Source of the DNA: Massalongia carnosa
Lineage: Eukaryota
Direction: 5' to 3'
Assembly (NCBI GenBank): GCA_965645245.1
Contig: OZ287073.1
Span: 186,001 to 250,000 of the forward strand
Length of the DNA: 64,000 nt
Position numbers and translations under genes: made by a program. Below the pieces are notes generated by a model. The model saw nothing but the letters and a program-made list of their open reading frames with translations, searched no databases and was not told the DNA's origin. Below are positions 1-64,000 of the stretch, in pieces. Numbering within the stretch: the first letter of the stretch is position 1; the number at the start of each line of letters is the position of its first letter.

Positions 1-3000
1 ACAACCTGGTTCTTATTCGTTCGGACTCGGGCAACAAATAGTGGGATCTGGAACCTAGTAAACCCAGAGACTACACCAAAGCCGTTAGATGTTCTACCGC
101 CAATCAAACCGGTATTCATCCTACCAATAGATCCAAGCACATACGACCCAGCAGCCTATGAAGTCTTCAAAGTACAAACACATATTTACAAACTGTGGTT
201 GGGGGAGTATGAAAAACAGCAAAAGGCGTACGCTGATCTTATCACGTTTATTCAAGAGACGGTGACAGTTCAGAACGCAACCTATATTCAAAAAGTAGAT
301 GCTCATCCATGGAACCTCCTTCGAGCCTTGAAAGAACGGTTGGCACCAAGCGACGAGGCTCGCTCGATCGAGATAGAGAACAAATATCACAAGCTTTGCA
401 AAGGACCTGGCAAGCAAGATATGGAAATATGGATTGAAGAATGGCAGACGGTCTATGCCGAGGGAAAAGCATACGGAATCAGTGAAGTCTCAGGAACACG
501 ACCTATTCGTGATTTCATTATGGCTATTCTCATCAAAGAGGCTGCGTTTGCTAACACTTATCTGATTGGTTTAAAGAATCGGATAGAAGAAGAATTCTAC
601 GAAATAGTAAAGGAATTTCGCAGTTATATTCGAATGCATCAAACGCAAAAGATCAATCAAAACACGCATTCAGCCTTTGCATCCGAGAAAAAGAAGGAAG
701 GACAAGGGCAAGGAGCGACATTCAATGGGTAAAAAACACCCGATCCATGTCTTTGCGGGATGATTCACTGGTATAACAACTGCTACTATCTAGTATCAGA
801 GAAACGATCCTCAAACTGGTCTCCAAACCCTGCCACCCAAGCTTAAGTTAATGAGAAGATGAAAGATCCACAAACCAAAGCTTGGGTGGAAAGACTTCTT
901 CAACGGTCCAAGCAAATGGATTTAAAAATGGATAGAAACAATAAAAAGGCTACTGAGGAGAAGGAGCTCGGAACGTTTACATCGATAAAAACTGCATTAT
1001 TTTCTCAGCAGATTGCTACACGATCAGAGATTCATTGATATTGGATAACGGGTCTAACAGCCACGTGTGCAATAACACCATGAAAGAAAGATATCAATAT
1101 CAATGAAACGCCGATGGAGAGTATCTTATTGCTAGCACACAACGCCTAGCAATAGAGAGCTATGGCACAATAAACATAACTGTGCCAACTCCATCCGGTC
1201 CCAAATCCATGACTCTGTCAAACGTCGCATATGTTTCAGATTTCATGACTAATTTAGTCTCTCAAGATTTGCTCTATATCAAAGGGGTGTATTTTGATAA
1301 TTGGAAATTTCATCTTCATAGAGATGGAACTTCTATTGCTTACGTTAAACGCCACAACGGACATTATCTCATGGACAACACAGCAAAACAAGTATCAGCC
1401 TTTCCAAGTTAAGAAGACGGAACTGGCTAACATCAAGACCGAAACAGCACAGAAATGGCATCAAATCTTAGCACATGCCTCGAATGAAGCTATACAGCAT
1501 CTCGAGACATCCGCTAAGGGGGTGAAAATATCTAGTGAGGAAGTTCCTAAGACAAATGAATGCGAGCCTTGTGTATTATCTAAAGCACATCGTATCGTAT
1601 CTCGATCATCGAAAAATGCAGAATCATCAAAAGAGCCTTTTTATAGCATCACATATGATTTCATGCTGCTTAACACTGCTATGAATAAAGATGAATGGGT
1701 CTCTCATTTCGCATGCCATGCAACCGATTTTAATATGGTATTTACCCACGCTCACAAATCTGACGCTGCTAGGATAGTCAAAGAAGCTGTCAATATTATC
1801 GAGACTCGCTTTAAATCAATGGTAGTATTTATTCGACCAGACGGAGAACGTTCATTGGGAAATGAGTTCAAAGATCTGCTGATTGAGAAAGGCATTACCT
1901 ATGAATCATCAACACCCGATACACCGGAGCAAAACGGCCACTCTGAACGAAAGGGAGGTATATTGGCCATGAAAGCTCGGGCAATGAGAATCGACGCTGG
2001 CCTACCAATCTATCTTTGGCCAGAAATCGTGCGCACCGCGGGTTATATAGCTAATCGAACCCCTATGAGAAAGCATCAATGGAAGACTCCGTATGAGCTT
2101 GTCATAGGAAATCCACCCGATCTGAGTCATCTTCGCCGGTATGGGTGCAGAGCCTACACTTTAAATAAGCAAATTTCAAAGAAACAAAAGCTACAAGAGC
2201 GTGCACATATCGGTCATCTCATGGGCTATGAAGCAAGGAATATCTTTCGGGTTTGGATACCTAGTCAACGAAAGATTATTCGCACAAGAGACGTGATGTT
2301 TGACGAAAGCATAAGCTACGATGCTCATGATATTGATTTGTTGCAAGCAATCAAAGAACCAATGCTAGAAACAACCTACGAGCTTCATGATCTGGATCCT
2401 ATCACTCAAATCACAGAAATAGATTCTGATGAAGGAGAAGGAGAGGGAGATCACACACAAAACATGGGGGAAAATGTTGAAAGCATGGAATCGCAAGATG
2501 GGAATGTGCAGGAATTGGTCTCTTCACAAATGAAAGAGAGAACTTACCTTCCAACACCAACCACGTCCGAATCATTCACAAAAAGCACGAAAGCAAAGAA
2601 AGCTGCTAAACCAAAAGCATCAAAAGATATCAACTCCAGTCTCGATACGAATAATATCTTGCCTGAGGGGGTGCGAAGACTCCGCATATCCAATCAACGA
2701 AAGGAAACGTACGCAACAGTGTTAGCAGATGCTAATAACGGCGAGTTAAATTCTTATCATGCTGCATTCTCAGCCCACATCATGGCAAGTTCTTATTACA
2801 TCACCAATAAAGAATCTAGCAAAGAATCTAGCAAAAATAACACGCTGGTTCTAAGCACCCGGTTTCATAGAGATAGCCTACCTCCCGAACCTGAACATTA
2901 TCGTCAAATGCTAAAGCACCCGCATGCAGAAGGCTTCATGCTGGCCATGAAGGTAGAGGTTCAGGCCCTTATTGCTAAGAATACCTGGACTGAAGTCGGA

Positions 3001-3362
3001 CACGAAGCAGCTGTTATTGCTGGCAAAACACCGATACCAACGAGATGGGTATTCAAATAAATTCGATGAAAAAGGTTATCTAGTCAAATACAAATCAAGC
3101 TTATGCGCTAGGGGTGATCTTCAACGCACCGAGGAAGATACATTCGCAACAACATTGGCTGCATGAATCTTTCGAGCGTTAATGGCAATCCTAGCAGCAT
3201 TTGATCTCGAAAAACGGCAATACGATGCGGTAAATGCATTCGCAAATAGCCCTATTGATGAACCAACCTACTGTAGGTTACCTGAAGGGTGGCCTGGGTC
3301 AGGATCTGGAGCTGTTAATATTCTACTATTGCTATTGCGAGCATTGTACGGTCTAAAGCAAG
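1..3362 (+). mobile_element. Degenerate Ty1/copia LTR retrotransposon (gag-protease-integrase-5' RT), 3'-truncated
   Basis: Gag-like ORF 199-732; protease-like ILDNGSNSHVCN near 1040; GAG-pre-integrase WHQILAH...CEPC; integrase IRPDGERS / TPEQNGHSER; RT start TRWVFK...ARGDLQ...DAVNAFANS...LYGLKQ. Copia domain order, several stops/frameshifts, ends abruptly after LYGLKQ. Confidence 0.93.
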
Positions 3363-3365
3363 GCG

Positions 3366-6300
3366 CGCCCCAGAGGTTGTCATCTACTCTACTGTAGGGG
3401 TTTTGAGATTAATCTGACGTTTTAGAGGCGGCCAGTGCCCGGACTATTTCGAAGATGTCGATGCAATTGCCGCAACCGACTGGTATTCCTTTGGACTGCT
3501 ATTGTTGCGCCTCTCGATAGATGGCAGAAACCCAATGGACGAATGAGAAATCATACCGACGGAATAGTCTCAGGAAGAAATACTGTTAGCGATATAGTTT
3601 CTGAAAGACACCGATTGTCTTTCCGCTCTCCTTGGTGACAGCACTGCGTCAGAAAACTCATTGCCCCTTAGTCGTTTACTAGCGAGCCTTTTGCTGAAAG
3701 ACCCCATAAAAAGGCTAGAGGCTATAGAAAAATCCACACTCGAGATTGTACCGTTCCTATCGCAAAATGCCCGTATGATTCGAGACCGCAAATTGGATCT
3801 CGAATCAGATCCTGTCCGTCTGCAATCACAGAACGAATATTTAAATGTTATCGAGCAACTATCAAGTCACCATCGTAGCAGCAATTCGGAATCGTCAGGG
3901 GAAGATAAGGAAGAGCCGGATCTTCTAAATATCTTTTCCTTCTTCTCATCTACAACTTCGAAAAGTGTAGTTCCCAATTTCGTGAGTGACCTCATTCTTT
4001 GGTGTATGTTATGGTGAACTAAAAACGTGGTCTCATTGTCTCCTTATGATTGGCGATTTTGACGCTTAAAATAGATACCCCTCTTTACCATGGGGCGTGA
4101 ACATCCGCTCAACTCAGCCACGCGTTCTCGATTAACTCAGGAACTCCTAACCATATACGAAGATGACAACGGAACTCAACATCTTCACCAGTGCCTCGAG
4201 TGTAATTCTTTGAGTAAAATTGACATGGATCCGCATCGATTGACGCCTGACGGTTTGATTAAGGAGTTACAGCAATGTAGCGAAAGTTTGAAACACACTT
4301 GCTTAACACAGCCATCATAACCCAATTCAGCACTTATCAAATCAGCAGTTCCACGTGCTCTACATCTTACTTCATCCAAAGCCGTTCTTCGAAAGGGTGA
4401 GGCGGCCTACCAACTCTTTTTGACCACTATCTCAGGATTCGGCACCAAGAGAGATATTGCTCGTGCTTTTAAGTTCCTCGAAGATGCTGCCATTTCCGGA
4501 AGTCATTACTGCTGTGTTTGGCTCTGCCGACACTCGTTGTTTATAAATCGAGATCTTTCCCTTCAAATACCTTTTCGAAAATGGCTGGCAATACCGTGTT
4601 GTTTGCAGCTGGCGTTTCATCCGAGGCTTACCTCGCCTTAGCAGAATTAGATCCCATCTTAGCCAGAACAGTAGCTGTGGCGAAAAGTAAAGTCTACAAC
4701 GGCTCTACGGCAAGCTTTGTAAACACGAAATTCAACGCCGTTTGCGATTTGTATGAGACGACCTCGGATCTGTCAATGCAATTTTCCCCGATGGTTGATG
4801 GATCACCTGCAAGACAGGACGAGTTTTTTGAAAACACGTTATTGCATTTAACCGCTGGATCGGAAAACTCCGATACATCAGTCCTAGAATACTGCACTTA
4901 GGTCCTGAAAATCGACAAGAACGTGCGGAACGCCGATGGAGTGACATCGTTGCTCATGGCTTGTCGTGTTGGGAGGGAGGAGAAAATACTGGCACTGCTG
5001 CACCTTAACGTAGATGTCGATTTGGTTTATGCTGGCGGTGAAACTCCGCTGCACTGGCTTGGCTTATTGCCGGACCCTACACGAGTATTGGAAGAATTCC
5101 TCCTACGCGGTGCCGATATCAATGCGCAAGTAACTCAAGAAAGAGCGCTACCAAGTTTTCTTGGCGGGTTGAAAAGTTTATATGTGAAAGGGCCTCCTCT
5201 CAATTGGGCAATGGCTATGGGAAATGAGATATATGTAGACGCTCTCTTGAAAAAAGGGGCGGATATCAATATGCTTGTTCTTGATAAAGTAACGCCTGTG
5301 AGATTTGCTTGCTTCCCTGGAAGATCGCAGTTCCTTGACAGGTTTTCGAGACAACCGGAATTTAAGGTTTCTAGAGAGGATGCGTCTTCAGTTATGACTT
5401 TATGGAGTGATCTGCGAATACTGAATAATTATGCCAAACCCAAAGAACAAGAGAGGGCTCTTAAGCTACTGTTGTCGACACCCATTCCGTTCCGTGATTG
5501 GGCTGAAGTCGATGCTTTTTATCAATACCTTGTCTCAGAGGCTGTGTCTGAGTGTCGGAGAGAAATCCTAGAAATTGTACTCAACGGTCTCAGCAAGAGC
5601 ATGGCGACTATAAAAGACGCAGATCCAAGCAGCCTTAAGCACGCAAAACTTCCGCTCTCACATCCAGCTTGGGTCGAACATCGCCTAGTTCACGAAGCTG
5701 CAGTCAGGGGTGATCCTAAAATTTTACACATCGTTCTCGACTACGGGGGTGACGCAACCAGTATGGACGGGTTTCAACGGAGCACCTTACATCTATTATC
5801 AGTTTTCTCGAATAACGCGGAGTCAGCCGGTATCCTTCTCGACCACGGTGCTCATTCTCTCCTGGACCACAGGACTGAGTTGGATGGCATGACTGCATTT
5901 ATGACGGCAGTGGCTAACTGTAATTTCGCAGTTGCAGATCGTCTTCTTCGCAAAACCCCTACGTAACACCGAGCGCCAGACTTTACTCTCAAGCCGTCTG
6001 ACAGGCATGGCCTTTGCAGAGCTATAGTTGTTCGGCCACCTTATCGCTTGGTCGACGACTGTGGGCGAGAAGCCGGTAGAGTACCTCTGCAGCTTGCTAT
6101 AAATCCGAGAGACCCTGGATTTGCTCTTTATCGTAGACGAGACCAAAAAATACTCCCCCCTTATGATGGCCTGCGGTATAAATTCCGGTGGAGACATACT
6201 CGACACGGAACTATTTGCTTGTTCTCGGAGGAGAAGGACCATCAATCTGCTGCTGCGCCAATTTCCCAAACAGCACCATATCGACAGTAGAGATAATCAC

Positions 6301-6627
6301 GGCAACACTGCACTTCATGTTGCAGCCTTTGTAGGAAGCAATGACATGGCAACTGCGCTTCTGGAAGCCGGCGCAAACCCAAATCTTCTCAACTCCTCAG
6401 GAGCCAACCCCTTGGATGTTTTGTTTGTCTCGGATCCCCCATACCTCTGGGGAAATCGGGCTTCAAAGAAATTTTTGGTGGAGTGTTTTGAAGCTGGAAG
6501 AAACGATATTTGCATGCAGTTGAGGAGTAAAGGTGCAACGCATGCACTTCCTCTGGCAGTGAAGAATGCCTGGGCTACGCACTTACCTTATCCATGGGTT
6601 CGAAAAATGCAAACATTGTCCCCGTGA
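3366..6627 (+). pseudogene. Protein kinase C-lobe - SEL1-like repeat - ankyrin repeat protein, 5'-truncated and disrupted
   Basis: GCC CCA GAG (APE) then a GT..AG intron; DWYSFGLLL (kinase alphaF); LLKDPIKRL; SEL1-like SGFGTKRDIARAFKFLEDAA; ankyrin motifs GETPLHW, GPPLNWA, GNTALHVAA. In-frame stops (e.g. 3544, 4899, 5964, 6025). Confidence 0.72.
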
Positions 6628-7802
6628 AAGTGCCTTGCAAGCCAAACCGCACAGATTGTTGAAGTGAATTAATCACTTGATGCATGTACGAGTATTTTTG
6701 AAGAGAATAATTTTGATTATTGTCTATCGTGGGTGTTTTATGAACATCCATCAACTAAACTACCCTTAGTCTATTCTGGTCAAGCAGTCATCAATTACCT
6801 AACCTTATCTATTAGATTAACGTTTTAGTATAACATCAACACTGATAATCTCACCCAAAATATCTACCAAGCTTGTACACAACGTCAAAAAGAAAAGAAG
6901 CTTGGGGGAAGTCTTCTGCCTCAAACTCACTCATACGAATACCCTGCCCTACCGAGTCGTGTTCAACGACTCGACCCGTCAAACAAGTTTCGACCACTTG
7001 ATATATTCTGCCACATCTAGACCCAAGGCTTTCTGCACACAAGAGTAAGCGGTTTTGCCAGACTTGTGGCTTTCTTGAGTCCCTGTATTTACCTGGCTGG
7101 GCCCCAACCAAACTCCAGTTACCAATCTCGAGAAGCACAACTCCGAGCGCATAGATGCCGTACTGTTTGCGGAATCGCGGTGAGGTCGGAGAAGAATCAG
7201 ACGGCCACAAGGACGGGTGGCGGTAATCGTTGCTACTTCGGTCCAAAGGATTCTCCAGCGAGGGTGTGGTAGGGCGGTCAGGACGCGAGAAGTCGAAACC
7301 TAGCAGGAATGGGTGGGATGGATCGAGGTCTGAGGATGATGAATAAGTCGGTGACAGGCTGAAAAGAACATTTGATGAACTGGCTGCTTTGTGAAGCCAA
7401 TCAGACGCATGAAGCTGAAGAATGATATTACAGAGAGCCGTAGCAATCTGGAACCGATCACCCAGGAACGGAGGCGTCGTTGTGCCATTTATGTACTCAT
7501 GGAGAGAGTAAGGGCGAGACGATATTGATGTTGGCAATGCAGCGTTTGATGGTTGGGGTAGTCTTGACATAGCTAGAGGCCTAAACAGAAGACCATATCT
7601 CTCAATAGACTTTACTGCAAGATACTTCGTGTCTTTGAAGTAGCCAATGCATCTGAGAAGCCCGAAATCGGCTGATCTCTCCGAGCTAAGTACCACAGCA
7701 AGCGTCTTGATGCGCGATCGTATAGTTTTCATGTCATTGAAATTTTGTTGAATTGCACTGCCCTAGTTCTGGAAATTTCTATGCTTAGTCAGCTGAATGT
7801 AT

Positions 7803-9944
7803 CCCTTCGTCTGGCAATTTGGCAGCCACCTTAAATAGGCTTAGTGAGATACCGTAGGGCTGAGTTGCGAACTTCAAAACATTCTCCCCTTTTTTTGTAA
7901 ATAAGAAGGTAAACATCAGTTGAAAATCATTAAAACATCTACAATTTCTTTAGAATAATCATGAGAGGCATTGAGATAGAAGTTCCTGACCAATCAGACG
8001 CTTTGCCCCCCTCAATTCGGAAAGAACAGGCCAAAAAGAATAAACCCAGCGTACAAAGCATAATTGACTCCATGCCCCCTCCGTCATCAAATTATTGTCC
8101 AATTTCGATCCCATTTCGAAAACCACAGCCGGGCGAGACGTTGCGCTTGATAAAGCAGACTCCTTTCAGTTTATTCTGCCTCTTCTTTAGCTTTGAAATG
8201 CTTGAAATCATAGCTAAAAACACCAATCTTAAAGCGAAAAAGAAGTATGCCCTAAACGACATCAAGAGACGTCAATGGCATGACACCACTTCTTCTGAAG
8301 TAGGAGCTTTTCTGGGAATTCTGTTATATATGGGGTATACACTGATGCCACGTCTTACTGACTATTGGAACACGTCTCCTAAATTTACCATACATGACAT
8401 GGTGATTCAAGCCATGAGTCTTTGAAGATGGGAGCAACTCAAGCGATTTTTGAAGATATCCAACCCCGACGAAGATGAGATCATTGATACTCGAGGCCCT
8501 GATTGGTGGAAAAAGCTGGAACCATTGGCCACAGACTTTCGAAAAGCATCAAAGAAATACTGGATTCCTGGAAGTCATGTGTCAGTTGACGAGCAATTGA
8601 TTTTATTCAGGGGTAGGAGCTGCCATACTATGCAAATAGTCACCAAGGCGGCTGGTGTAGGCTTCAAAATCTATAGTTTATGTCAGGAAAATTATCTTTT
8701 TGACTTCTTATTTACCTCCAAGGTGAGTAGAAAAGGCCTCAATTTGCATCGTACTAATTGCAAGACAGGTGTCCAAAATTAGTGAGTTAAAAACGCCTGG
8801 ACAATTGAAATTTCCGACAACCAAATGGGATTTGTCTCCTTCCTCCCTAGTCGTCATTCAACTGGCTCGAAGTTTACCGTCTGATGAAGGCTTGAAATAC
8901 GTCATCTTTCTGGACAACTTCTTCACAAATACGAAGCTATTCAAAGCTCTGAAAACTATTGGAATTGGTGCCTGTGGGACTTCTAAATCAGGATGCGGTT
9001 TTCCTGTTGATCTTCTACGTCTGAGGGTTGCAGCCACCAAGAATAAGGACTGGGGAAAGAAGGCATTGATGACGGTACCTGCAAATAAAAGTAAAAAATC
9101 AAACATTGATGACGGGGACATTCTGTGTATGACATGGGTGGATTTAAACACCGTGCAATTCATGACCACGGTTCATACAATTGAGGATTTGAAGACTTCT
9201 TTCTACAAGAATTCCCGTCGACGTCATGGAATTCCTGCAAATTCCAGAGTCATCGTTGATGATGAAGAAGAAAAGCTTCCATTTCCCATGCCCATCGTGG
9301 AATATAACCAGCACATGTGCGGGTCAGATAGGAATGCTCAGCAAAGAGCATATTATTCACCTCAATGATCTGATCGTCGCTACTGGTGGTCAATTTTCAT
9401 CTTTCTTCTGGATGCAGCCGTTCTAAATGCCTTCAAATTGTGGAGAAGTCTGTATCCGAATTCAAAACTCAGCCATTTGGACTTTCAAAAAGAAATAGTA
9501 AATGCCCTACTATCCAATCAAGCCGGTGCCCTACGGAAACGTCCGACAGATGTCATAGTTACTACTAATCAAGACGTTAATAAAGACGTCGAGTCAACAT
9601 GCAAATGGGAGCATTTGAATAAGAAGGACTACTGTTTGGCCTGCAAAAGGCAAGTGCCAAGACTCAAACGACGCCGACCACTTGCGGAAATTGATGAAAA
9701 TTGCACCAAAAGACGACGTGCAAGTCAGACCAGATGGCAATGTAAGAGCTGTAGACCATGTTGCAAAAAGGAGGCATGTTGGGAAATTTTACATAGATCA
9801 TGAGGTGTGATTGAGGTGTTGTACCCATTATCGTTGAAAAGGGAAAATCTGATTGGCCAGATTAAAGTTATTAGTCATTACCCGGAGACGGCGCGTGTAA
9901 AATTGAATATTACCTAAATGGCTGCCAAATTGCCAGACGAAGGG
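7803..9944 (+). mobile_element. piggyBac-superfamily DNA transposon
   Basis: Perfect 26-bp TIR CCCTTCGTCTGGCAATTTGGCAGCCA (7803-7828 / 9919-9944); flanks GTAT / ATAT; encloses a piggyBac transposase. Confidence 0.93.
7961..9803 (+). pseudogene. piggyBac transposase with premature stops
   Basis: VSVDEQLILFRGR, FLDNFFT, YNQHMCGSD motifs; Cys-rich C-terminus (CLAC...CKSCRPCCKKEAC); likely intron ~8723-8769; TGA stops at 8423 and 9366. Confidence 0.9.
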
Positions 9945-11389
9945 ATATTAGCCGCTCTTCTCCCTCTATAGAACAATCAACCGTCTCAAGTTTCAACAAA
10001 TTTAATGATCGGTCCACATATCTCCATTCCAGAATCACGGGTTCATTGCTTCCATCCGCCCTTGCGACTGAGGCAATGAATCTATTCTGGCCGGCTTTCT
10101 TGGTATCTCCAGACTTGAAACTCACCAAATCCGTCACACTGGTTGACGGTAGCAGGAATTCATTTGCAAAGGATGGACTCGACTCGTTCACCACTGCGGT
10201 TAAGGCAGCTCGCCTCAAATCTGCGCATGAAGCGAGCAACTCCGTTGTTTTGTTCCGTTTCGCTTTGTTCTTCATTTTTGACAGCGTTGCCTGATCCAAA
10301 ATCCCCTGAAGCACTACAGATGGTAAACCCTTTGCCAGCGCAATCCACATTTTTGCGGGCAACACAATCCACAGGCTCTCATTCAACAGTCGCAAGTCAT
10401 CAACAAGTCTCCTAAGCTTGACGCTGTCGCTCAGTGCCCAACGGAGCTTTCCTAGCCGTGATGTTGAGACGACGATCGAACGTTCCATCGTCGTCCGTTT
10501 GACTTCCGCAATATTCACCGCGGCACAGCTGCGTATATCATCCAGATTTAGATCCTGAAGCCCAATCATTGGATCTGGGCTTGAATCCTGACCAGCCTCG
10601 CAAATTCTGACCCCGTACCGAATCATGATTAGGTCGATGTCGTCCAATAACAATTTGATAGCGTCGAGACGCGCAACAACGAATTTCTACGTCTCGTATA
10701 ATTCTCTCAATAGCAATTGGCACCCCTGCGCCTGAGAAATCCCAAGATATCTGCCCCAGAGCTGCAGCCCCCGTCTCTCAACTTCAAGATGCACACCTAG
10801 TAGATGTGCGTCTTTGCAGATGTCATTTGCAGATCGGATGAAAACATCATACGCTCTATTGCAGGTCTGGAACAGAGAGAGCAGGCTCGCAAGACCTATG
10901 CCTCCGATGATGAGTTCCACCGGCATTGTGAGCCAGAGAATACTATGAAAGAAGAAAGTGAAGTCACAAATAATAAAATAATCATCCACTTCTCCTTCTG
11001 ACGAGTACGCTACTTTCGATTATCAACAAGGTACATTATTTCTGGTTAGCTGCGATTAGTTACGATAATGCTTCTAGTATTCTATGTAAATTCTTATAGA
11101 TGAATTGGCTAAGTAAACGTAAATATTTTTTTCTTTTTAATTGTGTCAAATTAAAATATTATTGTTACAGCGCCGCCTGCTCATCATGACTCAGCTGTGC
11201 TCTCATCAGTTTCAGTATCTATTGTATCTACGAGGATAGTTACAGACCTGACGTGCGGGAAAAGGCTGACTTAGTAGGGGAGAACAACTGTTTGTTGCGA
11301 AGACGACAGTACTATTCTTCTCACTACAGAAAAGAATTATCTTCAAGAGAACTGATCGGACAAGCGTCATGTCCAAAAACGTCCGATGT

Positions 11390-11441
11390 GATCGGGTCGG
11401 GAGCCCGGGCAGGGTTCAAACCCAACCCGGCGGTTACCCTA
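11390..11441 (-). repeat. Possible hAT-like transposon end remnant
   Basis: Minus strand starts TAGGGTAACCGCCGGGTTGGGTTTGAACCC with AACCCG-type subterminal motifs; no partner end found. Confidence 0.3.
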
Positions 11442-11493
11442 GAAAGATTTTTATATGTAAAAGTTTCTAATTAACAAAATTAAACTTATCATC

Positions 11494-11664
11494 TGTAACG
11501 GTTCGACCAAGCGTGGTACGGACGGCAGGACCTACAGCGAACATAGCAGGAGTCTCAGTTATAGTAGAATAGAGCTTGGTCTACGGACTAAGTATTGTGC
11601 CTTTTAGTCGGGAAGGACAGGTGGCGCAATGGTAGAAATCTATTCACTATCTCCCTTCGTCACA
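11494..11664. mobile_element. Solo LTR (171 bp)
   Basis: TGTAACG...CGTCACA termini; 5-bp TSD TCATC at 11489-11493 and 11665-11669. Confidence 0.85.
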
Positions 11665-12132
11665 TCATCAATCAAATTCGAAAGATGATATCACTGAAAA
11701 GGTATCATCAATCTCAATTATCGAAGAGCATCTTATAACGAATAATTCAATCTCAATCGTAGTTGTATTTAAAGACTAATATTAACATATTCTTTCATGT
11801 GACAATCTTGAAGCAAAAGCGATCTGATGAAGATTCAACTCTCGAAGAATCGACTTAAAATATATCGCGCGCTTTTTTAATGATATTCGTCGACGACAAC
11901 AATGAAAATGAAGATAATTATCTCAAATTCGAACCTGTTTGATTGATTAATGCTTATTCATTTGAAAAAATCATACTCGAGACTAAATCTTACAAGAAAA
12001 CATTAAAGATTCGATCTGAGAAAAATTATGAAAAAAGCAATAAATATCGAAATCAAGACGTTCATCGATAATAAACCTTGAAAAAAAGTTGTTTTATCTT
12101 TCAAAACGAAATATCGTCATCTGTAAATAAGT

Positions 12133-13965
12133 AACAAGGGACTGAAGATCTAGTCCCTCAAATTAAGGACCAGCCCATTGATCCAGAGAAAAAATTTTCA
12201 CAAGCGAGAATGAAGAACATCATCAGCTACCATCACTATCAAAAAGCAATTCACACGAGCAATCATCTAGGAAGAAAAGGAGGAGGATTTTTTCCATAAA
12301 ACCGCGCTCGGAGGAAACCAATAATCGCTATCCGAAAAGGTGTAAGGCCTTACGGCAAACACCGCAAACGATGCAGTTCCAGAAAACTGTACCTGAAAAA
12401 AACAGTCCCATTTTTGAGAGGCTGGAAAAAGGGCACGAAGCCCTAGAAAGCGAAGAGAAAGAGAGAGAAAAAGACGATCCTATCAGTTACTGGGCCGCGA
12501 ACCATACCTGGCCCGACAACTTTGCAGAGTCTCATGCAATGTCTTCGAACAACACCAACAAACGACCGCGAACGTCGGATCATTCTCAAAGCAGCAAGGA
12601 TGAAAAATCCCGGAGCTATTCTCAGAGCCGTAAGGATGGAAATTTCCCAGAGCAATCTACTAAATCGTACGAAAAGTACATTTTCACACAAGGTCTGGAC
12701 ATGAATTATATCAAAAGCAGAGAACTTGTTTCTCCAGACAGCAAGGCGGCTTGCCAAGATCTTCGAAATATGGAATGCGTGGCCATCTCTCCTACTGTTT
12801 ATTCCGAGGACAAAATACTCCAGGTGATCGACCTTTGCCAGAATGCAAATGAAGCAATGGTAAGCCGAGATGTTACGACGCTGATTTTGCCGCCAATCAA
12901 AGCACTACATCTAACGGACGAAGCAAATATTTTCAAAGATTTTACCGATCAAGTTAGAGCGCAGTGGCATGAGAGTTGGGTTCTGGCAGGACCTCGGCCT
13001 GAACCTGACCTGGCCATTGGCTTCCTCCATTCCGCCTTTACGGTATCAGAAAATGAAAAATAAACCAACTACACATCCTTTGAAAACTTGACGCGATCAA
13101 CCGATGAAATGTGTTTCCCGTTCTGATGTGCGAGGTCGAGTGTGGCAACAGGGGACTTGACCGGCAGAACATGCACAGCTGCAGTGTGGCGGTCAAGGCG
13201 CTTCTCAAGCTCGAGCAAAAGGCGAATCAGTACCGAGAGGACAAGCAATTCGAGAGCTTGCTTGGCAAGATCGTTGTCTATTCTATCTCACACGATCAAA
13301 AAGATGCCCGCCTCTACGGGCATTATGCCTTGGTTGAAGAAGAAAAATGGACGTATTATCGCCATTATATTCGGCATTTCGACATTGCACACGAGGAGAG
13401 CCTGCTGGCCCTCCACAATTTGCTCGCAATATCCTAGTGATACACGCTTCAAAACTGTTGAAACGGCTTCAGAAAGCAATTGCAGCTCTCCTAGTCTCCT
13501 CTACACTATTATTCTCTGCAGGTACGATGAACTTGGAGGATGACTCGCGAGGCTTCCAACAACCCTCGCAGGGTCGAGATGCCGAAGGTTTCGCGACTCC
13601 CGTTCTTCCTGCCAGCGCCCAAAAACTGTTCGACGAGCAAAAGGAGCAGATGGACAAGCTCCTTCAGCAGATGGAACGGCAAAGGGAGGAGAACAAGGAG
13701 AAGGAGGAAAGGCAAAGGGAGGAGATGGAGCAGCAGAGGAAAGAGAACAAGGAGGAGGAAAGGCAAAGGGAGAAAGAGGAAAGGCAAAGGGAGGAGATGG
13801 AACAGCAGATGGAACGGTAAATGGAGGAGAACAAGGAGAAGGAGGAAAGGCAAAGGGAGGAGATGGAACGGCAGATGGATTAGCTAAAGAAGGAAAAGGA
13901 TGAGCTGGGAGAGCAAATCAAGGAGCTCATAGACATACTCAAACAAAAGAAGAGCTATGTTTAGA
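12133..13965 (+). pseudogene. Degenerate, 5'-truncated copy of the DUF7924-like gene at 23657-25782
   Basis: Near-identical translated blocks (KDDPISYW..NHTWPDNFAESH, GPRPEPDLAIGF, YSISHDQKDARLYGHY); stop at 13061 and frameshifts near 13110-13160 and 13400-13430. Confidence 0.9.
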
Positions 13966-14206
13966 GTACTGAGTGCTCATCCGGCCGAGCTGATAGTTAC
14001 CTGGATTGATTCGTGAACCATAATTTTAGAATCTAGTGATGATTCTGTTGAACCTAGTGAGGTTCGTGAATAGAGGTGAACTCTTGATAATATGAATATC
14101 TAGAAGAAAAGCTCTATCTCAGTAGCTAATATTACATTATGTGCGGCGAGCTAGCCCAAACTAGGCCTAATAAGGCCATGCTATCCCTTAGGCCCCTGAG
14201 CCACCA

Positions 14207-17200
14207 CGAGATGCTTAGGGACAGTCCCCCCCCGACCGTCCCCCCCCCCCCCCCCTGTGTAAATCTTTACTAGTAAACAGCCATTTTACTACTCATCCAG
14301 GGTACATACAAGCTAGCAGTTACACTACGTATTAATAACGTTGCTGTTACTGACTAAGTGTATTCCACACCTACAAATCTACCGATTGCGATGACTTCAA
14401 CTCCAAAAACTCGTCAGCCAATTGCGATACATCATCTTTTCTAGGCTTCATGGTTTTAGCCACCTTTCTCATCGCCGTTTCCTTTCTCGCTTGAGCCCTA
14501 GCCTGTCTGACTGATTTCTCGACTCTTTGCTGAGATTCCAACTCCAACTGAGCCTTTGATTTCTTCGCCACACCCCGAGACCTTCGCGTTGTTGCCGAGG
14601 AATTAGGGAGAATTTGACTGGCGCGCACGTTTTGGCTAAGACTATAAAGAGATGGAGCCAGCGCTGCCTGAGGTAGGGCTTTTTGACTATGCTTGGCAAG
14701 CACATCGTCAATATCTTCGAGCGAATCCGACGAGGCTTCTGATGTAAGAATAATATCATTTTCGTCATCCGAAGGAAGCATAGGATCCATAGAACGACCG
14801 AGAATGGGCTGAGTGCTTATATACTGCACCTCGTCATCGTCGTCGGAGACGATAGACGCGTTTTTGATTCTCTCCATAACTAAGTTTTCTCCTAAACCTA
14901 TTGTACCCAATATTAGCCGACCCGAGCGCAATAACTTTCCACCATCGTGAATTTTACCTTCTGTTTCACCTTCAACCTCATCGTCGCCCCCAGCACGCAA
15001 TCTATTATATCTAAGCCTCCTCCCTTGTTCAATAGTCCCTTCGCCTAGTACGTCGCTGTTCAGTTTCTCTAGCCTCAGCTGCCTCGCGACCAGTGTAGGC
15101 ACGTCGACGACTCCCTCCTTTCTTATACATGAGGTTTTCTTTGGGCCGAATTTCGTCGGGGAATGTGGTGGGGATGAGAGGTCTTACCAGCTCCTTCTTT
15201 TGCCATTTCTTATTGAACTTTTCAACGATGTGAGCATGCTCGCGAGCGTACTCCTCCCTTCGATGAGAATCTTCTATTGATTGATGCAGGTCAATAGATT
15301 GATATGCCACAGAATGTAGCAAATCAAGGCCCCCGCGGCGAAATCTATCCTCACTCAACACGCCTTCTTCGAGCTCGACCTCATCCTTATCCGCCTCAAT
15401 CTCTCCCGTCCCTTCGACCTCATCGACGATCTTTTCGACCTCGGGCTCCGAGCCGCGAGCGAAATCGAAGGTCATTTGCCAAGAGACCGCATAAGGTGGG
15501 CCATTCAAAAACCAGCGGGGGTGGATGAGGGAAACGGGAATAGGGACCGAGTCGATGATGCATTTATACAACCAGCATTTGCATGGGAGACCGTACCTTA
15601 AAGGCAACTCACAATCATAAACACAGCTTCCACCATCAGGGACAATAGAAAGGATTCGTTCAGCTAATGATTTGGCGGCATCGAGTTCTCTTGAAACGAG
15701 GCCAATGGCATGATGCGTAATTTTCCCAATGAGTAACGTAAAAGCATTTCTATCGATCAATCTAGGATTGCGTATTCGCTGTTGATTGCACAAAATCTCC
15801 TGATCTAATTGTTTTTTCCGCACCGCATCACATATTTTCTGCACCGATTGTCTTATAGGAGTATTTCTATTGGTCACATTTTTAAGCAATGAATGTAGAC
15901 CTTCTGAACGCTGTGTGCTGTGTGCGCCTAAATTAGGGAGTTTAGTAGTATATGCATGCACGAATTGAACTTCTTGACGTTGATAGAAATTCAAGAGATA
16001 ATCCTGCGAAAGAGGTAGCGTTAGCAGTAGCCCTAACTCGCTTGAAATTTAATTTGATATATCACTACTAACCTTTTCTGCGGGATGAAGTTCATTCAGC
16101 AACTTTCTTCGTCTCTCATCCAACTCATCAATAGTGGGGGATTTTATATAATCCCAAATCAGAGTCTCCAGCTTTTTGCGCACTTCTTGGGGATATTTTC
16201 CTGCCTTGATCAGTCGTTTTTTTATTGCCTCGGCCGCATGCCACGTGCACAGCTGCAAAACGCATCTCTCCTCGCCCGCTTTCATCGTTGATTGGTTTAG
16301 ATTTTCGGCGACCTCTCTTGCAATGGTCAATGCAGCATCGAGATCAATTGCCGGAGCTTTAGCTTTTCTTTGCATGGCTACAGTCAACCCAGCTGCAAAA
16401 TCCCCGAGAATAACCCCAGGCCCGGGGCAATCATCATGAAAAATCAACTCTTTCATACATTCGAAAATAAAAGTGAAACATTCGGCCGATTCGGAAGTTA
16501 TATAGCAATAAGCGACGGGAAACGAAAGGTCGGTGTTAGTGATTCCAACCAAACGGATAAAGGCAAGTTCAATTTATTAGTATTGAACGTTGCATCCGTT
16601 TCTAATAAAAACCCACCCACGAAACGTCGAGCCAGCCTAATTTGCTCTGCATTGCAAAAAAAAAATTGTTCTATCACCCGTCTCTCACGCACATTATTCT
16701 TAACAATATATTTTTCCTTACACCGTATATGAAAGCCCCTGTCTTTCAACGAGCCCAAGGCAAAAAGAAGCTCTTCTTCAGGCGTGTGAGCTCCCTCCGA
16801 ATGAGCGAGATTATAATAATCGCTCCTCGACAGACGGAGTCCTTGGATTCCTAATATTCTCGCTGCTTGGCCATATTGGGTTGACGATGCACGGAGACTC
16901 TTCCCTTGATCTAGGGCATCTGTTCGATCAGGGTCCCTACTATGATGTTCTCTGAATGCAAAGGGATCAGTGGCCATCTCATGATTGTGCTCGGAGTTAG
17001 TGACTATTAGTCTCCATGCATTGTCTTTGTTTTTTTTGAGACGGAGGCGATAAGGGCACTCATTGAACGAAACTTTGGTATTGGCTCGCACCCGGTCTTT
17101 CTCCTCTACCTTTCTAGTGTTTCTAACTCTTTTGTGGTGGCGTGTGCAGTCTAATACAATTAAATGGTTTTTCTTATCGTGAGTTTCTGTGACCAACGCG

Positions 17201-17702
17201 AAGCCTTGGGTGAAGGCATAGTCTTGAAGACGAGTCTTTGCCTCCTCCCAAGACGAAATAACTCATTCTCTTGCGGAGGGAGGAGGTGAGGTGGGGGTAG
17301 AAGGGCAATGGCATGTTGCTTCCGTGCATCCAAAGAAGTGGGATCGAACTCCATCGCGATGAGGAGTAGTAAAATATATAATATGAGGTATAGCATAAGT
17401 GGAAGGGGAGATCTAGGGAGGGCAAAGGGTTAGGACAAGGGCAAGGGCAAATGGTAAGTGAGGGTGAGGGTGAGGGTGGGGGTGGGTGAGGGTATGCTTT
17501 ATTAGACCGAGTAGGGTAATTATTAGTAGCAATAACACGTCATACGATTTAAACCGAAAAGAGTTTAGTGTGCTGTTGGCAGTTGCATTACTAGCTTGTA
17601 CGCACCCTGGATAAGCAGTGAAATGGCTGTTTACTAGCAAAGATTTACACAAGGGGGGGGGGGGGGGGGACGGTCGGGGGAGGACTGTCCCTAAGCACCT
17701 CG
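14207..17702 (-). mobile_element. Mutator-like (MULE) DNA transposon
   Basis: Imperfect ~110-bp TIRs (CGAGATGCTTAGGGACAGTCC...poly-C...TGTGTAAATCTTT); 9-bp TSD GAGCCACCA at 14198-14206 and 17703-17711. Confidence 0.93.
14371..17354 (-). pseudogene. MULE transposase (FAR1-like, MULE DDE, SWIM-like), frameshifted
   Basis: LDCTRH...CPYRLRL...EHNH; ETDATFNTNKLNLPL; ILGDFAAGL; LQLCTWHAAEAI; STQRSEGLH; CELPLRYGLPCKCWL; spread over several frames. Confidence 0.9.
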
Positions 17703-17881
17703 GAGCCACCACCTAAGATCATCACTTACAGTAGGTTCACAGATTCTAGAATTCTGACATGATAGGTACGTGCTTCTTAGTGAAAAACGAAGTTCTTCCC
17801 TACGGGTTGTTCAGTCTCCGACGAGAGAGTTGAGAGATGCAGTTATAAGGAAGAAGGTGGAATAGGAACAGGTATTATCAG

Positions 17882-19292
17882 ATCGCCCATTGTTATCAAT
17901 TCAGCTTTCCGTTTAGTCGAACAACACAGCATGTGGCATACGAGATTGATAAGGAAAGGGGGGAGATTCGTGACTGTAGGAATTCCGCAGGACCCAGAAC
18001 CCGAAGAAATTACAAAGCTTGCTGGAAGTCTAGCATCAAATTTGAATCTCATGGACGAATATGAGCAATCGGTCTCCTTCAACGATGCCACAGAAATGAC
18101 AATCTTCACACTACCTGGCCACAATTCAACTGATCCGGACGGTACACTCTCGCAGAAGATAATTGACTACACTATATCCGACTGCATCCTTGGTCACATC
18201 AGAGAAGTAGAGAATTACCTCAAGACAACAGCCGAGCAGCATATATTCATACAGGGCATGGATGAGAATGGAGACACAACTTTAAACTACGCCGCTGCAG
18301 AAATATCAGCAAGCATGGTGGCTCTTCTATTGGATAATGGTGCCAAAGTCAATGGACGTAATAGGAGAGGAAGGACTCTATTAATGGAAGCCGCTCTATG
18401 GGGTAGGGCTGAGAACGCCCAAGTTTTACTCAGCCATCCATGGTGCAGACAGGACTCTTAGCGATCACCATGGACGCACAGCTTCGAACCTTGCCTCTCC
18501 CAGTGACAGAAATTCTGATGAAAGAGATAGAAGAATTGGTGCAGTCTACAAGGAACATACCTACAACGCCGATAAGGAGCGCAAAGCAATTGTCCAGTTG
18601 CTCCAAAATCAATCCGCCCCGTCTCTGATCCCTCTTCGCACAGCAAATTCTATTGATCCGGATTATTCCCAATTTTCTTTCCATCAATCACCTCAAACCT
18701 CGTCATCAGAACTGTCTGCGCCAATCAAGAGCTTCACTATCTCTAGGCAACCCAAGACTATAGCCCGACTGGACAGAGGGCTTCCGTTCCCACCGGTCGA
18801 CGCTATGAGCGGATGGGGCCACCATGAAGAGGAATTGACCACGGTTAGCGGGGAGACTGGACTGAAGAGGTCTTCCGAATATGTCGGTTAGTTGAGCACC
18901 AACTACCAGCAAGTCCTGAAATCGATCAGAGGCGTCCCGGGAAGTTCTTTGCCTCTCACGCCGAGAAACAGTTGATAGCCTATCTTTTCAGCAAGCACGT
19001 CTTTCTCGATGACGAAGTCTTGGAAACGGTCCAATATGAGATTGACAGCAGAACGATTACAGCCTTTCTTCAGGGACTCTACCTTGCGCAGCCGCCTGTA
19101 TCCCTGCGTAAAGCAACGATATTAGTTAGCAGGAAAATGTGTCTTGATTGCGAGAAATTTGTTGCTGCTGTTGAGGCGCGTCTCAACCTCAGAATCCGCT
19201 GCATATGCATTGATTTCAGAGAACAGGCAAAAGCCTTTGTTAATCAGAACCCCGCTGAGTGGCCAACAAATCTCTTGGACCTTGAGCGATAG
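17882..19292 (+). pseudogene. Ankyrin repeat plus Zn-dependent deaminase (SsdA/DYW-like) protein, 5'-truncated and frameshifted
   Basis: Ankyrins GDTTLNYAA and GRTLLMEAALWGR; AMSGWGH; FFASHAEKQLIAY (HAE at 18957-18965) and ILVSRKMCLDCEKF give the HxE...CxxC deaminase signature; frameshifts near 17960, 18440 and 18870. Confidence 0.78.
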
Positions 19293-20192
19293 TGTCTTTT
19301 ACCTATCTGAAATCACTCCTAAGAGGATTATCGTAAGGACCTGGAGCTCGTAAGGTATAATAGCTCCTGTGGACTTAGTCTCCTTAGGGATTCAGATCTC
19401 TTAGACTGTCATCGCCAACCTAAATTCTGCATAGGTGAACTTTCTAAAACTGAGTACGCGCAAGGGGAGGCGAGGTGACGTCGTAGACTGATCCGGCTGA
19501 GCGTGCACCATGTCGGAGGAGTATGTTAAATAAACAGTTGACGGCATAATGTTGAAATTACTACGGAGGTGACTGCTTATAGCAGTCATGGCAGCCTGCA
19601 GGGCTGAGCTAGAACTAATGGGGCTAAGCGAGTATTCCAACAGAGTATCCCCCACTGTTATTTTCCGAGCTACCGTAGGGACTACGCGCAGGGGAAGTAC
19701 GTGCAACCCCACAATCACAGTGCTGGGGCAGCTGATACTGTTGATGCTGGAGCTGGTATTGATGCTGGAGTTGGGGCTAGGCCCAATTTATCTAGTGATT
19801 ACTACAACATCGCGAATCCGAGTTGATTGTTGCCTGCCGTTTTTAGTCGTTTGTTTTTGGGGGTATGGCATGGCCACCAAGATGGCCTCCATGCTAGCAT
19901 AACAGGTGTGGCCCATGATACTGGTATGGCGTATTCCTTCATCGTCGAACTCGCGAAACACGAGTAAAAACCGTCCCCGTAGAACTAACTCCGGCCTCAC
20001 GATCCTCGCTCTACTCAAGGAGGTGCTAGACCAGCCCCACAGGCCAAAGAGCAGAGCACAAAGAGCAATTCCCCTTCAGCATATCTAAGCAACAGCCAGC
20101 GAAGGCGAGCTGGCGGCGAGGGAAACTTCGCTCATTGGTATGTAGGAACACTATTAATACGTCTATCGTTGAAACGATTATCCTAAGGTAGG

Positions 20193-20460
20193 TGTTAAAT
20201 GATAAGGCTACCATCGGTTAGATGGTCAGACTACCACTAGTATAGGCATCCATCGTGAGTCCCACGGGTACCTGCCAGGCACCTGCCTAATAGACAGTTA
20301 TGGAGGTGCCTAACAGGCAGCTGTGGGAGGCCTAAAGCATCACTGTTATGTGACTGCTTTTTGTGACTGCTATAAAAGCAGGTCGATAGCCCACATAGAT
20401 AATTACCTTCAATGACAATCATGCTATTATACCTACACGTGAATTTCATCATATTCATCA
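20193..20460 (+). mobile_element. Solo LTR (268 bp), same family as 62185-62595
   Basis: TG...CA termini; TSD GTAGG at 20188-20192 and 20461-20465; shares ATAGCCCACATAGATAATTACCTTCAATGACAATCATGCTATTATACCTACACGTGAATTT with 62525-62584. Confidence 0.88.
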
Positions 20461-20889
20461 GTAGGCACAGGTGAAGTAGTAAACGAAGCAGCAGATGAAC
20501 AGCAGGTGAAGTAGTGCATTTGTCAATTCATGTATTTGATTAATTAAATTCTTACTTTATTTGTTGTCCAACTACTACTTAATCTGCTGTCCACTTAATT
20601 TGCTATCCATTCGCTCTCCATTTACTGTCATCTGTTACTTCGTCGCTGGCGGGCTTCTACTGCTTCGTGGATGTTATTCTATTTCTTTCTTTATTTTCTT
20701 GTTTCCCATCTTATATTATATATCATACATTGACCACCCCTTTATGTTTCTTATGATATATATACACTCAATACCCGCTTAGCTGCGGTATAGGGTCTCT
20801 TTTTCCCAAAAATTCTTATTATGGGGGTCAGAAACTTCAGCTTCTTCAAATGATTTACTTCAGTCATCACAGGCATCTGATTTAAATAA

Positions 20890-21010
20890 GATCTGTTCGG
20901 AAACATTAGTGTCCCCGAAGTTAAGAAAAAGAAATTACTTGATAGATTTAGTCAAGAATCTGGTTAAGAAGTACATTAAGGATGAAAGCTGCATCAATCT
21001 GCTTGCGCAT
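20890..21010 (+). pseudogene. Dynamin-family GTPase fragment
   Basis: Translates to IDLVKNLVKKYIKDESCINLLA, resembling the dynamin segment after the DLPG motif; short and isolated. Confidence 0.4.
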
Positions 21011-21269
21011 GCTCAACATGGCAAATCGCTGAAACAATGAAATGAACAGAGAAAGATTTAGGCTTGACTTTTGACTATCATGTGATTAAGAATAACCCGG
21101 CTTCTTTCGAGGGTCTAATTTTAGAACATTCATTGACAATGACTTGATTGCTCGCGGAACCTTGTCTAATGTCGAGAAGTTCTTGCGCATGCTGTATATC
21201 TCACAGTATAGAGAAGAAACGATTGCAATGATCGAAGGAGCGGAATGAAAAACTTTTCCCTATCTCGAG

Positions 21270-21755
21270 CGATGTATGCCGATTGCAGAACATATGTTCT
21301 ACATCGCTCGGCATCTCCACTTGTCAAGTCAAAGATCCTTCGAGAACCACGCGCCCTGGGGGGCAGGTAGCACCGTCATTGGCGGAGCAGCGCAACCTAA
21401 CCGTCCAGGGGGGAATGAAGTGATGGAGAAGGCCCAGAAGCTCACAATGGCGTCGAACTGCTTAGGGGACCCCCAATATGGTGGTGCTGCGGGATGCCGG
21501 TCAAGTTCATGAAATTGCCTTGCAGCAGCTCGATCTGGCCCACGAAGCCCGCCGCCTGCACGATGCGGTGGGCGAAGGTCAGCTCGTCGGTGGAAATGTC
21601 TACCGCCATCACCGATCCTCCCCCCCCTCACCGCTGGTGTCCTACATCGCGTATTTGCCTTCCATTCCCCATGCGCTCGAGTAAGTCCAGAAATCCAACA
21701 AACAGGATGGGCTGAATACTGAGCAATAGAAAGCTCGGTGGCTGTATGCAAGGCT
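21270..21755 (-). pseudogene. Class I SAM-dependent methyltransferase remnant (first codons displaced by an inversion)
   Basis: Across frames: LAYSHRAFY, VLDFWTYSSAWG, GGSVMAVDIS, GQIELLQGNF, KQFDAIVSFWAF. Confidence 0.5.
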
Positions 21756-22390
21756 CCGCCACACTCAGTTGCCCATCTGTTTACCGGTGACATCGCTTCC
21801 AGGAGGTATATATGCAGCGTCTTCAATATCGGCGAGCTGAACCTGTTCAATAACCATTCCGTGATGATCCTTCTTCCGCTCGACCAAGATATTATTCGCT
21901 TGGCTATCTGCAGAGTATCAGCCCCATAAACAGAAGGAGCCTAGTTTATCAGAATGAACAATGTTCTGGTCGTGCAGCGCCGCAAGTCCGCATAATGTGT
22001 CTTTGAGGATTTGTTTTATAAGCGCGATCGATAAGTCCTCTCGGGCGAGGCCTAGAAGATCATCTATGAAGTATTTGTAAACAAATATCGACCGCTCCGG
22101 GATCGTGTCTTAAGATAAGCGGAGATAAGTGCCAGTTGCGCAGGCAGTAGTACATATCCTGAAAATGCTTGAAATCAGACTGGGAGACGTCTTTCAAGAT
22201 AAATTTCTGGTTTTTAGCGCTAGGTCGACAGAGGCTAGCAAGTTAGATAGCGTCAGTCGTCGAGTTTCAGGAGCACGAACATAGCAAGACAGACGCGGCG
22301 CGGCGGATTTCTTTTCTCTTGGAGGACTCGCTGGATGATATAACGATGGCCGGACTGGCCAACCGGCTCCGTGGTCGTAGACGCGTTCTT
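21752..22390 (-). pseudogene. Ser/Thr protein kinase, N-terminal half (inverted)
   Basis: VGQSGHRYIIQRVLQEK, NQKFILKDV, KQILKDTLCGLAALHDQNIVHSD, ANNILVE, VQLADIEDAAY, GN*VWRS; ends exactly before the SPE motif. Confidence 0.8.
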
Positions 22391-22425
22391 CTGTTAGGCA
22401 TGGTCTGTTACTGATCTCATTGTAC

Positions 22426-22718
22426 TGTTAGGACGACGAAGTCGGATGAAAGGGCTTATAGCGGAAGAAGGCGTTAGCAAACCGAACGTTGAAAACTGAG
22501 CCACACCTAAGTTCGTTCTGTTTTGCTAGAGGCGAGAACTAGCGTGATAGAGACATCAAAGCGATAAAAGGTCTAAATTGAACGAAGTGTACGTATGGTA
22601 GTCAGAGCAATCTCTCAATCGCCCTATCTCCAGCCCTCCGATAGCATAGACTAGGGCATGAGATGCAAAGTAGCCCAGGCAACAGCATAGGTAGCATCAG
22701 GCACGATGAAGCCTTTCA
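22426..22718. mobile_element. Probable solo LTR
   Basis: TGTTAGG...CCTTTCA termini; flanks TTGTAC / CTGTAC (imperfect TSD). Confidence 0.4.
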
Positions 22719-22778
22719 CTGTACACCAAAGTTGTTCATACTATCGTCGTTATATACGCTATGAGTCTTGACTAGATC

Positions 22779-23245
22779 AGCCCGGAAGCACATGCTCAAG
22801 GTCGCGTTAAGTACTCCGATATATTCTCTTTCGGTGTTGTTGTAAGTCATCTACCATCCCTCGTATTTTAGAGTGGCTGTTCACTAGTGTCGTCATGCAG
22901 TGCATTTACGCAGTGTTTAAGAGAGTCATCTTCGCCGTCGACGAAGAGGAGCTGGCTGACGGCGAGGAGCCATTAGCAGTCGTCCTCGAGCGCCAGATCT
23001 CTTATTTTGCGGACGAGGACGGACTGAATGGTCTCTTGAAGCATCTTGGCGACAGTCCTTGATGCGAAGTTCTTAAAGTTATTCAAGACAGCTTTAACAC
23101 GGCTAACCCGCATAAGCTGTTCTCTTTGTGGAAAGGCGTAGACACGGACTTCAGAGATCTTATTGGTGGTTTGATGAACGTTGATCCAGCGAAGAGGCTC
23201 ACGGCGCACGAGGCATTGGCACATAGGTGATTTGGGGACGTTTGA
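22779..23245 (+). pseudogene. Ser/Thr protein kinase, C-terminal half
   Basis: SPEAHAQGRVKYSDIFSFGVV, intron (GTAAGT..CAG), CIYAVFKRVIF...LMNVDPAKRLTAHEALAH; two TGA where Trp is expected. Confidence 0.85.
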
Positions 23246-23656
23246 GTTAATAGCCGTAAGTCTTGGCGTCGCATACGTCACGTGATACGCTTATTGAATA
23301 TATCGGTCAAGGGTTCACATGGGAATGGTTCATTGAACCTCAAGTATATAAGGTAGCTGAAGATCGCCGTTATGAGACGTCCAGAATCAACTCATGTTAA
23401 TACTCATAGCATACACTAGATAGTCTCTAGCTACTTCAGAGCAATACTAAGCTTGACAGGAATCAAAGTTCTAAGAGATCTGATAATACCTGTTCCTATC
23501 CCATCTTCTTCCCTGTAACTGCATCTCTCAACCCTCTCGTCGGAGACTACCTACCATGTCAGGATTCTAGGAGCATTCCTAGATTCTAAAAATATGGTTC
23601 ACGAAACAATCCACATACCTATCTGCCAAGCCGGATGAGCATCCAGTATTCTAAAT

Positions 23657-25782
23657 CTAGATCTTCGTCTGTTTGAGTATGTTCATGAGTCCCTTGATTT
23701 GCTCCCTTAGCTCATCCTTTTCCTTCTTTAGCTCATCCATCTGCTCCTTGTTCTCTTTCCTCTGCTGCTCCATCTCCTCCCTTTGCCTTTCCTCCTTCTC
23801 CTTGTTCTCCTCCCTTTGCCTTTCCTCCTTCTCCTTGTTCTCCTCCCTTTGCCTTTCCTCCTTCTCCTTGTTCTCCTCCCTTTGCCGTTCCATCTGCTGA
23901 AGGAGCTTGTCCATCTGCTCCTTTTGCTCTTCGAACAGTTTTTGGGCGCTGGCAGGAAAAACGGGAATCGCGAAACCTTCGGCATCTCGACCCTGCGAGG
24001 GTTGTTGGAAGCCTCGCGAGTCGTCCTCCAAGTTCATCGTACCTGCAGAGAATGATAGCGTAGAGGAGACTGGGAGAGCTGCGATTGCTTTCTGCAGCCG
24101 TTTCAACAGTTTTGAAGCGTGTATCATTAGGATATTGCGAGCAAAATTGTGGAGGGCCAGCAGGTCCCTCTCCTCGTGTGCAATGTCGAATTTCCGAATA
24201 TGATGGCGATAATACGTCCATTTTTCTTCTTCAACCAAGGCATAATGCCCGTAGAGGCGGGCATCTTTTTGATCGTGTGAGATAGAATAGACAACGATCT
24301 TGCCAAGCAAGCTCTCGAATTGCTTGTCCTCTCGGTACTGATCCGCCTTTTGCTCGAGCTTCAGAAGCGCCTTTACCGCCACACTGCAGCTGTGCATGTT
24401 CTGCCGGTCAGCATAGTCAAGTCCCATGTTGCCACACTTGACCTCGCACATCAGGAACGGGAAACACATTTCATTGGTTGGTCGCGTCAAGTTTTCAAAG
24501 GATGTGTAGTTGGTTAATATTTCATTTTCTGATACCGTAAAGGCGGAATGGAGGAAGCCAATGGCCAGGTCAGGTTCAGGCCGAGGTCCTGCCAGAACCC
24601 AACTCCCATGCCACTGCGCTCTAACTTGATCGGTAAAATCTTTGAAAATATTTGCTTCGTCCGTTAGATGTAGTGCTTTGATTGGCGGCAAAATCAGCGT
24701 CGTAACATCTCGGCTTACCATTGCTTCATTTGCATTCTGGCAAAGTTCGATCACCTGGAGTATTTTGTCCTCGGAATAAACAGTAGGAGAGATGGCCACG
24801 CATTCCATATTTCGAAGATCTTGGCAAGCCGCCTTGCTGTCTGGAGAAACAAGTTCTCTGCTTTTGATATAATTCATGTCCAGACCTTGTGTGAAAATGT
24901 ACGATTCGTACGATTTAGTATATTGCTCCGGGACATTTCCATCCTTACGGCTCTGAGAATAGCTCCGGGATTTTTCATCCTTGCTGCTTTGAGAATGATC
25001 CGACGTTCGCGGTCGTTTGTTGGTGTTGTTCGAAGACATTGCATGAGACTCTGCAAAGTTGTCGGGCCAGGTATGGTTCGCGGTCCAATAGCTGATAGGG
25101 TCGTCTTTCTCTTCCTCTTCGCTTTCTGAGGCTTCGTGCCCTTCTTCAGGCCTCTCAAAAATGGGACTGTATGTACTCGTACCTGATTGTTGTGGTGTTT
25201 GCCGTAAGGCCTTGCGCCTTTTCGGAGAGCGATTATTGACTTCCTCCGAGCGCGATTCTGGGGAAACAGCTCTCCTCCTTTTCTTCTCAGATGATTGCTG
25301 GTGTGGGTTGCTTGTTAATGGTGATGGTAGCTGATGATGTTCTTCGTTCTCCCTTGTGAAAGTCTTTCTCTCTAGATCAAAGGGCTGACCCTTAATTTGA
25401 GGGACTAGATCTTCAACTCCTTGTGATCGCTTTCGCTTTTGATCGAGTCTTTGGTCTAGGCCTGAAGGCTTCTCGCAAGTCGGTAAGTCCTGTGAACACT
25501 TTTTTTTACGATTAATTTTCCACGGTAACATTACAACGAATAGAGGACGTACCGAGCTGTGAGTATTGCTTGTTGACAGAGAGGAAAATGAATGCTGCTG
25601 AATGGTTTGGTCTTGGAAGTTCGCTCGCTTCTTTTGAGGTTGATGCTTTGTGATATCTTGAGGGCACTTTTCTGTTCAGAGGTGAGTAAGAGCGAAATGG
25701 ACGAACTATAATGGAACATCTCACGATTCAAAGTTTGCCGCCCTGATTTCTGGGCGTCAGGTTTTCGTTGGTCAGCGGCCAT
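23657..25782 (-). CDS. DUF7924-like protein (predicted PD-(D/E)xK nuclease fold) with C-terminal coiled-coil repeats
   Basis: Three-exon model (intron GTGAGA..ACAG ~25672-25724; intron 25499-25552) gives an open frame; motifs PRPEPDLAIGF, FPFLMCEVKCG, ADRQNMHS, YSISHD, LYGHY. Family name recalled from memory. Confidence 0.72.
23765..23890 (-). repeat. 33-bp coding tandem repeat (ERQREENKEKE x3 plus partial)
   Basis: CTCCTCCCTTTGCCTTTCCTCCTTCTCCTTGTT is repeated; a differently arranged array is at 13675-13870. Confidence 0.85.
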
Positions 25783-26247
25783 GTCGATTGAATTCGAGAG
25801 GGATAGAAGATGGTTTTTATGTTGGAGTACTCCGTAATCGTGCTAGACCACTTTCGGAATGCAGAGAGCACCCCTCAGTGCATTTTCAACATTTTACACC
25901 TCAACTTCAACAATCAACAACATAATGGTCAATTCATATTCATATCGAGGCAGAATTGACAGTGCAATTGACGCGTTACATGATGGTTTGTATACTAGTC
26001 TAACAATTGGAAAGTAGGAATGGGGCCATACTGTGCTTGGTTTGGTCTCAAGATTTATTTCGTACTAGAGATAGAACTTAATATTACGCGTGGCTGGATA
26101 ACCAGTGGCTTGTTCCAAATTGCGTGATGATAATTGGATACTAGAGAATCATGGCTGAGTTGGGCCGCTGACTAAACACCGCAACGCTCCAACCAAGAGC
26201 ATTCCTCCGTGTTTGTTACATCCACAGCTTTACATACTCCCTTCAGC

Positions 26248-27535
26248 ATGTCGAAATCCGATCGAGAGAATTGTCCAGTATCTTCATGTTCTCGATCTTA
26301 TTCTGGTAGTCGATGCAAAGACTGTCTGAGAGAACATCTTCGCGAATTTGGTGCTAAGTGCGGTATCCATAGAGCTTGGTGCTAAGTGCGATATCCATAG
26401 AGCTTATCTGACCATCAACTTCTCTTCGGCAGCGTTAGGAGCATCTTATTGTAGAGTCTGTGGGAAACGATTCCTTCGAAAGTCAACGTGGAAAAGGCAT
26501 GAAGATTCGCGTACGTACATCGAAAGATATCTAATCATTATTAGCCATGCTCATGGGGGTTTTTAAAGATTCCGAGAAAGTCTTCCGTTGCCTACTATGT
26601 CCAAAGACTGTTAACCAAAGGCGTCTTTTGGACCAGCATGTCCGCAGAGCTCATAGGAGAAAGGCCAACATAGTCTCAATCCACTCAAAACAAGCTCTTT
26701 GCGAGCCCCAGGATGATATTATCCCGCCATTAGAGCCTACAACCTGTCCAACCCCATCATATGAAGAAGAGTCTACAGCGTATACGAGATGTCACGAAAG
26801 CTTTATGCCCGATATGTGGCTTCAGCCCAGCGAGCCGCACGATACTGTGCCATTGAATAACCTCAGACACGTCTTCGGATCGTGGGGTTTAAGTGATTTA
26901 TTAGACTCGAGCAGTAGTATGACACTAGTTGGGAAGCACTCCCTTCAACAACCTGACGACTCTTCTGTGTTTCTTACAGGTGGGGGTCAGACGAGGCGTG
27001 ACATGACCGATTCTTTATTCTGCAGATGGGATGCAGCTATCGATTACAACGCGGTACCCCAGGTAGGGGCAATTTGAACGATGGGAAGTCATCCCGATTG
27101 TTTGAACAAACAGTTACTTTGGAGCCAATCATACGCGATGATCAGTCGCAACTGAATCATTCGTTCTCTGATCAACAGCCACTTTATAGCTCAATGGCTT
27201 TTTCGAGTATAACTCATCCTGGAGCTTCGATAAACTCCCTCTTCTGTACATGGGAGGCAGGTATTGAAACGAATGTGCTGCCTCATTACATAAACACTGC
27301 GAACCAGGAGGAATATTCTGAACCCTCTTCCCTTCCACCGCCTTCTTCCGAGATTGCTACGGATTGTGCTCTATCAAATTATGTGGACTTTGAGGCGAGA
27401 ATGCTCCTTGACTATTCCACGACACATGCAAAGCCTCATATGAGTACGCTACAAGCGGATTATGGCTCAATAGCTTCCTTGTTCTGCGCATCCTCATGCA
27501 GATACCCATATATCTTGTTGACAAGGACCTCATAG
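26248..27535 (+). pseudogene. C2H2 zinc-finger protein, frameshifted
   Basis: CPVSSC...LREH, YCRVCGKRFLRKSTWKRHEDS, FRCLLCPKTVNQRRLLDQHVRRAH; a 28-bp tandem duplication at 26348-26403 shifts the frame; second shift near 27065. Confidence 0.7.
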
Positions 27536-28479
27536 CCCTGTGATTTCAGTTTCAAAGCGAGTTGCCGTAGCCGTGATCTCTGACAAAAGCGCAAGCCATG
27601 AGGCGAAGATTTCTGATCTGGCGTGAATGGAACTCGAAAGGTGAGTGCAGTCGTGTCGATCTCTATATCCCATCTCCAGAGCTAACCAGTGGTTATAATG
27701 CCATTTGGGGAAAGCGTAACTGACGAATCGACAGTGTTTGATGAAAGCGAGTTCATTTTCTTTGACAGGAGGATCAAAATTGTCCAGTGAACAATTTCTC
27801 AGATATTTCAATATGTTACTAGAGAGCAACCTTTTATGCGAAATTTTGTACCTTTTTTAAAATATCTCATTACAAATACTATGACGACGCTGCCATTCCC
27901 TCTCGGTTTTCTGAAGGTACGCCAAACAAAATCGAGTAGATTCACTGCAGAATAAGGATGCTGCAAATAGGCACGCAAATAAGCAAGAAGATGTCTATAA
28001 TGAGGTGCGATAGGAAAGTCATCTACAATAGATGGAGCGTTAGTTGGTTTTTTCTATCTTTTTGTAATAAATTCGCCTTTTCTCGTAGAAATCAATGTCT
28101 ACTACCATGCTCCTCTGCCATTTTATCCGCATTCTTGGGCCAGTGCATTTATCCCCAATATATCTAAAGCTGTCGTAAAACAGAAATCTCAACCTCATCG
28201 ACAATCAGATTTATCCCTAGATACATAAGTCTGTACTAGGCCTCCTGGGAGAATGAGCTCGAGAGACACCTAAGAATCCAATAGCGAGCCTTGAGAAAGA
28301 GTAGCGGTTTTGGGCCTCTCGTCGCGACGACTTAGATAATTCCTCGACATCTTGTGACACTTTTTAACACCATAACACCGTTGATCCTCCTCTCTTTCTC
28401 AAATACTCACTCTACTACTACCTGATCATCTTAACTCTCCTAGAAAGATTCTAATGAGGATTTCTTCCACTGCAGAGAC

Positions 28480-28720
28480 TGTTGCTAAAGCGGCAGAGAC
28501 AAGAAAGAGGATATTGAGGCCGGAGCATCCTTCCACGCTGAGCAACATGGCCAAACTGGCATTGACCTACTGAAATCAAGGACGGTGAAAGGAGGCTGAG
28601 GAGCTAGAGGTACAAGTGATGAAGACAGGCTCGGGGATACTGGGAGAGGAGCATCTAGACACTCAAATCAGTATAGTCAACCTGGATTGGCATACACGAA
28701 TCAAGGACGGTGAAAGGAGG
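28480..28720 (+). pseudogene. Remnant of NLR-type (kinesin-light-chain-like) TPR repeats
   Basis: ETRKRILRPEHPSTLSNMAKLALTY*NQGR*KEAEELEVQVMKT...LGEEHLDT. Confidence 0.75.
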
Positions 28721-31700
28721 CCGACTGCAAGCATTATCAATGGTTTTCTCAAATCGATTTTCGGTTGAAATTTTATCCGAGTTAAACATATTAAGCTGTG
28801 CTTAGGTCCGTAGCTCAAATGAAATGATGACATCCAAAGTCGAGCGAGCGAGGCGACAAGCACAATCAGATCGTGCTAAGAAGCGGCATAATCAGGAACT
28901 ACTCAAGCAAGCACTGGTTAGCTGGATCCTTCGACAGAACGCTGAAGCAAAAAGCCGACAAGAAGCTATGTCGTGGGAAAACATTGAATAGAAACATGCG
29001 CTTCTTGATGGAATTTCTAGGTTGTTATTATGTATCACATCCTCTAGATTTATACCGTCTTTTCTTTTTAACCTAAAGGTTTCAGTCTCTTCATCATTCC
29101 TAGATAATAATCGAAGCTTGGCACTTACCCAGTGATCGACACCTCCCCCGACCTGCCACCAGGAGTGGGCACGCTGACGCTACTCATTATCATTCTCGCT
29201 CCCACTTTTTCTAATGCTTTTCTGCTGCTTTTATAGACTCCGATTATGGGTCACGAGACTCCTGAACGGGAAAGACATCTTAGACGTAGTGCTGTGAGCG
29301 GATGAGATCAATGCAAGCCGATAAAAAATGGCACTGCAGAGTGGCACAGAATCCTCAAAAGCTTCATAACTAATCCTCAAGCATTAGATCGATCCATCCC
29401 CGTTAGCCTCTATAACCTCACCAAACCCTTCACCCCTCCCTCACATACTGCTCGCCTCCTTTCTCTCTAACCTCCCCATCCCCTCCCCTTTCCTATTCGT
29501 CCGATCCGTTCGCCTCATGATCTATATCCTCCTCCCACATCTGTATCTGATCATCCCATGGATTCTGACGCGCCCAAGTCTCTTCCCATTGTCGAGGCGT
29601 CCATAGCTGATCCAGTACCGCGCGTCGATGCGGTGGAAAGGTCGCTTCACGCCATTCGAATAATCTGGCTCGAAAACGCGCGCCTTGTTCCGGAGCGATC
29701 AAATTGGCCCATTGTGTGTCTGCATGGGCCCATTGTCCTACTGCCACTTCCCATACAAGGGAGAACTGTTTCAACATGCCGGCTTTTTGTTGATGGACAC
29801 TAGGCAAAATTGGCATTTACGGAATTGGCCTCCCCATTATTTCCTGCCCTATTATGGGTAAGCATAACGAACCATTTTTTGATGATATAAATTGCCACTA
29901 CATCGAGCCTTGATCACGAAAAGCACAATCTCATTCGCTACAAGATTCAAGCGCTTTGCAAAGCGTGCCTCCTGCGCAAATATGGGATTGCCCATGATTC
30001 GCAGGGCCATTCTATTCTCAATAATAACGATTTCGTTTTTGATCGATCGCCCTATCATGTTAGTGTTACTTCAGTCAGGAAGGGTTGTCAAAAAAAAAGC
30101 AAAGGCTTGCTTGAATTATTGACCAAAGACGGAGCTTACTCTTCTTGTATAATCAAATACTGTCCCAGTTCTTCCCATAATCATAGCATGTCATTGATAT
30201 TAGTTGGAGATGAATAATCAATTTAATAAAAAGAATCCATGATTGATGATGATGAGGATTGATTCAGAAGATTATATTGTAGACCTTTCTGGTTGATATC
30301 AGAAAAACGTATTATTGAAATCAACAAACTTTCTGCTGTAAATCGCCAGGATTCGCTTTATTATCGCGAGAGATCTTGAGTGTTGAGACTGTGGTGAAAA
30401 TATGATGGCGCAAGAAAGAAAGCCTTGTAAATGGTTTCCCAATATATTTAGATGCTAGCAACGAAGGGGGAAGCAAGACGTCAACAGAAATAAACAGGAA
30501 AGCAATAATTCCGGGCGTCGATGTGACACAAATTAACCGCAGTCCAATGTAGACCATATGCCGATATGCCCATTTATTTCTGCGCAATTAGCTGAAATAT
30601 TCAGTGACATCTGGAACAAGGTCAAAAATGGACCACAGGACAGGTCGCTATTATGATTTGTATCTAAGCATAATGAGCATAACACATGAGCAATAGGCCG
30701 AATGATATTATAAGTATAGAGATCTCCGAGATCGAGAATTACGTGTGCTATTGTGTAGACTGTCAAAGAAACGAGAAATTGACATATGAGATAAATAATC
30801 AAAATCAAGATATTTTCTCCGCTCTTACTTCGCAGTAAGAGGTTGCATCGATTTGTGTAACAGTATAGCGTAGCATCTACGGAAGGTCTCTCACTACTCC
30901 GCAGAACTTGATCTCGCCATTGACCATTCTCCTCTGAATGGAGATGACACGTCTCTAGTGATCTATTCATCCACAGTAGTGCATCATACGATACCCCAAC
31001 GCTCAAAGGATCAAGAAGGCAGAAAATCCGAAAGCTCAAGCATTTGAGGCTCATGTGTCCCTAGGGAATTTTGGGTCAGCTCTGGGTAATGCCCACATCC
31101 CTTCCGCAAAGAACTTGGTGTTCGGAAACCTTGAGCCACTCACTCACGGCAACTTTATCGACGTCAAAAATGGTCGGCGCTCGCAGATGGGATGATGTTG
31201 GATGGTGATTATGCGGCTGCTCCAATAGCAGTTTAACACGGAGTCTCTGACGGAAGACAACAACCTTTCGGCCACCTCCTAGGCCCAAGGTAGTGCAAAG
31301 ATCCTCATCCCTATCGCTAACCCTAAATGCCTGAATTGCTGCAAGGTCGGGAACTTTGATTCGAGTTAGCCTTCGTGGCACAGTATTGGGGGATGACCAC
31401 AGGACATGCCTCTTCACAGAAGGCATAGTTCGCTAAAAGAGAGGAAGTGGATGTGTTTACTGAATGTGCTTGTCCTTGAACACGGATTGCTCGTAAAGAC
31501 GTTATATTGCTTGTAAGCGTGCGTCTTGATATCTTGAAGCCGCTTTCCTAATGATGGTCAACTCAAGCACACTGAACATGAACCACGGTATGCCCACTTT
31601 TCCTGACGTCTGGCTTTGCTTGACCGCGAGTCATGTGGATTGGAAGAAGAGGATAAGAGATAGGTTTATGGAGCCGCTGGCTTGAAATAAGACAGATGGT

Positions 31701-31949
31701 TGTCAACAGAAGATGGTGTGGCCGAGGCGAGAAAGTGTTGGCATGATGTGTGATGCTCAATTAGGGACCAGTTACGCGCCCCACGGCAGCTTATTGGCAG
31801 AGCAAAATTTGTGATCATCACTTGTTGTCGACGATAGGGATTAGTCGAGGATGCATGACTTGTACACGCCAACAATCAAGTCCTACCCCTCCTTCCAATG
31901 CATGTATCCTGAATCCTTTCTATTTTATTCCGCTAATGGAATATCCAAA

Positions 31950-32390
31950 CCTCATTTTCACGTTGAGGCTAATCGCGATCGAGCGGTGTCTCCAAAATCA
32001 GGAATGACAGGATGTCCGGGGGAGAAATGATTCGAAAAAAGAGAAGTGTTCTATTCTTAAAGATACGCAGCTTCATTTCTAGCTCAACGCCATCGACCTT
32101 TTCATCTGTAAGAGCCTTGACCATAGTTAGCTCTTCCTCCGTCGCTAGCTTCATGATAATCTGTTGCCCAGTTTCTGTATGCTCCTTGCTGATGAATTCC
32201 CAGGCCACCTTGAAGAACTTCTCACTCTGCGCGACTTGAAACTGCGTATTCTGTCTTGATATAAGGAATATCCACTCTCGGAAACCAGTTTCGAGTTCGG
32301 TCTGCGGTCGTGATCTAGCGGTAGACTGTGATGATTTTGTATTAACGCTATTCTTGCTCATCACAGCTTCGTGCGAGAACTTGCACTACT
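31950..32390 (-). pseudogene. Possible N-terminal remnant of an NFX1/ZNFX1-type zinc-finger helicase gene
   Basis: CKFSHE (CCCH tail), FREW, FFKVAWE, QQIIMKLATEEEL, LLFFRIISPPDILSFLILE resemble N-termini of fungal NFX1-type helicases; helicase core not seen. Confidence 0.45.
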
Positions 32391-32877
32391 ATCATTTAAA
32401 GCAAGGCAAAGCTATAGGAAGCACGAAAGATTATCACTAGAGGCAATGCTATGGTAAAGCTCTCTTCTAGTAGTGCAAGGCTCTTACGGGGTTAGTTAGT
32501 GTCTTTGCATTTCAGTGTGTGCTGTCAACAGAGAATTCTTATCTTTTTGACCAGATACGGTTTAGCTAGAATCCAGCGGAGTATTCAAGGATTTGATTCA
32601 TCTTTCTTCTTCATTTAGCATCAGCACTTGTTATTAATAGACTTCATCATTTAATCCTCCGGTGACCAAAAGTTCTTTTCCAACCCTCCTTCATGAGATC
32701 CTTTTCCGAAACCCCCCCCCAATCTTTAAAATCCTGAGCGTCGTAAATGAAACATTTCATAGACTCATCCGTGTTTTACGAAAAATTTTACACTCAATAT
32801 AACGGAGACAAGCGTCTCGCGAATGAAGCTTTTCATAAAAGTTAAAGTTAAATATTATTGCTAAAGGGGGTGAGGAT

Positions 32878-33066
32878 TAGTAGGGCTTTAAAAAGGGTAG
32901 GGAGTGAAAGAGAGTAGGGACTGGAAGGGAGTAGGAATTCAAAAATCATAGGAACTGGAAGAGAGTAGCGACTGAAAGGGAGTAGGGACTGGAAGTGGGT
33001 AGGAATTAGACGAGTGTAGGGACTGAAAGGGAGTAGTGATTGAAAAGGAATATGGACTAAAAAGCC
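32878..33066 (+). repeat. Degenerate 17-bp G/A-rich minisatellite (~11 units, consensus AGTAGGGACTGAAAGGG)
   Basis: Tandem units directly visible; related partial copy at 39560-39646. Confidence 0.8.
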
Positions 33067-33102
33067 CCAGTCATTTCAAAGCCTTAGGCGTGTTTCTTGG
33101 CT

Positions 33103-33220
33103 AGGGACTTTATTTCCCCAGAGCTTTTATTCTCCCAGGGCTTTCGTTTCCCTACTCTTTTCGTTTCCCGAGATAATGAAAGCCCTGGGAGAATAAAAGC
33201 CCTGGGGAAATAAAGTCCCT
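33103..33220. repeat. 43-bp inverted repeat (one mismatch) with 32-bp spacer
   Basis: AGGGACTTTATTTCCCCAGAGCTTTTATTCTCCCAGGGCTTTC (33103-33145) vs GAAAGCCCTGGGAGAATAAAAGCCCTGGGGAAATAAAGTCCCT (33178-33220). Confidence 0.9.
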
Positions 33221-33714
33221 GAGGGGACAAAAGCCCTGGGGGAATAAAGTTCGTAAGGAGACATAACTCGTGGGATCAAACTCGTAGAATGAAATTCTTA
33301 AAATACACACCAAAATTAAAGCAAAAATCTAGATTAATCTAATTGCACTCCACGCCTCTTTAATTACTGATTGCCTTTCCTTTTCACTCGCTTTTTCCAA
33401 GTCGGTTCTTTTCTTCGCCAACCAGCCTACGGATGTCTTGATCAGAAAAGTCAACAGTGCTCTTGAAGCAGCTAAGGCGTCAAATCCCACCTATGAAGTA
33501 TTCCAGGGAACTTGTGTCGCGATCCGAATCTACGCCGACAAGACTGAATCCGCTTACATCAACAGCCTGGCCGAACATCGATACCGCGAGACAACAGCGC
33601 GTGCGAAAGAAGACGAAAAGATGTATCTCGCTGAAGTCGTGGACGCACCTCATACTTCTTTCCATCATCGTCGATAAGGGATGCTCTTCCATTCCGAAAG
33701 TGGTTTAGCACGAT

Positions 33715-33816
33715 TAGGGTAACTATTAGTAGCAATAAACACGTCATACGATTTAAACCGAAAAGAGTTTAATGTGCTGTTGGCAGTTGCATTACTAGCT
33801 TGTACGCACCCTGGAT
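33715..33816. mobile_element. MULE subterminal fragment
   Basis: ~100 bp nearly identical to 17512-17612 of the MULE. Confidence 0.88.
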
Positions 33817-34009
33817 GACAGTACGTAGTAACTGTTTAAGCATCTCGTTAAGCCTGGGCTTGACGTTTTCAGCCTTATATGGATATCATTCAGCCGCGCA
33901 ACAATAACAGCTTGACTGATGCTTTCTATACCACTCATTTCCAAAGCCAGCCTCTGCACATTCCTACCAGGCTAGTTGTATAAGTCGCAGAAAGCTAGGA
34001 CCTTCTATC

Positions 34010-37000
34010 ATGCCAGATAAAGATTTATGCCTATTATCTCTTGATGGCGGTGGAGTGCGAGGGCTATCGTCACTCGCAATCCTCAAGCGACTGATGGAGA
34101 TCATCAATCCGGATGCGCCGCCGAAGCCATGCGAGTATTTCAACATGATCGGAGGGACAAGTACCGGTGGATTGATTGCTATCATGCTAGGTCGTCTTGA
34201 GATGAATATCGATGAATGTATTGATGCCTATGTCGCATTGTTCGATCAAGTGTTTAAAAAAAAGCGGCATCGTGTCACAATAAACGGACACGTGCAGGGG
34301 AGATTCGACACGGAAGAGCTGGAACGGTCGATTCGAGAAATCGTAAAGCGGAAGGAGAAGGCAGGGGAAAATGCTCTCCTCAAAGGATCAGAGAATCAGC
34401 AATGCAAGGTGTTAGTGCTTCGGAAGTTGCATTTACACGTATAATTCTAGTGATACTAATGAAAGCTAGATTTGTATGCGCTCTGAGCAAAGAGACTGCC
34501 GACACAGTCCTTTTCACATCGTATCCTTCTCGAGGATCATCAGATATGTACCATAAGACACGAATTTGGGAGGCAGCTCGAGCCACATCTGCCGCATCAT
34601 CCTTCTTTGATCCAGTAAAAATTGGCCAGTTTGAAGAAGAGTTTGTCGATGGGGCTGTGGGGGCTAACAATCCTGTCGCACATCTTTGGAACGAGGCCAA
34701 AAGTGTGTGGTCAGATGAAGCGCTTGAGGGAAACATCAAATGCCTGATATCTATCGGTACCGGTGTTCCATCCTTGGATTCTTATGGCTCAAGCCTCTTC
34801 GAGATTGCAAAAACGTTGAAAGACATTGCAACAGAGACAGAAAAAACAGCGGAGTCTTTTCATCGAGCGCATTCCGATCTCGACGATGGGAATCGCTACT
34901 TTCGTTTCAATGTTTCTCATGGGCTTGAGAGTATTGGACTCGAAGATGCAGCACAGAAGAACAAGATCATGGCCGCCACAACCCGCTATGTGGCTTTGGA
35001 AAGCGTGATGAAACAAATGAAGCTTTGTGGAAAGAATCTTTCAACACGAGAATGTGCGTCAATGTTTGCTTGATAATTCTTGAGTTACTAAATCCTTGAA
35101 TAGACAGTGGCTCATATAAAGTGCCGTTCAGTTTGAAAGGCTTACCCCGTGTACCCAAATTCATAGCTCGTGATCAGGAAATGAATGACCTTAAGAATAC
35201 CCTTTTTCCCAAGCCAACTCGTGAGACTCGCCGGAAGGTGTTCGTTTTACACGGACTAGGCGGCTCCGGCAAGACTCAGCTAGCAATCGAGTTCGCTCAA
35301 AGATCGCAGAAGATTTTCAGTTCTATTTTTTGGCTAAACGGCGATAGTAAGGAAAGTGTAAGTCAAAGTCTTGCACAGATTGCTCGGCAATTACCCCCAG
35401 ATCAGATTCCGGATTCATGTAGAAAATTCTCTAAAACATCCCCTGAAGAGCTAGATGAAATCATTAGCAATATTCTTATTTGGTTCAGTCAACATGAAAA
35501 CAATCAATGGCTTCTCATTTTCGATAATGTCGATCGTGATAGTTCCCTTGAGGTAAATGATCCTCAATCATATGATGTGGAAGATTTTTTCCCGGAAGCC
35601 GATCATGGCTCTATTTTAATCACAAGCCGATTACGACAGCTTCGACAACACGGGCAGGACCGGCAACTTGGAAGGATGAGCGATCTACAAGGAGTAGAAG
35701 TATTACGATGCAGGATAGGACGATCAGTTGAAGGTAATGACATTCGAGCAACAGTCTTAATCCAATTTACTAAGCATTATATAGGCCTTGATAGAATCGT
35801 CGAGAAAGTGGGTGGTCTCCCACTTGCACTTGCTCATGCAGGCTCCTATATCCACGGAACAACTACAAGTGTGAACGACTATATTCGATACTATGAAGAG
35901 ACTTGGGAGAAGCTTCACAACAACAAAACGACCCGATTAAAAGATTATCCTCGTAGCATTTTATCTACGTACACCATTTCCTATGAATATGTGCAACGCA
36001 ATGACGCGAGCGCTGCAAAATTGCTTAATCTGTTTGCATATCTCGATCATTCAGATTTATGGTATTCTTTATTCGCACCTATACTTGATGAAGACGAGAG
36101 CATTATCCCAAAAGAGACATTACCTATCTGGTTTTTATGTAGCATGAAGACGGAATTTGATTTTACACAGAAGATTCAAATACTGCTGGATTACTCCTTG
36201 ATAGAAACACGATATGAGATCTTATCTTATGCGATTCATCCAATTATACATGACTGGTGTTTTCACATGAATCTAACCTCTAACGACGAGATAGCTTCTT
36301 TAGCAGTTTCTGTAATCGGTTCCGCATGTCATTCCACTGACAGTTCAGCAAACTGGCTGCATCGAAAACGACTGGCTGGTCATTGTAGTTATGTTCACTT
36401 CTGGATTGGAAAAAAACATCAAAACCTCGAAAGGAATATGAGATGGGAACAGGTACTATATCCTTCGTATCATGCTATTGGCTATTTTTCAAACGAACAA
36501 GGCAAGCTGAGCGAGGCCGAAGAGATGTATCTGCGGGCATTGACAGGATACGAAAAGGCCTGGGGTCCTGATCACACATCAACGCTCGCCACAGTCAACA
36601 ATCTAGGAAGTCTGTATAATAATCAAGGCAAGATGAACGAGGCCGAAGAGATGTATCTGCGGGCATTGACAGGATACGAAAAGGCCTGGGGTCCTGATCA
36701 CACATCAACGCTCGACACAGTCAACAATCTAGGGCTTTTGTATAAAGATCAAGGCAAGATGAACGAGGCCGAAGAGATGTATCTGCGGGCATTGACAGGA
36801 TACGAAAAGGCCTGGGGTCCTGATCACACATCAACGCTCAACACAGTCAACAATCTAGGGCTTTTGTATGTAGATCAAGGCAAGATGAACGAGGCCGAAG
36901 AGATGTATCTGCGGGCATTGACAGGATACGAAAAGGCCTGGGGTCCTGATCACACATCAACGCTCGACACAGTCAACAATCTAGGAAGTCTGTATGCAGA

Positions 37001-39347
37001 TCAAGGCAAGATGAACGAGGCCGAAGAGATGTATCTGCGGGCATTGACAGGAAAGGAAAAGGCCTGGGGTCCTGATCACACATCAACGCTCGACACAGTC
37101 AACAATCTAGGGGCTTTGTATGCAGATCAAGGCAAGATGAACGAGGCCGAAGAAATGTATCTGCGGGCATTGATAGGATACGAGAAGGCCTGGGGTCCTG
37201 ATCACACTTCAACGCTCAACACAGTCAACAATCTAGGAAATTTGTATAAAGATCAAGGCAAGATGAACGAGGCCGAAGAGATGTATCTGCGGGCATTGAC
37301 AGGATACGAAAAGGCCTGGGGTCCTGATCACACATCAACGCTCAACACAGTCAACAATCTAGGGCTTTTGTATGTAGATCAAGGCAAGATGAACGAGGCC
37401 GAAGAGATGTATCTGCGGGCATTGACAGGATACGAAAAGGCCTGGGGTCCTGATCACACATCAACGCTCGACACAGTCAACAATCTAGGAAGTCTGTATG
37501 CAGATCAAGGCAAGATGAACGAGGCCGAAGAGATGTATCTGCGGGCATTGACAGGAAAGGAAAAGGCCTGGGGTCCTGATCACACATCAACGCTCGACAC
37601 AGTCAACAATCTAGGGGCTTTGTATGCAGATCAAGGCAAGATGAACGAGGCCGAAGAAATGTATCTGCGGGCATTGATAGGATACGAGAAGGCCTGGGGT
37701 CCTGATCACACTTCAACGCTCAACACAGTCAACAATCTAGGAAATTTGTATGTTGATCAAGGCAAGATGAACGAGGCCGAAGAGATGTATCTGCGGGCAT
37801 TGACAGGAAAGGAAAAGGCCTGGGGTCCTGATCACACATCAACGCTCAACACAGTCAACAATCTAGGGCTTTTGTATGCAGATCAAGGCAAGATGAACGA
37901 GGCCGAAGAGATGTATCTGCGGGCATTGACAGGAAAGGAAAAGGCCTGGGGTCCTGATCACACATCAACGCTCGACACAGTCAACAATCTAGGAAATTTG
38001 TATAAAATCCAAGGCAAGATGAACGAGGCCGAAGAGATGTATCTGCGGGCATTGACAGGAATGGAAAAGGCCTGGGGTCCTGATCACACATCAACGCTCG
38101 ACACAGTCAACAATCTAGGGGCTTTGTATGCAGATCAAGGCAAGATGAACGAGGCCGAAGAAATGTATCTGCGGGCATTGATAGGATACGAGAAGGCCTG
38201 GGGTCCTGATCACACATCAACGCTCAACACAGTCAACAATCTAGGGCTTTTGTATAATAATCAAGGCAAGATGAACGAGGCTGAAGAGATGTATCTGCGG
38301 GCATTGACAGGAAAGGAAAAGGCCTGGGGTCCTGATCACACATCAACGCTCGACACAGTCAACAATCTAGGAAGTCTGTATAAAAGTCAAGGCAAGATGA
38401 ACGAGGCCGAAGAGATGTATCTGCGGGCATTGACAGGAAAGGAAAAGGCCTGGGGTCCTGATCACACATCAACGCTCGCCACAGTCAACAATCTAGGGCT
38501 TTTGTATGCAGATCAAGGCAAGATGAACGAGGCCGAAGAGATGTATCTGCGGGCATTGACAGGAAAGGAAAAGGCCTGGGGTCCTGATCACACATCAACG
38601 CTCAACACAGTCAACAATCTAGGAAATTTGTATAATAATCAAGGCAAGATGAACGAGGCCGAAGAGATGTATCTGCGGGCATTGACAGGAAAGGAAAAGG
38701 CCTGGGGTCCTGATCACACATCAACGCTCGACACAGTCAACAATCTAGGAAGTCTGTATAAAAGTCAAGGCAAGATGAACGAGGCCGAAGAGATGTATCT
38801 GCGGGCATTGACAGGAAAGGAAAAGGCCTGGGGTCCTGATCACACATCAACGCTCAACACAGTCAACAATCTAGGAAATTTGTATAATAATCAAGGCAAG
38901 ATGAACGAGGCCGAAGAGATGTATCTGCGGGCATTGACAGGATACGAAAAGGCCTGGGGTCCTGATCACACATCAACGCTCAACACAGTCAACAATCTAG
39001 GAAATTTGTATAATAATCAAGGCAAGATGAACGAGGCCGAAGAGATGTATCTGCGGGCATTGACAGGATACGAAAAGGCCTGGGGTCCTGATCACACATC
39101 AACGCTCGCCACAGTCAACAATCTAGGAATTCTGTATGCAGATCAAGGCAAGATGAACAAGGCCGAAGAGATGTATCTGCGGGCATTGACAGGAAAGGAA
39201 AAGGCCTGGGGTCCTGATCACACATCAACGCTCGACACAGTCAACAATCTAGGAAGTCTGTATGCAGATCAAGGCAGGATGAACGAGGCCGAAGAGATGT
39301 ATCTGCGGGGCTCAAGCGGCTTACCTGTGCCAGGTATGACATTCTAG
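34010..39347 (+). CDS. Fungal NLR: patatin-like phospholipase - NB-ARC - TPR (PLP-1-like architecture)
   Basis: Patatin DGGGVRG, GTSTG, FVDGA; P-loop GLGGSGKT; Walker B WLLIFDNVD; GLPLAL; 22 full 42-aa TPR units. Introns 34411-34469, 35054-35103 and probably 35734-35784 give one open frame. Confidence 0.93.
36498..39309 (+). repeat. Highly conserved 126-bp TPR tandem array (22 units plus partial)
   Basis: CAAGGCAAG at 36498 to CAAGGCAGG at 39270 spans 2772 bp = 22 x 126. Confidence 0.95.
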
Positions 39348-39843
39348 GCAGGACAAGGCCTGATGACATATTCAAACGTCAAAATGAAATCAAACCAATA
39401 CCCTCTGAAAGCTAGTTGAATCTTGCAGGCAATGGTGGAATTGAAATTCTATCGTTCAGCTGAGAGGGAACTTGAAGGTAAGGGGTACAAGGGCTCAAGT
39501 TGTACGGGGGAAGTTTCAATTTCTTGGCATCTTGTCTCGCTGTGCCAAATCGGATCAAATAGGAATTGAAAGAGAGTAGAGATTTAAAAGGGAGTAGTGA
39601 TTGAAAAGGGATAGGGACTAAAAAGCCTTGGGCATTTTTTCTGGCTGAAGATATCATGTTTCACAGGAGTTTAATATCGTTTTTTAATATTGCTACTATT
39701 GTACATAACGGTCTAGATAGTGGCCCCAAGGATAAAACCACTATCTCTGACTTCATGTGTGTTGCGCCGAGATGCTCTCCATCTATAACGCGGTACATGT
39801 ATGATTTAGGCAGCCATGTTAGATGAATATTAGATGGAGGCAG

Positions 39844-40041
39844 CTATCCTTTGTAAGAATACAGTGATTGATAGGTAAGGTCAGCATACCCACGATTGCC
39901 CCCGAAGTGAGCGACCCAAGTCTGACCTGTCCATGGCCGATGATCTGGTCCGTGATGATGAGTCTTTACACAGAAGGGACATTCTACGTATACTCCTAGG
40001 CTATTCCATTCGGTCGCTGTTGCAAATGGTACGGTAGCCAT
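39844..40041 (-). pseudogene. Gene fragment with CxxC-HxH motif, resembling the N-terminus of fungal ankyrin-deaminase proteins
   Basis: MATVPFATATEWNSLGVYVECPFCVKTHHHG...TWVAHF...YQSLY. Confidence 0.4.
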
Positions 40042-40349
40042 GATTTTGAAGATGGGATGTTGCGAGGGAGTAGAGGAGCCGAAATTGGGAGCTAGAGCGA
40101 TACGAGAGTTGATGCTGATGATGACGCAGCAGTCATAGGCTACAAGGAGCGAAGAACCCATAAGAACCCGAGATGGTCATGAGACTTACCATTCGACGCA
40201 TCGAAAACAGCAGAAGGCTATGGAATTAGACAAGCTCGATGCCGAACCGAAGCTTTTCTATGGGGAGGCAACCTATTATGGCCGCTCGTAAGGTGGTGAC
40301 CTCAAAAGGAATTTATATAACCAATCTGCACGCAAAGGCCGAATGACAG

Positions 40350-42530
40350 TCAAGTGGGCGTCTTGTGAACCAACTCCGCATGGTTCTGCAAGTGCATTGT
40401 GCTTGTCAAAATATCTTGACACCTTGGATTAGAGCATGCGATCGGATGACCGTCCTGATGATGACGAAGGTGTTTACAATGGAAGTGCTTTTTCAGATCG
40501 TAGTGGCTGTGGAAAGACTTCAGACGTGTCTCGGTGGGTAGCGCTACACAGCCGAGGCAAAAGATACATTGAGTGGGTTCGCATTCAATCGGGACGGAGT
40601 CTGAAAGAGAGGCCGGATCGAGGACAGATGGTGGTGTCAGATGCCGTTCCTTGATGACCGACGCGGAAAGTTTTGAACGACGTGGACGCTTGCTTTCCTG
40701 CAAGCGACAAAGGGCTGTCAAAGCATTGATCGCTTCCACCCGCCGTTTGCACTCTTCCTCTGAGGATGACTTCACGAAGGTGAGGAGGGTATCGATGACC
40801 CGGACACGCTCCTCGAAGACGTAATCCTCTGCCTTCGCCGTCTCCAGTTCTTCCGACGGCAGTCCTTTCAGCTTTCGTTGAATGTCGATCACCGGCTGCT
40901 CCCTCTTATACCTCGCTTTGACTCTTGTAAAAGAGCCTCCTCGGCCGCCGTTTTATGTTGCGATGAGCTTGATATGCCTTTTGGTACTTATCGTACACTG
41001 ATGTCCCCTTCATGCTCGCGATGGGTCCATGATTGTCTTTGATGAACTGGAACATTTTCTTTTGCCTCCGGCGAAGGAGTCTCACCTCTGGCTGACGATC
41101 GACCTGGGCTTTTTGGGCGTCATTGAGCTTCCGAGGCCGTCGTCGATCAATCGTACGACTCATTCCACTGGCGAGCCGTATCAACGCATTTTGCGGCTTC
41201 AAACCATGATAGGCGGCCCCGGCATCACTTGTGATATACCTCGAGAGATAGATTTTTAAAGAACACGGTGGAGTTGTGATGTTGCAAAATCAGATTCCGT
41301 TGCGATTCACTGATAAAGCCTGTGCAAGGGTCAGCGAAAAGCTCAAAAGAAGATTGACAGAGGTCGTGTTACACACTTGCTGTTGTCGAGAGCTTCGCTA
41401 TTGCCGCGTCGAAAGATGTATGAACCGGTGGGAAGCTTCATGCCGGTGACGCTTCCAAGGGTTATCATCCGTGAGCGAAGAGTACTGTCAGTACTGTCAG
41501 GCAGAGCTTTGTCATCCGAAATTCGAACTCCGTTCACGGTGAATTCGGATCGGCGGAAGAGGAGAACGTGTAGCATCGTTTCCTTAAGGGGAAACGGCAG
41601 CTGTTTCTATCCCCGGGGGATCCGGAGACGGAATAACTGTTCGGCAGAAATTAATTCGGGAGCGGCGAAGGCCTGATCGATAAAGATCAAAGTGAGTAGG
41701 TTCAGACGAGGACAAAGCAACAGGCATGGTTCGTCAGGCTCGTCAGGAATCCTGAACTCATTTCTATGATACTTGTCAGTCGTTCAGCGAAACTGTCCGT
41801 CTCGACGAAGAAAGCACAAAAGGGCAACATGGACGTTTCTTTATCGCCTAGATAGCCCTTCGTATTCTTGAATGCGATTTCAATCAACCGTCGAGGAAGC
41901 TCCCCTCCTCCGAGATCCGCAAGCAAGGTGATCTTAACATCTTTGTAGCACACACCCAAGAGGGCAGCAGGACGGTTTTCTGTGATTCCGGCTAGCTGCA
42001 TGATCAAGGCTAGTTGTACACGGTGCCGCTCGTGATCAAAGACGATCCCGACGGAGAGAAACAATGTCTTCAGGAGCTCGAACTCGTCCTCGGCCCGCAT
42101 GATGAGCTTCTTCTTCTTCTTCTTCTTCTTCTCAGTCCTTAACCCATGCTTCAGAGCGAGCCGTTGTCTCGCCTAGTACTGGTTAATCAATAGAGGCGTA
42201 GAATGGGGCTCTCATACCCCGTGCATCTGGCTTTTGATAAGCGGGTCGATCTCTAGACAGCCAGTCTCTTTCTTTAGTGTTTGCAGGATACTAGCCGTAC
42301 TCAGCCGATCTTTTCGAATGGAGAGTAGCCAGTCGAAGAAGACGTAGAGGATGTTGATAGAGATCTCATTGAGAGTCATGACGGGGTTCTTCCCAGTGAA
42401 TTCGCAATATCTGTCAGCCTCGATCAGATTTCGCCAGTCCACGATAGTAGTAGTAGCATCTCCTTACCGATACCAAAGGTTCTTAATCTAGCTCTATAGA
42501 TCCTCGCTGCTATCCTTGTAAACTCGTTCA
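40350..42530 (-). pseudogene. DUF3435 tyrosine recombinase (Starship captain family), degraded
   Basis: HERHRVQLALIMQLAGITENRPAALL, FKNTKGYLG, CLLLCP, SYIFRRGNSEALD, QRNLILQH, YLSRYIT, GMSRTIDRRRPRKL, RRVEAINALTALC, QCIFCLG, HLQNHAELVH; introns plus several frameshifts/stops; no clear start. Confidence 0.88.
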
Positions 42531-45200
42531 GGGAAAAATTAGAGTCGACGAGCGTGGACGATAGGTGATCGACGTGAAGGAGGGACGGCGAAAATGGAAG
42601 TGGGAGAATAAGAGGGTTGGAAAGGCGAAGATGAAGGGTAGAGGGACACGAAGAGAAAGGTCGTCAGAGACGATGGGAACGGAGGGGAAGCTGAGCAGAA
42701 CAGCCGATTCTGGAGGTCGGGGGGAACGATGAAATAAATACCAGTTGTCGGACAAGGACCATGAGGGCCAGCTGAGTGATGATGCTTGAGGCATGAAACG
42801 CTCGACGTGGTAAGGTGATGCGCAAGAGCGACCGGGGACGGGTAGGGCGGCGGGAAAAATCCAGCAATATAGAAGCTGAAACAAATAATGTGAAGAGAGA
42901 AGCTGCAATTTATGATTTGAAAGTGGAGGACTGAGCGCCTTGAGGTCTACTTTCGCGTTAGCAAGTGCGTTCTAGACGTGCGAACTAGCTAACTTATACT
43001 CGATATGCGTTTGGGAAGAGAATTTTGATATGTGGCTTTTAGATGGCAGACAGTCTTTCATTATATTTATTATCTTATAAGTATTCCTCACAGTCATTAA
43101 GATGAGAGATGAACCACTGCATTTCATTTCAGGCTTGTTTTCTCTGCCCAAAAAAAGGTCAGTAATGTTTTGATCTCGAAAATATAGGCACACATTAACT
43201 CACTTCGCAATGACTCAGAGAGGCCATCTCTTCTATGTTTGCTAATAAATAACACACCAGGCTGTAACTAAATAACAAGGGTGTTTACATTGATATATGA
43301 CCTCGGTATAATCACACATGTTAAGATGAAAGGCAGCAGAAACGAGATTAAAGAATCTAACAACCTGGCGAGAGATGGAAGTGCTTCTGAAGGAGAGAGA
43401 GGTTTAAATAGACTTTGCATATACGGCGAAGAAAGCCTCTTTCTATATGCTTTCCGATCTCGTTCTCCAGACAAAGTCATCATCCTGCGCCCCTAATCTC
43501 AACAGAGCAGAATACATAGTCATCGCACATTCTTGTCCAGAACCCCTCCAGCAATAGTAGCTGCATACTTTATACTAGTCAGTAGATGTTTCATGACCAA
43601 ATCCATTGGCTGACGTAAAGAAAACCGAGCCCATAGGGATCATAAGCCCATAAGCTGCCTTCACAGCGAATCAAAGTATCATGTACGCCACAGATGTCTG
43701 CGTTGAGGACGTACATGAAAACCGGGTATTGAGCTTGATTTATTGATCTAAGCTCTTGGTGATTGGAGAATGATTTACGTTTTAGATAGACACTTGAAAT
43801 TGACACTTGGAATTGAGGTGATGATTGCTTGCATTGAAAGGATTTTGCACCCATTCTCTCAGTTACTAGAATGTTGGGATTCGGTTAATAGATTACCGTA
43901 TCCGAGCTACATATCGCTTACTGCTTGACCACTAAACTGGCTGACACCGGGGAACCATACGGTCTTGGGCAGATTGGAGCTGAATTTCGGGTGAAACTGG
44001 CCTCCGGTGATAGAGCAGCAGTGACGCACATATCCGCTTGAGAATCTATGGAGATCTGAGAGATCATAGGATGGGTTGAAGTAGAGACTGAGTTTATTGA
44101 ACTACTGAGCTCGATAGAGCAGAATATATAGCTCAAATGATAACTAAGTACACATGTGAAAGGGGACATACAGAGGACATGTGAAAGGGGACATGTCGAG
44201 TGCATGTGATTGAACATGTGAAAGAGTGAGATTATTCCGGCTGATAGAATCTATAAAGTCCTCAGTTTGAAAAAAGTTCATCAATCCGGAAGACTTTGTA
44301 AACCCTAAACCTGCTAACAGCAGCGAAGAATGTCCTTTGATGTCAGAAATTGATCTATCTGATTGACGGATGAATTCTGCTTGCTCTGAGATTGAGTTGT
44401 CGAAGAGTGAGATAGCCGATGGAGGATATTGTCTATTGCAATGTATTTCAACTCTGCTTTCTCTGTAGGCTATGATCTCGCGGTGGAATCATCCTGCAAC
44501 CTTCAACGAAGCGACTTTGAAACAAAGGACTCACTCCTTACGGAACATGACGTGTATCTTCTTGATTTTAATCCTTATATTTGTTTTTATGATCCTTTGA
44601 CTAGCTACGAGTTATTGATGAAGGCTTAAAGTGTTCAGAATACTCGCTTAGCCCCATTAGTTCTAGCTCAGCCCTGCGGGCTGCCATGACTGCTATAAGC
44701 CTTAGTAACCTGAAGTTGAAGTCTCGCGCAGCGCTTGCGCAGCGAGAAAATTTTTTCTTTTGAAGCAATTTAAACCGTCAAATGGGGCATCCTTCAACGA
44801 GTAGATCCGTGCCTGAATTGTCTGATTTGATGTGCTGTGAGGTGTAGGATCGCCGTGCAAAACCGACGCCCTGCTTGGCCCTGGTTGTTGCGAAAGTCGA
44901 CATTTGCGCTTCGCAATCGAATCACAAAGGGGTTTTGCTAGAATTTTAAAACTGGGTTTGCTGAAAATAGCATCTTCTGAATAGAAGAAGCATCTTACCC
45001 CGAGTAGAATTAACGTAGCGCTGATGGCGCGATACGTGATGCGGTTGCACGCCTCGTCACAAGATGTCCCACCCAGTCACAGGAACGAGAAGAAGGTACT
45101 ACGGGCACATTACGAGCGATCGCTTCTTAATAGAAACGATGTTACAGGCCTCCATGACTAGTACTCGTAGAGAGAAAGAAAGGTATCATTGACCTATCTA

Positions 45201-48028
45201 CTATCTACGAAGCAGATCCTCTCCAGCGTCAATACGCTTAGAGATCTGATGTCCAGAGAACCCCAAACTGTTAACTTCCCGCGCAATATCCCACGAATCC
45301 CTCCCCTGCTCATTCGCCTTCCCCTGAAGATACCGACGGATCCGTCTTTTGACGTAGAACCGCTGCCTCAGGGCAGGAGTGTACCTCCACTTAGCCCAGA
45401 AGAGGTGGTCCAACTCGTCGAGAGACGTACGCCGGACCCCCTCCACCAACGTATCCACCGCGAATTCCTCCAACACCGCCTCCGTCGAGGTCACGCCGCC
45501 GAGAATGGGCTCCGCCGGGCAGTCAGGAGGACGCTGAGGCGACCCCTCTTGGGGGAGGGAGCCACAGGGCGCAGAGACTGTAGACGCCTCTCCGGGGACG
45601 GAAGTGAGGACGACAGAAGGTGTAGGAAGGAGAGAAGCGACTGCGTCGACGTACGAGGACGCCGACGCAGCAGGCTCTTCACTAACGGAATGCGCCGCCG
45701 TCGCAAGAGCAGTCGCCTGCCCTCGCCAAGAAGCCTCGTCCAGCAGCCAGTCCCTCCGAACAGCCTCCACAGGAACCGTCAGAAAGGATCGAGGTAGCGT
45801 TGAGACCGTGGCCTGCAACTGTGAGAGCTGCGAACCCAGGACTCGAGCTATCTCCTGGGCATTTGCCGCCGGCAGCGCACTCAAGATGGTCGTCGCACTC
45901 AAGATGGTCGTTAGCTGGCTCTGCCCGGAGAGCAACCTCTCCACAGCGTTGAGCGTGCGATCTTGCTTGATCGCAACACCGCTGACCTTGTTACTGACGC
46001 CATCAACGGAGTCAGCAACAAGAGACAGCACGCCATGGATGGCCACGTACAAAGGTTCATTTTTTACGGCCTCCAACTCCCGTATCTTCGCCGCGAACGC
46101 AGGCCAAAGGGGATCTCTGAAGACTTGGTGTCTCCAGAGCGAAAGCTTAGGAAACTGAGGCTGTAGAAGCACCGCGTCTTGCAGGAAGACACAACGCAGC
46201 CGCAGCAACATCTCTAGAACCTCCTTCCTTGCCTCATCCGCATCAGGAAAAAGATCGCCTTTGTACGCCGCTAGAGCGTCATCCACCCAAGACCACACTT
46301 GCCGCTGCAGGGCCAGATCCGGTGAGTGTCCTCCTCTTCTCAAAAAGTAACTCCCTGGGGAGTTGCTAAAGCCGGCGGCGCGACGCATGTAGACACGCGG
46401 CAGGCGGGTGAGGTAGTTAGTGGCCCAGACGCCACGTTCCCATCCGCCTGCTCTCATGATCTGTAGTAGTTGGTATAAGGGTAATGCTAGTAAGTATAAG
46501 GGGCCATGAATCATAGAGTACTTGCCTAGTCCGCGGGGACCTCTCACATGTCGGCCAGCCGTGACGAGGACTGCCGCATGGTGTGGACCGTCTTGGAGCT
46601 GTCGACGCCGACAGCATCCAAAGCCGGCTTAATCCATCGGGCCTGTGTTTTGTCGGAGATCTTCTCCTTAGATCGCGCCAGGCTCCCGGAGATGACCTTC
46701 GTGAAATATCACGAAGATCGATCTCGGAAGTCCGGCCGCTTCTCCAGAAGGAGGTCCCAGCGCAAGACGAGCCAATGGGCGAGGGCGCCGAGAGGACAGA
46801 GGACGACATCTCTGCTCCGCAAATCACCATGATAATGCTGACGGCGCGAGTTGCCCCCGTCCGCCAGATGAACGCTCTTCCCCTGGCCAATTCGAAGGAT
46901 AAACGCAAGGCATTCGGACCCCTCGTTAGGAAGGTCGTAGGCGCAGAGGTCAGGTAGCTCAGCCCTTCGCGTTGACTTCCCCCGCAGCATCATCGAATGC
47001 ATTAGAAGGAAGTCGAGGCGAGTCCGCAGAAGATGCCACTCGCCGCCCGCCACGCCCTCCTCCCCAAAAACCTTGCCCCCGGCGAGCAGCATTGCCGACA
47101 ATTGAGCGGCCTGCTCAGTCGTGTAGCCGTCGGTGAGGCCGTGGATCGCGCGATCCTTGAACGAGGCTCGCTTGAAAGCGCTTCAATCGATGCGTAAGCG
47201 CGCCATCAGGGCTTTGATGACCTTCCCTCTGGGATGGGGCACCACCAAATTCTCTTCGAGATGCTGATCATCGAAGAGGACGCAGAGGGCAGAGACGTAG
47301 CCCGATTCCACGCTATCGGGCGCCAGGGGCCGGGATAAAGGATCGTCGGCTTGCTGCAAGACGAGTCAGTAAGCTACAAAAAGATGCTTCTATTCCTGAA
47401 TTCGAGTTCAGGGGGCGACTCACCGTCTCAACTAGCTCCTCGCCGTCGGAGAGTTCCTCGAATTTTTCCACCTCCTCCACCTCCTCTCCCTCTACCGCTG
47501 GCGAGGCTTCCACCGCCTTCATCGCCTTCCCCTTCCCCCTCTTCAACGCGCGGCGCTTAGCCTGCCGTTGGCGATTCTGATCCCGCCGCCTGGCCTGCGC
47601 TGCTGCGCCTGTGAGCTTGGGACGTGGGACGAAGCGCAGGTGGAGGACGACCTCTTCGAGGAAGAGGAGCATCTTCCGCTCCCACACAAGGACGCCGTCA
47701 GGAAAATTGCGACGTCGGCACCACTTCTGTAGGATGTTAGCGTAAGCCCAAATTTGCAGGGCATACCTATCGTAGTCACCTCCCACAGATGCCAGCACTT
47801 GCGGTACGTCTTAAGGGTGTTTGCCCTCCGATCCTCCTCCCGCATCCCGCGGACGCGCCTCATGGTGGCGGCCATGGCGGCCTCGTTGTTGCCGTGGGTG
47901 GCATAGGCCTGAGACTCACGCTTGACGGCGTCGACATCAACGTAAGCCTCAGGAGGAGGCCAAGAAAGAGGCGCCGCCGTCTCCGGATCTGCGACAGCGG
48001 GGCCTGCAGCGGAGGGGCCAGGGTCCAT
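45201..48028 (-). mobile_element. CryptonF-type tyrosine recombinase (Ndc10 domain-II-like plus Gcr1 C-terminal-like), disrupted
   Basis: LRTRLDFLLMHSMMLRGKSTRRAEL, GQGK, CPLGALAHWLVLRW, VHTMRQ, RAGGW...NYLTRLP, and C-terminal LDELDHLFWAKWR...FYVKRRI; visibly GC-richer than flanks; stops near 46527-46548. Confidence 0.85.
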
Positions 48029-48334
48029 CGTGCGGCCGCCAAAGAGGGTATCCGTGGTATGTAGAACGCTCGTTGATCAGCAAGTCGCTCGCGGCGCAAA
48101 ACGGGGACAGGCAGGCTTTTTGCAGTTCGACTGAATGGGTCGAGGAGAGAAAATCGTGGTATGGAGCTTGGTCACGGGCGATATTGTCCATATACAGCGT
48201 GACGATTTTGCAGGGTAACGCCTATAAGTGGGTTTATACCCCAAAGTCACAGGCGATAAGGCCACTTTTGGAAGGACCGCCAAGCCAGCATTTTTTACGC
48301 TAAATCTCAATCCCGCGGCCCCAAAAAAAAAATC

Positions 48335-49741
48335 GGCCTCGGATAAGCCACCCGTTCGGGCCAGCCACCCCCATCGAAAATATCCTGGCCAACTATCCCC
48401 CTCCACCAAAAGCAAAACAACATCACCACGATGCTTCTACCATCCCCAAAATTAACTAAAAATTATCACTATCCATACGCATTTCTTTCCAGATGGCCTT
48501 TGCGAACTTCACTTTACCATTAAAAGCATGATATCGCTCCTTTTCTCCGGCTAATGTTTCCTCTTTTTGCTTTTTGTTCACCCACAGTTAGCACCCTCGC
48601 TTTATCACACCCCTTTCTAGACGCCTTTTGGCGTCGCTGAGCCTGTATTTCAACTAGTTCCTGATTGGTATGCCGTTGGATAACTCTATCAGCCACGTCA
48701 TTCAATGCGGTTGTTTGAAGTAATTCAACATGCGCGCGGAGAGATGGAGTTACACGGGTTTACAAAGCATCGCTAGCTACCTGAATGCGTTTGTTCGTTG
48801 TGGGGGTAGTGGTGACGATGTCGCGAGGTGAAGGAATGATAGATCTAGGCAATGTGCCTAAAACATGCTCAGGATTGTATGGAATAAGACCTCCCCCCCG
48901 CCATGCATTCATGATATTGATGAACTTCATAGCTTGCTCTCTAGCCTCCTAAATAAGGTGTGGGAACTCCAATTTCGAGACATTTACGGCCCCGTAACGA
49001 GACCGCGCAGAAACAAGCGTCTTATAAGCCTTAGATAGCGGGCCAAAGACACCCACATCTAATGGCTACAATAGATAAGTAGAATGAGGTGGCAAACAAA
49101 GGGCTATGATTCTCTCCTGGTCGCAGAACTTAATAAAGTTCATGGATATATGACTTTCATGACCATCCACAATCAACATTTTATAAATCCCCTGTGTGCG
49201 TTTTGTCTGCGGATGGAAGACATGTTCTAGCCAATGAAAACCTATCTCTGCATCTGTCCAACCATTAGGGCTGACTTGCAGAGTGGTCAAAGGATCAGCA
49301 ATGGCCTCTAACCAATCTTTTTGAACCTGACTACCCTGGAAAATGTTATAGGCAGGGAGAACTGTTCCGCGAGAGGATATGCATTCGACTAAAGAAACCC
49401 AGTCCCTATTCCCTGGATGCACATTGAATGGGGTTGTTTTCCTCTTGACTATCACTTTAGAACTATCCGCAATGCCCATGGCAAAACCCTTTTCATCCAT
49501 ATTGTAAATATCTTCATCTGCGACTCCATACTTTGCTCGGGTGGTCATGTACAGTTCAAATCATTCCTTCAGAATTTTGGGATGACATGCGTCTTTTCTC
49601 TATTGTTCCAAGTTTCTTTTGAATTTAGTTTTGAATTGGAGATGTCTATTCATGAAGTTTTTATACCAATGATGTCCTAGGGGTTTTGAGTCCCCTTTTG
49701 CTTCCAGCAGACTTTTAGTCATGCTCTCGAGGTGTTGAATA
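48335..49741 (-). mobile_element. pogo/Fot1-type Tc1-mariner transposon remnant, 5' part lost
   Basis: IYNMDEKGF, NRDWVSLVECIS, SPNGWTD, LIVDGHESH, CLPPHSTYLL*PLDVGVFGPL; GCCACCC-rich TIR-like end near 48335-48372. Confidence 0.85.
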
Positions 49742-50973
49742 CTATTATGCGGGGTCAGAAGTTTCCGGATAGATGAGAATTTTTTTTAGTTGAAAAGTAA
49801 AAAACCACCTTTCAATCCATAATGCCACTACCACGTAGCTCTAAACAGCCCAAAACTACGCGCAAAGAAGTGCCCGTCATAATCAGAGCTGAAATGTACG
49901 GTATGGGTCTCGCCGGCGCCTCCGTTAGTACTATACACGAAAAGTTTCCGCAATGGGGTCGTTCCAAAGCACGAGAAGATTGTCATTTGATACGAGCAGC
50001 GATTAAATCGGGGTCAAAGGGTCGTCGACAGCCTCTGGGGGAGTTGCAAGCTAACATTATGCCCGATGTTTCTCGAACCACCGTGAAACGACGTCTTCGA
50101 GATCAAAACGTTCGTAAATGGCGCGCAGCTAATCGTACGATGTTAACGGAAGCTCATATTGGTGATCGGCTGGGCTGGGCACGTCAATATGAGGATGTTT
50201 CGGAGGATGAGTGGGCTTAAGTGTGTTGGTCTGATGAGATGTCAGTTTGCAAACAGGATGGGAGTGAGAACGTGTGAGTTTTTCGACTTCCAAATGAGAA
50301 ATGGGATCACGAATGCTTCGAACCAGTCAACAATGGATCGAGAGTCACAAAGATGTTCTAGGGCTACTTTGCAGGCAATCGACGGGGTGGTTTGACCTCG
50401 TTGGAGCCCGATCTAGATCCTACGGGAAAGAAAGGTATCACAGGGTTGATTATACTCGATGCTTATAAAGAACGTCTTCCTACCATGCTCGATGACGATT
50501 CGGGCATTGTTTTTATGCAAGATGGAGCCAAAACACACAAAATTCGAGAGACAATGGACTGGTTCAAAGAAAAGGGGTACACGGTCATGGATTGGCCGGC
50601 CTACTCCCCCGATTTGAACCCCATCGAGATGGTATGGAAGAAATTGGAGAACATAGTCTTTAGAAGACACCCCGAATTACGCATTCTGTCAGCAAGTGCC
50701 CCAAAAATTCAAGAGGCCATTGTTGATGCTGTCTTGGAGGATGGGACTACATAACGGAGGCGTTTTTGGAAAGTTTAATGCGGTCAATGCCTCGTCGAGT
50801 GCAAGCAGTCCTGAATGCAAATAGAGGTTATACTAAATATTAGTTATATGTAAACAAACAATCGCATCATTTTACTGAAACGTTGATTTTGTAACAGCAA
50901 CAATAGATAATTCATACTGCTATGAAATTCGTTTAAATTCGCCTATCCGGACACTAACGACCTACCATAATAG
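49742..50973 (+). mobile_element. Tc1-like transposon with disrupted transposase (49822-50843)
   Basis: Imperfect ~31-bp TIRs CTATTATG...TCCGGATAG; TA on the left only; VSRTTVKRRL, WSDE, FMQDGAKTH, WPAYSPDLNPIEMVW, SMPRRVQAV; stops at 50218 and 50276. Confidence 0.88.
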
Positions 50974-51115
50974 AAAGAAACGCGTCAATAAACAGATTTC
51001 ACTCCACGACCCGGCTTCTCGGTGTCATTTGAGGAAGCGGAACGGGATGAGTGGAAGGAGGAGAGCACAAGGAGTGATGCGAACCGTTGCCGGATAAGAT
51101 TCAACTGCGAGAAAC

Positions 51116-51325
51116 TCAAGCAGTCCGAAAAGCCAGCTGACAAAGATTGGCAGTGACAGGCACCCCTTTACTGGTTGTCCTCTCCAATTGTGTCTTGAGA
51201 GCGCGCGCCCAGCCCGTTTGCGGCCAAACATTCTGAAGATTTGCGAGAGCATGTAAAATCCGGCTCGAGATGTAAAGAGAGTTGATCCCGGTAGAGAAAG
51301 CCGAGAAGATGAAAAAACATGTCAT
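51116..51325 (-). pseudogene. Amino-acid permease fragment
   Basis: IFSAFSTGINSLYISSRILHALA...RTTSKGVPVTA matches the conserved APC permease segment. Confidence 0.6.
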
Positions 51326-52678
51326 AGACGAGCTTTCATGTCATTGAGTACCTATCCCATCACGATATAAACACCTTACCCATCTTGTCGGCCCTACGCT
51401 TCTTTCTCCACTTCTGGCCCGCTCCTCCAGCGACGGCTTCAGACAGTCATTGCCTGGTCCATAACCACCTCTCGAAATCAACAAGTCCTGATGTTATGAT
51501 CTCCCTTCTCCACAGCTCGAGCAACCCTGCCTATCATAGAAACTGATAGTATTTTTTCTCCTCCCTTCATTTCTTCTGAGCATAATCCTTTTTAAATGCA
51601 ATTTCCAAGAGACAAAATTATCGTAAGTAGTAGATCTTTCAGCAACACTGGGCGCATAGACTCATGAATGATACACCGTTCCGATGGCTCGACTGTACTC
51701 ACTTCGACTTAATTCGATTTTCGCAACTCTCATCAAAGCATGAGCATGCGCATATAAAAATATCATGTCTTGTTATCGCAGATAGCTACTTAGGGGTGAA
51801 GGAAGTGCTTCGGGCCGAGAAATCCTGAGCATTCGTCGAGCATCAGCGCTTTAAGTGAAATTACGAGCCTGAGGATTCAGGACTCACTCTTTCATCAACT
51901 CCAGATTGTTGCTAAGTATGATGATCCAGCGATTGTTGATAGCGATTATTATTCTGCATCAATTTATTGACCCATGAAGTACACTTCTCATATCATGACG
52001 AAAGAGTTCATCCGATTGCGCAAGCCTTTGTCATCGTTGTTCTGCTCTCATGTGTTAAATGCTAATTCTTGTCAAAACATGCCAACCAGCTAACATTGGA
52101 CTGAGCGATTGCGTGACTAATTCATGTTTGTGTTAAAGAGCAGAAAAATCGTTGCACCCGAGGTAGATGCTTGCCAGCAAGGAGGAAACCAGCGGGGACT
52201 GGGTGTGATATATCTGTACCGTGTACATGTGTCTCGAGACTTCGTTAGTCAGACTTGTTGCATCTAGGCCGAGGTTGAAACTCGTTGATTGGTTATGTTT
52301 CAGGGACTACTTACCTTCTCAAATGAAAAGTCCCCTTATCGCAGTTCTTCTTTCACTCCGCTTGATTCATTTATCCTTTCTGTGCTGTTGTCGGGTTATT
52401 ATGCTTTGTATCGTTTGTGATCGGTTGCTGACCTGTTCTACTATCGTCTTTTCCTCTGAAGCATTGCCTGAGATGCAAATATAACATCTCTCTCTCTTAC
52501 TGAAGACAACATATTAATAATGGTGAAGTTTGCATTACTCTACGCTACATCATATGATTCTGCCTATGCTTCTCTTCCGAATATCTCCCGGTTAATATTA
52601 CTCTCATTGCTTTAACTCCAACATTGATTTTTCGAACTCGTGATCTCTGAACTACGTTAGATAAAACATTAAAAACTA

Positions 52679-53866
52679 ACGTAACCCACCACTAGTTCGT
52701 CACACACCACTACTTTAAACACCAGAATTGCTTCATTTACCTTGCTGTCGCCAGCTGCAACGTCGTCGATATGAATAACTTCTTGAATCTAACTAAAGGC
52801 GCCTCTTATTCAGCCATTAATCTAACCCCGAACCGAAGGAATTGTTTCAATTGGTCGCCCAGCGCCCAAACCAACCACCCTTTTTGATTCAACTTCCCCA
52901 TGCCTTCCGAGTCTCCCCAGGCGAAAAATCTCTTCGTAATAGCTTCATGATCGACAGTATTAATTATAGTGAGATGAAGAGTGTGATTTTGAATGAGTAG
53001 TTCGATTAGCTACAAACAAGATCAAAATCAAAGTAGTTGGAATTATCAGAGGCCCAGTAGAAATCATCAGAGGCCCAAATGAACATAAAAGCTCTTTTTT
53101 CATCAGATATTTCTCCCAATCTTCGTTGTCNNNNNNNNNNNNNNNNNNNNNNNNNNNNNNNNNNNNNNNNNNNNNNNNNNNNNNNNNNNNNNNNNNNNNN
53201 NNNNNNNNNNNNNNNNNNNNNNNNNNNNNNNNNNNNNNNNNNNNNNNNNNNNNNNNNNNNNNNNNNNNNNNNNNNNNNNNNNNNNNNNNNNNNNNNNNNN
53301 NNNNNNNNNNNNNNNNNNNNNNNNNNNNNNAAGAGGATGAACTGAAGGCTGAACGTAAGCGTGAACGAGTCTCAAAGGCCATGCAGAAGGAGGAGGAAAA
53401 GAGGTTGAAGATGTCAAATCAAGGGCCATCGAAAAGAAGACGAGGTAATTTGCCTACAAATGCTCCATTTACCTCTCAAAGTCAGATGGAGTTTACCTGG
53501 GATTCCACCCAAACACAATTGAATTTTGTATGGGATTCGCCTACCCCGCAAGCTCGTTCTTTGGAAGCATCTCCGAGTCTTTACGGGTCGAGTTTGAACG
53601 CGCCTTATTTTATCAGGCCGGTGGTGAGGGAGGGAAGTCCTGATTTATGAAGACATAAATCTTGAGAGTTGAAGTTCGACGACGAGGTTTTTCGGATGGT
53701 AATAGAAGGGGGGTGGGGGATGTAATTACTCTCGGGTGACGATCAGACTGTTTTCGAGCGACGAGGCTATTCAGATTTATTTAATTCATCATTATTGTCG
53801 CTGTCATTGATGATGACGATGAGGGTATTTAGATATTCTGGTGTTTAAAGTATTGGTGGGTTACGT
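52679..53866. mobile_element. pogo/Fot1-like TIR element spanning the assembly gap
   Basis: TIR ACGTAACCCACCA / TGGTGGGTTACGT plus inner TACTTTAAACACCAGAA inverted match; TA on both sides (52677-52678, 53867-53868). Confidence 0.8.
53131..53330. other. Assembly gap (200 N)
   Basis: Run of N. Confidence 1.
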
Positions 53867-54139
53867 TACCTCTTTCTTTTACTTCAAGTCCTTATGAAAA
53901 TTTTCAACGCGAAAAAGATACGACAACCTTTAGGAAAAAATGGCCAGAAATTAAGCAGATCGAACGATAGGAAAGCAATGCTAATCTACTACGCTAGGAT
54001 TTCTCAATTACAATCTCCTTCATCTTAAATTGTGTCTTGCATTCCGCATATTTCTTTCAAGAAGAAAATAGAAGACTATTTGAAAGCAACTGTAAATGAA
54101 GCATCTCTTTTGTATTGATGATTGATGAAGGACTTGATA

Positions 54140-57100
54140 TCAGCAAGGTTTCATGGCTGCCTCCAGCAACTGCAAAACCCTCTCTTGAGATTTCCTCAAT
54201 GCCTGCAGCGAGCTGTCTTTCACGATCATGTTCTCTCCTTCATCCAACAACCACTGCATCGTCTTCTCGTAACCTTCCCTTGATGCCTGCAGCGAGCTGT
54301 CATTGACGTTCACCCCGTTATTCAATAAAAATTGCACTGCCTTCTCGTGATATCTCGATGATGTAGTCAGTAATACGATATCGTCAATTTTCCATTTTTC
54401 CCCCAATCTGCTCTGTATTATCCTTATGTGACCTTCCGACAATGTAATTACCAGCAACTTGTCGTTAACTTGCGCTCCATTTTTCAACAATAACTGCATC
54501 ACCTTCTCTTGACCATATATGCATGCATTCTGCAGCGCGCTGTCATTTACTTCCGCTTCGTTGTTCAACAGCAACTGCACGATTTTCTCGTGACCTCCGC
54601 ACGATGCCGCCTGCAGCGCGTTGCCATAGTATCCGCCTTGCGCGTTCACGTCCGCTTCGTTGTTCAACAGCAACTGCACGATTTTCTCGTGACCTTCGGA
54701 CGATGCCGCCTGCAGCGCGTTGCCAAAGTATCCGCCTTGCGCGTTCACGTCTACTTCGTTGTTCAACAGCAACTGCACGATTTTTTCGTCATCTCCGACC
54801 AATGCCGCCTGCAGCGCGTTGCCAAAGTATCCGCCTTGCGCGTTCACATCCGCTTCGTTGTTCAACAGCAACTGCACGATTTTCTCGTCACCTCCGACCG
54901 ATGCCGCCTGCAGCGCGTTGCCATAGTATCCGCCTTGCGCGTTCACGTCCGCTTCGTTCTTCAACAGCAACTGCACGATTTTCTCGTGACTTCGGGACGA
55001 TGCCGCCTGCAGCGCGTTGCCAAATTGTCCGCCTTGCGCGTTCACGTCCGCTTCGTTGTTCAACAGCAACTGCACGATTTTCTCGTGACCTCGGGACGAT
55101 GCCGCCTGCAGCGCGTTGCCAAAGAGTCCGCCTTGCGCGTTCACGTCCGCTTCGTTGTTCAACAGCAACTGCACGATTTTCTCGTGACCTTCGGACGATG
55201 CCGCCTGCAGCGCGTTGCCAAAGTATCCGCCTTGCGCGTTCACGTCTACTTCGTTGTTCAACAGCAACTGCACGATTTTCTCGTCACCTCCGACCGATGC
55301 CGCCTGCAGCGCGTTGCCATAGTATCCGCCTTGCGCGTTCACGTCCGCTTCGTTCTTCAACAGCAACTGCACGATTTTCTCGTGACTTCGGGACGATGCC
55401 GCCTGCAGCGCGTTGCCAAAGTGTCCGCCTTGCGCGTTCACGTCCGCTTCGTTGTTCAACAGCAACTGCACGATTTTCTCGTGACCTCCGGACGATGCCG
55501 CCTGCAGCGCGTTGCCATACTCTCCGCCTTGCGCGTTCACGTCCGCTTCGTTGTTCAACAGCAACTGCACGATTTTCTCGTGACCTCCGGACGATGCCGC
55601 CTGCAGCGCGTTGCCAAAGTGTCCGCCTTGCGCGTTCACGTTCGCTTCGCTGTTCAACAGCAGTTGCACGATTTTCTCGTGACCTTTGCACGATGCCGCC
55701 TGCAGCGCGTTGCCAAAGTGTCCGCCTTGCCCGTTCACGTCCGCTTCGCTGTTCAACAGCAACTGCACGATTTTCTCGTGACCTCCGGACGATGCCGCCT
55801 GCAGCGCGTTGCCAAAGTATCCGCCTTGCGCGTTCACGTCCGCTTCGTTGTTCAACAGCAACTGCACGATTTTCTCGTGACCTCGGGACGATGCCGCCTG
55901 CAGCGCGTTGCCAAAGAGTCCGCCTTGCGCGTTCACGTCCGCTTCGTTGTTCAACAGCAACTGCACGATTTTCTCGTGACCTCCGTACGATGCCGCCTGC
56001 AGCGCGTTGCCATCCTCTCCGCCTTGCGCGTTCACGTCCGCTTCGTTGTTCAACAGCAACTGCACGATTTCCTCGTGACCTCCGGACGATGCCGCCTGCA
56101 GCGCGTTGCCAAAGTGTCCGCCTTGCGCGTTCACGTTCGCTTCGCTGTTCAACAGCAGTTGCACGATTTTCTCGTGACCTTTGCACGATGCCGCCTGCAG
56201 CGCGTTGCCAAAGAGTCCGCCTTGCCCGTTCACGTCCGCTTCGCTGTTCAACAGCAACTGCACGATTTTCTCGTGACCTCCGGACGATGCCGCCTGCAGC
56301 GCGTTGCCATCCTCTCCGCCTTGCGCCTTCACGTCCGCTTCGTTGTTCAACAGCAACTGCACGATTTTCTCGTGACCTCCGGACGATGCCGCCTGCAGCG
56401 CGTTGCCATCCTCTCCGCCTTGCGCGTTCACGTCCGCTTCGTTGTTCAACAGCAACTGCACGATTTTCTCGTGACCTTCGGACGATGCCGCCTGCAGCGC
56501 GTTGCCATAGTATCCGCCTTGCGCGTTCACGTCCGCTTCGTTGTTCAACAGCAACTGCACGATTTTCTCGTGACTTCCGGACGATGCCGCCTGCAGCGCG
56601 TTGCCAAAGTGTCCGCCTTGCGCGTTCACGTCCGCTTCGTTGTTCAACAGCAACTGCACGATTTTCTCGTGACCTCCGTACGATGCCGCCTGCAGCGCGT
56701 TGCCAAAGTGTCCGCCTTGCGCGTTCACGTCCGCTTCGTTGTTCAACAGCAACTGCACGATTTTCTCGTGACTTCCGGACGATGCCGCCTGCAGCGCGTT
56801 GCCAAAGTGTCCGCCTTGCGCGTTCACGTCCGCTTCGTTGTTCAACAGCAACTGCACGATTTTCTCGTGACCTCCGGACGATGCCGCCTGCAGCGCGTTG
56901 CCAAAGTGTCCGCCTTGCGCGTTCACGTCCGCTTCGCTGTTCAACAGCAACTGCACGATTTTCTCGTGACCTCCGGACGATGCCGCCTGCATCGCGTTGC
57001 CAAAGTGTCCTCCTTGCGCGTTCACGTCCGCTTCGCTGTTCAACAGCAACTGCACGATTTTCTCGTGACCTCCGGACGATGCCGCCTGCAGCGCGTTGCC

Positions 57101-59978
57101 AAAGTGTCCGCCTTGCGCGTTCACGTCCGCTTCGTTATTCAATAAAACCATGATAATGGAAAGATGACCGTATTCACTGGCAATATGCAGTATTGATTCA
57201 TTATTGTTATTGTGTGTCTCGACATCGAGAACAGCTGTTTCCCACCAATCCAATATGATTTTATTGAATCCAAACGCTGATATTGCCAGTAAAGTTAAAG
57301 AAGATGGACTAATACTATCAAATACTTTATATACCAGACTGGTACTAAACACCTGCACATCACGATATCTCTTATATATATCCTTGTCTATTATTTCATG
57401 CCAACTCTTGTACGCTGGGCTGCTTTCGTTGAAGGATCCAAGGAATTGCTTTAAAATTATCGTTAAACGAGAATCAATCCTTTCTTTATCGTGGTTTTGT
57501 ACGTGATCTGCCCAACAGAATCTTGCGTAGCGAACAATGTCGTCGAGTTCTTTGTTTTCGTCTTGCAATTCGGTATTCCGTTTTTGTTGAACTGGATCAT
57601 TCAACAAAGACAAACATACTTTCGCTATTAGAGCATTCGCATCATAGTATCCCCAGTGTCTTTCCAGATATTCTTGAACTGATAAGTGGGAAAATCGGCA
57701 GATATGAAGCTGAGAATCAACGACGATTAAGTTTTGACAAGCGTCGAGAACAAAATCGATATCGACATCCACAGGGTCGACAACGTCCGTGTTGTGATCT
57801 TGACAAACCCCAGCGATTAATGCTTCTGGCGATAAGGGGACAACGGAATACATAATCCATTGAAATGCACGGTCGGCAATTTCGGGCGCACTTCCATCCT
57901 GAGCCTTAATTCTGCGATATATTTCGTCATATGCCGCATCAAGGTCCTTAGGAAGTTTGCCTAGTCGCTCTTCAATATCGCGTCTACGGGGCAGGAGTTT
58001 ATGTAGTTGAATAATCTGCAGAGACGCCCACTGAAACCTATTCTACTCTTAGAAAATCAATGCTAGTGACCGACGGTTATAGAAACTTACATTCCGTCGC
58101 TTTTGCTCACCAACGTCTCGGAGATGAGCTCTCTAAGTTCGGAACTTATCTTGCAATACCATTCCTTTTTATCTTTGATCTTGTCATCAACAAACTTTGC
58201 TATGTCCTTCTCATTATCCGTTGCCCTGATTTCCATGTTTGGTCCACCACTAAATCGGTGTTTGATATCTAGGTCTGGCCTGCTCGAGATGAAAATTTTT
58301 ACCAAGTTAGAAGACTTGCCGCTCACCAAGATGTCTAACATTTCCATGAAAGGGGCCCTCGTTTCCTTGTTGCACTCATCCAAAGCGTCCACAACTAGCG
58401 TGATTTGAGGATAAATTTCAACTAGCTGACGTAGAAGATCAAAACTTTCCTCAATCTTGAGCCCTCCTGAGGCAAAGGCATTTCTCTGCTTCAAATCATA
58501 CCTTTGAACGATCGGACGCTGGATCTTATTGGTGTTTTCGACTCCGGATAGTTGTCGCACAAAGCTGCTCATGATTAATGCTGGGTCTTGACGATTAGGC
58601 TGATTGCGATCGCAATAAAAGTAAGCCAGCGCCTCGTCATTGGGCTGCTCAGCAAATGTTTTAATCAAGTCGTCGACGACTGTTGACACAAGTTTAGTTT
58701 TGCCAGCGCCAGCTAATGAACACAGTCAGTAAGAAATGCTAGATAAATTTATACACACTTACGCATTCCGTGCAGCCATAATATTGTAGATGCGCTAGAC
58801 GCACGCCATTCTACATGTCGTTCATGATTCAGTAGCCACTTTCCTGTTCCTTTTGTCCATCCTTTGCGAGCAACATAGTGGATTTCCTCGTATGGAATGT
58901 CGGATACCCAAAAAAGTATTTTATTTCGCTTGTCCACTTCATATTCATCGCTCAAAGCACTCACTCGAGCATCGACGCGCAAGATTGGGCTTCTCAAGTC
59001 TTCAAATAAGCTCTTTAGCTTCATATTTGCCTCCCGATCTTGTATGCGATCCAAAATTCTTGCCTCCGTATCTACTTGGGTTTCTAAGTCCTTACAACTC
59101 TCAACAAATTTGAGAACTTTCGAACCCAACACACTCCCCAGAGTTCGAGATACAGATCCTTTATCATATAAGTTCTTCGCACGGGCAAGGAATCTTAACA
59201 CAACGAGATACAAGGCTGTCAACGCCGTTGTCAAGTTCTCCATAGCAAGTGTGGACGGTCCGGATACCTCAGAAGAAAGGTAAAGGAGTTCATATATTGT
59301 GCACCGATTGATAAGTTGCGTCACCTTCTCTCCGCCAACAAGTAAAGCTGCCATCAACTCGCTTTCTCCCACCGCCATCTTTTTCAGAGTTAAATCTTTT
59401 CAAGATCATGTCAAAGGAAGATCCAATCTCACCTGAAGCAAAAACCTGACTCCCGCCCATGGCAACGCAGCATGAACGGGATCAAAATTTACCGCGACGT
59501 CTCCAATTTCCTTGAATTTGTTGAGCCCAAAAATAATTTTCTCCGCTAAATCGCGAAGGATGATCTCTCGGCCGTGAAAATTGAATTTCCATCGTTTCTT
59601 GAGGCATTCATCTCGCTTCTGCTGAACGACATCGTGTAACTGTTCCACGATCTCTAGTTTTAAATTCACGGATATTTGCTGAATAGCTGCTTTCTCCTCT
59701 GACGATAGTTTCTGCAGCGCAATGTACCAGAGACCACTCTGTACATTCTGAGCTTGCGCACCCGTTGAGGAAGATGCTTCGATCGATCTCGCCTCTTCAG
59801 TTGAATCCGGAGCAGATTTAGAGCTCACCTTGACGGTTGACGTCAGAATAGAGGCAGAATCAGGTTTCGTTGATTGTGTTGTGGAAGATCCTTGCACTGA
59901 AACTCCGGTAGAGTCCTGTTTTGCCTTACTAGCCTTGTGACTAAACAAGGACCTACTTTCACGCGAAGAGCTTTCCAT
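54140..59978 (-). CDS. Fungal NLR: NACHT N-terminal helical domain - NACHT - ankyrin repeats
   Basis: [29 protein letters not shown]-loop WLHGMPGAGKT split by an intron; Walker [30 protein letters not shown]; 26 conserved ankyrins. Introns 59379-59432, 58713-58762 and 58038-58090 give an open frame. Confidence 0.93.
54550..57135 (-). repeat. Highly conserved 99-bp ankyrin tandem array (26 units)
   Basis: GCGTTCAC at 54642 and at 57117 are 2475 bp = 25 x 99 apart. Confidence 0.95.
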
Positions 59979-61226
59979 CGAATCCTGCACTAGGAATGAT
60001 AGTCGTAGATTTACAACTGCAACAATAAGGCTTTGTGCTGGCAACAGTAGAATCACCAAAACAATACTGAGGTGTACTGATGGTCAAGAGAGAGTTAAAA
60101 CTCTCCAAGATAGGTGGGCGCAGCCTGCTGCTTTCTTAGCACTGATTGGTTCAGCACGTTTCACTAGATGCATCTAGGCGGCGTAGTCCGGACACGTCAT
60201 CGCCAATGATTTTCGAGGCATGCCCGTCCTCGTCGGTAGAAAACATAAGGCTACATGTTGTTGTGAATGAAAGACCATCACAATGAGAATTCTACCACAA
60301 GATGCTAATCGAGTTAAACGGGTACGAAGACATTCATGTCATCAGCACTTCATCAAGTCCACAGAATAGTACTAATGAATCAACTTCTCCGAGTATGCAT
60401 GACGTGATTCTAACGCTGCTTGACGTAGAAGTCGACTTGTCGAATAATTATGTCCACAGCACCACTCTTCTATGAGCAATAAGCATTCCCCAATTCTGTA
60501 TCAAAGATTTCACGTTCTGTGCGCGACAGCTCGATATCAAAAGAATACATTCTGCTTTTAAAACTACTGTGCTTTATGCTTACATACATAGCACTCTCCG
60601 CAATCGCTGAAGAGCCGAAAGTTACTTCGAGATGTTCGAATCGTGACTACAGAGTACTGCCTCTTACTTTGGCATTATTCTTGTCATCATAACCCTCCGT
60701 TCTATGTATTGTCTCTTGAGATTCTCATCCATCACTAGGCCATGAGCACGGGTGTCTCTTTGGTCCCAACTTTGCACCAAGGAACCCAAGCTTCAGCGTG
60801 TTTTTGTCGACAATCTCCTGCTTGTGGGCCTCCATCTCGTCGAAATCCCCAGTTTACACTGATAAAGCTATGTCAAACCTGAATGCGGTCGATTCTCATC
60901 GCCGATCCTCGACCCCCTGTCGCGGTAGATGCCGCTAAGACTACGCCATTTCTTTCCCACCTTTACCCCTCAATTTGCCGGGGTTGATATCGTTGCCGCC
61001 ATGACCCCTTTTCCCTTCTATATAGGTAGCTAGATGTTGGCATTTCCCGCATACAGAATACAGTCTTTTTATCCTTCCTGAATCCATGTGATTGGTCAGA
61101 AAGGTTGACAAGCTACCATTTAGATAATCGGCTTTGGGGTCGCAAGGTAGAGCGAGACACCACCGGTTTGGATACCATTATCAATGGCAAATGAGGTCAT
61201 GAAGTCGACTACCGCACCGTGGCTGG

Positions 61227-64000
61227 TGTTGGTGTTTGGGCTAGGAGGCCAAACCAGAATGTGTCAGGCAGTTGGTGACTGCCCGTTTGGGCCTAGCGTG
61301 CATTTTGGAGTTTTGGTGAAATCTCTGCAGATAGTAAACAAATGAACCTTCTAAATATTCGTGTCATGCACCAAGGTGATCAAGTCTCGACCCCAATAAG
61401 TTATGAGAACCCGGATGCGCGTACTGCATGACAATAGCATGATTAATTAGACCACGAGTATTCTAATCAGGACTGTTGACCAGCCAATCAGCTTTCCCTG
61501 CGACCACAGTGGTAGTTGACCCGCCAGTCAGCTACTACCCCGACCGACCAGACCCGATCGACCAGACCCGATCGACCAATCGTTTTCTGTGCCGAAGCGA
61601 TGGTATCAGACTCGAAACACGATTATAGCTTTAAAAAGCTGACCGGCTCGACCAACTATAACTAATGGACGCGTGACATGTCCTTTGCTTTGGAGGAGGC
61701 AAACTCTGGGACCATGTCCTAGGAACAGCTATACCACCTCCGGCACTGACAGCCAAAGATGATGATGAGGAAAGAGTGGAAAGAATCTACCAGCGATCCC
61801 TCAAAATCAAAGACTTTTCTGACGACTCCCGCCGAACGGTGGCGAAAATAGGGCGGATGTGCACCGAGACCGTGCAAAAGGAATTCCTGTCCCAAAGAAA
61901 CTTAGCAATATGGACACCGAAAGAGCTGTGGGACCATCTTCGAACCCGCTATACACTACAAAATTGGGCTTCCAAGTGGAACACGCTTGGGAAATTGCAC
62001 TCCATTCATCAAAAGGATTATAAGAACGTTGCAGAATTTATCTCGAAAATTCGCGACATTAGTGCAGAAATTACCGACCTGAATGTTACCATGGACGAAG
62101 CAATTACCATATACGCCCTCAATTCTCTAGACACCCGGTTCAAGTCCTACCTGGCCATCCTTAGCCATGATTCACGGGAGAAAGTGTTAGATGTTAGATG
62201 ATGAGGCCACCATCAATATGGGCATCCATCATGAGCCTCGGGAGGTGCCTGGCAAAGTGCCTAAACAAGCAGATATGGGAGCCAATGTCTGACCGTCAGG
62301 GTGCCTAAACAAGCAGATATGGGAGCCAAGGTCTGACCGTCAGAGTGCCTAAACAAGCAGATATAGGAGCCAAGGTCTGACCGTCAGGGTGCCTAAACAA
62401 GCAGATTATGGGAGCCAAGGTCTGACCGTCAGGGTGCCTAAAGAAGCAGATATGGGGGGACAAGGTCTGACCGTTTAGGCTCCTAGATGTGACTGTTTTG
62501 TGACTGCTGTATAAAGCAGACAAATAGCCCACATAGATAATTACCTTCAATGACAATCATGCTATTATACCTACACGTGAATTTATCATTCATTAGAAAG
62601 AACATCTTCCGATCCTCGAAGTCCTAGCAAAGGCACTAGAAGATGAAGAATTACGACTGGCATATCAGGACAGGCCCACAGTGAACTATTCCAAAAGAGA
62701 GAAGAAGTCTGGAGGGGACTCCGGCAACAAGAAGAAAGCGGGGAAGAATTCCAACTCCTCCACCTCGACCGACAAAGAAACATCCAAGTGCACCAAGTGT
62801 CAGAAGACTCATGAAAAAGGTGAGTGCTGGATGGATAAGATGACGTGTAATGGGTGTGGCAAAATCGGCCATAGCAAGAAGTTCTGTAAAAAGAACAAGA
62901 CCAATCAGGAAAGCGAGGCGACCACCCCCGAGGTAACTACCTCAAGGCTATTTTGCTTTAATACAAAAATCACACCGACCCCGACCAATGAAGTTGAAGA
63001 AAGAAAGGGAATGGGCGCAGTTCATCTGATATGTAAGACAGTAGCAACTGTAGATCCGGTCATAAACAGAGTAATCATAGACTCTGGGGCCACCGACCAT
63101 TTCTTTTCCAATCGAGACTTCTTTTCGACCTACACCGAGTACTATCATGAGTTGCAGACAGGCTCTGGACAAGTCCTTCCAGCCTTCGGGTATGGAGACG
63201 TGGTCCTGAATATGGTACAACAGGACAAAAACATCAATGTCCTTACAGTGAAGAATGTCAGCTGGGCACCAGACCTCGGTCACAATTTTTTGAGCCCTAC
63301 TCCTCTTGCAATCAAAGGAGTTGAGGTGTTTCTGAGAAATATAGGTGTGGCTACACAGATTCTCCATGAAGGCAAAATTCATGGACTGGCTGATGTTATC
63401 GACCGACAGTATGTTCTTCGGATAAAGACCCCGGAGGTGACAATGCATACGAACTTTGCAAACACTACACCAATTGTGAATGCAATCAAACCGACTATTG
63501 AAATCTGGCATCGAAGGATGGGCCACCTCGGCTACCAGAATGTTCTTAGACTTCCACAAATGGCTGAAGGAATTGACGTGAAAGGACCAGTTCCAGAGGA
63601 AATTTGTGGGCCATGTATGAAAGGACGAGAGCAAAGAAAGCCGTCACGGACTTCTATGCCTCGTGCTACAAAATTCCTGGAAGAGGTTCATAGTGATTTA
63701 GGAGGTCCATACCCGGCCTTCCGAAATGGATTGCAATATTACATATCCTTTAAAGATGACGCCACTGGGACATATCATGTTTATCCGATGCAACTGAAGA
63801 GTCAGGCATTTGAGAAGACAAAGGAATATATCGAATGGACATCTCAGGAGACTGGCATGCAGATGGGAGCACTTCATACCGATGGGGGAGGTGAATATAA
63901 AAGTGAAGCCTTCCAGGATTATCTGAAGAAAAATCACATCAAATGGAGACCTAGTGCCCCATACACACCTGAGCAAATGGAAAGGCGGAACGTCTGAATT
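61227..64000 (+). mobile_element. Ty1/copia retrotransposon, 5' LTR (61227-61398) plus gag-protease-integrase, running off the window
   Basis: LTR TGTTGG...CCAATA followed by PBS-like AGTTATGAGAACC; gag from 61600 (KKLTGSTNY); zinc knuckle CNGCGKIGHSKKFC; protease IIDSGATDH; WHRRMGH; EVHSDLGGP, LHTDGGGEY, PYTPEQ; stop/frameshift in gag. Confidence 0.92.
62185..62595 (+). mobile_element. Solo LTR inserted in copia gag, with five 44-bp internal repeats (62257-62478)
   Basis: TSD GAAAG at 62180-62184 and 62596-62600; removal restores HDSREK/EHLPILEVL in frame. Confidence 0.9.

Follow-up and report, generated by a model that had tools for sequence, protein, structure and literature searches.

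A decayed DUF3435 captain in Massalongia carnosa and its metagenome relatives

A broken tyrosine recombinase facing a long run of NLR-type and other genes raises the question of whether the locus is what remains of a Starship, and if so where that element began and how far it reached. We examined this in 64,000 nucleotides of the Massalongia carnosa assembly (contig OZ287073.1, positions 186,001 to 250,000), hereafter the window. A sequence-only reading had proposed a decaying element headed by a DUF3435 captain, with cargo extending leftwards for about 40 kb. The features at its proposed head are as follows.

40,353-42,535, minus strand: captain pseudogene, DUF3435 tyrosine recombinase (Pfam; tblastn against P0002, P0003, P0005 and P0007; frame analysis)
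42,536-43,020, minus strand: leader and projected 5' terminal region (nhmmer leader profile; pairwise blastn projections)

Four ORF pieces match positions 2-91, 139-215, 233-342 and 343-418 of the 418 positions of the Pfam DUF3435 model (E 1e-14 to 5e-25), and residues 33-679 of a 679-aa relative, P0003, align by tblastn to 42,535->40,353 in frames -1/-3/-1/-2/-3. The broken minus-strand recombinase of the sequence-only reading is thereby confirmed, as is the match to the DUF3435 model that it had proposed as a check; the model span is complete in the pseudogene, and full-length relatives score E 9e-137. Judged by its sequence, the gene is of the DUF3435 'captain' type. The open frame with catalytic residues that marks a functional captain was not found: three in-frame stops (42,494-6, 42,488-90 and 41,607-9) each replace a conserved residue, about four frameshifts interrupt the frame (42,529-34, about 41,258, about 40,946-50 and 40,921/2), and neither a start codon nor the first ~32 residues could be recognized in the window by tblastn against relatives or frame analysis. 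The conserved stretches QRNLILQH and Y..RY are legible, with a frameshift between them. Some of the breaks are probably introns, being GT..AG intervals of ~48-69 nt that relatives are without; we count two to four such probable introns. No RIP signature was found in the window.

Relatives of this captain are encoded by 131 of 328 candidate metagenome stretches, from which we retained 76 loci. The window's captain nests in the family clade with support of 100/100 in a tree of 38 rows (37 metagenome loci of the family plus the window), and this captain family is probably abundant in lichen-associated fungi. An identical 13-nt motif lies 432-495 bp upstream of the captain start in 19 of the 36 loci that have the captain N-terminus and >600 bp of upstream sequence, with a variant of <=3 mismatches in two further loci of the 36; across all 76 loci the exact motif occurs once each in 20, always on the captain's strand. 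The conserved family end reads TA[AG]C[GC][AG]GGGGACG... and is preceded by T[TA]ATAAA[TA]TT. Beyond it, the 19 loci with >=150 bp of flank fall into 15 unrelated upstream flanks, and the adjoining 100 bp are 68-93% AT in 16 of 16 loci. The captain thus comes first and points inward in the relatives; in none of the family's loci did up to 12 kb of downstream sequence contain an inverted copy of the motif.

The window's own end was projected from leader homology. A leader profile of 16 loci matches 42,715-42,540 at profile positions 309-473 (nhmmer, E 6.8e-9), family leader homology being detectable only at 42,540-42,765, and pairwise blastn with L029, L003 and L031 projects the original 5' terminus to about 42,985-43,020. 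The profile's terminal 330 columns reach only E 2.4 against the window (nhmmer), the family end motif is not recognizable there, and a degenerate TAACGCGAAAG... string at 42,960 is without statistical support as a terminus; we propose that the outermost ~250-300 nt at the 5' end were eroded or replaced. A terminus at ~43.0 kb is close to the sequence-only placement just right of ~42.5 kb (end coordinate 42,950). It also agrees with a published rule by which a Starship's upstream boundary is no more than 7 kb, and usually no more than 2 kb, from its captain (PMC11162782). With the recombinase gene decayed and the outer 5' end eroded or replaced, the window copy can no longer move, in keeping with the earlier view that the element is now immobile.

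Related loci bear on whether such captains carry anything. Copies with different upstream DNA have long downstream stretches in common: 12,140 bp at 98.3% identity in L008/L027, 12,530 bp at 100% in L023/L051, 4.3 + 5.8 kb at 99% in L029/L030, and 7.1 kb in L029/L032. Thus, within three captain lineages, 7-12.5 kb or more of downstream DNA is common despite differing flanks, and since the copies are near-identical and their upstream flanks unrelated, the family appears to carry cargo. Among 90 ORFs scanned in 11 loci, opposite-strand NB-ARC/TPR NLRs lie downstream of the captain in L003, L009, L011 and L033, with Pkinase in L009 and L011 and HeLo in L009; HET, NACHT_N and OTT_1508 deaminase matches lie downstream in L030 and L064 (the L030 NACHT_N match is sub-threshold), SIR2 and ankyrin in L023, and DUF7924 in L008. 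NLR-type ORFs were therefore found downstream in four of the 11 scanned loci and on none of the upstream sides, which are ORF-poor. Diverged family members conserve only ~3.1 kb (leader, captain and ~350-400 bp). Past the captain stop, relatives have mosaic modules common to captain subgroups, and no AT-rich flank or repeated end was found there in the related loci. Because a conserved end meets unrelated flanks and shared downstream DNA holds NLR/HET/HeLo-type genes, the family has, so far as these sequences can tell, Starship architecture.

The gene types downstream of the family's captains are the same as those in the window, where the following features lie left of the captain.

33,920-39,347, plus strand: patatin-NB-ARC-TPR NLR gene (Pfam; 126-bp repeat family; splice-like sequences)
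28,457-28,725, no strand assigned: relic of one TPR repeat unit, remnant of another NLR (blastn and tblastx to the L011 TPR array)
23,477-25,675, minus strand: DUF7924 gene, right arm of a ~2-kb inverted duplication (Pfam, E 5.8e-61)
17,784-19,292, plus strand: ankyrin-repeat gene ending in an SsdA_C-type deaminase domain (Pfam Ank_2, E 8.5e-9; SsdA_C, E 8.3e-16)
14,207-17,702, minus strand: MULE transposon inside the DUF7924 left arm (Pfam MULE, FAR1 and AFT; repeats; flanks)
12,134-14,046, plus strand: broken second DUF7924 copy, left arm of the inverted duplication (Pfam; repeat comparison)
6,851-11,019, minus strand: HeLo gene with DUF7580-like C-terminal part, split by a piggyBac-like transposon (Pfam)
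4,473-6,627, plus strand: ankyrin-repeat gene (Pfam)

The best candidate for cargo is the patatin-NLR. Patatin is encoded by ORFs at 33,920-35,073 and the NB-ARC domain with its TPR array by an ORF at 35,100-39,347, all on the plus strand; the array has 23 units of a 126-bp repeat at 92-96% identity, and the gene is probably intact, with two predicted GT..AG introns. Its stop and that of the captain are 1,006 bp apart, tail to tail, so the Pfam domains and the spacing agree with the patatin-NLR reported ~1 kb downstream of the captain. Its best-matching relatives, at 50-62% identity, are proteins from lichen-associated fungi. It is only 39% identical to the L003 NLR, and the common cargo is therefore of the same type rather than orthologous.

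What the sequence-only reading called a nuclease-fold gene is presumably the DUF7924 gene, an intact 672-aa ORF at 23,657-25,675 on the minus strand, whose sole nuclease lead is a PDDEXK_12 cluster (score 0.84). Its inverted repeat is 89% identical over 1.9 kb; the left arm picks up again beyond the MULE at 17,813-17,884, and the arms differ by 82 transitions and 48 transversions, with no RIP bias. DUF7924 genes also occur in or near the related captain loci L008, L027, L028, L076 and L011. The ankyrin-deaminase gene described earlier was recovered by Pfam, and of the proposed HeLo-kinase only the HeLo domain was recovered: the gene runs 11,019->9,948 and resumes at 7,762->6,851, and its C-terminal part gives only a DUF7580 match of 24.1 bits, under the 27-bit cut-off. 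A HeLo protein of L009 matches the architecture of both halves, its C-terminal part aligning to 7,651-7,106. Nor did the kinases of that reading stand up, the window holding only two Pkinase traces (22.2 and 18.2 bits against a gathering score of 31.7) and three kinases from related loci giving nothing better than E 0.11 by tblastn. An ORF at 21,332-21,940 has no usable ESM Atlas match. Among recurrent Starship accessory genes (DUF3723, ferric reductase, patatin-like, NLR), the window has the patatin-NLR fusion; neither Pfam nor tblastn with the DUF3723 of L009 found DUF3723 in it, no ferric-reductase family is among the Pfam matches of its ORFs of 120 aa or more, and no 5S rDNA or tRNA target is present in the window.

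The element was also said to be filling with transposons, and several were found in its neighborhood: a Copia fragment at 1-4 kb, a piggyBac-like element at 7,800-9,947 with 29-bp perfect inverted ends, which splits the HeLo gene, and the MULE, which has TIRs of ~110 bp and a perfect 9-bp target-site duplication (GAGCCACCA). On the captain's other side lie a Crypton-like gene (NDC10_II + GCR1_C) 2.7 kb upstream of it, a second NLR (54-60 kb) and several transposons. With NLRs and TEs on both sides, such richness characterizes the region at large rather than the proposed element alone.

The ends of the element were sought in related sequencing runs. Every one of the 30 bins of 39,450-54,300 is represented in each of runs X1, X2 and X3, and X6 covers 41,225-48,348. 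Captain and right flank occur together in all four of these related runs, and no contig in them skips the captain; this is the situation that the sequence-only reading had named as refuting it, and it is weak evidence because the runs were found through holding this DNA. The empty site and direct repeats that it had expected were not found. Starship boundaries are defined against an empty site, with direct and sometimes also inverted repeats at both ends; neither the window nor any of the related loci yielded a 3' end or a direct or inverted repeat of this kind. The claim that ~40 kb leftwards form one element thus gained no 3' end, repeat or empty site.

What the window probably preserves is the 5' portion, now dead, of a Starship-type cargo transposon from a lichen-associated captain family. 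In working copies of the family the DUF3435 recombinase would be the first gene, ~430-500 bp inside the conserved end, in an element sitting in AT-rich DNA; cutting and rejoining at the ends by the recombinase would let everything downstream of the captain travel as cargo. In the window, stops, frameshifts and loss of the start would have left the copy immobile, and other transposons would then have landed in and around it. The convergent patatin-NLR, together with the DUF7924, deaminase and HeLo genes further left, would be former cargo.

One pair of repeats in the window offers a different set of ends.

19,575-19,637, plus strand: 63-bp repeat, left copy (repeat comparison)
44,638-44,700, minus strand: 63-bp repeat, right copy, at a switch from AT-rich to GC-rich DNA next to the Crypton-like element (repeat comparison)

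Inverted, 98% identical, sharp-edged on both sides and 25,000 nt apart, these copies bracket 25.1 kb (19,575-44,700), with the captain 2.1 kb inside the right end and pointing inward. We rejected them as termini, and an element so bounded is scarcely credible. In the family, the genuine 5' ends are found 432-495 bp from the captain and have another motif, and from its conserved leader the window's own end is projected to about 43.0 kb, ~1.7 kb short of the repeat. None of the 76 related loci contains the 63-mer, and its 26-nt core was not found in metagenome contigs. In X1 and X3, contigs with other flanks point to a dispersed repeat; the loose ends seen at 44,700 in X2 and X3 are just the flank of the other copy, and the repeat abuts the Crypton-like element. 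Also very improbable is that the captain is alive, its frameshifts being homopolymer errors of the assembly and its remaining breaks introns. Among the 12 of 75 indels and 40 of 632 substitutions listed between window and related runs, single-base differences at 42,534 (an A6 run), 41,258 (TTTTTAAA) and 40,921 are missing from X1 and X3 at full depth and from X6 where X6 covers, with X2 mixed at two of the three sites. Removing all three brings back the family consensus (..ALLQEVKARYK.., ..VFFKN/IYLSRY..), and several other apparent breaks look like GT..AG introns, but the three stops at conserved residues, a fourth frameshift near 40,948 and the unrecognizable start and first ~32 residues speak against a living gene.

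An account that we consider rather unlikely makes the captain a solitary relic, either a ~3-kb unit made up of leader, captain and a short tail or a piece of some element, lodged in a pre-existing NLR- and TE-rich compartment whose genes are residents and not cargo. The ~3.1-kb limit of conservation between diverged family members, the lack of a boundary or empty site for the window, and the NLRs and TEs flanking the captain on both sides would fit it, and most known captains are without a bounded element (559 bounded elements against 10,212 'solo' captains; PMC11162782). It is harder to square with the 7-12.5 kb that near-identical copies have in common downstream of unrelated flanks, with mosaic modules where a 3-kb unit would show an AT-rich flank or repeated end, and with NLR-type ORFs that, the sub-threshold NACHT_N of L030 aside, lie downstream in four of the 11 scanned loci and upstream in none. 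We therefore retain the dead Starship-type element as the preferred reading.

Crypton-type transposons also use a tyrosine recombinase, but theirs belongs to a different family and their elements are small and without cargo; the pseudogene matches DUF3435 and not Crypton-type domains. For Hephaestus (captain HhpA), transposition, direct repeats and target site have reportedly been demonstrated experimentally, whereas the family described here was characterized by sequence comparison. The family resembles Hephaestus and the general Starship model in having a DUF3435 tyrosine recombinase first and cargo after it, and in its AT-rich insertion sites, a niche described for several families (PMC11162782). 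Tangerine, a Starship of Xanthoria parietina, a fungus that forms lichens, is similar in its type of host, in a DUF3435 captain as first gene near the 5' end (1,390 bp in Tangerine), in patatin-like and NLR accessory genes and many nested transposons, and in occupying the same site in all close relatives examined (PMC13486527). Unlike the window, it has DUF3723, RIP-affected repeats, a demonstrated empty site, 4-5 bp direct repeats and 10-12 bp inverted repeats, none of which we found, and its captain is described there as 283 aa long and without a core-binding domain, against ~660-680 aa in the window's family. That paper also reports 16 further tyrRs of Xanthoria that lack boundaries, several of which lie near PLP or NLR genes. 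The Starship-like elements of Peltigera likewise have captain-like recombinases in TE-rich, variable regions of lichen-fungus genomes, and genes downstream of their captains were inspected as possible cargo; these are six elements of 29-45 kb with insertion/deletion polymorphism and a captain that is not at the 5' end (bioRxiv 10.64898/2026.06.16.732702). In the window's family, the captain lies near the conserved end in the 19 of 36 loci noted above.

The window's copy is itself an ordinary fossil. To our knowledge, Starships in lichen-forming fungi were reported only in 2026, the known cases are one bounded element (Tangerine) and the non-canonical Peltigera elements, and most captain genes of lichen fungi have no known element. 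What this copy exposes is a captain family present in multiple copies, whose 5' end is sharply conserved at 15 different sites and which has >12 kb of immune-type genes moving with it. It is possible, and we suggest it tentatively, that the family represents a canonical and recently active lineage of Starships in lichen-associated fungi, inserting at AT-rich T[TA]ATAAA[TA]TT sites and shuttling interchangeable non-self-recognition and immune-type modules (NLR, HET, HeLo, kinase, deaminase, SIR2, DUF7924) between genomes, with the window's 40 kb as a fossil ship and DUF7924 as a previously unnoticed recurrent passenger. The 13-nt end motif is a tool for finding element ends without an empty site, and the family is a candidate for transposition assays. 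It also offers a concrete case in which to ask whether lichen fungi owe the spread of their allorecognition and NLR repertoires to giant transposons.

The window is fungal DNA. Its genes were mapped with Pfam scans of 49 stop-to-stop ORFs of at least 120 aa and seven selected ORFs across its length, together with 122 ORFs of at least 55 aa from its unannotated stretches.

Annotated features of the window (coordinates, strand where assigned, feature and evidence)
1-4 kb, plus strand, Copia fragment (Pfam on ORFs)
4,473-6,627, plus strand, ankyrin gene (Pfam on ORFs)
11,019 to 6,851, minus strand, HeLo gene, interrupted by a piggyBac-like element at 7,800-9,947 (Pfam)
12,134-14,046, plus strand, DUF7924 gene, broken copy (Pfam)
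14,207-17,702, MULE with a perfect 9-bp target duplication (Pfam, repeats)
17,784-19,292, plus strand, ankyrin-SsdA_C deaminase gene (Pfam)
23,657-25,675, minus strand, DUF7924 gene, intact ORF, inverted duplicate of the broken copy (Pfam)
28,457-28,725, TPR relic, left of the captain
33,920-39,347, plus strand, patatin-NB-ARC-TPR NLR, tail-to-tail with the captain (Pfam)
42,535 to 40,353, minus strand, captain, a DUF3435 pseudogene (Pfam, tblastn)
45,201-48,076, minus strand, GC-rich Crypton-like gene with NDC10_II and GCR1_C (Pfam)
49.1-50.8 kb, pogo-type (DDE_1) and Tc1 remnants (Pfam)
54,140-60,083, minus strand, NACHT-ankyrin NLR (Pfam)
61.7-64 kb, plus strand, second Copia (Pfam)

The sequence-only reading had described a neighbourhood of NLR, kinase, nuclease-fold, deaminase and HeLo genes to the left of the captain, and this was largely right, apart from the kinases, which were not borne out, and the nuclease fold, which is putative. 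After kinase searches and a tblastx comparison of 19.3-33.95 kb with related loci, 25.7-33.9 kb is essentially without annotation. No tRNA gene, 5S rDNA or any Rfam family matched anywhere in the window. The patatin-NLR has its best relatives, at 50-62% identity, among proteins carrying names of lichen-associated fungi, all others being at most 42% identical, and the comparison of protein relatives gave no signal of horizontal transfer for this gene. Both NLRs carry long arrays of near-identical repeats, 23 TPR units of 126 bp (36,372-39,443; 92-96% identical) and 26 ankyrin units of 99 bp (54,447-57,221; 90-96% identical), the hypervariable-repeat pattern known for fungal NLRs. The DUF7924 region is duplicated in inverted orientation over ~2 kb at 89% identity (12,134-14,206 plus 17,703-17,884 against 25,424-23,477), with a 5.6-kb spacer containing the ankyrin-deaminase gene; the MULE entered the left arm after the duplication.

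The captain, the tyrosine recombinase that drives Starship transposons, is decayed. Four ORF pieces match positions 2-418 of the DUF3435 model, and a 679-aa relative aligns by tblastn over residues 33-679, the first ~32 residues being unrecognisable in the window. A protein search in which seven of 706 candidates reached E<=1e-3 found the closest database proteins to be 56-63% identical across the C-terminal 200 aa, two of them named for the lichen-forming fungi Heterodermia speciosa and Teloschistes chrysophthalmus; the DUF3435 domain is complete in these relatives. Stops at 42,494-6, 42,488-90 and 41,607-9 each coincide with the loss of a conserved residue, and frameshifts lie at 42,529-34, about 41,258, about 40,946-50 and 40,921/2. 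Some frame changes correspond to GT..AG intervals missing in relatives, and judged from these intervals several are probably introns. RIP was rejected as the cause of decay, since its composite index is negative in 32 of 32 bins of 2 kb and an excess of C-to-T changes is absent between the duplicated DUF7924 arms.

We compared this part of the window with related sequencing runs. Eight runs were listed for 39,701-49,700, and six contained part of it (shares of 0.23-0.59). Contigs of four (X1, X2, X3 and X6) were aligned to 39,450-54,300 at 90% likeness or more; two others, X7 and X8, were left out of the alignment when next to none of their sampled words matched, which is not evidence of absence. 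X1, X2 and X3 cover 30 of 30 bins, and X6 covers 41,225-48,348 alone. Of 632 substitutions and 75 indels, 40 and 12 respectively were listed. These include an extra base after 40,921, present at full depth in X1, X2 and X3, and the loss of a single base at both 41,258 and 42,534. The two losses are seen at full depth in X1, X3 and X6; in X2 they account for 14,168 of 22,268 at 41,258 and 18,439 of 42,788 at 42,534. Two of the listed single-base differences restore the family consensus reading of the captain. From these differences, at least three of the captain frameshifts are either private to the window or assembly errors.

None of the aligned contigs of X1, X2, X3 and X6 skips the captain within 39,450-54,300, and hence no empty site came to light; as the runs had been selected for containing this DNA, the evidence is weak. 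Upstream of the captain, 225 bp (43,721-43,945) and 205 bp (44,041-44,245) are missing in all four runs; these small insertions, flanked by direct repeats of 6 bp (ACCGGG) and 9 bp (AGAATCTAT), look MITE-like. Contigs of X1, X2 and X3 have six other letters in place of the 1,196 bp at 52,677-53,872, a further insertion or deletion difference between the window and its relatives. One 3,075-nt contig of X6 starts with a loose end, which we take to resemble a cDNA-synthesis adaptor. X6 may thus come from RNA, in which case the captain's 5' half, the upstream region and the Crypton-like gene would be transcribed.

For the captain family, seven relatives were aligned and the alignment served to retrieve DNA from metagenome_contigs; 131 of 328 stretches encode relatives, and 76 loci were kept. 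The window captain is 64-81% identical in DNA to these loci, plain blastn similarity ending at 42,528-42,536. A maximum-likelihood tree was built from the 42 full-length loci and the window (43 rows, reduced to 38 distinct ones by removing five identical rows; the 34 partial loci were left out). The window captain falls within the family clade (100/100) on a branch of its own, with the shortest path to the group of loci L003, L015 and L029 and a top identity of 75%.

The family has a recognizable 5' end. In all-against-all comparisons, the similarity of many pairs sets in abruptly 430-500 bp ahead of the captain start, the DNA farther out being unrelated. The multiple alignment at this boundary reads AT-rich flank, T[TA]ATAAA[TA]TT, then TA[AG]C[GC][AG]GGGGACGGC..GGCTGCC..CGGCAGGTTCGGACGCTGCTTTTGAC. 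An exact 13-mer, the end motif, occurs in 20 of 76 loci, once in each and on the captain's strand. In the 36 loci that include the captain N-terminus plus over 600 bp of upstream sequence, it lies at -432 to -495 in 19 and as a near variant in two, and was not found in the rest; the L023 group has a related end at about -270, seen in L023 and L051, which have unrelated flanks, and also in L067. The 19 loci with enough flank contain 15 unrelated upstream flanks, and the 100 bp before the end is 68-93% AT in 16 of 16 loci examined. AT-rich DNA is reported in PMC11162782 as an insertion niche of Starships. No inverted copy of the motif was found in the up to 12 kb of downstream DNA of the related loci.

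The claim that the element's 5' boundary lies just right of ~42.5 kb proved about right. A profile of the family 5' region matches window 42,715-42,540 at profile positions 309-473 (E 6.8e-9), and pairwise searches extend the leader similarity to 42,765. Counting back to the motif projects the original end to about 42,985-43,020, where the terminus has eroded or been replaced; the profile gives only E 2.4 for the terminal part. At 42,960 a TAACGCGAAAG string lacks significance as an end motif, and a 15-mer at 18,846 on the plus strand, with three mismatches to the motif, was dropped since chance alone would give ~0.8 such matches per strand.

A 63-bp repeat offered another pair of candidate termini: copies at 19,575-19,637 and, inverted, at 44,638-44,700 are 98% identical and 25.1 kb apart, with the captain 2.1 kb inside. 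We rejected this pair. Contigs of X2 and X3 have loose ends at 44,700 that are the other copy's flank, and what might have been an empty-site junction there is the reverse complement of the flank at 19,548-19,574; other flanks were also seen in X1 and X3. The 26-nt core has no match in metagenome_contigs, the 63-mer is missing from all related loci, and the repeat lies ~1.7 kb outside the family-predicted 5' end. The repeat region matched no RNA family at E<=1. Its edges are sharp, one copy adjoins the Crypton-like element, and further copies may exist in related genomes. The Crypton-like gene lies in a GC-rich island (44,701-48,577; 0.58 versus ~0.45 around it); it shares the captain's strand and sits 2.7 kb upstream of it. 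In X2 and X3 the summed contig depth over the island exceeds that over the captain, and loose ends occur before 48,578 in X2, a hint of a multi-copy element, depth not being copy number.

Downstream of the captain, loci with unrelated upstream DNA have long stretches in common: 12,140 bp at 98.3% in L008 and L027, 12,530 bp at 100% in L023 and L051, 4.3 and 5.8 kb at about 99% with a 2.65-kb indel in L029 and L030, and 7.1 kb at 92% in L029 and L032. More distant members conserve only the leader, the captain and ~350-400 bp. Sequence after the captain's stop falls into 3-4 types found across captain subgroups, a mosaic pattern and not a transposon end. Pfam scans of 90 non-captain ORFs of at least 130 aa in 11 loci gave the following candidate cargo.

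Genes downstream of the captain in related loci (Pfam)
L003 and L033, opposite strand, DUF676-NB-ARC/AAA_16-TPR NLRs
L011, NB-ARC-TPR and Pkinase
L009, TPR, Pkinase, TPR and HeLo
L030 and L064, BTB, NACHT_N, OTT_1508 deaminase and HET
L023, SIR2 and ankyrin
L008, DUF7924
L042, PNP_UDP_1 and transposases
L007, TatD and DUF3433

On the upstream sides of the scanned loci, ORFs of at least 130 aa are few or absent. The genes left of the window captain are of the types found in the family: a tail-to-tail NLR, a TPR relic, DUF7924, deaminase, HeLo and ankyrin genes. One locus, L076, has a DUF7924 gene 88% identical in DNA to the window's beside a degenerate captain. A literature search on DUF7924 turned up a single paper, which does not concern Starships. 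At L076:4,311-11,136, DUF7924, an ankyrin-like stretch and a captain remnant with an internal deletion follow one another within 7 kb, the order of the first two being that of the window's left DUF7924 copy and ankyrin-deaminase gene; tandem or permuted elements are possible there. The flank beyond the 5' end of one element contains a DUF3723 gene, and in several loci the captain is present twice, in some cases with the further copy inverted, a pattern suggestive of nested or adjacent elements (loci listed: L009:3,779-6,761; L051:4,279-6,453; L015/L016; L033:20,148-20,564).

The architecture of the relatives, captain first and cargo downstream, fits the Starship definition of PMC11162782, under which elements also have direct repeats, occasionally inverted ones too, and an upstream boundary that is mostly no more than 2 kb from the captain. 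For lichen fungi, PMC13486527 gives Tangerine as the sole bounded element, with 16 further Xanthoria tyrRs without boundaries; elements in Peltigera have the captain away from the 5' end, according to bioRxiv 10.64898/2026.06.16.732702. The Starship reading proposed for 1-42,950, a decaying element whose captain points left into ~40 kb of putative NLR and effector cargo, is plausible and gains strength from the family evidence. For this copy, though, the defining test failed: no boundaries were set against an empty site, and no 3' end was found. What the window contains is a dead member of an already known kind, and the family-level end motif and cargo pattern are a more interesting product than the window copy itself.

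What the first reader, a model, noticed from the sequence alone, without database searches (positions are those of the whole stretch)
3366..59978. Fungal immunity/cell-death island where only the NLR sensors and one nuclease-fold gene stay intact
Seen: no housekeeping gene in 64 kb. Most recognisable host genes are conflict-type (two NLRs, a TPR remnant, HeLo-kinase, kinase-SEL1-ANK, ANK-deaminase, NFX1-like remnant, nuclease-fold pair). All recognisable genes carry lesions except the two long NLRs and the DUF7924-like copy, although the NLRs are the largest mutational targets. Inference: a birth-and-death defence island with selection maintaining the NLRs, or recent arrival of the NLRs.
Basis: partly seen in the sequence, partly recalled or inferred. 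Interest (0 to 1): 0.75.

Follow-up and report, generated by a model that had tools for sequence, protein, structure and literature searches.

The report
Dead Starship's multiplied fungal immune receptors
This stretch is not a unique defence island but one of many decaying copies of a giant fungal transposon's cargo near chromosome ends, in which the transposon's own enzyme has died while a cell-death immune receptor has been copied about thirty times, kept under selection and given different sensor arrays.

Summary
The gene inventory is largely right, but 'island' is the wrong frame. About 95% of the window recurs elsewhere in this haploid, RIP-free, probably lichen-forming genome. That NLR occurs at 30 loci (17 open), 27 within 350 kb of contig ends; the NACHT-ANK NLR occurs at 19. 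At the same 15 loci the captain evolves neutrally (omega 0.98; 13 of 13 examined broken) while the NLR is constrained (0.57; patatin 0.41). So selection, not only recent arrival, keeps it. Relatives are spliced in RNA runs of three studies. TPR arrays (3-40 units) vary at five positions and differ strongly between two copies whose captain-side flank is 99.94% identical. The open DUF7924 nuclease-fold gene is not maintained (omega 0.9); its putative catalytic lysine is lost in 18 of 27 copies. NLRs and patatins as Starship cargo, NLR clusters and hypervariable arrays are all known. The copy number and the built-in neutral control are the unusual part. Function is inferred, not shown.

The parts
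1..3361 (+). Copia-type LTR retrotransposon coding region, broken; cuts off the next gene's 5' part
   Evidence: Pfam Pol_BBD, gag_pre-integrs, SH3_retrovirus; 97% copies elsewhere
3366..6627 (+). broken kinase-remnant / SEL1-like / ankyrin gene
   Evidence: ANK Pfam; Sel1 E=0.026; kinase motifs by eye only; the 354-aa frame between the stops at 4899 and 5964 is the same in all 5 copies read
6851..10925 (-). HeLo-domain gene with kinase-like C-terminal part, broken by a TAG stop and, in this copy, a piggyBac-like insertion
   Evidence: HeLo; TAG in the window and the 4 copies read; related loci at C20:114k and C4:2641k show no stop in the HeLo match
7800..9947 (+). piggyBac-like DNA transposon
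   Evidence: DDE_Tnp_1_7; 29-nt terminal inverted repeat; 8 copies at 99%
12182..14036 (+). DUF7924 copy b, broken, with the putative catalytic Lys replaced by Glu
14207..17702 (-). MULE DNA transposon with terminal inverted repeats
   Evidence: MULE, AFT, FAR1; inverted ends; copies
17784..19292 (+). ankyrin + SsdA-type deaminase gene, frameshifted
   Evidence: Pfam ANK, SsdA_C; spread over several frames in all 5 copies read
23657..25531 (-). DUF7924 copy a, open (624 aa from first Met), restriction-nuclease-like fold, PD...ExK motif (Lys codon 24437-24439), C-terminal coiled-coil repeat
   Evidence: family omega 0.905 over 27 copies
26330..27535 (+). C2H2 zinc-finger gene remnant
   Evidence: weak zf hits below cut-off
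28409..28684 (+). TPR remnant with stops
   Evidence: tblastn E=4e-7
   Evidence: no family found
34010..39347 (+). NLR1: patatin - NB-ARC - TPR, 1725 aa, introns 34411-34469, 35054-35103, 35734-35784; 30 loci in the genome
   Evidence: introns 1 and 3 spliced in RNA contigs of relatives
36498..39309 (+). TPR array, 126-nt units, 93% matches, five hypervariable positions
39847..40038 (-). N-terminal remnant of a second ANK(-SsdA deaminase)-type gene
   Evidence: homologues carry ANK, two of five also SsdA_C
40350..42535 (-). Starship captain (DUF3435 tyrosine recombinase), broken by stops and frameshifts
   Evidence: omega 0.98
44698..48350 (-). Crypton-type tyrosine-recombinase transposon
   Evidence: NDC10_II, GCR1_C; at least 17 copies
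49066..50754 (.). pogo-type (DDE_1, minus strand) and Tc1-type (plus strand) transposase remnants
53131..53330 (.). 200-N assembly gap
54140..59978 (-). NLR2: DUF7708/NACHT_N-like - NACHT - ANK, 1893 aa, introns 59432-59379, 58762-58713, 58090-58038; 19 loci
   Evidence: omega 0.55-0.59
54552..57142 (-). ANK array, 26 units of 99 nt, 94% matches, variable at unit positions 9, 10, 19-21
61261..64000 (+). second Copia-type element, runs off the window

Best explanation
The left two-thirds of the window is the cargo block of a derelict Starship (captain, ANK-deaminase remnant, NLR1, remnants, DUF7924 pair, ANK-deaminase, HeLo gene, ANK gene). It is studded with later transposons and adjoins a second multi-copy NLR. 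Inferred history: the element spread in one burst, about 2% divergence deep, into the repeat-rich distal zones of many chromosomes. The captains then died one by one, and block duplication between chromosome ends went on copying live and dead genes alike. With no RIP, the duplicates survive. Shown by sequence statistics: both NLR families stay under purifying selection while captain and DUF7924 drift, and the sensor arrays change unit number and order much faster than their flanks mutate. Inferred function, by analogy with PLP-1: each NLR1 copy binds a non-self or modified-self ligand with its own TPR array, oligomerises through NB-ARC and kills the cell through the patatin lipase. The family would then act as a dispersed receptor repertoire with one effector and many sensors.
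For: 30 NLR1 loci at 91-100%; 18 of 20 clade-A loci keep captain sequence tail-to-tail. 13 of 13 captains broken with no lesion common to all, captain tree 90% terminal branches. Same 15 loci: captain omega 0.977 (2dL 0.0 vs 1), NLR1 0.567 (2dL 19.4), patatin 0.41. Open NLR 11/13 vs captain 0/13, P=2e-5; simulated neutral survival of a full NLR1 frame 2-4%. Patatin motifs and P-loop nearly invariant in 30 copies. TPR framework piN 0.016 vs piS 0.076; five positions piN 0.415, the same five in both clades. Mirror copy 99.94% identical over 6.7 kb yet 23 vs 25 units, 3 of 18 distinct units shared. 27 of 30 loci within 350 kb of contig ends vs 10.8 expected; Crypton 6/17 and piggyBac 0/8 are not enriched. 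Dead genes copied with their stops. No RIP signature. One copy each of three RNA polymerase largest subunits. Spliced relatives in three studies. PLP and NLR are standard Starship auxiliary genes (PMC9156397, passages).
Against: No element boundary, target-site duplication or empty site was found, so transposition is inferred. Ten NLR1 loci (clade B) have no captain in the DNA fetched, and several sit beside a Crypton-type recombinase instead. Captain and NLR distances are not significantly correlated (Mantel r=0.16, P=0.12). Omega near 0.55 is weak constraint and is the same in broken clade-A copies (0.54), so much of the signal may predate the present. Only 2 of 19 NLR2 loci are full-length with the shared tail (7 read through NACHT and at least 18 ANK units). 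The RNA evidence is contigs of relatives, mostly 90-99% alike, not this copy. An LTR-like repeat is as distal-enriched (19/22). No ligand or death phenotype was tested.
Confidence: 0.62

Rival explanations
1. No Starship burst. One derelict Starship sat in a subtelomeric zone and all copies arose by ectopic recombination or segmental duplication between chromosome ends. NLR selection is as in the best explanation.
For: The window has a 99% inverted copy at the other end of the same contig over at least 66 kb, with mirrored hits to about 0.5 Mb. Three loci share flanks at over 99%. Dead genes are copied with their stops. Captain omega is about 1 over the whole tree.
Against: No captain lesion is shared by all copies. 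The captain tree is star-like. Orientation relative to the contig end is not significantly biased, 19 of 30. Captain-side flanks mostly differ between groups of copies.
Confidence: 0.17
2. The NLR and DUF7924 serve the element rather than the host: a selfish killing or addiction module (DUF7924 as a Spok-like nuclease toxin, the NLR as an incompatibility factor) that the host keeps disarming.
For: The ExK lysine is the most variable of 400 codons among 27 copies (K9, Q6, E6, H4, N1, D1), while the Asp and Glu are invariant and the Lys is nearly invariant in other fungi. The fold matches restriction enzymes, including the HsdR structure named as best hit for SPOK3, whose K240A mutant loses killing (PMC6660238 passages).
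Against: The lysine signal is post hoc (0.0006 per site, 0.23 over all sites). DUF7924 has no Spok kinase domain. NLR constraint continues at loci with dead captains, which a purely selfish module does not predict.
Confidence: 0.1
3. Neutral: the NLRs are simply young and have not yet been hit; their arrays are homogenised mechanically.
For: 13 of 30 NLR1 and most NLR2 loci are broken. The open DUF7924 shows that an open frame here need not mean selection.
Against: NLR and captain are equally old by four-fold divergence but differ in omega and survival. Exonic indels in the N-terminal exons of open copies are all multiples of three.
Confidence: 0.06
4. Assembly artefact: uncollapsed haplotypes or mixed individuals of a thallus inflate copy number, and the arrays are mis-assembled.
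For: The contig has mirrored ends and some pairs or trios are near-identical. The window holds a 200-N gap. Tandem arrays are hard to assemble (PMC11761791, search listing only).
Against: Single copies of three RNA polymerase subunits. Most copies differ by 2-9% and lie in different flanks on 16 contigs. The result holds after removing near-identical loci.
Confidence: 0.05

Closest known systems
Starship elements and 'Starship-like'/Derelict regions (PMC9156397, passages; PMC11162782, passages)
   Same: DUF3435 captain pointing into a cargo block with patatin and NLR genes, nested transposons, degraded copies.
   Different: No ends or target-site duplication found; all captains examined are dead; about 20 captain loci, whereas Starships are described as low-copy; patatin and NLR are one fused gene.
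Tangerine Starship of Xanthoria (PMC13486527, passages)
   Same: Lichen-fungal Starship with PLP and NLR; a cargo gene kept in a degraded copy (as with ToxA in degraded Horizon, cited there).
   Different: Xanthoria has RIP; multi-copy NLR cargo is not described in the passages read. Family placement of this captain was not possible (supplement unreadable).
PLP-1 / HET-Z1 patatin-NB-ARC-TPR NLRs guarding SEC-9 (PMC12881547, passages)
   Same: Same architecture; lipase and P-loop motifs intact.
   Different: Patatin NLRs average 1.7 per species (PMC4986451, passages); here there are 30 close loci. No partner is known, and the arrays are long and highly conserved internally.
High-internal-conservation NLRs of Podospora (PMC4986451, PMC13449251, passages)
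   Same: Near-identical repeats, unit-number variation, a few hypervariable positions, units shared between paralogues, association with transposons; expansion in the RIP-less P. pseudocomata.
   Different: P. anserina shows no highly similar intact duplicates; here 17 open near-identical paralogues coexist, with a linked neutral control.
Sordariales NLR clusters (PMC12258605, abstract and section 10)
   Same: Two NLRs 14.8 kb apart meet the under-40-kb definition.
   Different: There, only 16 of 272 clusters are paralogous copies; here whole blocks are duplicated across chromosomes.
SPOK meiotic drivers (PMC6660238, passages)
   Same: PD-(D/E)xK-type fold on Starship-type cargo, with a conserved lysine at the motif position.
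   Different: DUF7924 lacks the kinase and cysteine-cluster domains; no killing is shown.

Membership tests
Starship | DUF3435 tyrosine recombinase present | tested here: met
   homologues in lichen fungi
Starship | captain is the first gene at the 5' end, pointing into the cargo | tested here: inconclusive
   orientation fits and shared sequence runs 0.8-2.2 kb upstream, but the end is not defined
Starship | direct repeats / TIRs and an empty site | tested here: inconclusive
   flank alignments found nested insertions and no clean end; no second genome was available
Starship | auxiliary PLP and NLR cargo | tested here: met
active Starship | intact captain | tested here: not met
   13 of 13 aligned captains have stops or frameshifts; captain loci without this NLR were not examined
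PLP-1-type NLR | patatin domain with G-rich loop, GxSxG and DG motifs | tested here: met
PLP-1-type NLR | NB-ARC with P-loop, followed by TPRs | tested here: met
PLP-1-type NLR | lipase-dependent cell death on binding a non-self SEC-9 | not testable with these tools
   needs experiment
HIC NLR | repeats over 85% identical with number variation | tested here: met
   93-94%; 3-40 TPR and 2-30 ANK units
HIC NLR | few hypervariable positions on a conserved framework | tested here: met
HIC NLR | variable sites lie on the concave binding face | not tested
   assumed from PMC4986451 passages
NLR cluster (Bonometti definition) | two NLRs under 40 kb apart with fewer than eight other genes between | tested here: met
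   14.8 kb apart; only transposon genes and remnants between
PD-(D/E)xK nuclease (DUF7924) | restriction-endonuclease-like fold with PD...ExK | tested here: met
   pLDDT 87; BpuSI Z 8.9 (rmsd 3.9, 152 aligned), DrdV 8.7, HsdR 7.5; top two rows are mitoribosome chains, Z 11.5 and 10.4; Foldseek had no hit at E<=0.001
PD-(D/E)xK nuclease (DUF7924) | nuclease activity | not testable with these tools
   needs assay
SPOK | nuclease plus C-terminal kinase resistance domain | tested here: not met
   Pfam shows DUF7924 and a coiled-coil tail only
NFX1/ZNFX1-like | recognisable homology | tested here: inconclusive
   no hit for a 138-aa fragment

The most novel reading that the evidence does not exclude
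A lichen-forming fungus keeps a dispersed chromosome-end library of dozens of near-identical lipase-killer NLRs, domesticated from a Starship. The sensor arrays are continually rewritten by unequal and ectopic recombination, even across repeat types (an in-frame ANK-TPR hybrid exists), giving one thallus many recognition specificities for partners, parasites or rival mycelia. The same element carried a previously unrecognised DUF7924 nuclease toxin that the host has repeatedly disarmed at its catalytic lysine.
Probability: 0.22. Interest if true: 0.82.

Novelty: new variant of a known kind. Interest (0 to 1): 0.55.

Why it matters
How fungi build large NLR repertoires despite RIP, and whether Starship 'auxiliary' patatin/NLR genes help the element or the host, are open questions in the papers read (PMC13449251, PMC9156397). 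This genome gives a paired natural test: at the same loci the mobility gene decays neutrally and the receptor does not. About 30 near-isogenic receptors with different arrays would also let sensor specificity be mapped against a constant effector, and would allow NLR roles in lichen partner recognition to be tested. The window itself is an ordinary slice of that compartment.

Tried and rejected
(1) The abrupt TPR end at 39310 as an insertion breaking NLR1: rejected. The junction is shared by 18 of the 20 clade-A loci, and no downstream half exists in the window. The window has a 1-nt deletion that shortens the tail by 23 aa and is shared with several copies. (2) The 120-bp repeat at 19524-19643 and 44638-44700 as Starship TIRs: rejected. 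It is absent at that place in other copies and occurs separately. (3) 44470-60870 as one insertion: rejected, because the link was a small independent repeat. (4) Orientation bias toward the centromere: 19 of 30, P=0.2. (5) Congruence of captain and NLR distances: not significant. (6) Branch-by-branch counting of changes could not be run, so terminal and internal selection are not separated. (7) Presence/absence: run X1 holds 0.68 of the words while X21 and X22 of the same study hold 0.00 and X21 laid nothing; the tools say this is no proof of absence. (8) Foldseek gave no significant hit for DUF7924. (9) NFX1 identity was not recovered. (10) Earlier findings: three look-ups returned nothing. 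(11) Paper searches returned no paper whose listing or passages describe a comparable multi-copy Starship-linked patatin NLR family; the library lacks most subscription journals. (12) The Tangerine supplement was unreadable and may bear on captain family placement.
Full report
Setting. The window is G000:C7:186001-250000 of a 52-Mb assembly in 25 contigs. The three RNA polymerase largest subunits are single, so the assembly is not wholesale diploid. The closest protein homologues come from lichen-forming fungi: patatin 90% to Pseudocyphellaria, 84% to Vezdaea, 80% to Psora, 75% to Pycnora; captain and DUF7924 homologues likewise. One of the five best read holders is a lichen metagenome. A lichen-forming host is therefore my inference.

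The observation. Pfam on 215 ORF stretches found no housekeeping family over cut-off, and ARAGORN found no tRNA. NLR1 (patatin-NB-ARC-TPR, 34010-39347) splices to 1725 aa and NLR2 (NACHT-ANK, 59978-54140) to 1893 aa, each without a stop. DUF7924 at 25531-23657 is open. The others carry stops, frameshifts or insertions. About 33% of the window is transposon genes by my boundaries. One of them, missing from the finding, is a DUF3435 Starship captain at 40350-42535, tail-to-tail with NLR1.

Not an island. DNA searches of the own genome show that about 95% of the window has a copy elsewhere, not counting a 99% inverted copy at the other end of C7 (the intervals were taken from those calls by hand). 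NLR1 has 30 loci at 91-100% (40 of 43 candidates scored); I fetched all 29 others. NLR2 has 19 loci at 80-100% (40 of 614 candidates scored, so a lower bound); I fetched all 18 others. Of the 30 NLR1 loci, 27 lie within 350 kb of a contig end against 10.8 expected. NACHT loci are 69 of 122 distal (0.29 vs 0.09 per 64 kb), captains 16 of 20, DUF7924 34 of 60 and an LTR-like repeat 19 of 22, whereas Crypton is 6 of 17 and piggyBac 0 of 8 (lengths of C3 and C9 were approximated). The gene order captain - NLR1 - DUF7924 pair - HeLo gene recurs on several contigs. Dead genes were copied with their stops. RIP indices of the window pieces show no RIP.

Selection. NLR1 is open at 17 of 30 loci (11 of 20 clade A, 6 of 10 clade B; splice sites of the copies were not checked). 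Codon models on the non-repeat part give omega 0.48 for all 30 (2dL 85) and 0.33 for patatin. At the same 15 loci the captain gives 0.977 and NLR1 0.567, and the contrast holds after removing three near-identical loci. Four-fold divergence is similar (4.2% vs 3.4%), so age does not explain it. All 13 captains aligned to intact homologues are broken and no lesion is universal, while 11 of the 13 linked NLRs are open (P=2e-5); simulated neutral survival of a whole NLR1 frame is 2-4%. Catalytic and P-loop motifs are nearly invariant. Against a strong reading: broken clade-A copies give the same omega (0.54), and clade-B NB-ARC gives 1.0. NLR2 gives 0.55 (18 loci; one partial locus dropped) and 0.59 (13 closest), NACHT 0.47, but only 2 of 19 loci are full-length with the shared tail and 7 read through at least 18 ANK units. 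DUF7924 gives 0.905 over 27 copies, not different from 1 (27 of about 60 family loci, the close ones), so its open frame is no sign of maintenance.

Sensor arrays. TPR units number 3-40. Five of 42 positions (13, 26, 33, 36, 37) are hypervariable in both clades and within the window gene: piN 0.415 vs piS 0.097 in clade A, with the rest at 0.016 vs 0.076 (positions chosen after looking, but the two clades agree). There are 321 distinct units among 471, some shared between paralogues. The C7 mirror copy differs at 4 sites in 6.7 kb on the captain side and 1% on the other side, yet has 25 units against 23 in a different order, sharing 3 of the window's 18 distinct units. NLR2 behaves alike (26 vs 19 units, 7 of 21 distinct units shared). 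By contrast, a trio of near-identical loci has nearly the same arrays. One NLR2-family locus (L072) runs from 11 ANK units in frame into TPR units, the later ones of NLR1 type.

Expression. Contigs from two metatranscriptomes and one probable RNA run, three studies, skip 34411-34469 with GT..AG ends; the two metatranscriptomes also skip intron 3. These are relatives, mostly 90-99% alike, so the family is transcribed somewhere; this copy is not shown to be.

Mechanism. Shown: multi-copy state, distal location, differential constraint, array turnover. Inferred: a Starship burst (star-like captain tree, 90% terminal branches; private lesions), followed by captain death and block duplication between chromosome ends. 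No element end or target-site duplication was found, so by the terms of PMC9156397 (passages) this is a 'Starship-like' region. Clade B has no captain in the fetched DNA, and several copies sit head-to-head with a Crypton-type recombinase. The receptor's action is taken from PLP-1, which needs lipase and P-loop to kill on meeting non-self SEC-9 (PMC12881547, passages). NLR1's array lacks the final capping half-repeat seen in most homologues, with unknown effect.

DUF7924. The model (pLDDT 87) aligns best to two mitoribosome chains and then to restriction nucleases (Z 8.9, 8.7, 7.5). The lysine of its ExK motif is the most variable of 400 codons, lost in 18 of 27 copies, while it is nearly invariant in other fungi. 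This is a post hoc observation (0.23 expected over all sites). It would fit repeated disarming of a toxic nuclease, as K240A abolishes SPOK3 killing (PMC6660238, passages).

Known and new. Known: PLP and NLR as Starship cargo (passages); cargo kept in degraded Starships; NLR clusters (section 10); hypervariable TPR/ANK arrays; NLR-transposon association and expansion in a RIP-less Podospora; NLRs expressed in lichen thalli (10.1101/2024.08.16.608140, passages). Unusual: patatin NLRs average 1.7 per species, P. anserina has no highly similar intact duplicates and Starships are described as low-copy, against 30 loci here with a linked neutral control. Eight paper searches showed no equivalent case, within a library that lacks most subscription journals. 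Verdict: new variant of a known kind, interest 0.55.

Noticed in passing
window 24437-24439 and paralogues L092-L111: The putative catalytic Lys of DUF7924 is replaced in 18 of 27 copies by Q, E, H, N or D, while the motif's Asp and Glu are invariant; possible repeated disarming of a toxic nuclease.
   Followed up: partly
L072 (G000:C19:260200-270199): NLR2-family NACHT gene whose 11 ANK units continue in frame into two kinds of TPR units, the later ones like NLR1's: a hybrid sensor array. The N-terminal part is broken.
   Followed up: partly
L053/L054, L043/L044, L045-L048, L051, L055: Clade-B NLR1 copies lie head-to-head with a Crypton-type (NDC10_II) recombinase and share several kb of flank; Cryptons might carry cargo here.
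   Followed up: partly
G000:C7, about 2.17-2.57 Mb versus 0.19-0.52 Mb: The two ends of contig 7 mirror each other at about 99%, directly over at least 66 kb and by paired hits to about 0.5 Mb.
   Followed up: partly
L065/L069 (C15:209-225k) and L070/L067 (C4:2621-2636k): Tail-to-tail inverted pairs of NLR2 flank a MULE fragment at two loci.
   Followed up: no
window 34471-35052: Patatin is 75-90% identical to proteins of lichen fungi from distant lineages but about 60% to most other fungi, which would fit horizontal transfer among lichen fungi; not tested with a tree.
   Followed up: no
G000:C16:3k, C10:20k, C10:56k, C2:148k, C12:146k and others: Another NACHT family with a 305-aa frame pattern has about 16 near-identical-scoring loci close to contig ends.
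   Followed up: no
window 32879-33248 and 39560-39627: 17-nt tandem repeats and a 46-nt hairpin upstream of NLR1, with a related short copy downstream of it.
   Followed up: no
window 33900-36500, runs X1, X21, X22: One run of a study holds 0.68 of the words and two others of the same organism label hold none; possible presence/absence variation, unproven.
   Followed up: partly
window 51119-51340: Sub-threshold amino-acid permease fragment.
   Followed up: no

Follow-up and report, generated by a model that had tools for sequence, protein, structure and literature searches.

The 64,000-nucleotide stretch of DNA analysed here (the window) carries a receptor gene that the original prediction described as a PLP-1-type NLR with a combinatorial TPR code and connected with the SNARE SEC-9. 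The question raised by this locus is whether such a gene is a single allorecognition locus or a member of something larger. A three-intron gene model gave a protein of 1,725 aa with 22 near-identical 42-aa repeat units. Pfam matches to Patatin, NB-ARC and TPR_10/12 were found in that order in one frame, bearing out the predicted architecture. GTSTG and DGA, both described earlier as intact, are present in the model, as are GGGVRG, the P-loop GLGGSGKT and Walker B. The positions of all features are shown in Table 1. The last intron was assigned as such because the same segment is 50 or 55 nt long in other paralogs. Splice evidence came from run X8, which was taken as RNA by guess and contains spliced forms of a relative ∼90-95% alike to the window copy, not the window copy itself.

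Table 1. Features of the receptor gene and of the surrounding duplicated block
Feature	Positions	Strand	Basis
Upstream part of duplicated block, shared at varying lengths; DUF7924 gene 23657-25531, 17-bp repeats 32879-33250	22867..34009	.	
Exon 1, patatin N-half; GGGVRG oxyanion 34046-34063, GTSTG nucleophile 34154-34168	34010..34410	+	Pfam Patatin, gene model
Intron 1, GT..AG, 59 nt	34411..34469	+	Frame restored; GT..AG in 30/30 paralogs
Exon 2, patatin C-half; catalytic DGA 34648-34656	34470..35053	+	Pfam
Intron 2, GT..AG, 50 nt	35054..35103	+	Gene model; contigs of run X8 joined after 35053 as in a spliced form
Exon 3, NB-ARC; P-loop GLGGSGKT 35253-35276, Walker B LLIFDNVD 35511-35534	35104..35733	+	Pfam NB-ARC, gene model
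Intron 3, 51 nt, in frame in window gene	35734..35784	+	Length variation among paralogs; X8 loose end at 35734 continuing like exon 4
Exon 4 first part, remaining NB-ARC and helical linker	35785..36497	+	Translation, Pfam, gene model
22.3 x 126-bp HIC TPR units, kinesin-light-chain type; variable positions 18, 31, 38, 41, 42	36498..39309	+	Tandem-repeat detection, unit comparison, AlphaFold2
Short tail behind partial unit	39310..39347	+	Same tail type in 19/20 subfamily A loci
Pseudogene of a Starship captain (DUF3435 tyrosine recombinase), tail-to-tail with NLR; interrupted by at least one stop in an exon and by two frameshifts	40350..42530	-	
Probable LTR remnant upstream of captain, common to several copies	44246..44697	.	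Inferred from paralogs with retroelement interior following
Crypton-like element (NDC10_II), multi-copy; same spot in three other copies	44698..48350	-	

The tandem array consists of 22 full units and a partial 23rd. The mean DNA identity between units is 93.7%, where HIC repeats are those more than 85% identical, and there are 18 distinct DNA units and 17 distinct protein units. As originally listed, the units vary at fixed sites, namely unit positions 18 (Y/K/M), 31 (A/D/N), 38 (S/L/A/N/I) and 41-42 (NN/KD/VD/AD/KI/KS), and these five codons account for 91% of the amino acid differences among units. A further minor T/I site at unit position 16, found in 3 of the 22 units, had been overlooked. 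Thirteen of the 23 polymorphic base columns fall inside the five codons, a placement matched by 26 of 100,000 random ones. About three quarters of the pairwise unit differences are non-synonymous and multi-base codon swaps occur (TAC/AAG, AGT/CTT, GCA/AAT), both as predicted; over the whole unit pN/pS is 0.83. By a counting method pN was 0.427 at the five variable codons versus 0.006 at the other 37, where pS was 0.068, a contrast that is descriptive and no formal selection test because the five codons were picked after inspection. Synonymous variants of codons 37 and 39 move together with codon 38, indicating that unit differences arrive in blocks.

In the Pfam TPR_1 register, unit positions 31, 38, 41, and 42 correspond to TPR positions 2, 9, 12, and 13. 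Mapping onto the TPR groove, which had been suggested as a check, therefore places four of the five variable sites on the concave face and not in the interior, with position 18 in helix B. The same four TPR positions are named as variable ligand-contact positions in PMC1261162. An AlphaFold2 model of eight units had a pLDDT of 91, and its best fold matches were the TPR domains of KLC1/2. Unit length, fold and a conserved NN motif are those of the kinesin-light-chain-type 42-aa TPR (KLC1/2; P. anserina PDB 4Y6C/4Y6W), but arrays in the family described below are far longer (6-39 units in open copies) and end mid-unit. Indeed, the arrays of all copies stop within a unit and lack the capping helix of the homologs. 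The C-terminal tail of the window gene, compared with homolog sequences, has no capping helix of the P0002/P0006 type, and the tail is common to paralogs, which rules out a truncation artefact peculiar to this gene. Such an ending could affect folding.

The hypervariable groove pattern is one already described for fungal NLRs. According to Dyrka 2014 (PMC4986451) and GBE 2026 (PMC13449251), HIC TPR NLRs from a range of fungi including Podospora share with the window family near-identical repeats, length variation, concave-face variable sites and a KLC-type model, and also repeat exchange between genes and transposon association. The NWD/HNWD genes (het-d, het-e, het-r) likewise have a repeat pool shared by genes with different N-termini and few hypervariable positions. 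However, they are NACHT-WD40 proteins with about ten divergent members, whereas the present genes are NB-ARC-TPR and recently amplified.

Could the window gene be orthologous to PLP-1, guard SEC-9 and constitute a single het/vic locus? A partner SEC-9 gene at the locus would be expected of the PLP-1/SEC-9 allorecognition system. Neurospora PLP-1, Podospora PaPlp1 (het-z) and Cryphonectria VIC2 have the same Patatin, NB-ARC and TPR order and the same catalytic and P-loop motifs, all intact here, and NLR/SNARE systems arose repeatedly in fungi according to PMC12881547, PMC10197012 and bioRxiv 2022.04.03.486892. Those three are allorecognition genes paired with a SEC-9-type SNARE, whereas the window gene belongs to a dispersed set of some 30 paralogs for which no connection to a SNARE turned up, and one essential gene cannot partner 30 unlinked copies with different codes. 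No PF05739 match lay within 200 kb of any copy (5 matches of 6 candidates), a linkage test that is incomplete because SEC9 itself was not among the candidates. The closest proteins are hypothetical proteins from lichen-associated fungi, and none of the hits examined bore the name PLP-1. Over patatin exon 2 the identity is 84% to P0002 but 44% to P0078, the only Neurospora patatin NLR compared and one whose identity with PLP-1 is not established. A more distant patatin/NB-ARC/TPR gene is also located on contig C7. We consider this single-locus PLP-1/SEC-9 reading very improbable, and neither a SEC-9 link nor orthology to PLP-1 found support.

The original prediction was partly borne out, but its single-locus view missed both a 30-copy family and an adjoining Starship captain. 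At least 30 paralogs with 91-100% DNA identity were found on 16 contigs (37 of 55 candidates scored), and an independent Patatin scan (76 of 76 candidates scored) returned the same 30 loci and one partial duplicate. The family comprises subfamily A (20 loci) and subfamily B (10 loci). Reading frames are fully open in 17 copies, which are 92-100% identical, and broken in the other 13; the N-terminal part is open in 23/30. Contig ends were treated as chromosome ends, with telomere repeats unchecked, and 27 of the 30 copies lie <350 kb from one. When two further genes that carry the same repeat type (L050 and L051) were included, 29 of 32 loci lay no farther than 350 kb from a contig end, against 11.5 expected and 0 of 200,000 simulations. 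A NACHT-ANK family is likewise amplified in the genome.

An assembly artefact, with haplotigs or mis-joins arising from a mixed (thallus) sample, might also multiply copies. The two ends of C7 resemble a large inverted duplication, the stretch is present in a lichen metagenome run, and long repeat arrays are prone to error. However, copies differ by up to 9%, they occupy 16 contigs of megabase scale and differ in their flanks, and the exact 126-bp spacing is kept in most arrays, which makes this explanation extremely improbable.

The receptor part of the family is under purifying selection, with pN/pS of 0.3-0.5, a weak measure between young paralogs. N-terminal values are 0.40 (A-A), 0.51 (B-B), and 0.29 (A-B), and patatin values are 0.31, 0.29, and 0.16, respectively. 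These patatin values bear on a neutral alternative, in which copies hitch-hike in recombinogenic subtelomeric junk and conversion shuffles variable codons that lie at tolerant surface sites. The TE-rich surroundings, the 13 broken copies, the whole-unit pN/pS and the block-wise differences around codon 38 are all compatible with neutrality. It is opposed, besides patatin constraint, by the 17 open NLRs among 30 against none of 16 neighboring captains, and by the five positions themselves, which are the variable ones in subfamily A as in subfamily B, although the residue sets differ in part; the remaining surface positions are constant. We therefore regard a neutral by-product as quite improbable.

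The arrays differ among paralogs within this genome, in keeping with the combinatorial shuffling originally proposed, and each of the 17 open copies has its own array. The twin copy L021 is 99.7% identical to the window copy in the exons and 99.6% identical over 13.4 kb downstream, but the arrays have 24 and 22 units, respectively, with only 2 identical aligned units. Four further close pairs show the same contrast of near-identical flanks and differing arrays. In two pairs among the C11/C13/C19 copies the arrays remain mostly collinear, with 19 of 21 and 14 codes matching. The public contigs compared fall short of bridging the array. Of 338 distinct units, 36 were found at more than one locus. 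L050 and L051 have N-termini unrelated to those of the family. Their repeats differ from the A-type repeats at 1-2 of 111 non-variable bases, compared with 12 between A-type and subfamily B repeats, and the NB-ARC region of L051 is only 39% identical despite the near-shared repeats. The gene tree and the downstream-flank tree are mutually incompatible in AU tests (p about 1e-4). The conflict is not peculiar to the array, as the two halves of a single region also show no more than moderate correlation (rho 0.56 and 0.24). Since these control halves conflict too, a role of the arrays as specific crossover hotspots is unsupported.

A DUF3435 captain lies tail-to-tail with the NLR at 15 subfamily A copies, and subfamily B copies have none, for which reason a Starship origin is argued for subfamily A only. 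All 16 adjacent captains are broken, nearly all of them near contig ends, and the same frameshift occurs in every captain still covering its site (15 of 15). The block is accordingly classed as Starship-like or derelict, with the captain present as a pseudogene and none intact. Run X8 has no coverage at the captain, and no conclusion is drawn from this gap. No fixed boundary, common ends or target-site duplications were found around the copies; homology breaks at many points and nested elements hide the ends. The universal captain breakage and the shared frameshift suggest that ectopic recombination in subtelomeres probably spread the block once the captain was dead.

True Starship transposition, in cis at an earlier time or in trans through another captain, with an NLR that serves the element and might, for instance, kill fusion partners that do not carry it, would account for the captain directly adjoining the NLR at 15 loci. 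The captain's relatives come from lichen fungi, two sequencing runs with the same organism label as a run carrying the stretch show almost none of its words, and PLP and NLR genes are recognized Starship auxiliary genes in PMC9156397 and PMC13486527. These sources also describe Starships and derelicts (including Tangerine) in which, as here, a DUF3435 captain neighbors a PLP/NLR gene and cargo outlives the element. Unlike those, however, the present case has a captain dead in each copy, boundaries that were not found, and 16 captain copies in this one genome with a strong bias toward contig ends. The main aligned stretches of the two other captain loci examined show 27-38% identity to a family homolog, and both loci are also interrupted; the B copies and the NACHT-ANK family amplified without a tie to this captain. 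Spread by transposition is hence unlikely.

We favor, as reasonably probable, the reading that the window gene is an intact patatin/NB-ARC/HIC-TPR NLR, belonging to a set of 30 or more recent paralogs that form a dispersed receptor library; the receptor is of a known kind and the dispersed library is unusual. As in the known family, a ligand would bind in the TPR groove, the residue string at the variable positions would set specificity, the NB-ARC domain would oligomerize, and the patatin lipase would damage membranes so that the cell dies. The A ancestor may have been auxiliary cargo beside a Starship captain. The captain would first have gained its frameshift, after which the block would have been copied between chromosome ends through ectopic recombination. 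Unequal crossing-over and gene conversion would rewrite arrays faster than flanks, duplicates would survive under weak RIP, and selection would keep the receptors while captains decayed. The role is likely to be non-self surveillance of parasites, other fungi or conspecific fusion partners, with many ligands and not one.

A bolder and rather doubtful extension is that the chromosome ends act as a standing library, in which the ∼30 patatin-NLR copies would recombine ectopically with one another, with broken copies and with unrelated TPR genes. New binding codes and effector-sensor fusions would keep arising, possibly in vegetative growth, and the immune repertoire, for which a dead Starship had provided the seed, would be quasi-anticipatory. 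The var and vsg reservoirs follow a comparable logic.

No comparable subtelomeric or lichen NLR family appeared in the literature searched, where subscription papers fell mostly outside and supplements were excluded, so that higher per-species patatin counts could exist there. The family brings lichen-associated fungi to the fore, with no account of such a family for them in that literature. Little is known of which ligands fungal NLRs bind or of how HIC repeat codes are read, and RIP removes close duplicates in the main models. The 17 open, near-identical patatin NLRs, which differ mainly in the groove code, offer a ready-made set in which code could be related to ligand. The family also allows array turnover to be timed against flank divergence inside one genome, and lets one ask how Starship cargo turns into a host immune repertoire after element death.

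According to PMC13449251, P. anserina has no highly similar intact duplicated NLRs, probably owing to RIP, and in PMC4986451 species average 1.7 patatin NLRs, in contrast to the open copies counted here. The receptor part carries little RIP: the indices of six window segments were not RIP-like, and subfamily A had no CpA excess. Loss of the RIP machinery is unsupported, since four C5-methyltransferase loci (types not assigned) are present in the genome. Subfamily B showed a slight CpA bias (p 0.009).

The patatin/NB-ARC/TPR gene of the window has three GT..AG introns and encodes a 1,725-aa protein in the order patatin, NB-ARC, linker, TPRs. The patatin motifs GGGVRG, GTSTG and DGA and the NB-ARC motifs GLGGSGKT and LLIFDNVD are present, in agreement with the earlier claim of intact catalytic GTSTG and DGA. 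Intron 3 is in frame in this gene and measures 50 or 55 nt in its paralogs. Contigs of the public sequencing run X8 (RNA by guess only), about 90-95% alike, carry joints matching introns 2 and 3, so that a relative is probably spliced and transcribed. The closest proteins are from lichen-associated ascomycetes, with 55-60% identity in the NB-ARC domain; one homolog, P0002, reaches 84% in patatin exon 2. The stretch is also present in a lichen metagenome run, so the host is probably a fungus associated with lichens. An assembly artefact is very improbable.

Features of the window and related loci of the genome (window positions unless a contig is named)
Feature	Position	Description
Patatin NLR	34010..39347 (+)	copy of subfamily A
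TPR tandem array	36498-39309	period 126 bp, 22.3 copies
DUF3435 captain gene	about 40350-42530	convergent with the NLR
L050	C17, about 147800-152400	AcuF-like zinc-finger protein fused to A-type TPR array
L051	C19, about 230500-235200	lipase-like/NB-ARC NLR with A-type repeats
L110-L111	C7, about 2206000-2210400	more distantly related patatin/NB-ARC/TPR gene, not part of the family, amid transposons
DUF7924 gene	12371-13063 (+)	33-bp charged coiled-coil repeats
Interrupted gene	17784-19292 (+)	ankyrin repeats, C-terminal SsdA-like deaminase domain
Second DUF7924 gene	23657-25531 (-)	33-bp charged coiled-coil repeats; inside duplicated block
17-bp tandem repeats	32879-33250	partly inverted, upstream of the NLR
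Breakpoint zone	33800-33890	upstream homology of paralogs ends
Related 17-bp repeats	39565-39630	just downstream of the NLR
Crypton-like element	44698-48350	tyrosine recombinase; many copies at 93-97% (best 27 of 523 candidates scored)
Second HIC NLR	54140-60083 (-)	DUF7708/NPHP3_N, NACHT, 26 ankyrin units of 99 bp

The array units translate to a 42-aa repeat, have a mean DNA identity of 93.7% and vary at fixed sites exactly as listed in the original prediction. Five codons (18, 31, 38, 41 and 42) hold 91% of the non-synonymous differences, with a pN of 0.427 vs 0.006 at the other 37, where pS is 0.068. For the unit as a whole, pN/pS is 0.83. The clustering exceeds chance: 13 of the 23 polymorphic columns lie inside the five codons, a result matched by 26 of 100,000 random placements. 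For every one of the ten pairs of variable sites, subfamily A contains all four two-state combinations; the window array by itself does so for five of the ten. The variable sites have thus recombined, except for sites 41 and 42, which are tightly linked in the window. Units 7-9 are an exact repeat of units 3-5.

An AlphaFold2 model of eight units is a helix-pair solenoid (pLDDT 91) whose best structural matches are kinesin light chain TPRs; for P. anserina, a PDB structure exists of a repeat protein of the same TPR type. In the Pfam TPR_1 register, unit positions 31, 38, 41 and 42 are TPR positions 2, 9, 12 and 13, and the invariant Asn35 is position 6. According to PMC1261162, the concave face varies most at positions 2, 5, 9, 12 and 13, and Asn at position 6 is a backbone contact. 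Four of the five variable sites therefore fall on the proposed groove; position 18 is located in helix B. The usual cap is missing from the family's arrays.

A search with the initial 2.6 kb of the gene gave at least 30 loci, at 91-100% identity and spread over 16 contigs (best 37 of 55 candidates scored), and a Patatin scan returned the same 30 plus one partial duplicate. They split into subfamilies A (20 loci) and B (10 loci), which share about 92% identity and vary at the same five unit positions. The 460 family units carry 172 codes. Of the 30 loci, 23 have an open N-terminal part and 17 an entirely open frame, open copies holding 6-39 units each. N-terminal pN/pS is 0.40 (A-A), 0.51 (B-B) and 0.29 (A-B), and that of the patatin domain is 0.16-0.31. 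Neutrality is quite unlikely. When two related-repeat genes are included, 29 of 32 loci are found no more than 350 kb from a contig end (11.5 expected). PMC4986451 gives an average of 1.7 patatin NLRs per species. According to section 6 of PMC13449251, P. anserina lacks intact NLR duplicates of high similarity, which that paper attributes to RIP. In the present family an excess of CpA is missing from subfamily A and slight in B, and methyltransferase loci exist, so RIP looks weak rather than demonstrably absent. Our literature search, with most subscription papers outside its coverage, found no description of such a patatin-NLR family.

The twin at the opposite end of C7 matches the window gene at 99.7% in exons and at 99.6% along 13.4 kb of downstream sequence, but its array has 24 units where the window has 22, with two identical aligned units and ten gaps. 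Five of seven close pairs have rearranged arrays (39 units against 10 in one pair, 25 against 12 in another); two, among C11, C13 and C19 copies, remain largely collinear. As judged from these alignments, arrays outrun their own flanks. Among 338 distinct units, 36 are found at two or more loci, and the loci sharing them include some with 97% upstream identity. Divergence is higher in the downstream flanks (4.1%) than in the gene (2.4%), and the trees of the two reject each other. Mosaicism inside gene and flank regions is itself so extensive, though, that the array does not stand out as a special hotspot. Upstream homology of at least eight A paralogs breaks at several points 125-240 bases before the start codon, possibly an insertion hotspot rewiring promoters. 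The C7 ends resemble a large inverted duplication differing by insertions, the matches around 220 kb and 425 kb having mirror counterparts around 2514 kb and 2290 kb.

The Starship captain, whose relatives stem from lichen fungi, adjoins L050 and, in the family, 15 of the 20 A copies and none of the B copies (60 of 60 candidates scored). PMC9156397 and PMC13486527 count PLP and NLR genes among the auxiliary genes of Starships. All 16 captains are broken relative to intact homologs, and one frameshift near homolog residue 466 is common to all 15 that keep the site, so the lesion predates the spread. It falls after the probable catalytic core, so residual activity at that time is possible. Two other captain loci are distant and also interrupted. 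In some copies the block is homologous over at least 11 kb on the upstream side and about 5 kb on the downstream side; in others the homology stops at many different positions, with nested insertions of LTR and Crypton-like type; three copies of the Crypton-like element have a common 217-bp internal inversion. Comparison of block copies found no common end or target-site duplication, and spread by true transposition is unlikely.

Two genes outside the family carry A-type repeats. L050 has a single-copy N-terminus, upstream ORFs without any NB-ARC or NACHT match, the same dead captain downstream, a repeated six-unit block and a tail retaining about 36 more bases of the final unit than A copies. 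L051 has a lipase-like N-terminus (by motif reading) and a distant NB-ARC region (39% identical). Of 111 non-variable bases, 1-2 separate the repeats of these two genes from A but 12 separate A from B, which indicates repeat exchange or fusion through arrays, in either direction.

Concave-face sites under positive selection in HIC TPR repeats (PMC4986451), and both TPR exchange between genes and an association with transposons (PMC13449251), have been described, so the hypervariable-TPR theme of the original prediction belongs to a known class. By analogy, the TPR groove would most likely sense a non-self or modified-self ligand, the receptor oligomerise through NB-ARC and the patatin lipase kill the cell, as reported for PLP-1 (via reviews). 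A derelict Starship block would have been copied among chromosome ends, its arrays rewritten through unequal exchange and conversion and the receptors retained by selection. The suggested link to SEC-9 is analogy only: the five SNARE-domain hits (of six candidates) read in translation as other SNARE types, SEC9 was not located, and none of the hits lay near a family copy. A SEC-9 guard is very unlikely.

The second HIC NLR of the window varies at positions 5, 6, 15 and 16 of its ankyrin units. It has about 19 genome copies at 82-100% identity, so amplification is not peculiar to the patatin-NLR block.
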